Positions 1-32,000 of a stretch of DNA of 32,000 nucleotides are shown piece after piece. The position numbers and the translations under genes are program-made. Position 1 is the first letter of the stretch. Every line of letters begins with the position of its first letter. Source of the DNA: Nonlabens ponticola (lineage in GTDB: Bacteria > Bacteroidota > Bacteroidia > Flavobacteriales > Flavobacteriaceae). The DNA is taken from the NCBI RefSeq assembly GCF_003966335.1, contig NZ_CP034549.1, positions 810,001-842,000 of the forward strand. Direction: 5' to 3'. The notes below the pieces were generated by a model. It was not told the DNA's origin and ran no database searches. It saw only the letters and a program-made list of their open reading frames with translations.

Positions 1-2
1 CC

Positions 3-95
3 ATTGAAAAACCAGAATGGCTAGGTGATGAGGTGACTGGTGATGTGAGGTATTACAATTCTTATTTGGTAAACATGCCTTATAAGTCTTGGTAA
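3..95 (+). CDS. 3' end of an unidentified CDS truncated by the window edge
   Basis: Frame 3 is open from the window edge to TAA at 93-95 (IEKPEWLGDEVTGDVRYYNSYLVNMPYKSW*). Only 30 codons are visible and no family is recognised. Confidence 0.3.
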   Translation: MEKPEWLGDEVTGDVRYYNSYLVNMPYKSW

Positions 96-112
96 GGATC
101 TACTGTAGATCT

Positions 113-901
113 CTATCTGCAATAATTATCGCTGTAGAGCGAAACCACCTTTTTACCAACGCCTATCTCGTCCGCAAAATGTGGTAAGTCCAATCCTCGT
201 TCTATCGCTACTGTCGTATAATATTCTTCACGCGGCAAATGATCTACGGTAATGACGTGATAGTAATCTAGCTTTTTATTGAGTTCAAGCAATAGCAGTA
301 CTTTTTCTATCAAGATGGATTGCTCAGTCAGATTTACGGGTGCTTGTGGATTTTCTAAGTCTTTTTTACCAGCGAGATACTTTATAGGATGGCGTTCATC
401 TCCTATCAATCCACCGGCGCGGATGATGGTAGTATTTGCAAAAGCCATCAATATAACCTGCTCACCAGCGATGATCTTGCGATCCTTTGGGCTGCTGGCA
501 TTAGGTGTTGAATTCTCATTATACAAGGGCAAATGAACCATATCTTCAAAAACCGAGGTAGTTGAGATAAAAATCAATCTCTTGATCTGTTCAAATAGAT
601 TGATGTTTCTAACCAGTAATTGCAATCTTCCAGCATAGTCGCTTTCAGGATTTGATCGCAAGCCTGGCGGAATATTTACGATCAACGCATCCAGATCCTG
701 CAGGAATTCATCGATACCACCATCAATCGTGGTCTCTTTCAATTCTACCATATAAGGATCAATACCTAGATCACGCAGTTCTTGCAGCTTTTCTAGTCTG
801 GTTGTGCTGCCTTTTACACGATGTCCTTTTTCAATTAATGCAGTTGCTAGTGGCGTTCCCAACCAGCCGCACCCTAAAATGCCTATAGTTTTATTGCTCA
901 T
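113..901 (-). CDS. NAD(P)-binding Rossmann-fold protein (SDR/epimerase-like)
   Basis: ORF 113..952. I prefer the internal ATG at 901, giving MSNKTIGILGCGWLGTPLATAL with an N-terminal GxGxxG dinucleotide-binding motif. This start overlaps the stop (891-893) of the upstream M28 gene by 11 nt, suggesting co-transcription. Confidence 0.75.
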   Translation of the reverse strand: MSNKTIGILGCGWLGTPLATALIEKGHRVKGSTTRLEKLQELRDLGIDPYMVELKETTIDGGIDEFLQDLDALIVNIPPGLRSNPESDYAGRLQLLVRNINLFEQIKRLIFISTTSVFEDMVHLPLYNENSTPNASSPKDRKIIAGEQVILMAFANTTIIRAGGLIGDERHPIKYLAGKKDLENPQAPVNLTEQSILIEKVLLLLELNKKLDYYHVITVDHLPREEYYTTVAIERGLDLPHFADEIGVGKKVVSLYSDNYCR

Positions 902-3251
902 CGCGTGCCGTTTCAATTCGTTTCTTGACCACAATGGCGTCATTAAGAACAAAAGGTGCTGGAATCTCGCCTTCAGGTCTTGGATCGACGGCTAATTCTT
1001 GCGATTGCAGCAGGTCAAAACTTGCTGCATAGACTTCAAATACTGGATCTTCATCCTTTTCAAAAGTAAGTTCCATCACTAATGGTGAACCGTTAGATAC
1101 GTAGTAGGAAATCAATCGGTTACCGCGTCTGCGAGCAAATGGCTTACCGGCATCGTTTACGGGTGCGTTGACACCATTAATTTTGGCTGCATTAAATTGG
1201 AATCGCTTGTCTGCAAAAACTTCCCATCGATCAACGCGATCCTTACTATTCACCACAAGTTTGATTTGTCGTTGATCGCCTATGATGGTATCTACGGTGA
1301 TTTTGGAATTGATCGTTTTTAACGATCTGTACTCTGCTGGCGTTGTATGGCTATATCTACTGGCATATTTTGAATCGATGGTGTTGCCGTCATCTTTGCC
1401 ATCATTTTTTTCAGGATCAATTTTTTCCAGCGTCCAGTCGCTCAAATTGTGGTCATAGGTTGCCCATTGTGCTGTGTTATCATCTGCATTTGCTAGGTAG
1501 ATCAAGCTTGTTTTTTGTGGCTGTGTTGGTGAGAATTCCGCTTTCGCGAAAGCATAACCAGCAAAAGCAAATCCTACAAACAAGGAGATCAAACCTAATA
1601 TGTGCTTCTTGCGATAGTGGCCCAAAACAGGCACCAGCAATCCAAAAATGAGTACGCTGAGCACGGCTGCCACAAAGAGAATCTTCATGCCCAGCGCCAC
1701 GGGAAATCCCTTGATGAATGGAGTGAAAACAAATATCACTGGAGTAGTAAAAATCAAAAGCAACAAATAATTGGGCCTCTTTTTATAGATGTTGAGCCAT
1801 AGCATGATCAATCCAGCAAACAGCGGCACGATGAAAAAGCCTGCACCAGGCAAGTAAGCCGCTGGAATCAAACCGCTCTCACTAACGGGAAACGCTACAA
1901 TAAAACAGATGATCCATAGAAAAACGAGTGGTGCTACACTGTGGCTCGCCACTCGATCCTTATGATAAAACGCATGGTATATAAAGAATGTGATGGCAGT
2001 ACCAATCAATGCCGCCGACGCGATCCAGGCATATCCATTATAGGGAAAAATAGCCGCTTGATCGATGTAGAAATCTGCTGTGGAGATGGCCTGCCAGCCG
2101 TAGTTGACTATTAAATAGCCCAAGATCAGACTACCTAAAAATGGTACAAATCCTACCAATAAATCCTTGAAGCGTAAACGGTTTTTTCTAACACCATAAA
2201 AAATGAGAAAGATCAGAAGTATGCCAGAAACAATAATCAAAATGGGCATCCATGAAAACGGAAAGCTCACCATGTCAATTATAGGTAAAGGGAAATAAAT
2301 ATCATCTGTTCCTGCGGTAGTTTTGAGACCATCGCTTAAATCTGATTTTGCAAAATAGCTAAGCAGCGCCATCAAATAACTGCCTTGATGCGCTAGCGTA
2401 TTGCGATCCAGACGCTCATAACTATCAAGCTGTGAGTGGTAGTCAAAATGGTCACCTATAAAAGCAAAATTGAGTCCGTTGATATCACCTTTCTCACGCA
2501 TCACGGTAAGGTCTGTGTCGTTAGGTAATTTTTTGTAGATGCTGTACGCAAGTGAATTAGCCACTGGATAATTAGTTCCTGCTTCTTTAAAGGCATTGAT
2601 GATCTCCCGATTTCCACCATTCGTTTCCACGAGCATATAGCTAGGGCCGCCGCTACCGCGCGCCTCAAAATTCAAGATCATTTTTGCATCCTTCGCCCAG
2701 CGATGCTTGGTAACAAAAAGATCGGCTCCATTAAGTCCTAGCTCTTCACCATCGGTAATCAGGATGATGATGTCATTTTCTGGCTTGTTGTCGGTGAGAT
2801 ATGCTCTAATTCCCTCGATGATCGTGGCGATGCCTGATGCGGCATCACTTGCGCCCAGACTCGAGTGTGGATCGCTATCATAATGACACATGAGTACGAG
2901 AGCTTCATTGTTGTTTGCGGTTCCTTCTATACGTGCCAGGATATTTACTGGCCTAGATAGATTGCCGTATTTATCAAGGGTAAATCCAGATTGGGTTTCG
3001 GTTTTTAAACCTAGCTTTTCTAACTGCCTGATGATGTAGGTGCGGTTTTTCTCATGTGCTTTACTGCCTAGATAATGAGGTTCTTGTGATAGCTTTTTTA
3101 CATGTACCAACGCTCTTTTAGTTGACCATTCTTTCAGATCCTTTTCTTTTTCCAGTTCACCGCTAGGCGTCTGGCTTGAGAAAGCATACCAGACCATCGC
3201 AATAAGAACAAGAAATGATAAAGCTGAGGTAAAATGTGATTTAGGTCTCAT
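891..3251 (-). CDS. M28 family metallopeptidase with polytopic membrane domain (ERMP1/FXNA-like architecture)
   Basis: 786-aa ORF. It has an N-terminal TM helix and M28 motifs (MCHYDSDPHS..GASDAASG, ILITDGEELGLNGADLF). These are followed by about 9 hydrophobic helices and a C-terminal soluble domain of about 200 aa. Confidence 0.85.
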   Translation of the reverse strand: MRPKSHFTSALSFLVLIAMVWYAFSSQTPSGELEKEKDLKEWSTKRALVHVKKLSQEPHYLGSKAHEKNRTYIIRQLEKLGLKTETQSGFTLDKYGNLSRPVNILARIEGTANNNEALVLMCHYDSDPHSSLGASDAASGIATIIEGIRAYLTDNKPENDIIILITDGEELGLNGADLFVTKHRWAKDAKMILNFEARGSGGPSYMLVETNGGNREIINAFKEAGTNYPVANSLAYSIYKKLPNDTDLTVMREKGDINGLNFAFIGDHFDYHSQLDSYERLDRNTLAHQGSYLMALLSYFAKSDLSDGLKTTAGTDDIYFPLPIIDMVSFPFSWMPILIIVSGILLIFLIFYGVRKNRLRFKDLLVGFVPFLGSLILGYLIVNYGWQAISTADFYIDQAAIFPYNGYAWIASAALIGTAITFFIYHAFYHKDRVASHSVAPLVFLWIICFIVAFPVSESGLIPAAYLPGAGFFIVPLFAGLIMLWLNIYKKRPNYLLLLIFTTPVIFVFTPFIKGFPVALGMKILFVAAVLSVLIFGLLVPVLGHYRKKHILGLISLFVGFAFAGYAFAKAEFSPTQPQKTSLIYLANADDNTAQWATYDHNLSDWTLEKIDPEKNDGKDDGNTIDSKYASRYSHTTPAEYRSLKTINSKITVDTIIGDQRQIKLVVNSKDRVDRWEVFADKRFQFNAAKINGVNAPVNDAGKPFARRRGNRLISYYVSNGSPLVMELTFEKDEDPVFEVYAASFDLLQSQELAVDPRPEGEIPAPFVLNDAIVVKKRIETARDEQ
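1540..1553. repeat. GCTTTCGCGAAAGC palindrome copy 1 (inside M28 peptidase CDS)
   Basis: Exact 14-mer, read on the minus strand as A-F-A-K-A (GYAFAKAEF). Confidence 0.95.
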
Positions 3252-3264
3252 AAAATGGGTTGGT

Positions 3265-3621
3265 TTAGGTATCTCTCTTTACGATAAGGAATTTATCATC
3301 GTCCATAGCGAGATAGCCTTGATCATAAATGAAGTAATAGACAGCGCCTTTTTTGGTTGTATAAATACTGGTAAAGAAATTAAAGTCAAATCCTTTACTA
3401 AGTAGCTTGTTGCGCGTGGTCGTCGTTTTTCCCGATGGATTAATACTTTGCAATGCACGCCAGTTTTTACGCAACCTATTATTGATATTACGCATCAGTG
3501 CGCTGCTATCGCGATTGAGTTTGTTGTTTGCGACATTGCGGCAGTAATCACCGCAAAATCGCTTGTCTGCTCGACCTCTTACTTCGTCACCACATTCTGG
3601 ACACAGGCGCTTGTCTGCCAT
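3265..3621 (-). CDS. small zinc-ribbon-like hypothetical protein
   Basis: 118-aa ORF with an N-terminal CxxC-x12-CxxxC motif (CPECGDEVRGRADKRFCGDYC) followed by a basic segment. It lies 13 nt upstream of the M28 gene on the same strand. No family is recognised. Confidence 0.6.
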   Translation of the reverse strand: MADKRLCPECGDEVRGRADKRFCGDYCRNVANNKLNRDSSALMRNINNRLRKNWRALQSINPSGKTTTTRNKLLSKGFDFNFFTSIYTTKKGAVYYFIYDQGYLAMDDDKFLIVKRDT

Positions 3622-3934
3622 GAGAGTAGGCTTTGGGATAAAGGTAGTTAACTATTTACAAATGGATAATGAGTATTAAGTATTCAGTACTAAATATTAA
3701 TATGATGTAAGTAGAGGCAATAAGTTTTAGACAGAATTTACAAATCCATACAATTCCAAGGACAAAGTAATAGAAATCAGGTATCCATTATACTTAAATC
3801 TAAATCTAAACTGAGACTGAACACTGCGATTGAAAACTGCGACTATCACCACAACCAACAACCGCAAAAAAACAGGTAATGAACCAGCAACACTACCGAC
3901 TACAAAACCATTATTTTTACATAAACGCCACTCA

Positions 3935-4975
3935 ATGAAAAAAGGAGTACTTCTCGTTAATTTAGGATCGCCAGACACGCCTAATCCTAAGGATGTTAAA
4001 CGCTATCTGGATGAGTTTTTAATGGATGAACGCGTGATTGATTTGCCTTATGTTTTACGAGCAATTTTGGTTAAAGGCATTGTTCTCAACACAAGACCTA
4101 AAAAAAGTGCAGAGGCCTATTCAAAAATCTGGTGGGAAGAAGGAAGCCCGCTAATCGTACTTTCTGAAAGATTACAGGAGAAAATAGATCAGTTTACCAG
4201 CGTGCCCATAGCGCTAGCGATGAGATACGGCAGCATGTCTATTGAGAATGGATTGAAGGAATTAGACGAACAAGGTGTTGATGAGGTATTGTTGATACCG
4301 CTATATCCTCAATTTGCCATGGCTACGACTGAAACAATTGTAGTACTCGCAGAGGAGTTGCGCAAGTCTATGTTCCCGCATATGTCATTTACCCAAATGC
4401 CACCTTTTTATAATCACCCAGATTATATACGTGTGCTATCAGAGTCGATTAAAGAATCGCTGGAAGGCAAGGATTATGAACACCTGTTGTTTTCTTATCA
4501 CGGTGTACCCAAAAGACACATACGCAAAAGCGACATCACAAACGGCCATTGTAAGATGAACGGCATATGCTGTGAGACACCATCGCCAGCGCATCAATTT
4601 TGCTATAGTCATCAATGTAAAGAAGTCACCAGACTTGTGGGCGAATATCTAGAAATGGAAGATGGTACCTATTCTACCACGTTCCAATCAAGACTAGGGT
4701 TTGACCCATGGTTGACGCCATATACAGATCGTACTATCGAGCGTATGGGATTGGGTGGCACTAAAAAATTAGCAATCGCCACACCAGCCTTTGTCAGTGA
4801 TTGTCTGGAAACGCTGGAAGAAATCGCAATGGAAGGTGAAGAAATCTTCCATGAAGTAGGCGGCAAGGAATTTCACGTTATACCATGTTTGAATACGCGT
4901 GAGGATTGGGTCAAAGTCTTGAGTCGCTGGATCGATGAATGGGCACTCGCGACGCCAGTTGCGGTAGAAGCATGA
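3935..4975 (+). CDS. hemH: ferrochelatase
   Basis: The ORF opens at TTG 3830, but ferrochelatase-type sequence starts at ATG 3935 (MKKGVLLVNLGSPDTPNPKDVKRYLDEFLMDERVID). Also present are LIPLYPQFAMATTE, SYHGVPKRH and TPAFVSDCLETLEEI blocks. The upstream 35 codons are low-complexity T/N/K-rich. Confidence 0.9.
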   Translation: MKKGVLLVNLGSPDTPNPKDVKRYLDEFLMDERVIDLPYVLRAILVKGIVLNTRPKKSAEAYSKIWWEEGSPLIVLSERLQEKIDQFTSVPIALAMRYGSMSIENGLKELDEQGVDEVLLIPLYPQFAMATTETIVVLAEELRKSMFPHMSFTQMPPFYNHPDYIRVLSESIKESLEGKDYEHLLFSYHGVPKRHIRKSDITNGHCKMNGICCETPSPAHQFCYSHQCKEVTRLVGEYLEMEDGTYSTTFQSRLGFDPWLTPYTDRTIERMGLGGTKKLAIATPAFVSDCLETLEEIAMEGEEIFHEVGGKEFHVIPCLNTREDWVKVLSRWIDEWALATPVAVEA

Positions 4976-5092
4976 CCATCTCAATTGATTTGAATTCCTA
5001 ATCACAAGCATATCGCAAAGCCTATCACCAACAATAGTAAAAGCACCTTATTAGGAACTAGGAGCATACCGCGACTGCTGGTTCAGCAAGCC

Positions 5093-6379
5093 TTGCCGGC
5101 ATCCATAGGTATTCTTGTGATGTCGCTCAATATACTGGTGGATACCATATTTGTTGGTAATTGGATAGGCTCTATTGCTATTGCGGCTATAAACGTGGTA
5201 TTGCCTATTTCGTTTTTTATTGCTGCCTTAGGTATGGCCATAGGTATCGGTGGTGCTAGTATCATCTCTAGAGCGTTAGGCGCTAACGATACCGCTCGAG
5301 CTAAAAGAACCTTTGGAAACCAAATAAGTCTCACCTTAATCATCACTGTGCTGTGTGTAATCGTGGGTCTTACTTTTTTGCAGGATCTTGTTCCGCTTTT
5401 TGGTGGTAAAGGCGCGATCTATGAGCCAGCATCAATTTATTACCGTATAGTTTTATATGGTGCTCCCATACTAGCGCTATGTATGATGGGAAACAACGTC
5501 ATACGAGCAGAAGGCGCGCCTAAACACGCCATGATCGCCATGCTTATTCCTAGTATAGGTAATTTGTTGCTTGATTATATCCTGATCAATCAATTAGAAA
5601 TGGGAATGACTGGTGCCGCGTGGGCAACCACAGCCAGCTATTGCTGTTGTTTTCTATATATCGCATGGTTTTTTCTATCAGGTCGCAGTGAGCTGATGCC
5701 ATCCATCAGGCAGTTACTACCTGACTGGAACATTCTCAAGGAAATGGGTGGTTTGGGATTTGTCACTTTGGGTAGACAGGCTACAACAAGTGTGCTCTAT
5801 TTGATTCTCAATAATATCTTGCTGGATCTAGGTGGTGAGGATAGCGTATCCGTTTTTGGTATCATAGGTCGCATGATGATGTTTGCCTTGTTCCCAGTTC
5901 TAGGCGTCACGCAAGGATTTTTACCTATTGCTGGTTACAATTATGGATCAGGACAGCATGATCGCGTGCGCGAGGTAATCTACACATCCATCAAGTATGC
6001 TTGCGGTCTAGGCGTGTTGATTTTGGTAGGCTTGTTAGCTTTTAGCCGTAATATCGCAGCGATTTTTACTGATAATACAGCGGTAGTTGATCAGGCGACG
6101 GCAGCGCTCAACATAGTATTTCTAGCGGTGCCCATTATCGCTGTGCAACTTATAGGTGCGGCTTATTATCAAGCCATAGGCAAGGCCTTACCAGCGTTGA
6201 TTCTCACCATCCTGCGCACAGGTATTATCTTGATACCACTATTATTAATCTTGAGCCAATTATATGGAGAGACAGGTGTGTGGATTAGTTTTCCTATAGC
6301 AGATTTCTTGAGTACGTTAATTACCGGGTACTTTTTATATCGTGCATTAAACCGTTTGAAAGATCCAGTAGTCTCATAA
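5093..6379 (+). CDS. MATE family efflux transporter (5' end uncertain)
   Basis: 12-TM-type hydrophobic ORF with a MATE-like N-terminal block (PASIGILVMSLNILVDTIFVG). The annotated start is TTG 5093. The same frame stays open upstream to the TGA stop at 4991-4993 and encodes MATE-like residues (STLLGTRSIPRLLVQQAL) without any ATG/GTG/TTG. Confidence 0.8.
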   Translation: MPASIGILVMSLNILVDTIFVGNWIGSIAIAAINVVLPISFFIAALGMAIGIGGASIISRALGANDTARAKRTFGNQISLTLIITVLCVIVGLTFLQDLVPLFGGKGAIYEPASIYYRIVLYGAPILALCMMGNNVIRAEGAPKHAMIAMLIPSIGNLLLDYILINQLEMGMTGAAWATTASYCCCFLYIAWFFLSGRSELMPSIRQLLPDWNILKEMGGLGFVTLGRQATTSVLYLILNNILLDLGGEDSVSVFGIIGRMMMFALFPVLGVTQGFLPIAGYNYGSGQHDRVREVIYTSIKYACGLGVLILVGLLAFSRNIAAIFTDNTAVVDQATAALNIVFLAVPIIAVQLIGAAYYQAIGKALPALILTILRTGIILIPLLLILSQLYGETGVWISFPIADFLSTLITGYFLYRALNRLKDPVVS

Positions 6380-6405
6380 TTTGTTAACACGTTTGATGGT
6401 ATTAC

Positions 6406-6419
6406 GCTTTCGCGAAAGC
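6406..6419. repeat. GCTTTCGCGAAAGC palindrome copy 2 (intergenic, 3' of MATE gene)
   Basis: Exact 14-mer with the left extension TTAC, 26 nt after the MATE stop. Confidence 0.95.
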
Positions 6420-6460
6420 AAAATCACCACCACCATCCAACCATAATAAGAAGCCCATCG

Positions 6461-6468
6461 TATATTTG
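6461..6468 (+). promoter_or_regulatory. candidate -7 promoter box (TAnnTTTG) for the thioesterase/paralog-1 unit
   Basis: TATATTTG lies 12 nt upstream of ATG 6481, implying a very short leader. Confidence 0.35.
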
Positions 6469-6480
6469 AGAGTATAAGAT

Positions 6481-6978
6481 ATGTATTACAAACAATTTGA
6501 TGTAAGATGGAGTGATCTGGATGCCAACAGGCATATGGCAAACAGCGCCTACCAGAATTTCATGAGTCACACAAGAATGGCTTACTTGATTGATAATGGA
6601 TTTGGTCAACGTGAGATGCAACAGTATCAAACTGGACCGGTAATCTTCAATGAAAACGTTTATTACTTCAAAGAGATACATCAAGGAAAGCCTATAACGG
6701 TAACTTGTGAATTAACAGGGCTAAGTGATGATGGTTCCCTCTTTAGTTTCAAGCATAATTTTTATGATCACCGCGGCGAGAATCTCGCTCGTGGTATCAT
6801 GACTGGTGCATGGATGAATCTTGTAGAACGTAAGATCATGGCGTTACATCCAGATTTAAAGAAGAAGATTAACGATATGGTAAGGTCACAGGATTTTACC
6901 GAACTAAGTTTTAAGGCCACGAGATCACACGGTCAAAAACCGGTTGCCGTAAATATGGATAATTTGATTACCCGATGA
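6481..6978 (+). CDS. acyl-CoA thioesterase (4HBT/YbgC-like hotdog fold)
   Basis: 165-aa ORF. The N-terminal VRWSDLDANRHMANSAYQNFMSHTRMAYL matches the hotdog thioesterase signature (Asp/His-containing DxDxxxHxxN block). Its stop overlaps the next start (ATGA at 6975-6978). Confidence 0.75.
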   Translation: MYYKQFDVRWSDLDANRHMANSAYQNFMSHTRMAYLIDNGFGQREMQQYQTGPVIFNENVYYFKEIHQGKPITVTCELTGLSDDGSLFSFKHNFYDHRGENLARGIMTGAWMNLVERKIMALHPDLKKKINDMVRSQDFTELSFKATRSHGQKPVAVNMDNLITR

Positions 6979-7424
6979 TCAGCGTTTCAGAAAGTGTTTT
7001 TAAAGACGATATCCTAGAGGTGCTAACCTTTCCATTTGGTAAATTTTACCTATTTAGAAACTTCATAGTTTCAGAAGTTAATGAGGACGTCGTTTTTAGC
7101 AGTAAGCAAGCACAGCTGGTATTAGATGCTTCTTTAGAATTTTATGAAAAGTTGGGTGATCTGAGCAAGAAGGTGTACATAGCTAATAGGATAAATGCTT
7201 ATTCTGTAAAGCCATTGGGCTGGCTTAAATTTACTTTTTTGACTGAAAGGCTATACGGCTATGCCGTGGTGACAAATACTTCAGGCGGTTTTACAAACGC
7301 AATTCTAGAATCAACCTTTGTGCCTGTAGAATTTAAATCTTTTACTGAGTTGGTAGACGCTATTCAATGGGTGGCGATAGTAAACGAAGCGGGTAAATTT
7401 ATCAATAATGACACAAATAATTAA
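6975..7424 (+). CDS. uncharacterised protein, paralog 1 of 3 (inferred STAS/SpoIIAA-like fold)
   Basis: 149-aa ORF. It shares with the next two ORFs the blocks GxFYhF..hVSEh.E.V, YIxNR...YS..P..W, GhAxV, NAhLE..FVP..FK and DAh.W. Confidence 0.7.
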   Translation: MISVSESVFKDDILEVLTFPFGKFYLFRNFIVSEVNEDVVFSSKQAQLVLDASLEFYEKLGDLSKKVYIANRINAYSVKPLGWLKFTFLTERLYGYAVVTNTSGGFTNAILESTFVPVEFKSFTELVDAIQWVAIVNEAGKFINNDTNN

Positions 7425-7435
7425 CATATGTTAAT

Positions 7436-7443
7436 TATATTTG
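7436..7443 (+). promoter_or_regulatory. candidate -7 promoter box (TAnnTTTG) for paralog 2
   Basis: TATATTTG lies 23 nt upstream of ATG 7467 and is directly preceded by the 14-bp palindrome TTAACATATGTTAA (7421-7434). Confidence 0.35.
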
Positions 7444-7466
7444 CCACTTGAAAAAGTGAGCAACCC

Positions 7467-7901
7467 ATGATAGTACCATCCATTAAGGATTCCATTTATT
7501 ATGAAAACGTGATTCGAGAAATTACACTTGAGTGTGGTGATTTTTATTTTTTTGAATCGCATCTAGTGTCTGAAATTCATGAAGGCGTGCTCTTTGGTGG
7601 TGAAGAGGCACTCGATATTTTCAGTGAAGCGATAAGCTTTTACAACGGCACTGATCGTCCCAAACATTTTGTTTATATATCAAATCGTGTAAACGATTAC
7701 TCTCTCAGGCCCGTTGATTGGTTACAATTCAAATTCATGAATCGATTCATGAAGGGATTTGCTACTGTCGATAACCGTCCACGAGCTGCACAAAATGCCA
7801 TGCTGCTGGAAAAATTCGTTCCCAGTAAGTTTAAGTTATTTGCAAATATGTCTGATGCTATGATATGGGCCATTGATATTTATAAATCCTATCATGATTG
7901 A
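7467..7901 (+). CDS. uncharacterised protein, paralog 2 of 3 (inferred STAS/SpoIIAA-like fold)
   Basis: 144-aa ORF, collinear with paralogs 1 and 3 (GDFYFFESHLVSEIHEGV, VYISNRVNDYSLRPVDWL, NAMLLEKFVPSKFKLF, DAMIWA). It has its own TAnnTTTG box upstream. Confidence 0.7.
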   Translation: MIVPSIKDSIYYENVIREITLECGDFYFFESHLVSEIHEGVLFGGEEALDIFSEAISFYNGTDRPKHFVYISNRVNDYSLRPVDWLQFKFMNRFMKGFATVDNRPRAAQNAMLLEKFVPSKFKLFANMSDAMIWAIDIYKSYHD

Positions 7902-7983
7902 TAACAGAATAATTTCTTTTCTAAAAAGTTAAATACTAGCTAATCTATATAGACGTTTGTAAATTCAACTCCTGATCAACCCT

Positions 7984-8418
7984 ATGATTTCTATTCTAGA
8001 TACGCCCTATAAGTCTTTAATCTTGCACACTATATACCTACCCATCGGTAAGCTCTATTTATTAAAAGATTGCGTTGTCTCAGAGCTCTATTTTGAAGTC
8101 ATCGGTACAGCGCAGCACGCCAGCGAGGCATTACAGTTATGTCTTGATTATTATGGCACTTATGATGTGATCAAGAAACGCATCTGGATTGCAAACCGCA
8201 CTCAAAAGTATTCTATACAGCCAGTAGCATGGATACGCCTCAAGAAAGAAGCTACACAGTATTTAAAGGGTTATTGTGTCGTTGATACCACTAAATACGG
8301 TATCATGAATGCGATTCTAGAGTCAAAATTTGTCCCAATCAATTTCAAGAATGCGACTACCCTAGACGAGGCTATGCAATGGACGCAGGAAATAATGAGT
8401 GATCAGGAAAGCGCCTAA
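7984..8418 (+). CDS. uncharacterised protein, paralog 3 of 3 (inferred STAS/SpoIIAA-like fold)
   Basis: 144-aa ORF. By hand alignment it shares about 52 identical positions over about 135 aligned with paralog 1 (GKLYLLKDCVVSEL, IWIANRTQKYSIQPVAWI, NAILESKFVPINFK, EAMQW). Confidence 0.7.
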   Translation: MISILDTPYKSLILHTIYLPIGKLYLLKDCVVSELYFEVIGTAQHASEALQLCLDYYGTYDVIKKRIWIANRTQKYSIQPVAWIRLKKEATQYLKGYCVVDTTKYGIMNAILESKFVPINFKNATTLDEAMQWTQEIMSDQESA

Positions 8419-9332
8419 TTTATAACTGTTTCCTCTTTTACAGTTCTTTGTGATTTACGACCAGTCAAATAAACTCCTAAAAAGATCATCACGCCTATTC
8501 CAGCCTTAGTCCATGACAATGTATCAGTCCCTAAACCAACAGCAATCAATGCGGCAAGCAACGGCTGCAAGTAAACAAAGACGGCAACCACGCTAGGCTT
8601 CAAGGTTTTTATAGCAATGATGTTGAGCATATATGTACCAAAGGTTGCAAACAACACTACATAAGCAATATTCAATACAATAGTTGTGCTTGCTGTACTC
8701 CACTCAAAGGCGAGTCCTTGCTCTATACCAAACGGCGTAATGAACAACAATCCAAATAGATACAACCACTTCATCAATGTAAATACATCATATTTTGCTG
8801 TGAGTCTTTTGGCCAGCAAAATGTAAAAAGCATAACTCACGCTATTGATAAACACAAGAAAATTTCCTGTCATTGGATCTGCTGCTATTTGATTGGGTGC
8901 ACTTGATAAGATAATGAGTAAGGTGGCTCCGGTAAAACCAAGCATGATACCAGCGATCTTATAGCCGGTGAGTTTCTCCTTGAGAAATACGGCACTTAAT
9001 ACGGCAACAATAATTGGTGTTGTGACCATCAGCACTGATGCGCTGATAGGTGTGGTCAAACTAAGACCCCACATAAATGTGATCATATTAAATCCTACAC
9101 CACAAAACGCAGCAAGAGCAATAAGCGGTAGATCTTTAAGTGGTACTGTTTGTTTCGTTTTCACGAAAAGTGATATCACCCAAAATATTGTACAAGTCCC
9201 TAATACTCGATACCACGTCAAGCCGAACGGACCTATATGATCTGGTGTGACTTCTTTAGCAGCAGAAAAGTTGTATGCATAAAACAATGCCACAAGAGTC
9301 GCGCACATAAGCGCGACCTGTCTCTTAGTCAT
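8415..9332 (-). CDS. DMT superfamily (EamA-like) transporter
   Basis: 305-aa ORF with about 10 hydrophobic helices in two similar halves, typical of EamA/DMT permeases. Its stop codon overlaps the stop of the convergent paralog 3. Confidence 0.8.
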   Translation of the reverse strand: MTKRQVALMCATLVALFYAYNFSAAKEVTPDHIGPFGLTWYRVLGTCTIFWVISLFVKTKQTVPLKDLPLIALAAFCGVGFNMITFMWGLSLTTPISASVLMVTTPIIVAVLSAVFLKEKLTGYKIAGIMLGFTGATLLIILSSAPNQIAADPMTGNFLVFINSVSYAFYILLAKRLTAKYDVFTLMKWLYLFGLLFITPFGIEQGLAFEWSTASTTIVLNIAYVVLFATFGTYMLNIIAIKTLKPSVVAVFVYLQPLLAALIAVGLGTDTLSWTKAGIGVMIFLGVYLTGRKSQRTVKEETVIN

Positions 9333-9684
9333 TGTCTAGGGCTTCAATTGCGGCGGCGACTGTTTTCTTTGAGTTACCTATGTAAGCCTTGTCGTCATAG
9401 ATAAGTATAGGTCTCTTGATAAATGTATAATGATCTAATAGTAGTTCTTTATAATCAACCTCACTCAAATCCTGCTCATGCAAACCACGTTTGCGATACA
9501 ATTGTGCTCGTCTATTAAATAGGGATTCATAGCTACCTGATTGCTTTTTGAGGTATTCTAGTTGCTTTACATTTACAGGCTGCTCTTTAGTGTTTTGCAA
9601 CTGTATGCTATTTGGTAAATTGAGTTCGTCCTTTATGCGCTGGCACGTATTACAACTGTCTAAGTATATAAAGCTATTCTCCAT
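9325..9684 (-). CDS. ArsC/Spx/YffB family protein (arsenate-reductase-like thioredoxin fold)
   Basis: 119-aa ORF with an N-terminal IYLDSCNTCQRI motif (CxxC near the N-terminus) and length typical of the ArsC/YffB family. It overlaps the DMT gene start by 8 nt. Confidence 0.65.
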   Translation of the reverse strand: MENSFIYLDSCNTCQRIKDELNLPNSIQLQNTKEQPVNVKQLEYLKKQSGSYESLFNRRAQLYRKRGLHEQDLSEVDYKELLLDHYTFIKRPILIYDDKAYIGNSKKTVAAAIEALDND

Positions 9685-9740
9685 GAAGCAAAACTACAAA
9701 TGACTTGACGTTTCTGGTATCTTTATGCAAATCATTTACC

Positions 9741-10199
9741 ATGGATAGTAGATTTTCTCATAATTTGAGAACCAGAGAGTTTTTCATCTCCTTCATCGAC
9801 AAGTTAACAACTGAACAGCTTAATGAAATACCACAAGGCTTTTCTAACAATATTATCTGGAATATATGTCACAGCATGACGAGTCAACAGGGTCTTGTCT
9901 ATGGATTGTCATTAGTCGATCAACAAATCCCTAAGGAACTGGCACTGCGATTTAGAAACGGCACAAAGCCAGAAGGCTTTATACAGGAAAAGGAAATTAA
10001 CGAGTTTAAGGAAATGCTGGTACCGCTGATAAAGAAAACCAGCGATGATTATGATCAAGGTGTTTTTAAGGAGTTTAAACCCTATACTACAAGCACAGGA
10101 TACACCATGAATGATATTGAAGATGCGATCCAAATGAATAATATTCATGAAGGTCTACATCTGGGATATGCTATGGCGATATTAAAAGCTATTCATTAA
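9741..10199 (+). CDS. DinB family protein
   Basis: The ORF opens at TTG 9705; I prefer ATG 9741 (MDSRFSHNL). The His pattern is DinB-like (NICHSM early, IHEGLHLGY near the C-terminus) and the size is about 150 aa. Confidence 0.65.
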   Translation: MDSRFSHNLRTREFFISFIDKLTTEQLNEIPQGFSNNIIWNICHSMTSQQGLVYGLSLVDQQIPKELALRFRNGTKPEGFIQEKEINEFKEMLVPLIKKTSDDYDQGVFKEFKPYTTSTGYTMNDIEDAIQMNNIHEGLHLGYAMAILKAIH

Positions 10200-10240
10200 A
10201 TTTTATTTTCTTATACCTATAATCTTCTCAATTAATGATT

Positions 10241-11383
10241 ATGAAATTCAATACCAAGGCCATTCACGGCGGTCAAGAAAATATTGATCCTGGATACAAT
10301 GCAGTAATGCCTCCTATTTATCAAACCTCGACATTCAAGCAGCATTCGCCTGGTAGTCACAAAGGTTATGAGTATGCTCGCAGTGCAAACCCAACAAGAA
10401 ATGCCTTAGAAAAGAACATCGCGAGTATTGAAAATGGCAAGTACGGTCTCGCCTTTGGTTCAGGATTAGCGGCTATCGATGCCGTCTTAAAATTGCTAAA
10501 GCCTGGCGACGAGGTGATTGCAACAAATGATTTATACGGCGGCTCTTATCGCTTGTTTACAAGAATCTATGAAGATTTAGGCATCAAGTTTCAATTTGTG
10601 GCGATGGATGATCCTGTATCTATCGAGAAACATATCAGCACAGCGACTAGAATCATTTGGGTAGAAACGCCCACTAATCCTATGATGAATATCATTGACA
10701 TTAAAGCGGTCGCACAGGTTACTAAAAAGCACAACCTGCTACTGGCAGTTGACAATACATTTGCCACCGCTTACCTGCAACAGCCTCTTGATCGAGGAGC
10801 AGATATTGTCATGCATAGTGCCACTAAATATCTAGGTGGCCACAGCGATGTGATTATGGGTTCACTAGTTGTAAACGACAAATCTCTGGCTGACAAACTT
10901 TACTTTATTCAAAATGCCAGTGGTGCAATTCCAGGCCCGCAAGATTGCTTTCTCGTGTTGCGTGGCATCAAAACGTTACATGTACGCATGCAACGTCATT
11001 GTGAGAATGGACGAGCCGTTGCGGAATTTTTAAAAGGTAATAGCAAAGTTAAAAACGTGTATTATCCTGGTTTTGAGGATCATCCCAATTATGATATCGC
11101 TACTAGTCAAATGAGCGATTATGGTGGTATGGTATCATTTTCTACTGTTGATGGAACTAAGGAAAGTGCGATTAAAATACTAGAAAGCTTAAGAGTATTT
11201 ACATTAGCTGAATCACTTGGTGGCGTAGAATCTCTTGCTGGTCATCCAGCAACTATGACACACGCTAGTATTCCTAAAACGGAACGTGAAAAGATAGGTA
11301 TCGTTGATTCACTTATAAGATTGAGTGTTGGGATTGAAGATATTCATGACTTGTTGCAAGATCTAGAACAAGCTATCAGATAG
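10241..11383 (+). CDS. PLP-dependent trans-sulfuration enzyme (cystathionine gamma-synthase/lyase or beta-lyase family)
   Basis: MKFNTKAIHGG..PPIYQTSTF..YARSANPTR..GSGLAAI..HSATKYLGGHSDV (PLP lysine in SATKY)..RLSVGIED is the classic Cys/Met-metabolism PLP family. ATG 10235 is an alternative start. Confidence 0.85.
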   Translation: MKFNTKAIHGGQENIDPGYNAVMPPIYQTSTFKQHSPGSHKGYEYARSANPTRNALEKNIASIENGKYGLAFGSGLAAIDAVLKLLKPGDEVIATNDLYGGSYRLFTRIYEDLGIKFQFVAMDDPVSIEKHISTATRIIWVETPTNPMMNIIDIKAVAQVTKKHNLLLAVDNTFATAYLQQPLDRGADIVMHSATKYLGGHSDVIMGSLVVNDKSLADKLYFIQNASGAIPGPQDCFLVLRGIKTLHVRMQRHCENGRAVAEFLKGNSKVKNVYYPGFEDHPNYDIATSQMSDYGGMVSFSTVDGTKESAIKILESLRVFTLAESLGGVESLAGHPATMTHASIPKTEREKIGIVDSLIRLSVGIEDIHDLLQDLEQAIR

Positions 11384-11407
11384 CGGTCGATATATTATTC
11401 TATAAAC

Positions 11408-11444
11408 AAAAAGCTCGATCATTTAACGATCGAGCTTTTTGTTT
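11408..11444. terminator. bidirectional rho-independent terminator between convergent genes
   Basis: AAAAAGCTCGATC-ATTTAAC-GATCGAGCTTTTTGTTT. The 8-bp GC-containing stem is flanked by an A-run and a T-run, so it reads as a terminator on both strands. Confidence 0.75.
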
Positions 11445-11461
11445 ATAATTTGATTAAGGAT

Positions 11462-12232
11462 TTATAGATAGTAAATAAAGCCTACATTGAACCACCAAAC
11501 CCAGTCGTTGGCGCGGTTATTCACATTTCTTGGGCTTAATCCATCAACATAATTACTGTCATAGTAATGCCATGCAGATGAGATCAATATGTCACTTAGG
11601 TTATTGAGTTTATACCTAACACCGACATCAGCGACATAGGCAAGAGTGCTACCACGATCAGTATCAATTCGGTCAAGAAAAGTGATATATGTTGTTTCTG
11701 GATTTCCAAGTGGTCCTAGACTGCTTTCCGCTTCTGGCTTATAGTTTACATAGTGTACACCTAATCCAAAGTAAGGAGCCCATTTATATCCATTATTTTG
11801 AAAATCTCTTACACTTAGAGGATAAAATTCTAGATGTGAACCTAGTTCCAGTACGCGAGCTTTACCTTCCATGGATCTAAGACGCAATCCATCAATACTG
11901 TTACGCTCTGCTAATTCACCTAGATGGTTTAATGTGGTAGTATGAAATGATAATTGGGAACGTATTTTAAAGTGATCATTCCAGTAAGTATCACGGCTAC
12001 GGCAATTACAGTCTGCACGATAGGCAAAATTGATGTAATGTACTACACCTAGCCCTATACCTACATTACCTTTATTAGTATCAAAGTCATATCGCTCACC
12101 ATAGTCACTTTGAAAAGCAACTGGACCGGCGATAACACCTACTTCATGTGAGAATCCTAGTTGTGCGTCGGCAACGAGACTTGCTAAAGCTAGGGATAAT
12201 ATTAAAAGGTAAGATTTACATCCAGTAATCAT
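11462..12232 (-). CDS. putative outer-membrane beta-barrel protein
   Basis: ORF 11462..12274; I prefer ATG 12232, which gives a signal peptide (MITGCKSYLLILSLALASLVADAQ). The sequence has alternating aromatic/small residues throughout and an aromatic-rich C-terminus (NVGFIYYL). Confidence 0.6.
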   Translation of the reverse strand: MITGCKSYLLILSLALASLVADAQLGFSHEVGVIAGPVAFQSDYGERYDFDTNKGNVGIGLGVVHYINFAYRADCNCRSRDTYWNDHFKIRSQLSFHTTTLNHLGELAERNSIDGLRLRSMEGKARVLELGSHLEFYPLSVRDFQNNGYKWAPYFGLGVHYVNYKPEAESSLGPLGNPETTYITFLDRIDTDRGSTLAYVADVGVRYKLNNLSDILISSAWHYYDSNYVDGLSPRNVNNRANDWVWWFNVGFIYYL

Positions 12233-12256
12233 GAGGTATAGTCTTTGCAAACGCTC

Positions 12257-12264
12257 CAAATATA
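12257..12264 (-). promoter_or_regulatory. candidate Bacteroidota -7 promoter box (TAnnTTTG)
   Basis: The minus strand reads TATATTTG, 24 nt upstream of ATG 12232. Confidence 0.35.
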
Positions 12265-12410
12265 AGAAAATCACGTCCAGTGCATTACCTCAACGCGTTT
12301 TTATCACATTTAGTTTAGATAAAAGTGCGCAGGAACTAAATAAGTTTAACAATTACCACGATGATCCTTAAAATAATCGCAAAGAAATAACCGCGTGCTA
12401 GCTATAATTA

Positions 12411-12418
12411 TATATTTG
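12411..12418 (+). promoter_or_regulatory. candidate Bacteroidota -7 promoter box (TAnnTTTG) for gdhA
   Basis: TATATTTG lies 44 nt upstream of the gdhA ATG. Confidence 0.4.
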
Positions 12419-12462
12419 TATCCTTAACGAAAACGTTTTCACAGACGTAATTATTACAAATA

Positions 12463-13806
12463 ATGGAAAAAAACATCCAAGATTTTATTGATTTAATAAA
12501 AAAGCGCAATCCTAACGAGCCAGAATTTATTCAGGCAGTGACAGAAGTTGCAGAAGTTGTAATTCCTTTTATTGAGGATAATCCTAAATATGCTGGAGAC
12601 AAGCTTCTTGAGCGCATGGCAGAGTCTGAGCGTGTAACCATGTTCCGTGTGCCATGGACTGATGATAACAACGAGGTTCACGTTAATCGTGGCTACCGCA
12701 TTCAAATGAATAGTGCGATTGGGCCTTATAAAGGTGGTTTGAGATTTCACCCATCGGTAAACTTGAGTATTCTAAAGTTCCTTGCCTTTGAACAAGTATT
12801 TAAAAACAGCTTGACCACATTGCCTATGGGTGGTGGTAAAGGTGGATCTGACTTTGACCCAAAAGGTAAGTCAGACCGTGAGGTAATGCGTTTTTGCCAG
12901 AGCTTCATGACAGAGCTGCAACGCGTGATAGGTCCTGATACAGACGTTCCAGCTGGTGATATAGGTGTAGGCGCGCGTGAGATAGGCTATATGTTTGGTC
13001 AATACAAGAAGATAAGAAATGAATTTACAGGTATTCTTACTGGTAAAGGCCGTTCCTACGGCGGTTCATTGATGCGCCCAGAAGCTACAGGGTACGGTAA
13101 TGTGTATTTTGCCGAAAATATGTTGAACACACGCGGCGAGAAGATTGAAGGTAAGCGCGTGACCATTTCAGGATCTGGTAATGTAGCACAATATGCTGCA
13201 GAAAAGATAATACAACTAGGAGGTAAAGTAGTCACCATGTCAGATAGTGATGGATTTATTTATGATGAAGAAGGTATCGATGCAGAAAAGCTCGATCACA
13301 TCATGTACATCAAGAACGAGAAGCGTGGTCGTATCAAGGAATATCTAGAGAAATATCCAGATGCAAAATTTCATGCAGACGAGCGTCCATGGGGCATCGA
13401 GTGTGAGATCGCATTACCATGTGCCACTCAAAACGAACTTAATGGTGAAGAAGCTAAAACACTCGTGGACAACGGCTGTATTTGTGTGGGTGAAGGCGCA
13501 AACATGCCTTGTACACCAGACGCCGTTGAGGTTTTCAAGGACAAGAAAATATTATTTAGTCCTGGTAAGGCGAGTAATGCTGGAGGCGTTGCGACCAGTG
13601 GTCTTGAGATGTCACAAAATTCCCTGCGCTACAGCTGGACTGCCGAAGAGGTGGACAACAAACTACATGGTATCATGAATGATATTCACGAGGCTTGCGT
13701 CAAGTACGGTAAGGAAGATGATGGCTACATTGATTATGTCAAGGGCGCTAACATTGCAGGCTTTGTAAAGGTGGCAGATGCTATGCTCGCACAAGGCATC
13801 GTGTAA
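12463..13806 (+). CDS. gdhA: NADP-specific glutamate dehydrogenase
   Basis: 447 aa. Contains KGGLRFHPSVNLSILKFLAFEQVFKNSLTTLPMGGGKGGSDFDPKGKS and GSGNVAQYAAEK (Rossmann), a hexameric GDH signature. Confidence 0.95.
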   Translation: MEKNIQDFIDLIKKRNPNEPEFIQAVTEVAEVVIPFIEDNPKYAGDKLLERMAESERVTMFRVPWTDDNNEVHVNRGYRIQMNSAIGPYKGGLRFHPSVNLSILKFLAFEQVFKNSLTTLPMGGGKGGSDFDPKGKSDREVMRFCQSFMTELQRVIGPDTDVPAGDIGVGAREIGYMFGQYKKIRNEFTGILTGKGRSYGGSLMRPEATGYGNVYFAENMLNTRGEKIEGKRVTISGSGNVAQYAAEKIIQLGGKVVTMSDSDGFIYDEEGIDAEKLDHIMYIKNEKRGRIKEYLEKYPDAKFHADERPWGIECEIALPCATQNELNGEEAKTLVDNGCICVGEGANMPCTPDAVEVFKDKKILFSPGKASNAGGVATSGLEMSQNSLRYSWTAEEVDNKLHGIMNDIHEACVKYGKEDDGYIDYVKGANIAGFVKVADAMLAQGIV

Positions 13807-13826
13807 CGTTTACATATTTATATCTG

Positions 13827-13848
13827 TTACGCTTTCGCGAAAGCGTAA
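13827..13848. repeat. extended 22-bp perfect palindrome TTACGCTTTCGCGAAAGCGTAA, copy 3 (intergenic, 3' of gdhA)
   Basis: Exact 22-bp palindrome (core 13831-13844). It starts 20 nt after the gdhA stop and lies upstream of the canonical terminator. Confidence 0.95.
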
Positions 13849-13859
13849 TCATCAACAAA

Positions 13860-13886
13860 CCCTTGATCACCATCAAGGGTTTTTTT
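13860..13886 (+). terminator. rho-independent terminator of gdhA
   Basis: CCCTTGAT-CACC-ATCAAGGG followed by a run of 7 T residues. Confidence 0.8.
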
Positions 13887-13904
13887 ATACCATTATAGAA
13901 AGAG

Positions 13905-13912
13905 TATTTTTG
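13905..13912 (+). promoter_or_regulatory. candidate -7 promoter box (TAnnTTTG)
   Basis: TATTTTTG lies 44 nt upstream of ATG 13957. Confidence 0.4.
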
Positions 13913-13956
13913 CCACTGCTCAAATCATATAATTGATGCAGCAGCGTTACCCTAAC

Positions 13957-16224
13957 ATGAGATTAACCATATTGTTTATCATCGCCAGTAGTTTGCTGGT
14001 CACCGCACAGGATTTCACAGACTCGTGGGTAGGCTATTTTAGCTTTACAGAGATCGTAGATATAGAATCGAGCGATTCACAGATATATGCGGCCAGTGAA
14101 AATGCCGTTTTTATCTATGATATTGCCAGTCGTAAGTTTACAACGCTCACGACCGTTAATGGATTGAGCGGTGATCGCATATCCCAAATTCATTACAATG
14201 AGTTGAGCGATCAACTAGTAATAGGGTATGAGAATGGCCTGATACAAGTGCAAGAGGATGATGTGATTTTTGATGTGGTCGCTATTAGGGATAAGCAAAT
14301 TATCGATCCAGATCGCAAGAGAATCAACGAGTTTCTACAAGTAGATCAATTGCTGTACCTCGCTACAGATTTTGGGATTGCAATTTACAATCTAGAGCTT
14401 CTTGAGTTTGACGACACTTATTTTATAGGTAGCAATGGCGCTCAATTACAAGTGCAGTCCATCGATATTTTTGAAGGGTTTCTATATGCAGCTACATTAG
14501 ATAGCGGCATACGACGCGCACCTATAGATGACCCATTTCTCATTGACTTTATGAATTGGACGCGCATCAATACTGGCGATTATGATGAGGTGATTGCAGT
14601 AAATAATCAGCTCTATGCGACTGACGATGACAGGAACCTATGGCGCTTGTCTGGAGATCAATTTGTGACAACAGACACGAGATTGCCCAATCGCGCGCTA
14701 GATGCACATCTCTCAAATGGCGAGATACTTTTTACGGGAATCAATTATGCCAGTATTATTAATGAGGCTGGTGCAGTGGTAAGTACCGTAACTGATTTTG
14801 AAGATATTGCTACTCAATTTACTAGCGGTGTCCGAGTAAACGGCAACTTGTTTATTGGATCCAGTGATACTGGTCTTATAAGATCTGGAAACGGCTCTAC
14901 AGAGATAATCTTAGCTGATGGCCCATCACGCAATGATTCATTTACCTTAACAACCTTGCCCAATGAGCTTTGGGTAGGCTATGGAGATTATGATGTTTTT
15001 TACAATCCTTTCCCGCTGGATCGGGTAGGTGTAAGTCACTTGATTGAAGGTGCTTGGGAAAATTTTACCAGCGACGACGTGCAAAATATTGCTAGCATTT
15101 CAAGGATTACCATCAATCCAGTGGCGCCTGATGAGTTGTACCTCAATTCAATGAATGAAGGCGTGTTGCAGTTTGTTGATGGAGAAGCAACCACGTTATT
15201 CAATAGCAGTAATAGTAGTTTAAGCATCATTAACGGCAGTGGTTCAGGTAGGATACGTGTGCCAGCTAGTAAGTTTGATTCACAGGGTAATCTATGGGCA
15301 ATTGCCTCACAGGTTGATGACCCATTAAATAGAAGAACTTCATCCGGGCAATGGACATCTTTTGATTTAAGTGATGACTTTCCATCAGTAGCTGGATCAT
15401 CAACGACTAAGATTGATATCAATAACAATGACAATATATTTTTTGGTACCACAGGCGCAGGCCTTGTAGGTTTTAACTCCAATGAGAATCGTTATGCTCA
15501 ATTGACAGAAGGTATTCAGCAAGGTGGCTTGAGAAATAATTATGTTGGCGCGCTAAGGATCGATCAAAGTGGCCAGTTATGGATAGGATCAAATCGTGGT
15601 CTAAGAGTATTATTTAATCCTAATTCCATGTTTACCGATAACCCGGATGATGCACGACCTATCATCATAGAAGATGTCAATGGAATACCACGAGAGCTGC
15701 TCGCAGATGAAGCTCTTGTAGATATTGAAGTGGACGGCAGCAATAGAAAATGGGTTGCAACGGCCGATTCTGGAGTATTTTTATTCTCACCTACAGGTCA
15801 GGAAACCATATTCCAATTCACTAAAAACAACTCGCCACTTCCATCTAATAGTGTGAACGATATTGCCATTGACGACACTACAGGGTTGGTATATTTTGCG
15901 ACAGATAATGGATTGGTCGCTTTTAAGGGTGAGCGCAATAGTCCACCAGCAGACGATCTAGAGAATGTATTTGCTTTCCCTAATCCAGTAAGACCCAACT
16001 TTGACGGCAATGTAACCATCGATGGACTTACAGAAAGAGCACGTGTCAAGATTACAGATATCGAGGGTAATTTGGTCTTTGAAATCGTTTCTCAAGGTGG
16101 TAGCGTGCAATGGGATACCACTAGTTTTGACGGTCGCAAGGTTGCATCTGGTGTGTATATGTTACTTATAAGCGCACGTGATAATGTAGAGACAACAGTC
16201 TCAAAACTTATGATTATTAGATAA
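13957..16224 (+). CDS. beta-propeller (Reg_prop repeat) protein with T9SS C-terminal sorting domain; PorZ-like (tentative)
   Basis: The ORF opens at TTG 13933; I prefer ATG 13957 with a signal peptide (MRLTILFIIASSLLVTAQ). Two-component-regulator-propeller-type motifs recur (FGIAIYN, TGLIRSG, AGLVGFN, NRGLRVL, SGVFLFS, NGLVAFKG). The C-terminus resembles a T9SS CTD (FPNPVRP..VKITDIEGNLVF..SGVYMLLI..KLMIIR). Size and architecture match PorZ as I remember it. Confidence 0.8.
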   Translation: MRLTILFIIASSLLVTAQDFTDSWVGYFSFTEIVDIESSDSQIYAASENAVFIYDIASRKFTTLTTVNGLSGDRISQIHYNELSDQLVIGYENGLIQVQEDDVIFDVVAIRDKQIIDPDRKRINEFLQVDQLLYLATDFGIAIYNLELLEFDDTYFIGSNGAQLQVQSIDIFEGFLYAATLDSGIRRAPIDDPFLIDFMNWTRINTGDYDEVIAVNNQLYATDDDRNLWRLSGDQFVTTDTRLPNRALDAHLSNGEILFTGINYASIINEAGAVVSTVTDFEDIATQFTSGVRVNGNLFIGSSDTGLIRSGNGSTEIILADGPSRNDSFTLTTLPNELWVGYGDYDVFYNPFPLDRVGVSHLIEGAWENFTSDDVQNIASISRITINPVAPDELYLNSMNEGVLQFVDGEATTLFNSSNSSLSIINGSGSGRIRVPASKFDSQGNLWAIASQVDDPLNRRTSSGQWTSFDLSDDFPSVAGSSTTKIDINNNDNIFFGTTGAGLVGFNSNENRYAQLTEGIQQGGLRNNYVGALRIDQSGQLWIGSNRGLRVLFNPNSMFTDNPDDARPIIIEDVNGIPRELLADEALVDIEVDGSNRKWVATADSGVFLFSPTGQETIFQFTKNNSPLPSNSVNDIAIDDTTGLVYFATDNGLVAFKGERNSPPADDLENVFAFPNPVRPNFDGNVTIDGLTERARVKITDIEGNLVFEIVSQGGSVQWDTTSFDGRKVASGVYMLLISARDNVETTVSKLMIIR

Positions 16225-16947
16225 ATGCTCATAAGCACGCCTGCCATTGTATTATCATCGATCAAGTATGGCGAGTCAGATCTTATCGCCAGGCTTTATA
16301 CAAGAGAACTAGGTAGTCAGAGTTATATGCTCAAGGGCATACGCAAATCGCGCAAAGGAAAATTGCGCGTATCATATTTCCAGCCACTCACACAATTACA
16401 TATTGAGACCCAGCATAAGGATAAGGGCAATCTTGAGTACATTAAGGAATGCCGTATAGCAGTTCATTATGAAAACATCTCGACCGCTATTGCCAAAAGC
16501 AGTGTCGCCCTTTTCTTTGGCGAGATTTTATCGCAGTTATTGACTGAGCAACAACCAGATGAACAGTTATTTGATTACTTGAGTAATGCTTTTGAATTTC
16601 TAGATCAAACCGACCATGTTTCAAACTTTACGATCAAAGTATTGCTAGACATGACAGATATCATGGGATTCGGGATTGATAGATCAACACTACAGTTTGA
16701 ATATCTTAATATGCTCAACGGCACCTTTGATAATAATGGCATGCAACCACATCATTTAACTGATGTTGAAAGTAGTTTGATAAAACAGTTCCTTGGTACA
16801 GATTTTGAGCGGTTGGAAGAGATCAAGATTCATCGCAAACAGCGATCAGAATTATTGAACCTTGTGGTCGAGTATTTTCAAATTCACCTAGAGGTATTTA
16901 AAAAACCGGCATCGCTAACCATACTTAAACAACTCTTTGACAGTTGA
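16225..16947 (+). CDS. recO: DNA repair protein RecO
   Basis: 240 aa. The N-terminal AIVLSSIKYGESDLIARLYTRELGSQSYMLKGIRKSRKGK is a typical RecO OB-fold start. The ATG immediately follows the upstream TAA (0-nt spacer). Confidence 0.85.
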   Translation: MLISTPAIVLSSIKYGESDLIARLYTRELGSQSYMLKGIRKSRKGKLRVSYFQPLTQLHIETQHKDKGNLEYIKECRIAVHYENISTAIAKSSVALFFGEILSQLLTEQQPDEQLFDYLSNAFEFLDQTDHVSNFTIKVLLDMTDIMGFGIDRSTLQFEYLNMLNGTFDNNGMQPHHLTDVESSLIKQFLGTDFERLEEIKIHRKQRSELLNLVVEYFQIHLEVFKKPASLTILKQLFDS

Positions 16948-19355
16948 GATATAATTTTACTTGCCTTTTCCTATTTCTTTTTGCCTTTATTTCCCAAGCA
17001 CAGCAAGTGCAGGTGGTGAATAATGAGACTGGCGAGCCTATTCCCAATGTAGCTGTTTACAATAAAGAGAAAACAAAGTCTGCCATTGCAGACTTTGATG
17101 GATTTGTAGATCTCATAAAATTTGATGATAAAGAGACGATCTTTTTCCAGACCATGTCTTTCAAAACCTTAAAAAGTAGTAAGCGAGATATTCTTGCTCA
17201 TGGTGATCTGGTCAAGCTCACTCCGGTGTCACAAGGCATGAATCCAGTGGTGATATCAGTCTCTAAGTTTGAGCAGCGCAAACAGGACATACCGCAAAAA
17301 ATAATTTCTACCAGCGCTCAAGAAATTAAATTTAACAACCCACAAACCAGTGCAGATTTACTGCAGCAAACAGGTCAGGTGTATGTGCAAAAATCACAGC
17401 AAGGTGGTGGTAGCCCATTGATACGTGGTTTTTCAACAAATAGATTGCTCATTACGGTAGATGGTGTGCGCATGAATAATGCGACCTTTAGAGGTGGTAA
17501 TTTGCAAAATGTCATAAGCATCGATCCACTATGTGTCGAACGTACTGAGATTATTCTAGGTCCAGGCAGCGTTGTATATGGTAGTGATGCTATAGGTGGC
17601 GTCATGAATTTTTACACGCAGTCGCCAGTCTTTGCGACTGATAGCATCACAAACTTTGCAGGTAACGCCTTGTTACGATATGCCACCGCAAATAATGAGA
17701 ATACCGCACACCTAGATTTTAAATATGGAACGCAGCGATTTGCCAGTGCGACAAGCATCAGTTTTAATTCCTATGGCGATCTACATATGGGATCAAATGG
17801 ACCTGATGAATATTTGAGAAATCAATATGTCGTGCGCCGCGATGATGAGGATTTACTAGTAGATAATAGCGACCCACAACGCCAGATTCCTACTGGTTTT
17901 GATCAGCTCAACCTGTTGCAAAAATTCTCTTACAAGCCCAGCAGCGACTGGCAACTGGACGCAGGATTGATTTACACGCAAACCTCTGATTATAGCAGGT
18001 ATGATGCGTTGATACGCTTTCGCGAAAGCGGAAACCCCATAAGTGCCCAATGGTATTATGGACCTCAACGCTGGTTAATGCTTAATGCAAGAGCCACCCA
18101 TCGTGGTAATGGTAGATTATATGATAAAGCGATCATCACACAGGCTTATCAAAAATTCAATGAGAGCCGCAACAATCGTGATTTTCAAGATGTAGAGTTA
18201 TTTGAGAATGATGAGCAGGTAGATGCTCTTACAACGGCTATAGATTTTGAACGACGCAATCGAGAGAATAATGTCCTATTCTATGGAGCAGAATACGTGT
18301 ATAACAAGGTAGGCAGTGAAGGCAGTATTTTTGACATAGAAACAGGTAATAGACGCGCAGCTGCCAGTAGATATCCAGATGGATCAACATGGGAATCGCT
18401 AGCTGCTTATGTGAGTTATCAATGGAGAATCGAGGAAAATCTCACCTTACAATCTGGAGCACGATACAACCACATCTGGATTGACGCTCAATTTGATGAT
18501 GAATTCTTTGACTTTCCTTTTAGTGAAGCGACTGTAAATACAGGCGCACTTACCGGTGCGATAGGTGCAACTTATCTGCCTGATCCATCATGGGAACTGC
18601 GAGCAAATTTGAGTACAGCCTTTCGTGCGCCTAATATTGATGATATAGGTAAAATCTTTGATCCTAGTCCTGGCACGGTAGTCGTTCCCAATCCAGATGT
18701 GGATTCTGAGTATTCTTATAATACAGAGCTAGGTGTTAAAAAACGAGTAGGCGATCAATTGACTATTGAGGTCGCGGGATATTATACGTTGCTAGATGAT
18801 GCATTGGTGGCTCGTGATTTTGAGCTCAATGGTGAGGATCAAATCATCTATCAAGGAGAATTGAGTCAGGTGCAAGCCATTCAAAATGCAGAGCGTGCGA
18901 TGATCTACGGCGTTGAGATAGGAATGGATTACAAACTCAATGATGAGTGGAATCTGTACGGTCATTACACTTGGCTGGATGGCGAGCAGGAAGAAGAAGA
19001 CGGCACCACGGTTGCCGTGCGTCACGTGGCACCAGCTTTTGGCGATTTTCATGTAGTTTATGATCACGATAGATTTAAGGCAGATGCCTTTGTTTTATTC
19101 AACGGTCAGTTTGATTTTAATGAATTGGCGCCTAGCCAGCAGGATAGGCCGTATTTGTATGCGCAGGATGAGAATGGCAATCCATTCTCGCCATCATGGT
19201 ACACGCTTAATTTGCGATCTAGATATGAGATTAACAAGGCATTGAGTGTTAATGCTACCCTTGAAAATATCACAGACCAGCGCTATCGCACCTATTCATC
19301 TGGAATAGCAGCGGCTGGTAGAAACTTAATTTTGGCACTTGATTATTCTTTTTAA
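16944..19355 (+). CDS. TonB-dependent receptor (CarboxypepD_reg N-domain; plug motif reminiscent of heme/hemoglobin-type receptors)
   Basis: TTG start overlapping the recO stop (TTGA). It has a signal peptide, then a plug region (GGGSPLIRGFSTNRLLITVDGVRMNN..GPGSVVYGSDAIGG), a long beta-barrel and a terminal F. The substrate class is a low-confidence recollection. Confidence 0.85.
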   Translation: MRYNFTCLFLFLFAFISQAQQVQVVNNETGEPIPNVAVYNKEKTKSAIADFDGFVDLIKFDDKETIFFQTMSFKTLKSSKRDILAHGDLVKLTPVSQGMNPVVISVSKFEQRKQDIPQKIISTSAQEIKFNNPQTSADLLQQTGQVYVQKSQQGGGSPLIRGFSTNRLLITVDGVRMNNATFRGGNLQNVISIDPLCVERTEIILGPGSVVYGSDAIGGVMNFYTQSPVFATDSITNFAGNALLRYATANNENTAHLDFKYGTQRFASATSISFNSYGDLHMGSNGPDEYLRNQYVVRRDDEDLLVDNSDPQRQIPTGFDQLNLLQKFSYKPSSDWQLDAGLIYTQTSDYSRYDALIRFRESGNPISAQWYYGPQRWLMLNARATHRGNGRLYDKAIITQAYQKFNESRNNRDFQDVELFENDEQVDALTTAIDFERRNRENNVLFYGAEYVYNKVGSEGSIFDIETGNRRAAASRYPDGSTWESLAAYVSYQWRIEENLTLQSGARYNHIWIDAQFDDEFFDFPFSEATVNTGALTGAIGATYLPDPSWELRANLSTAFRAPNIDDIGKIFDPSPGTVVVPNPDVDSEYSYNTELGVKKRVGDQLTIEVAGYYTLLDDALVARDFELNGEDQIIYQGELSQVQAIQNAERAMIYGVEIGMDYKLNDEWNLYGHYTWLDGEQEEEDGTTVAVRHVAPAFGDFHVVYDHDRFKADAFVLFNGQFDFNELAPSQQDRPYLYAQDENGNPFSPSWYTLNLRSRYEINKALSVNATLENITDQRYRTYSSGIAAAGRNLILALDYSF
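18016..18029. repeat. GCTTTCGCGAAAGC palindrome copy 4 (inside TBDR CDS)
   Basis: Exact 14-mer, read in a different frame as R-F-R-E-S (LIRFRESGN). Confidence 0.95.
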
Positions 19356-19360
19356 GAACC

Positions 19361-19996
19361 GTGAGTCTAGACGTCGTTCTACATAATCAACATTTTAAAC
19401 TACACCCATCAGGAGCTTGTTATTGGGTAGAGCAAGATGTTGTTCTTTTGGCAGATGTTCATCTGGGAAAAAGCGCTCACTTCCGTAAGAATGGGATGGC
19501 CATACCATCTACCGCAGACGACGCAGAGTATGACAAGCTCAATGAGGTTATTGATTACTTCAAGCCATCGCGACTATTTTTTCTGGGCGACTTGTTTCAT
19601 TCCTACATCAATGCAGAGTGGCACTTTTTTGAACAATGGGTGCGTATGCAATCCATCGAGATCGTGCTAGTAATGGGTAATCACGATGTCATCTCGCGTG
19701 AAAAATTTAATCAAATAGGAATAGCAACCCACGACGTGTTACAAATGGGGTCCATCTATTTAACACACCATCCAGAGGAGCAAGACGGGTATTTTAATAT
19801 TGCAGGACACGTACATCCAGCGGTAAAACTTACAGGAGTAGGCAGGCAGCGTATGAAGATACCATGCTTTTTCACTACAGATACAGGCATGATTATACCA
19901 GCATTTGGTGATTTTACAGGCACACATGTGCTCAAACCACAAAAGGGAAATCGCATATTTGGTTGTGTGCCAGACGATGTCATCGAGTTGTCATAA
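19361..19996 (+). CDS. pdeM: ligase-associated DNA damage response endonuclease PdeM-type metallophosphoesterase
   Basis: GTG start 5 nt after the TBDR stop. Contains LLADVHLGKSAHFRKNGMAIP, FLGDLFHS and MGNHD, the calcineurin-like phosphoesterase motifs in the PdeM arrangement. Confidence 0.75.
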   Translation: MSLDVVLHNQHFKLHPSGACYWVEQDVVLLADVHLGKSAHFRKNGMAIPSTADDAEYDKLNEVIDYFKPSRLFFLGDLFHSYINAEWHFFEQWVRMQSIEIVLVMGNHDVISREKFNQIGIATHDVLQMGSIYLTHHPEEQDGYFNIAGHVHPAVKLTGVGRQRMKIPCFFTTDTGMIIPAFGDFTGTHVLKPQKGNRIFGCVPDDVIELS

Positions 19997-20025
19997 ATTG
20001 CAGCGATTATTCTTACCCAACCATC

Positions 20026-20850
20026 ATGTTAAAAAAGATCGCGAGTATTCTCAATTTGATCAGCATCATTGTGCTGATTGCTTGGAACGGATATGCCAAT
20101 TCTGGAAATTTCAACGGTAATACGGTAGGCGATCTAAGTGCAGAATATAGCAACCTGTTCACGCCAGCGAGTTATGCCTTTGCAATATGGGGTTTGATTT
20201 TCTTGATGCTATTGGTTTTTGGGGTGTATGGTGTGTATTACGCTTTCGCGAAAGCTACCTCACTCAAACCGAGAGCCTATCGCACCAACTTTGTGGTATC
20301 AACAGCGCCGTGGTTCTTACTGGCAAATATCTGTTGTACGGCATGGGTAGGCTTCTGGCTGGAAGAAATGATAGGAATATCGGTACTACTCATGGTCGGT
20401 ATACTGGTTTTCTTGCTTTTGTGTGTGCGCAGCATTGATATGGAATTATGGGATGCGCCGTTTCCACTAATCGCATTTGTGTGGTGGCCGCTGTGCCTTT
20501 ATACAGGCTGGATAAGTGTCGCAATTATTGCAAACGTCGCGAGTTACCTTAATGAAATCATGGAATTTACTAGAGATCAGGAAATTTATATCACCATCGC
20601 GATGGTAGTGGTTGCTGCTGTAATTAATATTCTCATGGTGTGGTATCGCAACATGCGCGAGTACGCTAGTGTAGGCGTGTGGGCACTTGTCGCCATTTAT
20701 GTCCGTCACAAAGATGAGGTAGAATTGATAAGCTATGTAGCGATAGCGGCAGCCGCGATTCTATTAGTGAATATCATGTGGCATGGATACCTCAATCGTC
20801 ACACAAATCCATTTATCAAATACAAACAGTATAGAGCGAGTAAAGCTTAA
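20026..20850 (+). CDS. tryptophan-rich polytopic membrane protein (TspO/MBR-related, tentative)
   Basis: ORF 19963..20850; I prefer ATG 20026 (MLKKIASILNLISIIVLIAW), which removes the overlap with pdeM. It has about 7-8 hydrophobic helices, is W-rich, and contains LFTPASYAFAIWGLIFL. Confidence 0.65.
   Translation: MLKKIASILNLISIIVLIAWNGYANSGNFNGNTVGDLSAEYSNLFTPASYAFAIWGLIFLMLLVFGVYGVYYAFAKATSLKPRAYRTNFVVSTAPWFLLANICCTAWVGFWLEEMIGISVLLMVGILVFLLLCVRSIDMELWDAPFPLIAFVWWPLCLYTGWISVAIIANVASYLNEIMEFTRDQEIYITIAMVVVAAVINILMVWYRNMREYASVGVWALVAIYVRHKDEVELISYVAIAAAAILLVNIMWHGYLNRHTNPFIKYKQYRASKA
20242..20255. repeat. GCTTTCGCGAAAGC palindrome copy 5 (inside Trp-rich membrane protein CDS)
   Basis: Exact 14-mer with the left extension TTAC, read as YYAFAKATS. 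Confidence 0.95.
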
Positions 20851-22184
20851 AAGCTCTTAATATCATTAGCCCAACTAGGATAGGTGTAGATGGTTCTTTT
20901 TATTTGCGTAAAAGTCAAGTCGTTGTTCATGGCAACAGCAAAAATGTTGATCGTCTCGGCCGCTTCATGAGAGATAATGTGCGCACCTAGGATCTTATCA
21001 GTTTTATTATCGACGATTACTTTATAGGCATAATATTTTGCATTTAATCGCCTGGTATTGAACCAGCTACTAGCATCTTGATGATGTACGGTAATGTCTA
21101 GGTTTTGATCTGCGGCTTGCTTTTCAGTCAATCCTATTCCTGCTACTTGAGGTATGGTAAAAGTGACGCTAGGTATATCAACCGGCTTGAATTTTTTCTT
21201 TTCTCCTGTTAGGTTAGCCGCAACAACGTCTGCTTCAAGACCGCTTAATGGTGTAAGCGGTAAATTCTTGCTCGATACATCACCACAGGCATAAAAATTT
21301 GATTGCGATGTACTGCATAGGTATTCATCCACCATGACTCCATCACGTCCAGTGACTACTCCAGCATTTTCTAGCTGTAAGGATTTGACACTAGGTTCAC
21401 GACCTGCGGTGTTGAAAGCTAGATCAGTTGTTTGCTGGTGCTGACTACTATCTTTGGAATAATGCAATAAAAGTCGGTCATCCTTTTTCTCTACACTAGA
21501 AACTTGAGCATTGAGAATCACATCTATTCCTAGATCTCTGGACGCATCCAGTAAAAAGCCTGCGGTAAATTCTTCAAATGGTGATAATAATTGATCACCT
21601 TGTTCTATCACAGTCACTTTGACACCAGCACGAGCCAACATATGACTAAATTCCATACCAATATATCCACCACCAATAAAGGTCACCTTTTCAGGTAATT
21701 CTTTCAATGTGAAAAAATCTGGGCTTTCCAGTAGATGTTCCTCACCAGGTATTCCCAACTCTATTGGCTTCATACCTGTGGCAATGACAAACTTTTTTGA
21801 TTTGATGGTGGTGCCGTCAAAAGTAAAAGTGTGCGCATCCTCAAAATGGCCGTCGCCGTGATAGCAATCCACTCCTTTACTCTTGAGCATTTGCTCTGTG
21901 TTTTCTGGAATATTGCTAGTGTAACGTCGAGCGTAGTCTTGTACCTCTTTCCAGTCGATGCGAATTTCTCCAGCAATTCCATCACCTTTCATATTGGTGG
22001 CTAGCTCATAAGCCTCGCTACTGGCCAGCATCAATTTTTTAGGATCGCAACCGCGCTGCGAGCAAGTACCGCCATACTCGCGATTGTCAATGATTCCTAC
22101 CTTCATACCGTGGCTACAGCAGCGATCTGCTACCAGTTTGCCAGCGGTTCCTGTTCCTAAAATAAATACATCGTATTGCTCCAT
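20847..22184 (-). CDS. class I pyridine nucleotide-disulfide oxidoreductase (FAD/NAD(P); GR/Lpd-like)
   Basis: Contains DVFILGTGTAGK (FAD), GGTCSQRGCDPKK (redox CxxxxC), FIGGGYIGMEF (NAD(P)), and ACGD plus a dimerisation domain. The C-terminal HPxxxE dyad is replaced by YPSWAN. Confidence 0.85.
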   Translation of the reverse strand: MEQYDVFILGTGTAGKLVADRCCSHGMKVGIIDNREYGGTCSQRGCDPKKLMLASSEAYELATNMKGDGIAGEIRIDWKEVQDYARRYTSNIPENTEQMLKSKGVDCYHGDGHFEDAHTFTFDGTTIKSKKFVIATGMKPIELGIPGEEHLLESPDFFTLKELPEKVTFIGGGYIGMEFSHMLARAGVKVTVIEQGDQLLSPFEEFTAGFLLDASRDLGIDVILNAQVSSVEKKDDRLLLHYSKDSSQHQQTTDLAFNTAGREPSVKSLQLENAGVVTGRDGVMVDEYLCSTSQSNFYACGDVSSKNLPLTPLSGLEADVVAANLTGEKKKFKPVDIPSVTFTIPQVAGIGLTEKQAADQNLDITVHHQDASSWFNTRRLNAKYYAYKVIVDNKTDKILGAHIISHEAAETINIFAVAMNNDLTFTQIKRTIYTYPSWANDIKSF

Positions 22185-22285
22185 TTTCTAAATGTAAAGG
22201 AGCATCGCTCTTGATGCTGTGAAAGAATTGACAATATTTGGGAAGACTTGCGGCATGAGTATATCTTTACGGTCAATACATTGCT

Positions 22286-25200
22286 TTGGCTTACACAGAT
22301 ATTCTCCAGTCATATTCTCATTTACCACAAACCCAACAATTGCTGGATCATCTAGCGCAGGATCACGGTGCGATTCAAGTAGCTGGTCTCACTGGTAGTG
22401 CGTTATCGATTGAGTTGCAAACCTTATTTGAGCAAAGCGACAAGCCTTTTTTACTTATATGCAACGACAAGGAAGAAGCCGCCTATTATCTCAACGATCT
22501 AGAAAAAATGATAGGCGAGGAACGTGTGCTGTTTTATCCAGGAAGCTATCGACGACCTTACCAGATTGAGGAAACAGATAATGCCAATGTCCTTTTAAGG
22601 GCTGAGGTGCTCAACCGAATCAATTCAAAACGCAAGCCAGCGGTTATTGTTACATATCCAGACGCATTGTTTGAAAAGGTAGTCACGCGCAAGGAATTGG
22701 AGAAAAACACGCTCAAGATTGCCGTTGGTGATCAAATAAGCATTGATTTTGCAAACGAGGTGCTGTTTGAATATGCCTTCAAGCGCGTCGATTTTGTGAC
22801 AGAACCTGGTGAATTCTCATTGCGCGGTGGTATCCTCGATGTGTTCTCATTTTCTAATGAAGAGCCTTATCGTATAGAGTTTTTTGGCAACGAGATTGAT
22901 AGCATACGCATCTTTGATGTGGAGACACAACTGTCTAAAGATCAGATTAAAAAGATATCCATAATTCCTAATGTGGAGAACAAGAAGTCTGATGAGCGAC
23001 GTGAGAGTTTCTTGAAATACTTGTCAAGTAAGACGGTTGTATTTGCCCAACATCTTGATTTGATGTATGCTCGTGTTGATTCGCTTTTCGCGAAAGCGGA
23101 ACAAGCCTACCAAAAACTTGATGGTGGCATTAAGCAATTAACTCCAGACGAGATTTTCTGCAAGTCGGCCTTGCTTAAGAAGCAATTGGAGAAATACACG
23201 ACAGTTGAATTTACCGGTAGCGACCCAGCTGTGCGATTCAGCACCAGCCCGCAACCATCTTTCAATAAGCAGTTTGATATATTGGTGGACACGCTGCGAG
23301 AAAATGAGAAACGTGGATTCAAGACTTATCTGCTGTGCGGTACTGCACAGCAAGCAAAGCGTTTCAAGGACATTTTTGACGACATGAATGCGCAGGTTTC
23401 CTATGAAACGGTGACCATGACATTGTATAAAGGATTTGTAGATGCAGATTTAAAAATCGCTTGTTACACAGATCATGAGATTTTTGATCGTTATCATAAG
23501 TTCCACTTGAAGAATGGCTATGCCAAAAAGCAAGCCATCACGCTCAAGGAACTCAATACGCTGGTCATAGGTGATTATGTTACGCATATTGATCACGGTA
23601 TAGGGAAATTTGGTGGACTCCAAAAGATCGATGTCAACGGCAAGATGCAGGAAGCTATCAAGCTGTTTTATGGCGAGCGCGATATTTTATATGTCTCGAT
23701 TCACTCGCTACATAAGATCACGAGATATGCTGGTAAAGACGGCAAGACGCCTAAGATCTACAAGCTAGGTAGTCCAGCCTGGAAAAAACTAAAAGCCAAA
23801 ACCAAGACTAAGGTCAAGCAAATTGCTTTTGACCTGATCAAATTATATGCAAAGCGACGCGCTCGCAAAGGGTTTCAATACGAGCCAGATGGTTATTTGC
23901 AAAATGAGCTAGAGGCTAGTTTTATTTATGAGGATACACCAGATCAAAGTGCAGCGACACAAGATGTAAAAAATGACATGGAAAGCGATCGTCCCATGGA
24001 TCGATTGGTCTGTGGTGATGTAGGATTCGGTAAGACTGAAGTTGCCATACGTGCTGCGTTTAAGGCTGCGGTGAGTGGCAAACAAGTTGCTGTGCTCGTG
24101 CCAACAACTGTTCTAGCTTTTCAGCATGCCAAGACTTTTAAGGAGCGCCTTGCCGACATGCCAGTTACGGTAGATTATTTGAATCGTTTCCGTACGGCAA
24201 AGGAGCGTCGCACGGTACTTGAAGGACTTGAAAACGGAACCATCGATATCGTGATAGGCACTCACCAGCTGGTCAATAAGTCGGTTAAGTTTAAAGACAT
24301 AGGACTGTTGATTATCGATGAGGAGCAAAAATTTGGAGTTGCAGTAAAAGATAAGCTCAAAACCTTAAAGGAAAACATTGACACGCTCACGCTTACTGCT
24401 ACGCCTATACCGCGTACGCTGCAATTCTCATTAATGGCCGCACGTGATTTGAGCGTTATAAAAACGCCACCACCCAATCGTCACCCTATTGAGTCTCGCG
24501 TGGTACGATTTTCTGAAGAAGTGATACGTGACGCGGTAAGCTATGAGATTTCCCGTGGTGGTCAGGTATTTTTTGTCCACAATCGTATTGAGAACATTAA
24601 GGAAGTAGCAGGTATGATCCAGCGATCTGTTCCAGATGCTAAGGTAGGTATAGGTCACGGTCAGATGGATGGAAAAAAGCTGGAAGAATTGATGCTGGCT
24701 TTTATGAATAATGAGTTTGACGTACTGGTAAGTACCACCATCATTGAGAGTGGTCTTGACGTGCCTAATGCGAATACCATCTTCATCAATAACGCCAATA
24801 ACTTTGGACTATCAGACCTGCATCAAATGCGTGGTCGAGTGGGCCGCAGTAATAAAAAGGCCTTTTGTTATTTCATCACGCCACCATATGATATGATGAC
24901 TGATGATGCTCGCAAAAGAATCCAAGCAATTGAGAATTTCTCTGAGTTGGGTAGTGGTTTCAACATCGCCATGAAAGATCTTGAGATACGTGGTGCTGGA
25001 GATATTTTGGGTGGCGAGCAAAGTGGTTTCATGAATGAGATAGGATTTGATACCTATCAAAAAATCCTGAGCGAAGCCATAGAAGAGCTCAAGGAAAATG
25101 AGTTCAAAGAACTCTATCCTACGGATGAGATCAAGACCAAACATGTAAGCGATGTCACGATTGATACAGATTTTGAATTATTGTTCCCAGATGATTACAT

Positions 25201-25630
25201 CAACAGTGTTACAGAGCGTCTTGCATTGTACTCAAAACTCAATGAGGTAGATGATCAGCTGCAATTAACGCAGTACCGCAAGGAATTGGTAGACCGTTTT
25301 GGTGAACTGCCAGACCAGGCGGAAGATCTGTTGACCAGCATCAAGATCAAGTGGATCGCCAGTCGCATAGGTCTGGAAAAGATCGTGATGAAGCAAGGCA
25401 AGTTCATAGGTTACTTTATCGCAGATCAGTCGAGCAGTTTTTACCAGACAGAGACCTTCAGCTATCTATTGCAAGCAGTGAACAGCAGTGGCAAAACTAT
25501 GCAGCTAAAAGAAAAGCAAACCAGGTCAGGATTGCGATTGTTACTCAAGATGGAGCAATGTAAAAGTGTAGATCAAGCATTAGCAAACCTAGATAAGATA
25601 TTGCCTGTTGAAGAGATCGTAAGCACTTAG
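22286..25630 (+). CDS. mfd: transcription-repair coupling factor
   Basis: 1114 aa. Has a UvrB-homology N-terminus, a CarD/RID domain (GDYVTHIDHGIGKF) and helicase motifs (GDVGFGKTEVA, DEEQKFG, LTATPIPRT, QMRGRVGRS). TTG 22286 is the only TTG/ATG/GTG start in frame after the upstream stop. Confidence 0.95.
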   Translation: MAYTDILQSYSHLPQTQQLLDHLAQDHGAIQVAGLTGSALSIELQTLFEQSDKPFLLICNDKEEAAYYLNDLEKMIGEERVLFYPGSYRRPYQIEETDNANVLLRAEVLNRINSKRKPAVIVTYPDALFEKVVTRKELEKNTLKIAVGDQISIDFANEVLFEYAFKRVDFVTEPGEFSLRGGILDVFSFSNEEPYRIEFFGNEIDSIRIFDVETQLSKDQIKKISIIPNVENKKSDERRESFLKYLSSKTVVFAQHLDLMYARVDSLFAKAEQAYQKLDGGIKQLTPDEIFCKSALLKKQLEKYTTVEFTGSDPAVRFSTSPQPSFNKQFDILVDTLRENEKRGFKTYLLCGTAQQAKRFKDIFDDMNAQVSYETVTMTLYKGFVDADLKIACYTDHEIFDRYHKFHLKNGYAKKQAITLKELNTLVIGDYVTHIDHGIGKFGGLQKIDVNGKMQEAIKLFYGERDILYVSIHSLHKITRYAGKDGKTPKIYKLGSPAWKKLKAKTKTKVKQIAFDLIKLYAKRRARKGFQYEPDGYLQNELEASFIYEDTPDQSAATQDVKNDMESDRPMDRLVCGDVGFGKTEVAIRAAFKAAVSGKQVAVLVPTTVLAFQHAKTFKERLADMPVTVDYLNRFRTAKERRTVLEGLENGTIDIVIGTHQLVNKSVKFKDIGLLIIDEEQKFGVAVKDKLKTLKENIDTLTLTATPIPRTLQFSLMAARDLSVIKTPPPNRHPIESRVVRFSEEVIRDAVSYEISRGGQVFFVHNRIENIKEVAGMIQRSVPDAKVGIGHGQMDGKKLEELMLAFMNNEFDVLVSTTIIESGLDVPNANTIFINNANNFGLSDLHQMRGRVGRSNKKAFCYFITPPYDMMTDDARKRIQAIENFSELGSGFNIAMKDLEIRGAGDILGGEQSGFMNEIGFDTYQKILSEAIEELKENEFKELYPTDEIKTKHVSDVTIDTDFELLFPDDYINSVTERLALYSKLNEVDDQLQLTQYRKELVDRFGELPDQAEDLLTSIKIKWIASRIGLEKIVMKQGKFIGYFIADQSSSFYQTETFSYLLQAVNSSGKTMQLKEKQTRSGLRLLLKMEQCKSVDQALANLDKILPVEEIVST
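23083..23097. repeat. near-copy GCTTTTCGCGAAAGC (one extra T) inside mfd
   Basis: 15-mer differing from the core by one inserted T, read as SLFAKAE. Confidence 0.8.
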
Positions 25631-25709
25631 TAGATGGCTATGAAGCCACTTGCAGTAATCTTATTATTCCTATGGGCTGTTATAAAAGATAAAGTCGTTT
25701 GAGTTTTTG

Positions 25710-25723
25710 CTTTCGCGAAAGCG
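25710..25723. repeat. GCTTTCGCGAAAGC palindrome copy 7 (intergenic, between convergent mfd and membrane-protein genes)
   Basis: Exact 14-mer with the right extension GTAA, 13 nt from the minus-strand gene's stop. Confidence 0.95.
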
Positions 25724-25736
25724 TAACAATCAACAT

Positions 25737-26189
25737 TTACATTGCAAACCACTGACTCCACGGTAGTCTAGAAAGGACAAGAACAAGAGCGATAGTATAA
25801 AAGATACTGAGCATCTTGAGTTTGCCGTTGCTGGTAATCTTCTTTTTATGTTTCGAATAGCCAATGGTAAGGATAGTAGTAGCGATAATCATGGTCAATG
25901 GATGTTCCAGCGCGAGTAATCTTGCTCCACGACCTTCTGGAGTCATAAGAAAGCTGAAGTTTGAGAACAACATATTAGAATAAGGTGATAGTGCCCACAA
26001 AGCTAGTCCTAATAATAATTGAATATGTGTCACGATCAAACCACCTAAGGCTAGGCTAAAATCACGATTACCAAATTCCTTTTTGGAAAAGAAACCTATC
26101 AGCGCATTAAGTGTTGCTAGAACTAGAACGGTAACCACAAGGTACGCCCATCCAGAGTGAGCTGATTTTAAAATAGAATAGGCATTCAT
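25737..26189 (-). CDS. small 4-TM membrane protein, unknown function
   Basis: 150-aa ORF with four hydrophobic helices and conserved-looking His residues. It has its own TAnnTTTG box. Confidence 0.6.
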   Translation of the reverse strand: MNAYSILKSAHSGWAYLVVTVLVLATLNALIGFFSKKEFGNRDFSLALGGLIVTHIQLLLGLALWALSPYSNMLFSNFSFLMTPEGRGARLLALEHPLTMIIATTILTIGYSKHKKKITSNGKLKMLSIFYTIALVLVLSRLPWSQWFAM

Positions 26190-26209
26190 AAAAAGGAGGT
26201 TTAAAGTTT

Positions 26210-26217
26210 CAAAAATA
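26210..26217 (-). promoter_or_regulatory. candidate -7 promoter box (TAnnTTTG)
   Basis: The minus strand reads TATTTTTG, 20 nt upstream of ATG 26189. Confidence 0.35.
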
Positions 26218-26220
26218 GCC

Positions 26221-26258
26221 TAAAAACAAAGAACCCAACTCAGTTGAATTGGGTTCTT
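26221..26258 (-). terminator. rho-independent terminator of the 1093-aa TBDR gene
   Basis: The minus strand reads AAGAACCCAA-(10 nt)-TTGGGTTCTT followed by TGTTTTT. Confidence 0.7.
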
Positions 26259-26282
26259 AAATATGATAATAAGTGCTTAATT

Positions 26283-29200
26283 CTAGTTGAATATATATCT
26301 CAATCCAACTTGCATTTGCCATCTTGAAGATCTAACACCACCGTCGTCAAAACGCTCTAAACCATCTTCAAAATCTGGATCAAAAGTAAATTCTGGATCT
26401 GGACCATCTTCTTCAACGTTCAATATTTGTATGTTACCAAATCGGTTGTTGATGAACTTCTGGCGACCCCAATCCTTGTTTAAGAAGTTGAAGAAGTTGA
26501 AAATATCAACCGTTGCTTGAAGCGTATGTTCCTTCTCATTCACGTTAATTGTGAAATCTTGAAGTAACTTGAAGTCAACAATATGATTCCATGGTCCTCT
26601 AAATCCGTTACGCTCTGCATATGAACCTCTTCGGTCATTTAAATAGTCATTGCTCTCTATATATGCATCAAGTGCTTCCCATTGCTCATCTGCGCTTACA
26701 TCTCCATCATCTACAAGATTAATTTCACTCTGGTTGCGTGGAATATAGATTAAGGCATTATCACCAGTATCGTCACCTAGCAAACTGAAGCTTCTAGGAT
26801 CATTATAGGTAAAGCTTAATGGAGCACCTTCTTGACCATTATAGAAGAAGCTGAAGGTCGTCTTGATGTTATCATTCCACGTCAAACGGTACGAAGCATT
26901 TGCGGAAACTCTATGTCCAAATGCAAACTGTGAAGGCTGTAGTTGAGGAGCATTCTTACCATTCACCGTTGGATTAAATCTCCACTGTGAACTGTTTTGA
27001 GAAGATGTTGCGTCAAATATAGATTCTCCGTCACTGTATGCGTAAGAAACCTGAGCGGCAAACCCTTTGTCAAAAGGCTTCGTTAACGTGAAAGAAGCGC
27101 TCTGTGAATAACCTTCATTAGTATTGGTGGCCAGATAAATACCAGTATAATCTCCATCAATTCTCGCTCTAGAGTAAAATGGTCTTTCATCTGCACCATT
27201 AAGGTTTCCTATAGGTCCTCTAATATTTAGATTCTCATAGGATATATTATTGATATTGTCATTATAGATATAATCTACTGTAGCTGTAAGACCCCAAATA
27301 TTCAGTTTCTGATCTATACCTATGCTGTATTTTGCCACTTGTGGCAACATGAAATCTGGCGCAAATATGTTGATATCACCACCCAATTGACCACTTCCAG
27401 GTGCAGCACCTGTACCAATCGGCTGGTTCGTTGGATCTGGATTGAATCGTACGCCACCTTCAAAATCATCTTCATTTACACCACCAATGGCAAGACCATT
27501 ATTATTGTAAGCACCACCTGGCCATACTAGCGGCATTCTAGAAGTAAAGATACCTATACCACCACGTATTTGCGTTTGACGCTCTCCACCTACATTCCAG
27601 TTAAAACCTAATCTAGGAGAAACGTGTATCTGACTTTTTATTTGTCTACCTACTCTTGCACCTTGCAAGTCTTTACCTTCTGCTTCTAGAAGGGCAACTG
27701 TGTTGGTGTTGAACGATTCGTTAACGGTTCCTTGCTCAAAGAATGGAATGTCAAATCTAACACCATAAGTCAATCTGAAGTTGTCAGTTAAACTCCAGTT
27801 GTCTTGAGCATAAACACCTAGTTGCGATAAGTTGAATTTTGCAGCAGCATCAGTAATGTCATCACCTGAAGTTCCAGCAGGATCTAATAACGAATAAGAG
27901 TAGCTGTAATCTTGTGACAATACATCATCGTCAAGGTCATCATTGAAATACGTATTGAAGTCTTCTAATGAATCAAAACCATAGTTACCAAAGTTTTCTC
28001 TCACAAATACATTTCGTACACTGTAGTTTTCAAAATTTGCTCCTAAGGTAATGTTGTGTGCTCCTGATTGTATCTCAAAATTGTTTGTAACAGTAAATAC
28101 GTCTTGATCAAGAATATTACCCGTAGAAAAACGCTCAGAACCAAACGTGATATTACCATCACCATCTTCAATGCTTACTCTAGGAAACGGATTTCCTATA
28201 GGATCACGGTCATCTCTAACAATTGTATTAGTAACAATGAGGTTATTAGAAAGGTTTGAACCGTTTGTAGTATTCCATTCAAGTGTGCTAGAATTTGTAG
28301 TTGAGGGAAAAAATTGTCCACCATTAGAGAAATTGATGTTTCCAGCATTACTCGTTGAAGGATCAACAGATTCACCATTTACATAATTGTGCTTAAAGAT
28401 GATGGTATTCTTCTCATTAAGGTTGTAGTCAAGTTTAATAGTAAAACGCTCTGTTTCACGAGTACGATCAACATTACCAAAAGATCCAGGATCATAACCA
28501 AATCTGTCGATAAGATTATTCCTTAGTGTCGTAATATCTTCTAAAGAACTATCACCAACATATAATGCTGGGTCAAAAATTCTTGGAGTGTTTTCTCTCT
28601 CAACTTCAGCATTCAAGAAGAAAAACAATTTGTTTTTAATGATGGGCCCACCTATTCGCGCACCATACAAATTATTAGAGAATTCATCTAGGCGTTCGCG
28701 ATCTGGAGCAGGATCATCACCATTTCGATCATCAATTTGGTCTATGATTGCTTGTGGCGTTTTACCAGCTAATTTTTCATTCCTATGAAAGTAATAAGCA
28801 CTACCACTAAATTCATTAGTTCCTGAACGAGTGATAGCATTGATCGCACCACCAGTAAAACCTGATTGACGTACATCATAAGGTGCAATGTTTACAGAGA
28901 ATGACTCAATGGCATCAAGTGATATTGGGTTGATACCTATTTGACCACCGTTAGTACCTGAGTCAGATAGTCCAAAAACGTCATTATTTACAGCACCATC
29001 AATAAGAAGGCTGTTATACCTGTTATTTTGACCAGCAATCGAGATAGATCCATCCTCGCCAACTGTAGCTTGTGGTGTCTTTCTTAAAATGTCTGCAATA
29101 CTTCGGGTAACTGTAGGTAGAGTGTTTATCTCTCTTGTTGAGATATTAGTTTCTGATCCAGTTTTACCACTATCAAAAATCCCATCACGAGTAGCTCTGA

Positions 29201-29564
29201 TAACTATCTCATCCAGCGCATTGGTAGATTCTAGAAGTGTAGCGTCAATTTGTTCTGATTGACCCAAGTCTAGATTGATATTAGACAATTCTAGGGTCTC
29301 TTTCCCAACATAAGAAATGTTGATAGTATAAGGACCACCTACACGCATGTTGTTGATACGGTAGTAACCTTCAATGTCAGTTACAGATGCGTAGCGCGTA
29401 CCTGTTGGTGTGTGTACTGCGATAATCGTTGCGCCCAGTAGTGGCTCATTATCGGCTTCTAAGACACGACCGTTGATGGAAGATGTGGTTACACCTTGTC
29501 CCAACATAGTCATGGAGCTTGAGAGAATTCCTATAAATAAGAATAGCTGTAAAAGTTTGTTCAT
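26283..29564 (-). CDS. TonB-dependent receptor, large CarboxypepD_reg-type (about 1090 aa)
   Basis: ORF 26283..29624; I prefer ATG 29564 with a signal peptide (MNKLLQLFLFIGILSSSMTMLGQ). It has a CarboxypepD_reg-like domain (INGRVLEADNEPLLGATIIAV..GYYRINN), a plug and a long barrel. No SusD-like partner is adjacent. Confidence 0.85.
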   Translation of the reverse strand: MNKLLQLFLFIGILSSSMTMLGQGVTTSSINGRVLEADNEPLLGATIIAVHTPTGTRYASVTDIEGYYRINNMRVGGPYTINISYVGKETLELSNINLDLGQSEQIDATLLESTNALDEIVIRATRDGIFDSGKTGSETNISTREINTLPTVTRSIADILRKTPQATVGEDGSISIAGQNNRYNSLLIDGAVNNDVFGLSDSGTNGGQIGINPISLDAIESFSVNIAPYDVRQSGFTGGAINAITRSGTNEFSGSAYYFHRNEKLAGKTPQAIIDQIDDRNGDDPAPDRERLDEFSNNLYGARIGGPIIKNKLFFFLNAEVERENTPRIFDPALYVGDSSLEDITTLRNNLIDRFGYDPGSFGNVDRTRETERFTIKLDYNLNEKNTIIFKHNYVNGESVDPSTSNAGNINFSNGGQFFPSTTNSSTLEWNTTNGSNLSNNLIVTNTIVRDDRDPIGNPFPRVSIEDGDGNITFGSERFSTGNILDQDVFTVTNNFEIQSGAHNITLGANFENYSVRNVFVRENFGNYGFDSLEDFNTYFNDDLDDDVLSQDYSYSYSLLDPAGTSGDDITDAAAKFNLSQLGVYAQDNWSLTDNFRLTYGVRFDIPFFEQGTVNESFNTNTVALLEAEGKDLQGARVGRQIKSQIHVSPRLGFNWNVGGERQTQIRGGIGIFTSRMPLVWPGGAYNNNGLAIGGVNEDDFEGGVRFNPDPTNQPIGTGAAPGSGQLGGDINIFAPDFMLPQVAKYSIGIDQKLNIWGLTATVDYIYNDNINNISYENLNIRGPIGNLNGADERPFYSRARIDGDYTGIYLATNTNEGYSQSASFTLTKPFDKGFAAQVSYAYSDGESIFDATSSQNSSQWRFNPTVNGKNAPQLQPSQFAFGHRVSANASYRLTWNDNIKTTFSFFYNGQEGAPLSFTYNDPRSFSLLGDDTGDNALIYIPRNQSEINLVDDGDVSADEQWEALDAYIESNDYLNDRRGSYAERNGFRGPWNHIVDFKLLQDFTINVNEKEHTLQATVDIFNFFNFLNKDWGRQKFINNRFGNIQILNVEEDGPDPEFTFDPDFEDGLERFDDGGVRSSRWQMQVGLRYIFN

Positions 29565-29592
29565 CGTTAAAATGATTTGAGTTTTGATGCTG

Positions 29593-29600
29593 CAAAAGTA
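29593..29600 (-). promoter_or_regulatory. candidate -7 promoter box (TAnnTTTG)
   Basis: The minus strand reads TACTTTTG, 28 nt upstream of ATG 29564. Confidence 0.35.
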
Positions 29601-29682
29601 CTCGCTTAAAAAGCATCCCAACATTAAGCTATCATTAATTAACGCTTAACTTTTCAACTATAACTATTTGATAAATAAGATA

Positions 29683-31320
29683 TTACCTATTAACGGAATA
29701 AAACTTGTTTAACAGCGCGGTGGTTGACGCATCATGACCGTCAGACTTACTTGTCTCAATGTCATTTAAAATGGTATCTGCTAGTTTTTTTCCCAGCTCC
29801 ACGCCCCATTGATCATAGCTGTAAACGTTCCAAATAATACCTTCAACAAATATCTTGTGCTCGTACATGGCCACCAATTTTCCTAGACTCGCAGGAGTAA
29901 GCTCATCAATCATGATGGTGGTAGTAGGCCTGTTACCTGGGAACACCTTAAACGGTAACAGTTTACTTATCTCATCAGCTGTTTTGCCAGATTCTTTTAA
30001 ATCTTCACGGGCTTCCTCTCTGGTCTTTCCGTTCATGAGCGCCTCAGTCTGCGCGATAAAGTTTGCGATGAGTTTATTATGGTGATCAGGTTGTTGGTAT
30101 TTTGCTTTCGCGAAAGCTATAAAATGAGCCGGTATCAACTTTGTTCCCTGATGTATCAATTGGAAAAAAGCATGTTGCGAGTTGGTTCCTGGTTCACCCC
30201 AAACAATGTTGCCTGTTTCATAATTTATAGGAATACCATCACGAGAAATGCTCTTACCATTACTCTCCATTATAGCTTGTTGCAAGTAGGCCGGTAATTC
30301 CTTTAAGTACTGGGTGTAAGGTATGATGGCCTCGCTCTGGGCTTTAAAGAAATTGTTATACCAGATGGTGAGTAGTGCCAGTTGCACCGGTATATTATCG
30401 CGGAATTCCGCATCTTTAAAATGCTCATCCATGGCATGTGCGCCATTCAATAAATGCTGGAAATTGCTGGTGCCAACGCCCAACGCGACAGACATTCCTA
30501 CTGTGCTCCACAAGGAGAAACGGCCGCCTACCCAATCAAACATCGGGAAAATATTGTCCTGTGCCACGCCAAATTCTACCGCACGATCCACATTACTGCT
30601 CACGGCGATAAAATGCTTGCCTACTGCATCTTCATTCACTTGTTCTTTAAACCAGTTGCGTATTGTAGTAGCATTAGTCAACGTTTCCTGCGTGCCAAAA
30701 GATTTTGAAACAATCACAAACAGCGTTGTTGCTGGATCGATTTTTTTAAGGGTTTCCATCACGTGGTCACCTTCTACATTTGACACAAAGTGCAGTTTAA
30801 GATCGTTGTGATATGCCTCAAGTGCCTGGTATATCATCACGGGTCCTAGATCGCTGCCTCCTATACCTATATTGACAATAGTGTCAAACTTTTCACCATT
30901 GGCAGCGGTTATTTCACCTGTAAGTACTTGATCTACATAAGTGAACATTTTCTCACGACTGGCTTGTGCGTCTTTTACATAAGACTTAATGTTAGAATCT
31001 GCCTTTTCCAATGGCGTGCGCAATGCGGTATGCAGCACTTCACGACCTTCAGTCGAATTAATTTTTTCTCCATCAAAATATGATTGGATAGCCTCATCGA
31101 GCTTGCACTCATTTGCAAGGTCAATCAGTACCTCACGCGTAGCTGGCGTGATGAGGTTTTTAGAAAGATCTACATAAAAATCCTCAAACTCAATGGTAAA
31201 TTCCTGAGCTCTATCGGGACTATTTTTAAAGGCTTCTTTTAGATCAAACTTCTTAAGATTGTCATAGTGCGCCTTTAGGCTGTTCCATGCGTTGGTGGTA
31301 GTTGGGTCTATATTTTTCAT
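29683..31320 (-). CDS. pgi: glucose-6-phosphate isomerase
   Basis: The ORF extends to 31485, but Pgi homology begins at ATG 31320 (MKNIDPTTTNAWNSLKAHYD). Contains IGIGGSDLGP, SKSFGTQETL, GGRFSLWS and ESNGK. The ATG overlaps the upstream TGA (ATGA). Confidence 0.95.
   Translation of the reverse strand: MKNIDPTTTNAWNSLKAHYDNLKKFDLKEAFKNSPDRAQEFTIEFEDFYVDLSKNLITPATREVLIDLANECKLDEAIQSYFDGEKINSTEGREVLHTALRTPLEKADSNIKSYVKDAQASREKMFTYVDQVLTGEITAANGEKFDTIVNIGIGGSDLGPVMIYQALEAYHNDLKLHFVSNVEGDHVMETLKKIDPATTLFVIVSKSFGTQETLTNATTIRNWFKEQVNEDAVGKHFIAVSSNVDRAVEFGVAQDNIFPMFDWVGGRFSLWSTVGMSVALGVGTSNFQHLLNGAHAMDEHFKDAEFRDNIPVQLALLTIWYNNFFKAQSEAIIPYTQYLKELPAYLQQAIMESNGKSISRDGIPINYETGNIVWGEPGTNSQHAFFQLIHQGTKLIPAHFIAFAKAKYQQPDHHNKLIANFIAQTEALMNGKTREEAREDLKESGKTADEISKLLPFKVFPGNRPTTTIMIDELTPASLGKLVAMYEHKIFVEGIIWNVYSYDQWGVELGKKLADTILNDIETSKSDGHDASTTALLNKFYSVNR
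30104..30117. repeat. GCTTTCGCGAAAGC palindrome copy 8 (inside pgi CDS)
   Basis: Exact 14-mer, read on the minus strand as FIAFAKAKY. Confidence 0.95.
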
Positions 31321-32000
31321 AAAGTTGCTGCGCCGGTTTGATAAGGCACCTCGTCTATTTCTTCCTTGAGAGGCATGATAAAGTTCTGGTAGTCTGCCAT
31401 TTTTGCTTGTGGTAATGGCTCTGCACTTGGTAAATTTTGTTTGTAGGGATCTACCTGCTTTCCATTGACCCAAAACCTGTAGCATACATGTGGTCCAGTA
31501 GCGAGTCCTGTGCTACCTACAGTTCCTATCACTTGACCCTGATCCACACGTTGACCAACACTTACTTTTCTTTTAGTCATGTGCAGATACTGCGTTTCAT
31601 AAGTGCCGTTGTGTCTAATTTTTACATAATTACCGTTACCGCGAGTGTAACCAGACTTTGTCACTATTCCATTTGCCGTGGCAACAATTGGCGTTCCATA
31701 GCCAGCAGCATAGTCAGTACCCTTATGTGCTTTCCATCTTTTTTGTACTGGGTGAAATCTGCGTTTTGTATATCTACTAGAGATGCGCGTGTAGTTCACA
31801 GGCGCTTTCAAGAAAAAGTTGCGCAGTGTGGCGCCTTCTTCATTATAATATTCATGAACGGCCTCAGTAGAATCTACTACATAATCAAATGCATAATAGG
31901 GCTTGTTGCCAGTTTCAAAAACAGCAACCTCAATCCTGTCAATACCTGCATAAATGCTGTCATTGATGTAGCGTTCTTGAAAGATCATCTTGAAACGATC
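31317..32000 (-). CDS. M23 (LytM-type) peptidase, C-terminal part; N-terminus lies beyond the window
   Basis: The frame is open to the window edge (DRFKMIFQ...). M23 motifs are present (HKGTDYAA, GNYVKIRH, YLHM, GSTGLATGPHVCY). Confidence 0.85.
   Translation of the reverse strand, partial: DRFKMIFQERYINDSIYAGIDRIEVAVFETGNKPYYAFDYVVDSTEAVHEYYNEEGATLRNFFLKAPVNYTRISSRYTKRRFHPVQKRWKAHKGTDYAAGYGTPIVATANGIVTKSGYTRGNGNYVKIRHNGTYETQYLHMTKRKVSVGQRVDQGQVIGTVGSTGLATGPHVCYRFWVNGKQVDPYKQNLPSAEPLPQAKMADYQNFIMPLKEEIDEVPYQTGAATL

Follow-up and report, generated by a model that had tools for sequence, protein, structure and literature searches.

The DNA analysed here is a 32-kb window of the Nonlabens ponticola chromosome with ordinary housekeeping gene content, in which the word GCTTTCGCGAAAGC stands in seven exact copies and one conserved variant (Table 1). 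As an earlier note on this DNA had stated, three of the copies stand in spacers and the other five within unrelated ORFs, and they are neither tandem nor CRISPR-like; the copy that it had placed at 25710-25723 belongs at 25709-25722. The 14-bp palindrome described in the note is real, but the full palindrome is longer: the true unit is the perfect 16-bp palindrome CGCTTTCGCGAAAGCG, of which the 14-mer is the core, and the -1/+1 positions of the 14-mer are C/G in ~83% of half-sites. The variant in mfd has one extra T, or two mismatches if read at 23084-23097, with its left half-site degenerate and its right half-site intact. A terminator-like hairpin with a T-run at 13860-13886 is separate from the neighbouring 22-bp palindrome.

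Table 1. Copies of the iterated word in the 32-kb window and their settings
Feature	Position	Setting	Frame, peptide or composition
Exact copy	1540-1553	M28 peptidase gene 891-3251, minus strand	Frame 0, AFAKA
Exact copy	6406-6419	Spacer between MatE transporter gene end (6379) and thioesterase gene start (6481)	TTAC flank
Whole-unit example	6381-6444		~25 nt C-poor G/T-rich arm, palindrome, ~25 nt G-poor A/C-rich arm
Exact copy (core from 13831), full 22-bp palindrome	13827-13848	Glutamate dehydrogenase/PorZ spacer	TTAC-GCTTTCGCGAAAGC-GTAA
Exact copy	18016-18029	TonB-dependent receptor gene 16944-19355, plus strand	Frame 1, RFRES
Exact copy	20242-20255	295-aa membrane protein gene 19963-20850, plus strand	Frame 0, AFAKA
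Variant GCTTTTCGCGAAAGC	23083-23097	mfd 22286-25630, plus strand	LFAKA
Exact copy	25709-25722	Convergent spacer, mfd/150-aa ORF	
Exact copy	30104-30117	pgi, minus strand, true gene 545 aa	Frame 0, AFAKA

The copies are far beyond chance, as had been claimed. With Markov models of orders 1, 3 and 5, for whose training the copies in the window were masked, the expectation for GCTTTCGCGAAAGC was 1e-4, 8e-6 and 4e-7 copies per 32 kb, respectively (about 1e-4 or fewer in all cases), in comparison to the seven found, and at most 0.01 copies in a 2.87-Mb genome. Dinucleotide shuffles of the window yielded 0.09 matches at two mismatches or fewer, and eight or more were reached in 0 of 100. Near-misses were scarce, with 19 exact, 1 one-mismatch and 4 two-mismatch occurrences in the window and two regions fetched by gene. 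The note had recognised no named element, and a search of 8 million full texts indeed found neither the 14-mer nor its 12-mer core; nor did the literature searched hold a prior description of CGCTTTCGCGAAAGCG or of such a genome-wide signal in the phylum.

A scan of 185,579 species genomes for the 14-mer returned at least 120 8-kb blocks, none of those listed coming from N. ponticola. Among the matches listed, 85 blocks came from Nonlabens, Dokdonia or unnamed Flavobacteriaceae with one to three copies each, and 29 came from outside the Flavobacteriaceae with one copy each, as predicted by chance. A zero-truncated Poisson fit to the 8-kb blocks among the matches listed, which sample many genomes at random, gave a density of one copy per 5.6-8 kb, which indirectly bears out the earlier extrapolation to hundreds of copies per genome. 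The two regions fetched by gene, each including the shared pgi site, held 5 copies in 21.6 kb for N. dokdonensis and 7 copies in 21.6 kb for another lineage; Nonlabens, Dokdonia and related MAGs have the word about once per 3-8 kb. Block positions were found all round complete chromosomes, for example at 0.88, 1.38, 2.15 and 2.82 of 3.37 Mb in Dokdonia R86516. Lineage specificity, raised in the note as a matter to check, was also observed: neither the syntenic locus in Salegentibacter nor the Bizionia and Aquimarina-like loci had a copy at two mismatches or fewer, or an alternative iterated word. CGCTTTCGCGAAAGCG, with the 14-mer as its core, is a clade-specific, chromosome-wide iterated DNA word.

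The distance between copies is typically 2-7 kb and rarely less than 1 kb, with one gap below 1 kb in comparison to 16.3 expected and 0 of 5000 simulations as extreme. The ~8% of DNA that is non-coding contains 35% of the copies and ORFs contain ~65%, a split close to that published for USS, and the ORF copies use all three frames (AFAKA, RFRES and LSRK). In a recurrent phage that has portal and capsid genes, the word occurs three times in 12 kb; lytic phages are without the word, and prophage-like DNA has it.

PGI and the M28 peptidase align to outgroups without gaps at the motif site, where the outgroup residues in place of AFAKA are GFKES and AHFNS, respectively. AFAKA was present in 41 of 44 Nonlabens orthologs of the M28 peptidase, the other genera having AHFNS-type residues of the same length, and in 61 of 65 Nonlabens-type PGI sequences; the exact word encodes 56 of 57 AFAKA peptides. 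The word therefore replaces resident sequence by substitution with length unchanged, and not by mobile insertion. It is kept at orthologous positions throughout the genus. Identity was 14/14 at orthologous sites in six independent pairs in which the surrounding DNA was 67-80% identical, and at one such site the local amino-acid identity was just 36%. N. dokdonensis and a lineage with a 63%-identical PGI both match the pgi site at 14/14 positions, and the TonB-dependent receptor site was 14/14 identical in strain BBFL7 (HSP identity 67%), where the ortholog of the 295-aa membrane protein carries the one-mismatch form GCTTTCGCGAAAGT. Even the mfd variant recurs, identical and at the same codon (~266), in N. 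dokdonensis mfd. The note had remarked neither on the substitution without insertion nor on this retention at orthologous sites, the over-dispersed spacing or the long arms.

The conserved context extends beyond the ~4 nt per side allowed by the note, for which the C/G preference adjoining the 14-mer and a composition signal of ~20-30 nt per side have to be substituted. A profile over 148 copies showed that on each strand CGCTTTCGCGAAAGCG is preceded by about 20-25 nt of C-poor, G/T-rich DNA, and hence followed by A/C-rich DNA. The frequency of C in the 5' flank is 8% in comparison to 19% background, for non-coding copies and each of the three frames alike; the skew is gone by about -30 and was not found at seven control palindromes. 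TGTTG, GTGGT and TGTGG are enriched in the flanks, and at the protein level one arm appears as V/C/G/F/L and the other as P/T/Q/K/N/H residues. Flank triplets vary by species (TAC, CTC, ATC) in a manner that resembles DUS dialects, the numbers being small.

In behaviour, the word comes closest to HIP1 and DUS/USS, as the note had proposed. Similar to CGCTTTCGCGAAAGCG, HIP1 of cyanobacteria (GCGATCGC, with extended HIPs) is a perfect and hugely over-represented palindrome which occupies both ORFs and spacers with non-random spacing, has palindromic extensions that vary by genome (PMC4390886), and is of debated function, transformation/Chi-like and nucleoid roles having been proposed for HIP1. 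It is also conserved at orthologous sites (PMC5861425), which argues for selection on HIP1 and CGCTTTCGCGAAAGCG alike. The key differences are that HIP1 has another sequence in another phylum, is 8 bp in comparison to 16 bp, and is over-represented 15-300-fold in comparison to roughly 1e5-fold, while CGCTTTCGCGAAAGCG is ~ten times sparser, one-off variants common for HIP1 are nearly absent, and no cognate methyltransferase is known for it, unlike HIP1. Long strand-asymmetric G/T and A/C arms distinguish CGCTTTCGCGAAAGCG; we met no such description for HIP1. DUS/USS are likewise clade-specific words in hundreds to thousands of copies, with spacer enrichment, coding copies that show frame bias and characteristic peptides, orthologous positions common to related species, even spacing, weaker flank preferences around a strict core, possible dialects, and absence from a lytic phage of the host. 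In comparison to them, CGCTTTCGCGAAAGCG is palindromic, longer, ~4-6 times sparser and has very few mismatched relatives, and Nonlabens and Dokdonia are not known to be competent, unlike DUS/USS hosts. Flavobacteriaceae are generally not known to have the type IV pilus receptors to which DUS bind.

Two further systems share some features. Chi sites have a density of the same order (~one per several kb), lie mostly in genes and are species-specific, but they are 5-8 nt, asymmetric, replication-oriented and few-fold over-represented, and a 16-bp palindrome is outside known RecBCD/AddAB recognition. The NTS/SRM repeats of the Ssn GIY-YIG single-strand nucleases (Neisseria and others) have a palindrome core and hundreds of copies and modulate transformation (PMC11893778), but the relation fails on an unrelated sequence (ATTCCC-N8-GGGAAT), a loop and oriented non-palindromic flanks; they are also gene-clustered in described cases, unlike CGCTTTCGCGAAAGCG.

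We infer, as the best reading, that the word is recognised by a symmetric, dimeric protein and maintained copy by copy, because it is long, exact and symmetric, without hairpin covariation or a link to transcription signals. A putative symmetric sequence-specific protein would recognise CGCTTTCGCGAAAGCG on DNA, and every copy would be upheld by selection or molecular drive. Neisseriaceae have DUS, and Pasteurellaceae USS, as self tags in uptake, a role that recent preprints suggest for HIP1 as well, and by analogy with them and with HIP1 we tentatively favour, at somewhat less than even confidence, a 'self' DNA tag for uptake or recombination. A single tag per few-kb fragment might be enough for recognition, and this would account for the evenness of the spacing. 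The G/T-rich arms could give 3' single-stranded tails of RecA-preferred composition on both sides of the core, a Chi-like help; the composition preference of RecA matches the G/T-rich context. Riemerella columbina, of the same family, is competent and prefers its own DNA (PMC7965970), and HIP1 raises transformation and may act Chi-like (bioRxiv 10.1101/2024.09.10.611283; 10.64898/2026.06.24.733823). Known uptake sequences, however, are 9-12 nt and non-palindromic with common one-mismatch relatives, and the length, symmetry and near-miss scarcity of CGCTTTCGCGAAAGCG suit a binding site under strong selection no less than they suit drive. The three copies in the 12-kb phage are not readily explained by uptake drive unless it is a long-resident prophage.

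Less probable is an array of high-affinity sites for a chromosome-organising or nucleoid-associated protein, whose regular spacing would structure or partition the chromosome. The perfect dimer-type palindrome, the footprint-like composition signal of ~60-70 bp, the strong avoidance of short spacings, strict purifying selection on every site with very few near-misses, and sites all round the chromosome are consistent with it, as is a prophage-like element at host-like density, as if filling a gap in the array; Xu et al. drew nucleoid structure from the same kind of evidence for HIP1 (PMC5861425). Against it, no such protein is known in Bacteroidota, the strand-asymmetric G/T and A/C arms indicate no obvious duplex-binding preference, no exclusion from or enrichment in an ori/ter domain was seen among mapped blocks, which are too few, and known site-specific organisers have tens of sites per genome in comparison to several hundred, Noc, SlmA and MatP sites being ~ten times sparser. 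The parS/Noc sites of the ParB family are also 14-16-bp perfect palindromes with TTTC...GAAA, but identity with them fails on half-site geometry (TTTC-N4-GAAA in comparison to TTTC-N2-GAAA in CGCTTTCGCGAAAGCG), on the match to parS when centred (3/8 half-site positions), and on number (a handful to tens per genome in comparison to several hundred chromosome-wide).

For HIP1, Elhai reportedly proposed biased correction. A corresponding origin of CGCTTTCGCGAAAGCG, as product or target of an orphan methyltransferase, nicking enzyme or Vsr-like short-patch repair that recognises the word or its TCGCGA/CGCG core and restores and spreads it by biased correction, appears improbable. The palindrome does include TCGCGA and CGCG, which are type II-like sites; the abundance of HIP1 varies together with CGATCG methyltransferases (PMC4390886), and the word is missing from lytic phages, whose stay in the cell is short, and present in prophage-like DNA. 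Short-patch repair fixes near-cognate sequences only, however, and with ~0.01 exact copies and few one-mismatch 14-mers expected per genome it cannot seed hundreds. Neither avoidance nor enrichment of TCGCGA and CGCG is seen outside the word, and the note's hint that they point to restriction-modification is supported in neither direction. The arms, the even spacing and site retention predating species divergence are left without account.

Insertion of a miniature mobile element into genes and spacers, as with REP/RAYT, MITEs or Rickettsia palindromic elements, is very unlikely. In its favour, the copies are dispersed and palindromic, a 2.2-kb N. dokdonensis gene stands between two copies where N. 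ponticola has one, and lineage-specific sites lie in indel-prone loops. Length constancy of conserved proteins at the sites, 65% of copies in ORFs, where a 14-bp/16-bp unit is unable to insert in frame, and retention at orthologous positions largely refute it. Terminal repeats and target duplications are absent, as is a transposase from the window, and arm complementarity (4.54 pairs in comparison to 4.49 in the control) shows nothing beyond consensus. REP/BIME elements are short dispersed palindromes too, but REPs are extragenic, imperfect, RAYT-mobilised and carry compensatory changes, none of which holds for CGCTTTCGCGAAAGCG; the note had already set the word apart from classical intergenic REPs and MITEs.

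An RNA hairpin acting as terminator, 3'-end stabiliser or regulatory stem-loop is more doubtful still. The 22-mer at 13827 can form a 9-bp stem with a 4-nt loop (DNA hairpin -7.3 kcal/mol), and 3/3 intergenic copies of the window stand shortly after stop codons. Over 47 non-coding copies, however, tandem, divergent and convergent spacers account for 64%, 23% and 13% in comparison to base-pair shares of 65%, 23% and 13%, and no terminator or promoter bias of copies was found; the 3' flank is A/C-rich and not U-rich, compensatory variation is absent, two thirds of copies lie in ORFs in either orientation, and no Rfam family matches the window. An artefact of assembly, adapters or contamination, the first two of which the note had named as a threat, would be suggested only by the exactness of the copies. 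It is refuted, because conserved proteins have the word in frame and because it recurs at orthologous sites in protein databases and in dozens of assemblies, of isolates and MAGs, made independently by many laboratories; the probability of such an artefact is negligible.

In a phylum for which no report of such a system was found, CGCTTTCGCGAAAGCG behaves as a HIP1/DUS-like genome-wide DNA signal in marine Flavobacteriaceae.

Direct scanning of the window showed that the seven exact copies and one variant of the 14-bp palindromic core reported in an earlier note, made from the sequence alone, are all present; six of the positions given there were correct, and the copy placed at 25710 was one base off. 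The agreement extends to the claim that these copies are not due to chance, as dinucleotide-shuffled sequence gave only 0.09 matches when up to 2 mismatches were allowed. With the copies masked, the window served to train Markov models of order 1 to 5, and these predicted between 1e-4 and 4e-7 copies for the window and no more than 0.01 for a genome. It was the only long word found to be repeated in the window, with three copies in spacers and five in unrelated ORFs, as the note had described. The window otherwise carries standard chromosomal genes (M28 peptidase, ferrochelatase, MatE, thioesterase, EamA, ArsC, DinB, a cystathionine-type enzyme, glutamate dehydrogenase, PorZ, RecO, two TonB-dependent receptors, Mfd, disulphide oxidoreductase, PGI and M23 peptidase). 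The encoded PGI and M28 peptidase match the N. ponticola proteins at 100% identity. No transposase, RAYT (IS200-like TnpA), restriction-modification, competence or cognate receptor gene was found within the window, and an Rfam search of the window returned no match. In addition, the window contains three tandem paralogous ORFs of 144 to 149 aa with 31% to 34% mutual identity and no Pfam match. The mechanically called pgi ORF encodes 600 aa in comparison to 545 aa for the database protein; about 55 codons at its start extend it upstream in frame and lie outside the gene.

Locations of the copies of the word and of other features in the window and in the fetched N. dokdonensis locus (L001)
Feature	Sequence	Position	Strand or context	Basis
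Exact copies of the core	GCTTTCGCGAAAGC	window, starts 1540, 6406, 13831, 18016, 20242, 25709, 30104	palindrome, both strands	direct scan
Variant copy	GCTTTTCGCGAAAGC	window 23083-23097	in mfd	direct scan
Variant copy, N. dokdonensis counterpart	GCTTTTCGCGAAAGC	L001 20328-20342	same codon of mfd	
Three tandem paralogous ORFs		window 6975-7424, 7467-7901, 7984-8418		
Terminator-like hairpin	CCCTTGAT-cacc-ATCAAGGG, then T-run	window 13860-13886	16 nt past the motif copy downstream of the glutamate dehydrogenase gene	
Mechanical pgi ORF		window 29683-31485	minus	
BNR/T9SS-tail gene (2.2 kb)		L001 15557-17752	between a 146-aa gene and mfd	
Single copy at the corresponding N. ponticola junction		window 25709-25722		

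To describe the word itself, 148 copies were compared. Position -1/+1 was C/G in approximately 83% of half-sites, which indicates a palindrome of 16 bp, and T was found at positions -3 and -4 in most copies. The earlier estimate that conservation extends about 4 nt beyond the core therefore does not hold, since the palindrome is 16 bp and the composition signal runs much further. On each strand the 5' flank contains 2% to 11% C in comparison to a background of 18.6%, with G and T increased and A decreased, and the 3' flank is its mirror image, G-poor and A/C-rich. This signal reaches about position -18 and is gone by -30; beyond the core there is no fixed sequence, and the words TGTTG, TTGTG, GTGGT and TGTGG are enriched. 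The skew was seen with unsymmetrised data in non-coding copies and in each of the three reading frames, and none was seen around seven control palindromes from the same DNA. C-to-T deamination of resected tails was considered as its cause and set aside as less likely, given that G is also enriched, A is depleted and the signal is over by about 30 nt. The skew is more likely an effect of recognition or selection than a mutational footprint. The three bases beside the core are mostly TAC in N. ponticola and Dokdonia, CTC or TCC in N. dokdonensis (L001, L011) and ATC in L242, a metagenome-assembled lineage; with only 6 to 18 half-sites per genome, these differences possibly resemble the dialects of DUS.

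The distribution of the word was determined by a scan of one genome per species in 185,579 species, which gave at least 120 8-kb blocks containing it. Among the blocks listed, 24 were from Nonlabens, 33 from Dokdonia and 28 from MAGs of equally low G+C entered as unnamed Flavobacteriaceae or as "uncultured bacterium", with one to three copies apiece. The 29 listed blocks from outside the Flavobacteriaceae carried one copy each and had a mean G+C of 58%, and for these reasons are taken as chance matches; other Flavobacteriaceae genera contributed six of the listed blocks. Two genomes labelled "uncultured Aquimarina sp." (L072, position 7055; L111, positions 157 and 1090) have one conserved copy in common, and a second copy in one of them has as its counterpart in the other a 5-mismatch sequence of equal length. 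The range of the motif may thus be wider than Nonlabens and Dokdonia, or the labels of these bins may be wrong. Within related Flavobacteriaceae, the word proved lineage-specific: no copy was found at up to 2 mismatches in the syntenic locus of Salegentibacter salinarum (UvrC to PGI, with the same gene order) or in the M28 loci of Bizionia and an Aquimarina-like genome, and about 22 kb from each of these three yielded no other iterated 11- to 14-mers or dialects.

Blocks listed from the complete chromosome of Dokdonia R86516 lie at 0.88, 1.38, 2.15 and 2.82 of 3.37 Mb and those of BBFL7 at 0.14, 1.15 and 2.11 of 2.40 Mb, a scatter and not an origin-proximal cluster. A zero-truncated Poisson fit to the listed blocks, the only correction applied to a sample that was picked for containing the word and holds no N. 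ponticola block, gave a density of one copy per 5.6 to 8 kb. Regions fetched by gene contained 5 exact copies in 21.6 kb for N. dokdonensis and 7 in 21.6 kb for the MAG whose PGI is only 63% identical, both including the shared pgi site. The overall density is about one per 3 to 8 kb, and from the block and gene-fetched densities several hundred copies per genome is a reasonable extrapolation.

The copies are also more evenly spaced than expected. Only 1 of 62 gaps between neighbouring copies was shorter than 1 kb, in comparison to 16.3 expected, and 10 of 62 were shorter than 2 kb, in comparison to 29.5 expected; none of 5000 simulations was as extreme. The coefficient of variation of the gaps was 0.40 in the window and 0.32 in N. 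dokdonensis, in comparison to 1 for random placement. Gaps of 561 and 1144 bp occur in the denser L242 lineage.

With respect to genes, which in the fetched loci were called by long-ORF heuristics, 98 of 149 copies fall within long ORFs and about 35% outside, an approximately four-fold enrichment in non-coding DNA, which makes up about 8% of the sequence. Frame 0, encoding AFAKA, accounts for 37% of the 149 copies, frame 1 (RFRES) for 15% and frame 2 (LSRK) for 13%. In 200,000 ORF residues, 56 of 57 AFAKA peptides were encoded by the exact word and the remaining one by a one-mismatch form, so the peptide is a by-product of the DNA word. The 47 classifiable non-coding copies were distributed over tandem, divergent and convergent spacers at 64%, 23% and 13%, in comparison to base-pair shares of 65%, 23% and 13%, which leaves no link to terminators or promoters.

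Comparison of orthologs showed how the word is laid over existing sequence. The Nonlabens PGI segment FIAFAKAKYQQPDHH corresponds, with no gap in the alignment, to F[IL]GFKESLHQDK[DEN]HH in Salegentibacter and others, and AFAKA is found in 61 of 65 Nonlabens-type PGIs, with three others carrying the one-nucleotide decay form AFAKT. In the M28 peptidase, AFAKA is present in 41 of 44 Nonlabens orthologs (identity down to 50%), and other genera have AHFNS or AHLKS at the same position with no gap. Residues upstream of this site are rich in V, C, G, F and L (G/T codons) and those downstream in P, T, Q and K (A/C codons), so that the arms shape the protein as well. Among orthologous DNA pairs, six independent pairs were identical at 14 of 14 positions within surroundings of 67% to 80% identity, one such site being in a region of only 36% amino-acid identity; a further pair had a single mismatch, and another had 5 mismatches and no indel. 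Copies are accordingly common to the species of the clade, including at orthologous positions, and lineage-specific sites fall in variable, indel-prone loops. Near-misses are rare, with 19 exact, 1 one-mismatch and 4 two-mismatch sites in the window and two gene-fetched regions. The orthologous conservation, the few near-misses and the graded arms together show that each copy is kept by selection or directional drive, which acts more weakly on some 20 to 25 flanking bases too. The mfd variant is identical at the same codon in N. ponticola and N. dokdonensis, and is therefore a half-degenerate site of some age that has been retained, not one that decayed recently.

Several known classes of repeat could be set aside. 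Tandem and CRISPR arrays, which the note had already discounted, and an artefact are excluded or very unlikely, and its doubt about a REP or MITE identity was well placed, since REP/BIME, MITE and RPE readings fare no better. Copies of REP/BIME are extragenic, imperfect palindromes and show compensatory stem changes; here 98 of 149 are in long ORFs, and the arms of one copy are no more self-complementary (4.54 of 12 positions) than those of a cross-copy control (4.49), so no hairpin is kept by compensatory change. Insertion of a MITE or a Rickettsia palindromic element is opposed by the gapless PGI and M28 sites and by one presence/absence pair without an indel. At first sight the TTTC...GAAA shape is ParB-like; however, the word is TTTC-N2-GAAA in comparison to TTTC-N4-GAAA of the TGTTTCACGTGAAACA type, only 3 of 8 half-site positions match once the palindromes are centred, and parS/Noc sites number from a few to tens, with parS near the origin, unlike a word found every 3 to 8 kb in blocks all round the chromosomes. 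The Ssn NTS/SRM repeat is an ATTCCC-N8-GGGAAT hairpin with oriented flanks, and the word differs in sequence, has no loop and has symmetric flanks; in motif, orientation and distribution the Ssn/NTS repeats (PMC11893778) offer an analogy only.

An intrinsic terminator does not agree with the A/C-rich 3' flank or with non-coding copies that track spacer proportions, and an RNA hairpin element does not agree with the lack of covariation, Rfam match and spacer-class bias. The bare 22-mer folds at -7.3 kcal/mol as DNA, and nothing indicates that folding is a selected property. Downstream of the glutamate dehydrogenase gene a separate hairpin with a T-run follows the motif, which is thus not the terminator there. 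As for a possible cassette, the BNR/T9SS-tail gene of N. dokdonensis is bracketed by two copies, and N. ponticola has a single copy and no such gene at that junction; this one case may be a hint that DNA between copies has been gained or lost, and at two other places where gene content differs the junctions had no copies. What remains after these exclusions is that the word is read as DNA, and its length, exactness and two-fold symmetry point to a putative dimeric, sequence-specific reader protein.

The likeness to HIP1 and to the uptake sequences DUS and USS suggested in the note was supported by the clade specificity, the coding/non-coding split and the orthologous retention. As with DUS and USS, the copies are near-identical, number in the hundreds by extrapolation, occupy coding and non-coding DNA, and are restricted to one clade whose species have them in common. 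Frame bias, characteristic peptides, even spacing, weaker flank preferences and possible species dialects are further features that the word shares with the class comprising DUS, USS and HIP1. HIP1 is likewise a palindrome of very high abundance, whose conservation inside ORFs and between them implies selection, but it is GCGATCGC or a derivative and belongs to cyanobacteria, while the word has another sequence and a Bacteroidota host. For HIP1, selection and a nucleoid role have been argued (PMC5861425), transformation was reported to rise strongly in a methylation-dependent way, with a Chi-like component (preprint 10.1101/2024.09.10.611283), and its abundance co-evolves with type IV secretion system proteins, which the authors linked to DNA uptake (preprint 10.64898/2026.06.24.733823). 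Within the Flavobacteriaceae, the only precedent found is Riemerella columbina, which is competent and prefers its own DNA (PMC7965970); no literature on methylomes or competence in Dokdonia and Nonlabens was found.

Based on the match to this class, the HIP1 transformation data and the competence of R. columbina, we tentatively rank first the reading that the word may be a self-DNA tag for uptake or recombination. The spacing would be accounted for if each few-kb fragment had a single tag, and the G/T-rich arms would supply 3' tails of the composition preferred by RecA on either side of the core. A more complete version, which is somewhat doubtful, holds that a 16-bp palindromic "self" word with G/T-rich recombinogenic arms on both sides marks the chromosomes of Nonlabens, Dokdonia and allied marine Flavobacteriaceae, and that a dedicated dimeric reader recognises it in uptake and/or recombination. 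A serious rival, on present evidence unlikely, is a regularly spaced array of binding sites for a chromosome-organising protein, which accounts for the scarcity of degenerate copies no less well than a self-DNA tag does. An origin driven by repair or methylation is improbable, as it cannot seed 16-mers and leaves the arms and the spacing unexplained; in HIP1, orphan methyltransferases recognise the inner part of the palindrome.

Phage sequences were also compared. The closely related lytic Nonlabens phages P12024S and P12024L (35.7 kb each) have no copy at up to 2 mismatches, for which P is 0.0004 to 0.011 at host density. Some IMG/VR contigs have several copies, and a recurrent phage type with portal, capsid and connector genes (L210, L235, L238) has 3 copies in 12 kb, inside its own genes and at host-like density. 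The reading of the word as a general property of DNA living in these cells was set aside; the phage evidence is mixed and does not separate the hypotheses.

Neither the 14-mer nor its 12-mer core occurs in the full-text literature searched, and no iterated palindromes or uptake sequences were found in the literature for Bacteroidota, Dokdonia or Nonlabens. The word differs from known iterated words in its phylum, its length of 16 bp, its lack of degenerate copies and its strand-asymmetric arms. Few lineages are known to have genome-wide iterated words of which each copy is maintained (DUS, USS, HIP1), and what these words do is debated; an independent and unusually clean example from a different phylum, 16 bp long, with few degenerate copies, strong spacing and arms that dictate neighbouring amino acids, provides a new system for asking what such words do. 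The word is also a taxon marker with which sequences can be binned and phages assigned to hosts, and it may help to build better genetic tools in this group, as methylated HIP1 has in Synechococcus. If a specific reader exists, the word is a direct handle for finding that protein where no such system has been described. Should the "self" word proposal be true, Bacteroidota would have their first sequence conferring specificity on uptake or recombination, the longest known of its class, and it would be evidence of sequence-selective genetic exchange in abundant marine heterotrophs. Dokdonia is a model proteorhodopsin photoheterotroph, and the word could reveal sequence-selective gene exchange or a new chromosome-organising principle in these ecologically important marine bacteria.

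Follow-up and report, generated by a model that had tools for sequence, protein, structure and literature searches.

A lineage-specific, hyper-abundant palindromic DNA word in genes and intergenic regions of the Nonlabens–Dokdonia clade

Abundance and distribution of the word

The palindrome GCTTTCGCGAAAGC is a lineage-specific, hyper-abundant word of the Nonlabens–Dokdonia clade, and what its copies conserve is a word of DNA rather than a peptide or a mobile element. In the window, the 32-kb stretch of Nonlabens ponticola DNA analysed here, the word has seven exact matches, four within genes and three between genes (6406, 13831, and 25709), against 0.0001 expected (shuffles: 0.00); an eighth occurrence of the core, TTCGCGAA at 23087, falls in mfd. 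The usual form of the word is CGCTTTCGCGAAAGCG, with GCTTTCGCGAAAGC as its core, and the outer positions show a weak preference for (GA)TTAC...GTAA(TC). The copies are as follows, with gene identities taken from Pfam and homolog names.

1540 to 1553, gene on the minus strand: exact 14-mer in the M28 peptidase gene, read as GYAFAKAEF (frame A-F-A-K-A)
6406 to 6419, no strand: exact intergenic copy, 26 nt past the stop codon of a MatE transporter gene
13831 to 13844, no strand: exact intergenic copy, extended to the 22-nt palindrome TTACGCTTTCGCGAAAGCGTAA, 24 nt past the glutamate dehydrogenase stop codon
18016 to 18029, plus strand: exact copy in a TonB-dependent receptor gene, read as LIRFRESGN (frame R-F-R-E-S)
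20242 to 20255, plus strand: exact copy in the gene of a Trp-rich membrane protein, read as YYAFAKATS (frame A-F-A-K-A)
23082 to 23098, plus strand: imperfect copy CGCTTTTCGCGAAAGCG in mfd, read as DSLFAKAEQ (frame L-F-A-K-A)
25709 to 25722, no strand: exact copy in the intergenic stretch where mfd and a 150-aa gene converge, 14 nt past the stop codon of the latter
30104 to 30117, gene on the minus strand: exact copy in pgi, read as FIAFAKAKY (frame A-F-A-K-A)

Translation confirmed the frames and peptides that an earlier note on this DNA had given for the five genic copies. However, the AFAKA peptide that it counted four times occurs exactly only three times, the fourth case (Mfd) being LFAKA, and the codons are not wholly identical: the last alanine codon, whose third base falls beyond the 14-mer, is GCG, GCT, or GCA. 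Two of its arguments for DNA over peptide turned out to be uninformative. Identical codons within the window prove nothing because the DNA word itself was the search query, and the use of both gene orientations says nothing because a palindrome is identical on both strands; the proof for a DNA word lies in other genomes.

The density of the word is ~1 per 4.7 kb in Nonlabens, Dokdonia, and close relatives, with 25 exact matches in clade DNA sampled irrespective of the motif (118 kb). This density implies several hundred copies per genome, without a whole-genome count; density and spacing were derived from the 32-kb window, 8-kb blocks, and 20-kb loci, not from whole chromosomes. In a pattern scan, about two-thirds of the 120 returned genome blocks belonged to Dokdonia, Nonlabens, or uncultured Flavobacteriaceae, many of them with 2–3 copies per 8 kb, and the remaining taxa gave single matches at chance level. 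Other Flavobacteriaceae, sampled at 78 loci (1.2 Mb), had no copy. Nor had P12024S, a lytic Nonlabens phage of 35.7 kb, even when up to two mismatches were allowed; ~7.6 would be expected at the host density (P = 0.0005). The word is not strictly confined to the core chromosome, however, since host-like densities also occur on some IMG/VR contigs labelled viral. The word appears to be undescribed in the literature that we searched.

The DNA word as the conserved object

Across the clade, the word is read in all three frames (AFAKA, 58 cases; RFRES, 27; LSRK, 28) and also lies outside ORFs, the intergenic share of copies being 37%. AFAKA is the preferred frame by about 2:1 but not an exclusive one, and the second frame that the earlier note had seen in the TonB receptor (RFRES) is thus joined by a third. 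Clade sequences encode the peptide itself at ~30 per 100,000 codons, whereas 371,000 outgroup codons contain none. Ten of 11 clade cases of AFAKA were motif-encoded, so the idea that the peptide always uses the word's codons holds for most cases but not for all. In addition, the synonymous sites of the pgi and mfd copies are frozen between species. Taken together, the three frames, the intergenic copies, the contrast between clade and outgroups, and the frozen codons bear out the view that DNA rather than peptide is conserved; AFAKA, RFRES, and LSRK are the three translations of the word and nothing more.

Individual genes tell the same story, and their motif-free orthologs lack AFAKA. At the M28 peptidase site, clade orthologs read AFAKAEF and outgroups AHFNSGF, at equal length. 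The TonB receptor site is RFRES in many Nonlabens orthologs and RLDDD, again of equal length, in N. dokdonensis. In the Trp-rich membrane protein, AFAKA lies directly past a predicted membrane helix, and the ortholog of one relative (L246) has GCT TTC TTG CCG CAT (AFLPH) in an ungapped alignment of equal length. Mfd retains leucine where a perfect word would demand alanine; all seven codons of LFAKAEQ are identical in six species (background 12%), while outgroups read LFxKAE with varied codons. In Pgi, AFAKA occupies a variable segment flanked by conserved blocks, and the outgroup has FIGFKKSLH at equal length. The pgi word is DNA-exact in N. dokdonensis, N. tegetincola, and two further relatives (L122 and L204), although the Pgi proteins are only 63–77% identical, and it is the sole run of at least three identical codons when the whole gene is compared. 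Finally, where N. dokdonensis reads the word as RFRES in a tryptophan dioxygenase loop, N. tegetincola reads it as AFAKA.

Because the motif-free orthologs of all five window genes are unchanged in length at the site, we conclude that the copies arose by substitution and not as insertions of 12–15 nt. Both checks that the earlier note had set, on the peptide and on local length, favour its view. The earlier note had proposed substitution or gene conversion; the unchanged lengths speak for the former, and we have no evidence for the latter. It had also spoken of spread, but the vertical inheritance of old sites (e.g., in the 63–77% identical Pgi proteins) indicates persistence rather than recent spread. 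Judging from the orthologs compared, new copies form in place by point substitutions, at protein-tolerant positions where the inferred ancestral DNA was already near the word. For example, LFEKAE of mfd is ~3 changes from the word, and the motif-free GFKK of pgi already provides its G-TTT-AAA. In-place substitution has likewise been proposed as the origin of uptake sequences. The same origin has been put forward for HIP1, the cyanobacterial palindrome (PMC4390886), and the mode, which the earlier note called unusual, is not unprecedented.

Maintenance of the copies and its possible causes

Across 727 kb, we counted 162 exact copies, 15 one-off copies, and 21 two-off copies, and lone half-sites were rare. 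Intergenic copies are kept though their flanks diverge: those at 6406 and 13831 have orthologous exact copies in L246 (at 417 and 6863, respectively), and that at 25709 is found at the same place in four relatives (L121, L122, L201, and L202) with flanks diverged beyond alignment. The exception is relative L203, whose 21.6 kb contain no exact copy (Poisson P about 0.01); at the orthologous positions in pgi and tryptophan dioxygenase it misses the word by one nucleotide each, and its intergenic site is lost. The copies are also spaced apart. Just 2 of 69 intervals were shorter than 1 kb, against 18 expected (P about 0.0002; loci of 8–32 kb), the shortest was 561 nt, and the coefficient of variation of spacing in the window was 0.36 (P = 0.01). 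As far as orthologous sites can tell, each copy, once formed, stays letter-perfect over long evolutionary times. From the excess of exact over near-miss copies, the conserved intergenic copies, and the loss in L203, we infer active maintenance.

The explanation that we favour, and regard as probable without being secure, is a genomic word of the HIP1/USS class that is kept by selection and read as duplex by a symmetric factor peculiar to the clade, though neither a cognate protein nor a function is known for it. A symmetric (dimeric) protein would read the word as double-stranded DNA, presumably recognising each half-site independently. The copies would be kept, as a chromosome-wide self mark, because selection favours covering the chromosome at regular distances; possible uses of the mark are nucleoid organisation, DNA uptake, and repair or recombination. 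In a lineage that lost the factor, the copies would be expected to decay. Recognition of the duplex, rather than a hairpin or mobile element, is inferred from the unpaired arms, the absence of flank families, and the rarity of lone half-sites. Comparison of each copy's own arms with those of other copies gave no arm covariation (mean matches of 10.0 versus 9.7, of 30), and no flank sequence families exceeded the column-shuffled expectation.

Besides the lack of a cognate protein, the copies on contigs labelled viral, and density and spacing figures that fall short of whole chromosomes, further points weigh against this explanation. It seems difficult to square letter-perfect conservation with selection that is weak at each site, and a repair- or uptake-based drive could be an alternative source of such conservation. 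Several hundred sites are far above the numbers of known palindromic chromosome-organising sites (parS, Noc, and SlmA). Lastly, the flanks are strand-asymmetric, the 5′ side being C-poor and T-rich upstream of the core and the 3′ side G-poor and A-rich downstream, which simple dimer binding does not predict. On each strand, the ~25 nt that end 3′ at the palindrome centre are C-poor and G/T-rich. Because such a composition is a deamination signature of often-single-stranded DNA, and because one ortholog has an insertion right in the middle of the palindrome, together with a duplicated half-site, a centre that is recurrently nicked or cut is suggested. The word might then be an undescribed clade-specific mark of the own chromosome, either such a centre or the first sequence-specific uptake or recombination signal of the Bacteroidota. 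We consider this unlikely, but if true, the mark would be strong enough to rewrite proteins at hundreds of loci.

A neutral drive is also an outside possibility. Here, methyltransferase-linked or otherwise biased mismatch repair would turn near-matches into exact words and re-correct mutants, abundance being a by-product, as Elhai proposed for HIP1 (PMC4390886). The scarcity of one-off and two-off copies looks as if near-matches were ratcheted to exact ones, and new copies lie where ancestral DNA was already similar (LFEKAE in mfd and GFKK in pgi). The avoidance of short intervals fits the saturation at a characteristic spacing in Elhai's model (PMC4390886), the copies on prophage-like contigs fit a process acting on any resident DNA, and the skewed flanks are a possible repair-tract footprint. 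However, a specificity of 14–16 bp far exceeds known methyltransferase recognition sites, and no enzyme of the required kind is known in the clade. Outside the word, the NruI-type hexamer TCGCGA turns up about as often as expected (9 in the window versus 4.8 expected; 16 in 118 kb), with no clear excess or avoidance. Moreover, intergenic and synonymous positions are exact between species whose proteins are 63–77% identical, and a similar pattern in HIP1 was read as evidence of selection, not replenishment (PMC5861425).

We hold it to be rather improbable that the word is a DNA uptake or self-recognition signal (DUS/USS-like), spread and maintained by uptake bias and recombination. Its footprint does resemble that of uptake sequences, being clade-specific, with hundreds of copies in all frames and the best-tolerated peptide preferred, and the orthologous conservation, even spacing, and absence from the lytic phage agree with this. 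On the other hand, known uptake sequences are 9–12 nt long and non-palindromic, the density of the word is four to five times below that of USS/DUS, and no datum here concerns uptake itself. Natural competence exists in Flavobacteriaceae, and Riemerella columbina prefers its own DNA, but no uptake sequence was found there (PMC7965970), and the searchable literature holds no report of competence in Nonlabens or Dokdonia.

A miniature mobile element inserting in frame (REP-, MITE-, or Rickettsia palindromic element-like) is very improbable and largely refuted. It would account for a palindromic repeat with many exact copies, and two variable loops do have indels adjoining the motif. The tryptophan dioxygenase loop is ~9 aa longer in N. 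tegetincola than in N. dokdonensis, and the TonB receptor loop of L246 has a net insertion of 18 aa (54 nt), made of ~44-nt and ~15-nt pieces that adjoin the motif, and a second copy of the left half-site CGCTTTCG. Nevertheless, the five window genes match their motif-free orthologs in length, the flanks share composition only, the arms are unpaired, copies repel one another instead of clustering, and sites are orthologous across genera. Ordinary REP-like repeats at loci of other Flavobacteriaceae, unlike the word, lie almost all outside ORFs. As a candidate class, hairpin or insertion elements of the REP, MITE, or Rickettsia type were rejected on length gain, flank homology, and arm complementarity, none of which the word has.

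The word can hardly be an RNA-level element such as a terminator or mRNA hairpin, and AFAKA hardly a selected peptide: the three intergenic copies of the window do lie 14–26 nt past stop codons and the extended 13831 copy folds at −10.1 kcal/mol, but the core by itself folds weakly (−3.4 kcal/mol) with no T-run 3′ of it, the proper terminator-like hairpin is a distinct one 3′ of that copy (13857–13882), copies are as dense between divergent genes as between convergent or co-directional ones, the arms do not covary, and the majority of copies lie within ORFs on either strand, while the peptide founders on the three frames, the many intergenic copies, and its absence from outgroup proteomes. An intrinsic terminator as such was rejected on the weak core fold, the A-rich downstream side, and a terminator scan that flagged no copy.

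Comparison with known systems

REP/BIME, MITEs, and Rickettsia palindromic elements, the last of which lie in frame inside protein genes, are, like the word, repeated palindromes with hundreds of copies. They are length-adding insertions, homologous throughout and hairpin-capable, whereas the word has no length gain, flank homology, or arm covariation, and its copies avoid one another. Closer in form are the sites of parS/ParB, Noc, SlmA, and MatP, perfect palindromes of 14–16 bp that are read by dimers, scattered (including in genes), and each owned by a lineage-specific protein. A genome has about 10 to about 70 of these, with a regional bias, whereas several hundred evenly spread copies are implied for the word, and no protein is known.

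Uptake sequences (USS in Pasteurellaceae and DUS in Neisseriaceae) come in hundreds to thousands of exact copies with clade-specific versions. They originate through substitution, persist at orthologous sites, have even spacing, and are scarce in foreign DNA. Their coding copies lie in frames yielding tolerated peptides, and thus a DNA word shapes the proteome. The word shares this genomic footprint (clade-specific exact copies, several tolerated coding frames, even spacing, and depletion in phage), but it is a longer, sparser palindrome, and whereas binding of USS/DUS by the uptake machinery is proven, competence is unknown here.

The differences from HIP1 (GCGATCGC) are of degree and of context. 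The word is 14–16 nt long rather than 8 nt, which is more than a methyltransferase usually recognises; it belongs to Bacteroidota (Flavobacteriaceae) and not cyanobacteria, its flanks are strand-asymmetric, and no associated methyltransferase is known for it. Its density is ~1 per 5 kb versus about 1 per kb, and its near-misses are rare, whereas one-off variants of HIP1 abound, with a bias toward the end positions (PMC4390886). Like the word, HIP1 and the alternate cyanobacterial highly iterated palindromes are short, GC-rich, hugely over-represented, and lineage-specific, lie in and between genes, are conserved at orthologous sites, and have no evident peptide or RNA role and no known function (PMC5861425, PMC4390886). 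Their chromosomal distribution is non-random and regular (PMC5861425, PMC4390886); for the word, loci of 8–32 kb show a strong lack of short intervals. Extreme over-representation and genic and intergenic, orthologous conservation that includes synonymous sites are HIP1-type traits that the word has. By analogy, the best reading is that the word would be akin to cyanobacterial HIP1 and the Haemophilus and Neisseria uptake sequences in how it is kept.

A palindromic word read in three frames

The 14-nt palindrome GCTTTCGCGAAAGC has seven exact matches in the 32-kb window of Nonlabens ponticola, compared with 0.00 expected from dinucleotide-preserving shuffles and 0.0001 from a dinucleotide Markov model, and an additional, eighth copy of its 8-nt core lies at 23087. 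The identities of the word-bearing genes were confirmed. The Pgi, TonB receptor, and M28 proteins match Nonlabens ponticola proteins at 100% identity; exact look-ups of the window's Pgi and of P0141 gave no hit. Translation of five of them reproduced the peptides and frames given in the earlier note; however, AFAKA, which was said to occur four times, occurs three times, the fourth case being LFAKA in Mfd.

Copies of the palindrome in the window
1540, 6406, 13831, 18016, 20242, 25709, 30104: exact copies, three intergenic and the others in genes
M28 peptidase copy, minus strand: GYAFAKAEF
Trp-rich membrane protein copy, plus strand: YYAFAKATS
Pgi copy, minus strand: FIAFAKAKY
Mfd copy, plus strand, imperfect (CGCTTTTCGCGAAAGCG): DSLFAKAEQ
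TonB-dependent receptor copy, plus strand, other frame: LIRFRESGN
22-mer form of the palindrome: TTACGCTTTCGCGAAAGCGTAA

The earlier claim that the DNA rather than the peptide is conserved stands, and AFAKA as a peptide motif is ruled out: the word is used in three frames, many copies are intergenic, its codons are frozen, and AFAKA is absent from outgroup proteins. One argument offered for this claim, that both gene orientations are used, is uninformative because the word equals its own reverse complement. Among 144 copies in the clade (Nonlabens, Dokdonia, and close relatives), 31 lie outside long ORFs, and not only a second but all three frames are used (AFAKA, 58; RFRES, 27; LSRK, 28); the preference for the AFAKA frame is real (chi-square P = 0.0003) but not exclusive. 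Under a stricter gene model, intergenic copies make up 37% of the total versus 13% of the DNA. The clade has 11 AFAKA peptides in 36,900 codons, 10 of them encoded by the word, and the outgroup has none in 371,000; the eight AFAK peptides of the outgroup have varied codons. RFRES and LSRK follow the same clade/outgroup pattern.

The codons themselves are frozen. Across five species, 10.9% of the conserved degenerate codons of pgi are identical in all, and the A-F-A-K codons, all identical, form the only run of three or more such codons in the gene. In mfd, six species share all seven consecutive codons of LFAKAEQ, where the background is 12%. A variable loop of tryptophan 2,3-dioxygenase carries the exact word read as RFRES in N. 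dokdonensis (L201, 8243) and as AFAKA in N. tegetincola (L202, 8274); the DNA is kept while the surrounding frame differs.

Origin in place and the flanking sequence

Orthologs without the word have equal local length in five of five window genes, which bears out the earlier suggestion of substitution rather than insertion, and they do not keep AFAKA. Pgi reads FIAFAKAKY versus FIGFKKSLH in Salegentibacter and others; E. coli Pgi has a segment of equal length at this site, as given in the earlier note. Without gaps, AFAKAEF of the M28 peptidase aligns with outgroup AHFNSGF, and AFAKA of the Trp-rich protein with AFLPH in L246, a relative with orthologs of the window genes. Within Nonlabens, the TonB receptor has RFRES versus RLDDD, RFRDN, or RVDSD at equal length. 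Mfd outgroups show D-x-(L/F)-(F/Y)-x-K-A-E with varied codons, and in the clade x is fixed as Ala (GCG) and the codons are frozen; a perfect palindrome is impossible in mfd because Leu is conserved. The ancestral DNA already resembled the word in part, as in CTT TTT GAG AAA GCA of mfd.

Indels adjoin the word in two loops, those of tryptophan 2,3-dioxygenase, whose lengths in N. dokdonensis and N. tegetincola are ~9 aa apart, and of the L246 TonB receptor.

L246, 11030-11150: TonB receptor loop orthologous to the window copy at 18016, lengthened at the motif by a net insertion of 18 aa (54 nt)

The L246 insertion consists of ~44-nt and ~15-nt pieces beside the motif, with two copies of the left half-site CGCTTTCG; the extra DNA begins precisely at the centre of the palindrome, and the frame of the full copy is here AFAKA in place of RFRES. 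Both cases are exceptions in length-variable loops. Insertion of a mobile element is ruled out in the five genes by equal length, and also by the flank statistics. The earlier note called this mode of spread unusual, which it is not: in-place substitution has already been proposed for HIP1, the highly iterated palindrome of cyanobacteria. Such an origin has also been proposed for uptake sequences.

In a logo of 142 copies, 81% have C at -1, which yields the 16-mer CGCTTTCGCGAAAGCG. Positions -3 and -4 prefer T, and the outer consensus approximates GATTAC. On both strands, the stretch of 20-25 nt on the 5' side of the core is poor in C (0.11 versus 0.19) and rich in T/G, and the 3' flank mirrors this, being G-poor and A/C-rich. 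The skew is present in every reading frame, in intergenic copies, and in all clade loci; in the window it extends ~25 nt to each side of all eight copies (e.g., 1515-1539 and 1554-1578). Within a copy, the two arms are no more complementary than arms taken from different copies. Apart from a few orthologous pairs, the flanks do not group into families beyond what a column-shuffled null gives, and lone half-sites are rare; the word is therefore neither a hairpin nor a copy-and-paste element. A 44-nt, 80% match between copies 6406 and 30104 is within chance given the skewed composition. A search of the flanks for a secondary Chi-like word found no dominant k-mer, only general T/G-richness.

The word looks like a symmetric duplex site whose half-sites are independently preferred. 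In N. dokdonensis (L201, copies at 3488, 8243, 15557, and 17739) the outer flank consensus is TCTC-core-GAGA, as against TTAC-core-GTAA in N. ponticola and most Dokdonia; this small sample hints at species-level "dialects" of the outer half-site. The flank polarity is as expected if strands ending 3' at the centre were often single-stranded: a central break followed by 5' resection would expose single strands, with C-to-T and A-to-G deamination in the flanks. This, together with the L246 insertion exactly at the centre, is a lead and not a finding.

Range, spacing, and upkeep of the copies

A scan for exact matches, covering one genome per species, returned at least 120 eight-kb blocks with the word. 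About two-thirds of the blocks among the matches listed belong to Dokdonia, Nonlabens, and uncultured Flavobacteriaceae, many with two or three copies, and the other taxa among the matches listed have single, chance-level matches. Clade DNA fetched through proteins, blind to the motif, contains 25 exact copies in 118 kb (1 per 4.7 kb). None of the 78 loci sampled from other Flavobacteriaceae by way of Mfd (1.2 Mb) contains the word; only the two closest relatives carry it. The word-bearing relative L204 has seven copies in 21.6 kb, with none in the tryptophan 2,3-dioxygenase loop; a lineage-specific extra copy near its Pgi N-terminus (10051, at the start of pgi), read SLSRKR, replaces EEHYNNNQ-type sequence in a segment 2 aa shorter. 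Several IMG/VR contigs, including L212 and L241, have host-like density (2-3 copies per 11-14 kb); L212 encodes a phage depolymerase domain and an S49 protease, and these contigs may be prophages or host fragments. Other Flavobacteriaceae loci have repeated short hairpin words of their own (e.g., CCTCGAGCGGAGTCGAGAGG) and a 28-nt tandem array.

Loci with such repeats
L137, 8424-8940
L153, 13415-16842
L148, 507-4226
L155, 9682-9900
L123, 197-1038

In the loci listed every copy lies outside ORFs, and in the other Flavobacteriaceae loci examined, which have only REP-like repeats or tandem arrays, nearly all do; these repeats thus resemble ordinary REP-like elements, unlike the clade word.

Copies keep apart: only 2 of the 69 within-locus intervals are shorter than 1 kb, versus 18 expected under random placement (minimum 561 nt, P about 0.0002), and the spacing in the window has a CV of 0.36 (P = 0.01). 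A role as terminator or RNA hairpin is unlikely. Intergenic copies are as dense between divergent or convergent genes as between co-directional ones, the hairpin formed by the core is weak (-3.4 kcal/mol) with A-rich sequence downstream, and copy 13831 lies between a stop codon and the real terminator, a separate hairpin 13 nt further on.

13857-13882: terminator-like hairpin AAACCCTTGATCACCATCAAGGGTTT followed by a T-run

Between a Cys/Met-metabolism gene and an opposite-strand gene, we also observed a 23-nt inverted repeat flagged as terminator-like (11401-11447; 96% complementary, 1-nt spacer, 20-pair stem).

Partial or decaying copies are rare: 727 kb contain 162 exact, 15 one-off, and 21 two-off copies, and the motif-blind loci alone have 3 one-off sites versus 24-25 exact copies. 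Intergenic copies keep their place while their flanks diverge beyond alignment; examples are the copy that follows mfd in five genomes and, in L246, those that follow the genes for MatE and glutamate dehydrogenase. L203, a JGI metagenome contig whose Pgi is 69% identical, looks like a case of decay: its 21.6 kb lack any exact copy (P about 0.01), the orthologous sites in pgi and the dioxygenase gene differ from the word by a single nucleotide apiece, the intergenic site is gone, and the imperfect mfd copy is unchanged.

L203, sites examined: 8265, 11207, and 15553-15650

This lineage may have lost the factor that maintains the word. Collectively, these results show a word that is DNA-level, clade-limited, substitution-born, long held exact, regularly spaced within loci, and proteome-shaping.

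Candidate roles and comparison with HIP1

The evidence is consistent with a genomic word of the HIP1/USS class, hyper-abundant and specific to its lineage. We infer that a symmetric clade-specific factor would read it as duplex DNA, although no cognate protein has been identified, and that selection for chromosome-wide coverage would keep the copies. A function-less repair ratchet, as Elhai proposed for HIP1 (PMC4390886), remains open; it would explain both the few near-misses and the saturating spacing but must cope with 16-bp specificity. An uptake or self-recognition signal also remains open: the genomic footprint matches, and Riemerella is competent with a preference for its own DNA (PMC7965970), but our data bear on that footprint only and include no uptake data. 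Even with two mismatches allowed, no copy occurs in the lytic Nonlabens phage P12024S (35.7 kb), where host density would predict ~7.6. A parS/Noc-like site, judged by comparison with the known sites only, is disfavoured by TTTC/GAAA blocks offset by one position and a far too high copy number. Restriction avoidance of TCGCGA gives no signal, the hexamer being not unusual outside the word.

For HIP1, conservation within and between ORFs was read as evidence of selection, no role at the level of peptide, RNA, or expression emerged, and the periodicity of its distribution pointed to a connection with nucleoid structure (PMC5861425); by analogy, the same reasoning holds for the clade word. We found neither the 12-nt core nor any link of Dokdonia or Flavobacteriaceae to such a palindrome in the searched literature.

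The DNA-level constraint concretely reshapes proteins: the word alone accounts for the ten- to more than hundred-fold enrichment of AFAKA, RFRES, and LSRK in the proteome. This is a warning for annotation and for comparative genomics that conserved short peptides and frozen codons of the clade need not reflect protein function.

What hyper-abundant words do has not been settled since the description of HIP1, which itself still lacks an explanation. The clade word would be an independent case, with the practical advantages that its hosts, Nonlabens and Dokdonia, are culturable marine bacteria, that the length of the word (16 bp) should make a specific protein partner easy to isolate, and that a natural control is available in a related lineage from which the system has apparently been lost. 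Phenomenologically it is, like HIP1, a highly iterated palindrome; it differs in being twice as long, in belonging to another phylum, and in having almost no near-miss variants and skewed flanks.

Follow-up and report, generated by a model that had tools for sequence, protein, structure and literature searches.

The question raised by this locus of Nonlabens ponticola is what three small proteins, encoded in tandem directly behind an acyl-CoA thioesterase gene, are and what they do. The initial annotation, made from the letters of a 32,000-nt stretch of DNA (hereafter the window), read them as diverged paralogs of STAS/SpoIIAA-like type, with an invariant serine at the place where anti-anti-sigma factors are phosphorylated.

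The locus and its genes

All four open reading frames of this module were found on the forward strand as they had been described (Table 1), and the ATGA overlap reported between the thioesterase and par1 genes at 6975-6978 is real, with the sequence cccgATGAtcagc. At the other end of the array, the par3 stop shares 4 nt with the stop-codon 3′ end of the convergent EamA gene. Paralog identities that had previously been counted by hand agree with those obtained by BLASTP, which lie between 31 and 39%, far above chance: 39% for par1 and par3 (52/133 identities, E 5e-36), 34% for par1 and par2 (45/131, E 3e-32), and 31% for par2 and par3 (42/135, E 4e-25). The sequence blocks said to be shared by the three proteins do stand out in a three-way alignment, except that par2 reads NAMLLEKF, with its Glu one residue off relative to the NAILESxF of the others. 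At the DNA level, no repeat is left between par1, par2, and par3. The array genes show a dN/dS of 0.06-0.10 in five ortholog pairs, like the neighboring genes; they are real, functional genes under purifying selection.

Table 1. Features of the thioesterase-par locus, in window positions
Feature	Position	Strand	Basis or remark
Perfect 14-nt palindrome GCTTTCGCGAAAGC in the MatE-thioesterase spacer	6406..6419	.	Conserved position
Putative -7 promoter box TATATTTG	6461..6468	+	TAnnTTTG match, 13 nt 5′ of the thioesterase ATG
Hotdog-fold acyl-CoA thioesterase, FadM/YbgC-like 4HBT_2 type, 165 aa	6481..6978	+	PF13279 match
par1, STAS/SpoIIAA-like protein, 149 aa	6975..7424	+	AlphaFold2 model, Foldseek
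Conserved block AATTAACATATGTTAATTATATTTGC, palindrome TTAACAT-ATGTTAA over a TATATTTG -7 box	7419..7444	+	24 nt 5′ of the par2 ATG
par2, 144 aa, oldest and most divergent paralog lineage	7467..7901	+	Alignment, orthologs
par3, 144 aa	7984..8418	+	Orthologs in L007, L001, L002, and L090
EamA transporter gene, convergent with par3	8415-9332	-	

The assignment of the upstream gene to the hotdog thioesterases stands on a 4HBT_2 (PF13279) match at E 1.6e-16 and 61.3 bits (cut-off, 25.5), covering profile positions 1-121 of 122. Among solved structures, 5byu and E. coli YbaW/FadM (1njk, E 2e-6) come closest to it.

Predicted fold and conserved residues

An AlphaFold2 model of par1 (pLDDT 86, pTM 0.81) contains strands at residues 15-19, 22-26, 30-35, 66-71, 93-99, and 119-123 and helices at 43-59, 80-84/89-92, 103-113, and 126-146. 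The resulting topology is beta-beta-beta-alpha-beta-alpha-beta-alpha-beta-alpha, which contains the SpoIIAA-like order beta1-beta2-alpha1-beta3-alpha2-beta4-alpha3-beta5-alpha4 and matches the order predicted by the initial annotation, plus one additional N-terminal strand (15-19). Model confidence is lowest over residues 71-90 (pLDDT about 70), the very stretch that contains the most conserved motif.

When the model was compared with solved structures by Foldseek, the best match was the DUF3478 protein 2q3l_A (E 2.8e-3, probability 1.00, TM 0.48/0.55), followed by SiaC and SpoIIAA, with the anti-sigma antagonist 4hyl and an SPDT STAS domain also in the list. Together with recurrent weak PF11964 and DUF7793 matches across the family, these hits bear out the earlier proposal, and a STAS/SpoIIAA-like fold of DUF3478 type is supported by the model, with a TM of ca. 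0.5 being borderline and the window proteins lying below the Pfam gathering thresholds. Searching the PDB by sequence with a profile of 47 members gave only noise. A broader profile brought up 2ook and 2q3l at E 0.4-1.5, aligned on the C-terminal F..L..A..W block; the designed repeat proteins Ika8 and Ika4, which it also matched, were set aside as repeat artifacts.

The family signature consists of an N-R-x-N-x-Y-S-x-x-P-x-x-W loop, an S-E motif, and Glu112. Across 186 members, the best-kept polar residues are Glu112 (182/186), Arg72 (179/186), Tyr76 (170), Asn71 (166), and Glu34 (161), and the C-terminal cluster is retained as F123 in 136, L126 in 149, A129 in 176, and W132 in 155. The par2 protein has Leu at position 112, the most conserved position of the family, its Glu being displaced by one residue. 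Position 77 is Ser in 144 members, Asn in 16, Ala in 11, and Asp in 4, and Ser77 is also replaced in natural fusion proteins. The serine described as invariant is therefore invariant in the close subfamily alone, namely among the 47 closest members.

Distribution, gene neighborhoods, and paralog lineages

When par1 was the only query, a word-indexed search for homologs returned par1 itself and nothing else, and a profile search was required to find its relatives. By profile (E<=1e-3), the family comprises at least 442 representative clusters at 50% identity. Scanning genomes with a 14-sequence subset of the alignment confirmed 250 stretches; among the 80 loci listed, all are from marine Flavobacteriaceae or unclassified Bacteroidota metagenome-assembled genomes, and the named family sources are marine flavobacteria without exception. 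Natural two-domain fusions also occur (P0061, P0062, and P0170), although the single-sequence AlphaFold model of P0061 (pLDDT 42, pTM 0.28) is not informative as to domain packing.

Most loci carry a single copy in conserved housekeeping synteny, and tandem arrays of 2-4 diverged copies arose repeatedly and independently in several genera. The tandem triplication noted at the outset is thus real in the window but is not the norm, since relatives differ in the number and order of copies and most genera have one. It was likewise correct to single out the array as the only accessory-looking module of the window, in that it is what varies in a neighborhood made up otherwise of housekeeping genes. 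In a group formed by Olleya, Mesoflavibacter, and Bizionia, the family genes lie between menB-menA and menD-menF-4HBT; neighboring genes vary between genera, so there is no conserved pathway context. None of the four proteins had a PADLOC match at E<=0.1, searches for plasmid homologs and in Rfam returned nothing, and literature searches on DUF7793 and PF11964 were equally empty.

Within the Nonlabens-like clade, orthologs could be assigned copy by copy. Those of par1 are the first copies of L001 and L002 (53-54% identity); those of par2 are P0015 in L088 (51%) and the third copy of L090 (49%); and those of par3 are the second copies of L007 (58%), L001 (53%), L002 (52%), and L090 (50%). The clade has three old paralog lineages that have been lost or reordered differently among genomes, leaving par1 with par3, par1 with par2, or the order par1-par3-par2 in the relatives. 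This comparison agrees with the earlier view that the three copies diverged long ago and do not stem from a recent duplication. DNA identity drops exactly over the array genes, to 0.74-0.84 versus 0.93-0.99 in the flanks, and dS is 0.5-1.2 in the array genes versus ca. 0.2 in the flanks. This sharp local trough of divergence coexists with purifying selection (dN/dS 0.06-0.10).

The order of thioesterase followed by a par1-type copy is kept in six loci (the window, L001, L002, L007, L088, and L090), the two genes being -4 to +17 nt apart in five of these loci, and the par1 lineage always lies directly 3′ of the thioesterase, which is itself 75-79% identical to its same-position orthologs in five Nonlabens-like loci. 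The 4-bp overlap is restricted to the window and L007; elsewhere, gaps of 14-17 nt are found. The link that had been drawn between thioesterase and array holds within this clade and fails in ca. 80 loci of other genera. It is limited to one clade and may be fortuitous. We also considered whether the window thioesterase might be the DHNA-CoA thioesterase of menaquinone synthesis and rejected this as lacking evidence: BLASTP gave no similarity between it and the 4HBT protein of the men cluster, and its sole match to the NCBIfam MenI model is at E 0.037.

Regulatory DNA

The 14-nt palindrome ahead of the thioesterase gene recurs at the matching spacer in L001, L002, L007, L088, and L090, and occurs 7 times in the window versus 0 expected by chance. 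It may be a hairpin or terminator that keeps MatE and the thioesterase unit apart. Promoters of Bacteroidetes have the -7 consensus TAnnTTTG, and a box of this type lies at a similar place in L088, L090, and L007; over the window as a whole the motif is not enriched (32 found versus 32 expected). The block between par1 and par2 is nearly invariant 5′ of par2-type genes in the window, L090, and L088, where its flanks have diverged, and its palindrome is present in L089 as well. From this conservation we regard the block as a putative operator and promoter of the par2 lineage only. The putative par2 operator sequence is AATTAACATATGTTAATT. Transcripts are predicted to begin just 3′ of 6468, for the thioesterase with par1, and just 3′ of 7443, for par2. 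Scans for sigma-70 promoters and terminators gave matches no more frequent than in shuffled sequence.

What the par proteins may do

The explanation that we prefer, and hold with middling confidence, is that par1, par2, and par3 are small cytoplasmic SpoIIAA/STAS-fold proteins that serve as ligand- or partner-binding modules and belong to a Flavobacteriaceae family with a distant relationship to DUF3478 and DUF7793. We arrive at this reading because the most conserved motif lies in the least confident, mobile “switch”-like region of the model, because DUF3478 proteins form dimers, and because the family forms arrays and fusions. On this account, par1 would probably be cotranscribed with the thioesterase, and par2 would be driven by its own conserved, palindrome-controlled promoter. 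The precedent of 2ook and 2q3l would make them soluble modules that pair as homo- or heterodimers, with the beta3-alpha2 loop (N-R-x-N-x-Y-S-x-x-P-x-x-W) and the mobile alpha2/alpha3 region as the presumed site for a protein partner or for a small, perhaps hydrophobic or acyl-derived, ligand.

Alternatively, the par proteins may be small enzymes, perhaps activated at a membrane interface, with Glu34, Asn71, Arg72, Tyr76, Ser77, and Glu112 as the active site; in Nonlabens, the substrate or product of the adjoining thioesterase could be the target. So many near-invariant polar residues are unusual for a 140-aa protein and could belong equally to an active site or to a binding site, and the tight linkage of the first copy to the thioesterase in six loci points the same way. 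“Interfacially activated enzymes” were, moreover, weighed as an option by the authors of the DUF3478 structures (PMC2954212). However, the structural matches include no STAS-fold enzyme, the par2 protein of the window does without Glu at position 112, Ser77 is variable family-wide, and neighbors that differ by genus provide no shared pathway context. We therefore find an enzymatic role doubtful.

A further possibility, suggested by the position of the serine, is that the par proteins are partner-switching, anti-anti-sigma-like regulators in which a distant kinase phosphorylates the Ser of Y-S-x-x-P and a PP2C phosphatase reverses the modification. Their structural matches do include SpoIIAA (1tid_B, 1til_B, and 1th8_B), 4hyl, and the phospho-regulated SiaC. 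In the model, Ser77 sits in the loop between beta3 (66-71) and alpha2 (80-84), three residues before alpha2; in SpoIIAA, Ser58 is found at the start of alpha2 (PMC2954212), and the two positions appear topologically alike. All 47 of the closest members keep Ser77. Against this, 42 of the 186 members have Asn, Ala, Asp, or another residue there, a DSSG-type motif is absent from the family, comparison of the family by hhalign with an alignment of SpoIIAA (the B. subtilis sequence used having been confirmed against 1auz) reached a probability of only 0.09% and gave no sequence match of Ser77 to Ser58, and PF01740 found no match in the four proteins at E<=1. Nor is the expected machinery at hand: as the initial annotation had stated for kinase and phosphatase, a Pfam scan of 20 flanking ORFs of at least 100 aa (spanning 891-31485) showed no SpoIIAB-type HATPase_c kinase, PP2C phosphatase, or sigma factor in the window. 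The same was true of nine Pfam-annotated loci, and kinase, phosphatase, and sigma factor are likewise absent from the ten commonest neighbor clusters across ca. 87 loci; partners may, however, be encoded at other places in the genome. In DUF3478 proteins, the equivalent of this Ser is mostly Asp or Glu, which their authors read as loss of the SpoIIAA-like function (PMC2954212). A phospho-switch of this kind strikes us as improbable, and it is unlikely that the par proteins are classical phospho-regulated anti-sigma-factor antagonists.

More speculative, and in our estimation a long shot, is a Flavobacteriaceae-specific SEC14/DUF3478-like carrier that would hand a poorly soluble, acyl- or naphthoquinone-type product of the thioesterase to a membrane enzyme, with heterodimeric paralogs of differing specificities. 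If true, it would link the Nonlabens thioesterase unit, the men-cluster position of the family in other genera, and the naphthoquinone and flavin ligands proposed for DUF3478.

Finally, a fast-turnover “conflict” cassette, for instance one of immunity-like proteins directed against a toxin, could account for the repeated tandem expansion of 2-4 diverged paralogs in several genera, the differential loss and reordering of paralogs in the Nonlabens-like clade, and a divergence trough limited to the array genes, but we rate it as very improbable because toxin and mobile-element context is lacking (no toxin, secretion-system, mobile-element, or defense gene in nine Pfam-annotated loci or in the ten commonest neighbor clusters of ca. 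87 loci) and the low dN/dS (0.06-0.10) gives no hint of positive selection, and there is, in addition, no PADLOC match and no plasmid homolog, while most genomes hold a single copy in housekeeping synteny.

Were a ligand or partner to be identified, hundreds of “hypothetical proteins” of marine Flavobacteriaceae, an ecologically important group, would gain an annotation, and the role of DUF3478-type proteins could become clearer. Experimental entry points are offered by the trough of divergence, which coexists with purifying selection, and by the putative operator of the par2 lineage. At present, the result is an incremental, fold-level annotation: a family of at least 442 clusters at 50% identity, mostly outside Pfam coverage, is now placed beside DUF3478 and DUF7793 in the STAS/SpoIIAA-like superfamily, as a modest branch of a known fold family and not a new kind of system.

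Comparison with known families

The upstream gene resembles thioesterases of the FadM/YbgC type, by its PF13279 score above the cut-off and its match to 1njk. BLASTP shows no relation between it and the 4HBT thioesterase that Olleya-type loci carry in their men cluster.

With SpoIIAA/RsbV (STAS, PF01740), the par family has the overall fold in common (1tid_B, 1til_B, and 1th8_B at TM 0.40-0.54), and the close subfamily also has a Ser in the beta3-alpha2 loop. SiaC (DUF1987) of Pseudomonas aeruginosa activates the diguanylate cyclase SiaD under control by phosphorylation and is encoded in a siaABCD operon with the kinase SiaB and the PP2C phosphatase SiaA. It matches the model structurally (7e6g_C, 6kkp, 6kko, and 6k4f, TM 0.40-0.53) at a sequence identity of 7-11% and, like the window family, is a stand-alone STAS-like protein without sigma-factor context; partners of the SiaB/SiaA type are absent from the window and from the nine Pfam-annotated loci.

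DUF7793 (PF25056) is matched by 14 of 143 representatives (best E 3.3e-8) and is a precomputed domain in four distant members, and is therefore a neighboring family; the window proteins themselves gave no DUF7793 match in the Pfam scan.

The closest relationship is with DUF3478 (2ook and 2q3l), the best structural match of the window family, with the same topology. The PF11964 profile is matched by 19 of the 143 representatives at E<0.01 (best E 1.5e-7) and is a precomputed domain in two members; of the window proteins, par1 scores 16.0 bits (cut-off, 25; E 0.021), and par2 and par3 have no match. Both families consist of small, single-domain cytoplasmic proteins without the kinase context of SpoIIAA, and both carry the NCBI name “STAS/SEC14 domain-containing protein,” which some members of the par family already bear in databases. 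They also have the C-terminal F..L..A..W cluster in common, within the part of the par family that aligns with PF11964; in 2ook and 2q3l, Phe114, Ala120, Trp123, and Leu124 pack alpha4 onto the sheet (Kumar et al. 2010, PMC2954212). The alpha2 region appears mobile in DUF3478 and is of low confidence in our model, where residues 71-90 would correspond to the mobile “switch region.” These Shewanella proteins are dimers, and their authors named naphthoquinones and flavins among the ligands that they considered likely, the carrier idea being a prediction from the crystal structures (PMC2954212). The “switch” residues of DUF3478 (His6, Gly7, Tyr34, Trp71, Asp72, and Asp73) have no evident counterpart in the par family, and the N-terminal two-thirds cannot be reliably aligned. 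Unlike DUF3478, the par family has the N-R-x-N-x-Y-S-x-x-P-x-x-W loop, the S-E motif, Glu112, and an extra N-terminal strand, occurs so far in Flavobacteriaceae alone, and tends to form tandem arrays.

The thioesterase gene and its three paralogous neighbors

The window had been annotated initially as carrying a hotdog thioesterase gene followed on the same strand by three diverged paralogs (par1, par2 and par3), and the ORF list bears out all four genes, with the par1 ATG overlapping the thioesterase stop in an ATGA at 6975-6978. The hand-counted identities were likewise reproduced (52/133 for par1 versus par3, E 5e-36; 45/131 for par1 versus par2, E 3e-32; 42/135 for par2 versus par3, E 4e-25), the shared blocks recur in the alignment, and at the sequence level the three are clear paralogs. 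Because no DNA-level repeat survives between the copies, the duplication is old. The upstream gene product is a hotdog thioesterase, matching Pfam 4HBT_2 above the cut-off (E 1.6e-16); its nearest solved relatives are 5byu and Escherichia coli YbaW/FadM (1njk).

Positions of genes and sequence elements in the window and in homologous loci (L numbers)
Feature	Locus	Positions	Remark
Thioesterase ORF, 165 aa	window	6481-6978	same strand as paralogs
par1, 149 aa	window	6975-7424	same strand
par2, 144 aa	window	7467-7901	same strand
par3, 144 aa	window	7984-8418	same strand
TATATTTG box	window	6461-6468	13 nt upstream of thioesterase ATG
Second -7 box	window	7436-7443	24 nt upstream of par2
26-nt block	window	7419-7444	
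26-nt block	L090	6510-6535	
26-nt block	L088	3904-3929	
Palindrome of the block	L089	2-15	
GCTTTCGCGAAAGC copies	window	1540, 6406, 13831, 18016, 20242, 25709, 30104	14 nt each
MatE ORF	window	5093-6379	
Dienelactone hydrolase (DLH) gene	L001	2620-3366	
DLH gene	L002	3154-3969	
DLH gene	L090	2635-3369	
DLH gene	L088	606-1352	
Interval corresponding to DLH site	window	4976-5092	

Fold and distribution of the family

A STAS/SpoIIAA-like fold, as first proposed, is supported by several lines of evidence. The AlphaFold2 model of par1, built from a 47-sequence family alignment, is confident (pLDDT 86, pTM 0.81); its strands and helices follow the SpoIIAA-like order, with one additional N-terminal strand. 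Its top Foldseek match in the PDB is 2q3l_A, a DUF3478 protein of SpoIIAA-like fold (E 2.8e-3, probability 1.00, TM 0.48/0.55), followed by SiaC, Geobacillus SpoIIAA (1tid, 1til, 1th8) and the antagonist 4hyl. Among the paralogs, par1 alone has a direct Pfam match (to PF11964, "SpoIIAA-like", at E 0.021 and 16 bits, below the 25-bit cut-off). In the wider family, 10 of the 47 close members and 19 of the 143 representatives match PF11964 (best E 1.5e-7), and 8 and 14, respectively, match DUF7793 (best E 3.3e-8). Some members are already named "STAS/SEC14 domain-containing protein" or "SpoIIAA-like" in NCBI/UniRef. The segment aligning to PF11964 and to 2ook/2q3l is the C-terminal F..L..A..W block, whose equivalent in those structures packs alpha4 on the sheet (PMC2954212). 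Most members nevertheless fall outside every Pfam model.

An exhaustive profile search returned 442 representative clusters with E<=1e-3, of which 186 reach E<=1e-10, and a genome scan confirmed 250 stretches. The 80 loci listed of these 250 all belong to marine Flavobacteriaceae (Aquimarina, Maribacter, Cellulophaga, Leeuwenhoekiella, Olleya, Dokdonia, Flagellimonas, Croceitalea, Ulvibacter, Gilvibacter and others) or to unclassified Bacteroidota MAGs. Most of 88 loci hold one copy (63), with two in 18, three in 5 and four in 2; a neighbor-joining tree without bootstrap values indicates separate expansions in Aquimarina, Cellulophaga, the Olleya group, Bizionia and Gilvibacter. Natural two-domain fusions occur in metagenomes (P0061, 254 aa; P0062, 266 aa; P0170, 237 aa), consistent with copies acting as pairs.

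Gene neighborhoods

Linkage to the thioesterase held only in loci of a Nonlabens-like clade, to which the window-type thioesterase is confined. Nonlabens agnitus, Nonlabens sp. YIK11 and three metagenomic contigs share the window's synteny (M28 peptidase, ferrochelatase, MatE, thioesterase, array, EamA, ArsC). Three old paralog lineages are present in this clade, and a par1-type copy always lies directly after the thioesterase; the spacing is -4 nt in both the window and L007, and 14 to 17 nt in three other loci. The array is par1-par2-par3 in the window, par1 and par3 in L001, L002 and L007, par1 and par2 in L088, and par1-par3-par2 in L090. Elsewhere, no neighbor is universal across ca. 87 loci (the largest neighbor cluster covers 16), and neighbors form genus-specific blocks: a small membrane protein and a desuccinylase-like gene in Flagellimonas and Croceitalea, CvpA and alpha-2-macroglobulin in Maribacter and Cellulophaga, an OmpA-like protein and FKBP in Leeuwenhoekiella and Ulvibacter, and a site between menB-menA and CvfB-DUF2853-menD-menF-4HBT in Olleya, Mesoflavibacter and Bizionia.

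Several local irregularities were also seen. The par1-type copy of L090 (ca. 5461-5915) has, as judged by eye, an apparent 1-nt insertion within a T run; shifted to the +1 frame, GNFLSTKGYNSV would read FYLLKDIIVS, a motif of the family. Either the copy is a pseudogene or the contig was misassembled at the homopolymer. A DLH gene separates ferrochelatase from MatE in four related loci and is missing in the window and L007, and gene content 3′ of ArsC varies (the window and L002 have DinB_2, L001 has Band_7). Translation resembling the N terminus of MatE orthologs (IAKPITNNSKSTLLGT...) runs ca. 36 codons upstream of the window's MatE ORF, and no ATG, GTG or TTG start lies within this extension at 4985-5092; translation may begin at an unusual codon, or the start may have been lost.

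Regulatory signals and palindromes

The TATATTTG box upstream of the thioesterase gene fits the Bacteroidetes -7 promoter consensus. The second box sits inside a 26-nt block, AATTAACAT(A/T)TGTTAATTATATTTGC, comprising a palindrome and the -7 box, which is near-invariant 5′ of par2-type genes only (window, L090 and L088), the palindrome being present in L089 as well; the flanks have diverged. This distribution suggests a candidate operator for a dedicated transcription factor, and par2 probably has its own operator-controlled promoter. No -7 box was found upstream of par3, and sigma-70-type promoter scans were uninformative. Since the annotated N terminus (MLIIFALFL...) of P0015, the family member encoded in L088, translates through this block, its start is placed too far upstream; the true start is probably MRLRSVKDS.

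A perfect 14-nt palindrome, GCTTTCGCGAAAGC, which holds the window's most overrepresented 12-mer core, occurs seven times in 32 kb versus none expected (100 shuffles), and also in L001, L002, L007, L088, L090 and the Dokdonia-like L030, L034, L039 and L079. Three copies lie directly 3′ of stop codons, one of them in the MatE-thioesterase spacer, where its position is kept in five related loci; four fall inside genuine coding sequences (those of the M28 peptidase, a TonB receptor, a 295-aa ORF and PGI), three of these copies encoding AFAKA. The element looks REP-like, terminator-like or uptake-sequence-like.

Selection and divergence

When N. agnitus is compared with YIK11, the two STAS-like copies show dN/dS values of 0.079 and 0.058; three Aquimarina pairs give 0.066 to 0.099, and adjoining genes 0.015 to 0.080. 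Values this low indicate that the STAS-like genes are functional and under purifying selection. Their dS, however, is 0.51 and 1.22, versus 0.17 to 0.25 for MatE, thioesterase, EamA and HemH, and DNA identity falls to 0.74 to 0.84 precisely across the two genes (L001 5701-6498 versus L002), with 0.93 to 0.99 on either side. The window shows the same trough against its orthologs (6975-8418), its neighbors being 73 to 93% identical and its STAS-like proteins 45 to 58%. High dS and low identity combined with low dN/dS suggest deep allelic divergence, or allele replacement/recombination, rather than relaxed constraint.

Possible function

The best-supported reading is that the par proteins would be soluble, probably dimeric, binding modules of the DUF3478 type. 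DUF3478 proteins form dimers, and movement of their alpha2/alpha3 region opens a hydrophobic cavity; they have been proposed to be either nonpolar-ligand carriers or interfacially activated enzymes (PMC2954212). In the par family, the motif with the strongest conservation (residues 68-83) overlaps the part of the model with the lowest confidence (71-90, pLDDT ca. 70), and the recurrent arrays and fusions point the same way. An acyl or naphthoquinone-type ligand, although speculative, would be compatible both with the coupling to a thioesterase in one clade and with the men-cluster site in another. As rival readings, the paralogs might instead be enzymes, or the array a conflict or immunity cassette.

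A phospho-regulated partner switch, implied by the originally proposed phosphorylatable invariant serine, is not supported. Ser77 is predicted to lie in the loop joining beta3 (66-71) to alpha2 (80-84), topologically comparable to SpoIIAA Ser58 where alpha2 begins, and is invariant in the 47 closest members. However, 42 of 186 members lack it (Ser 144, Asn 16, Ala 11, Asp 4), the truly conserved positions being Arg72 (179), Glu112 (182), Ala129 (176) and Tyr76 (170), followed by Phe115 (169), Asn71 (166), Pro80 (164) and Glu34 (161), and the two-domain fusions carry YNVDP, YAVDP or YTFDP in place of Y-S-x-x-P. Compared profile to profile with an alignment of verified SpoIIAA, the family showed no relation (probability 0.09%). 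Neither the window nor nine Pfam-annotated related loci encode a kinase, a PP2C phosphatase (the window's lack of these two had already been noted) or a sigma factor, and none is among the commonest neighbor clusters. In DUF3478 proteins, the residue equivalent to the SpoIIAA serine is mostly Asp/Glu, from which SpoIIAA-like function was inferred to be lost (PMC2954212).

Overall, the tandem array is confirmed and its fold supported, whereas the phospho-switch and a general thioesterase linkage are not. The module is a new, mostly Pfam-uncovered branch of a known superfamily.
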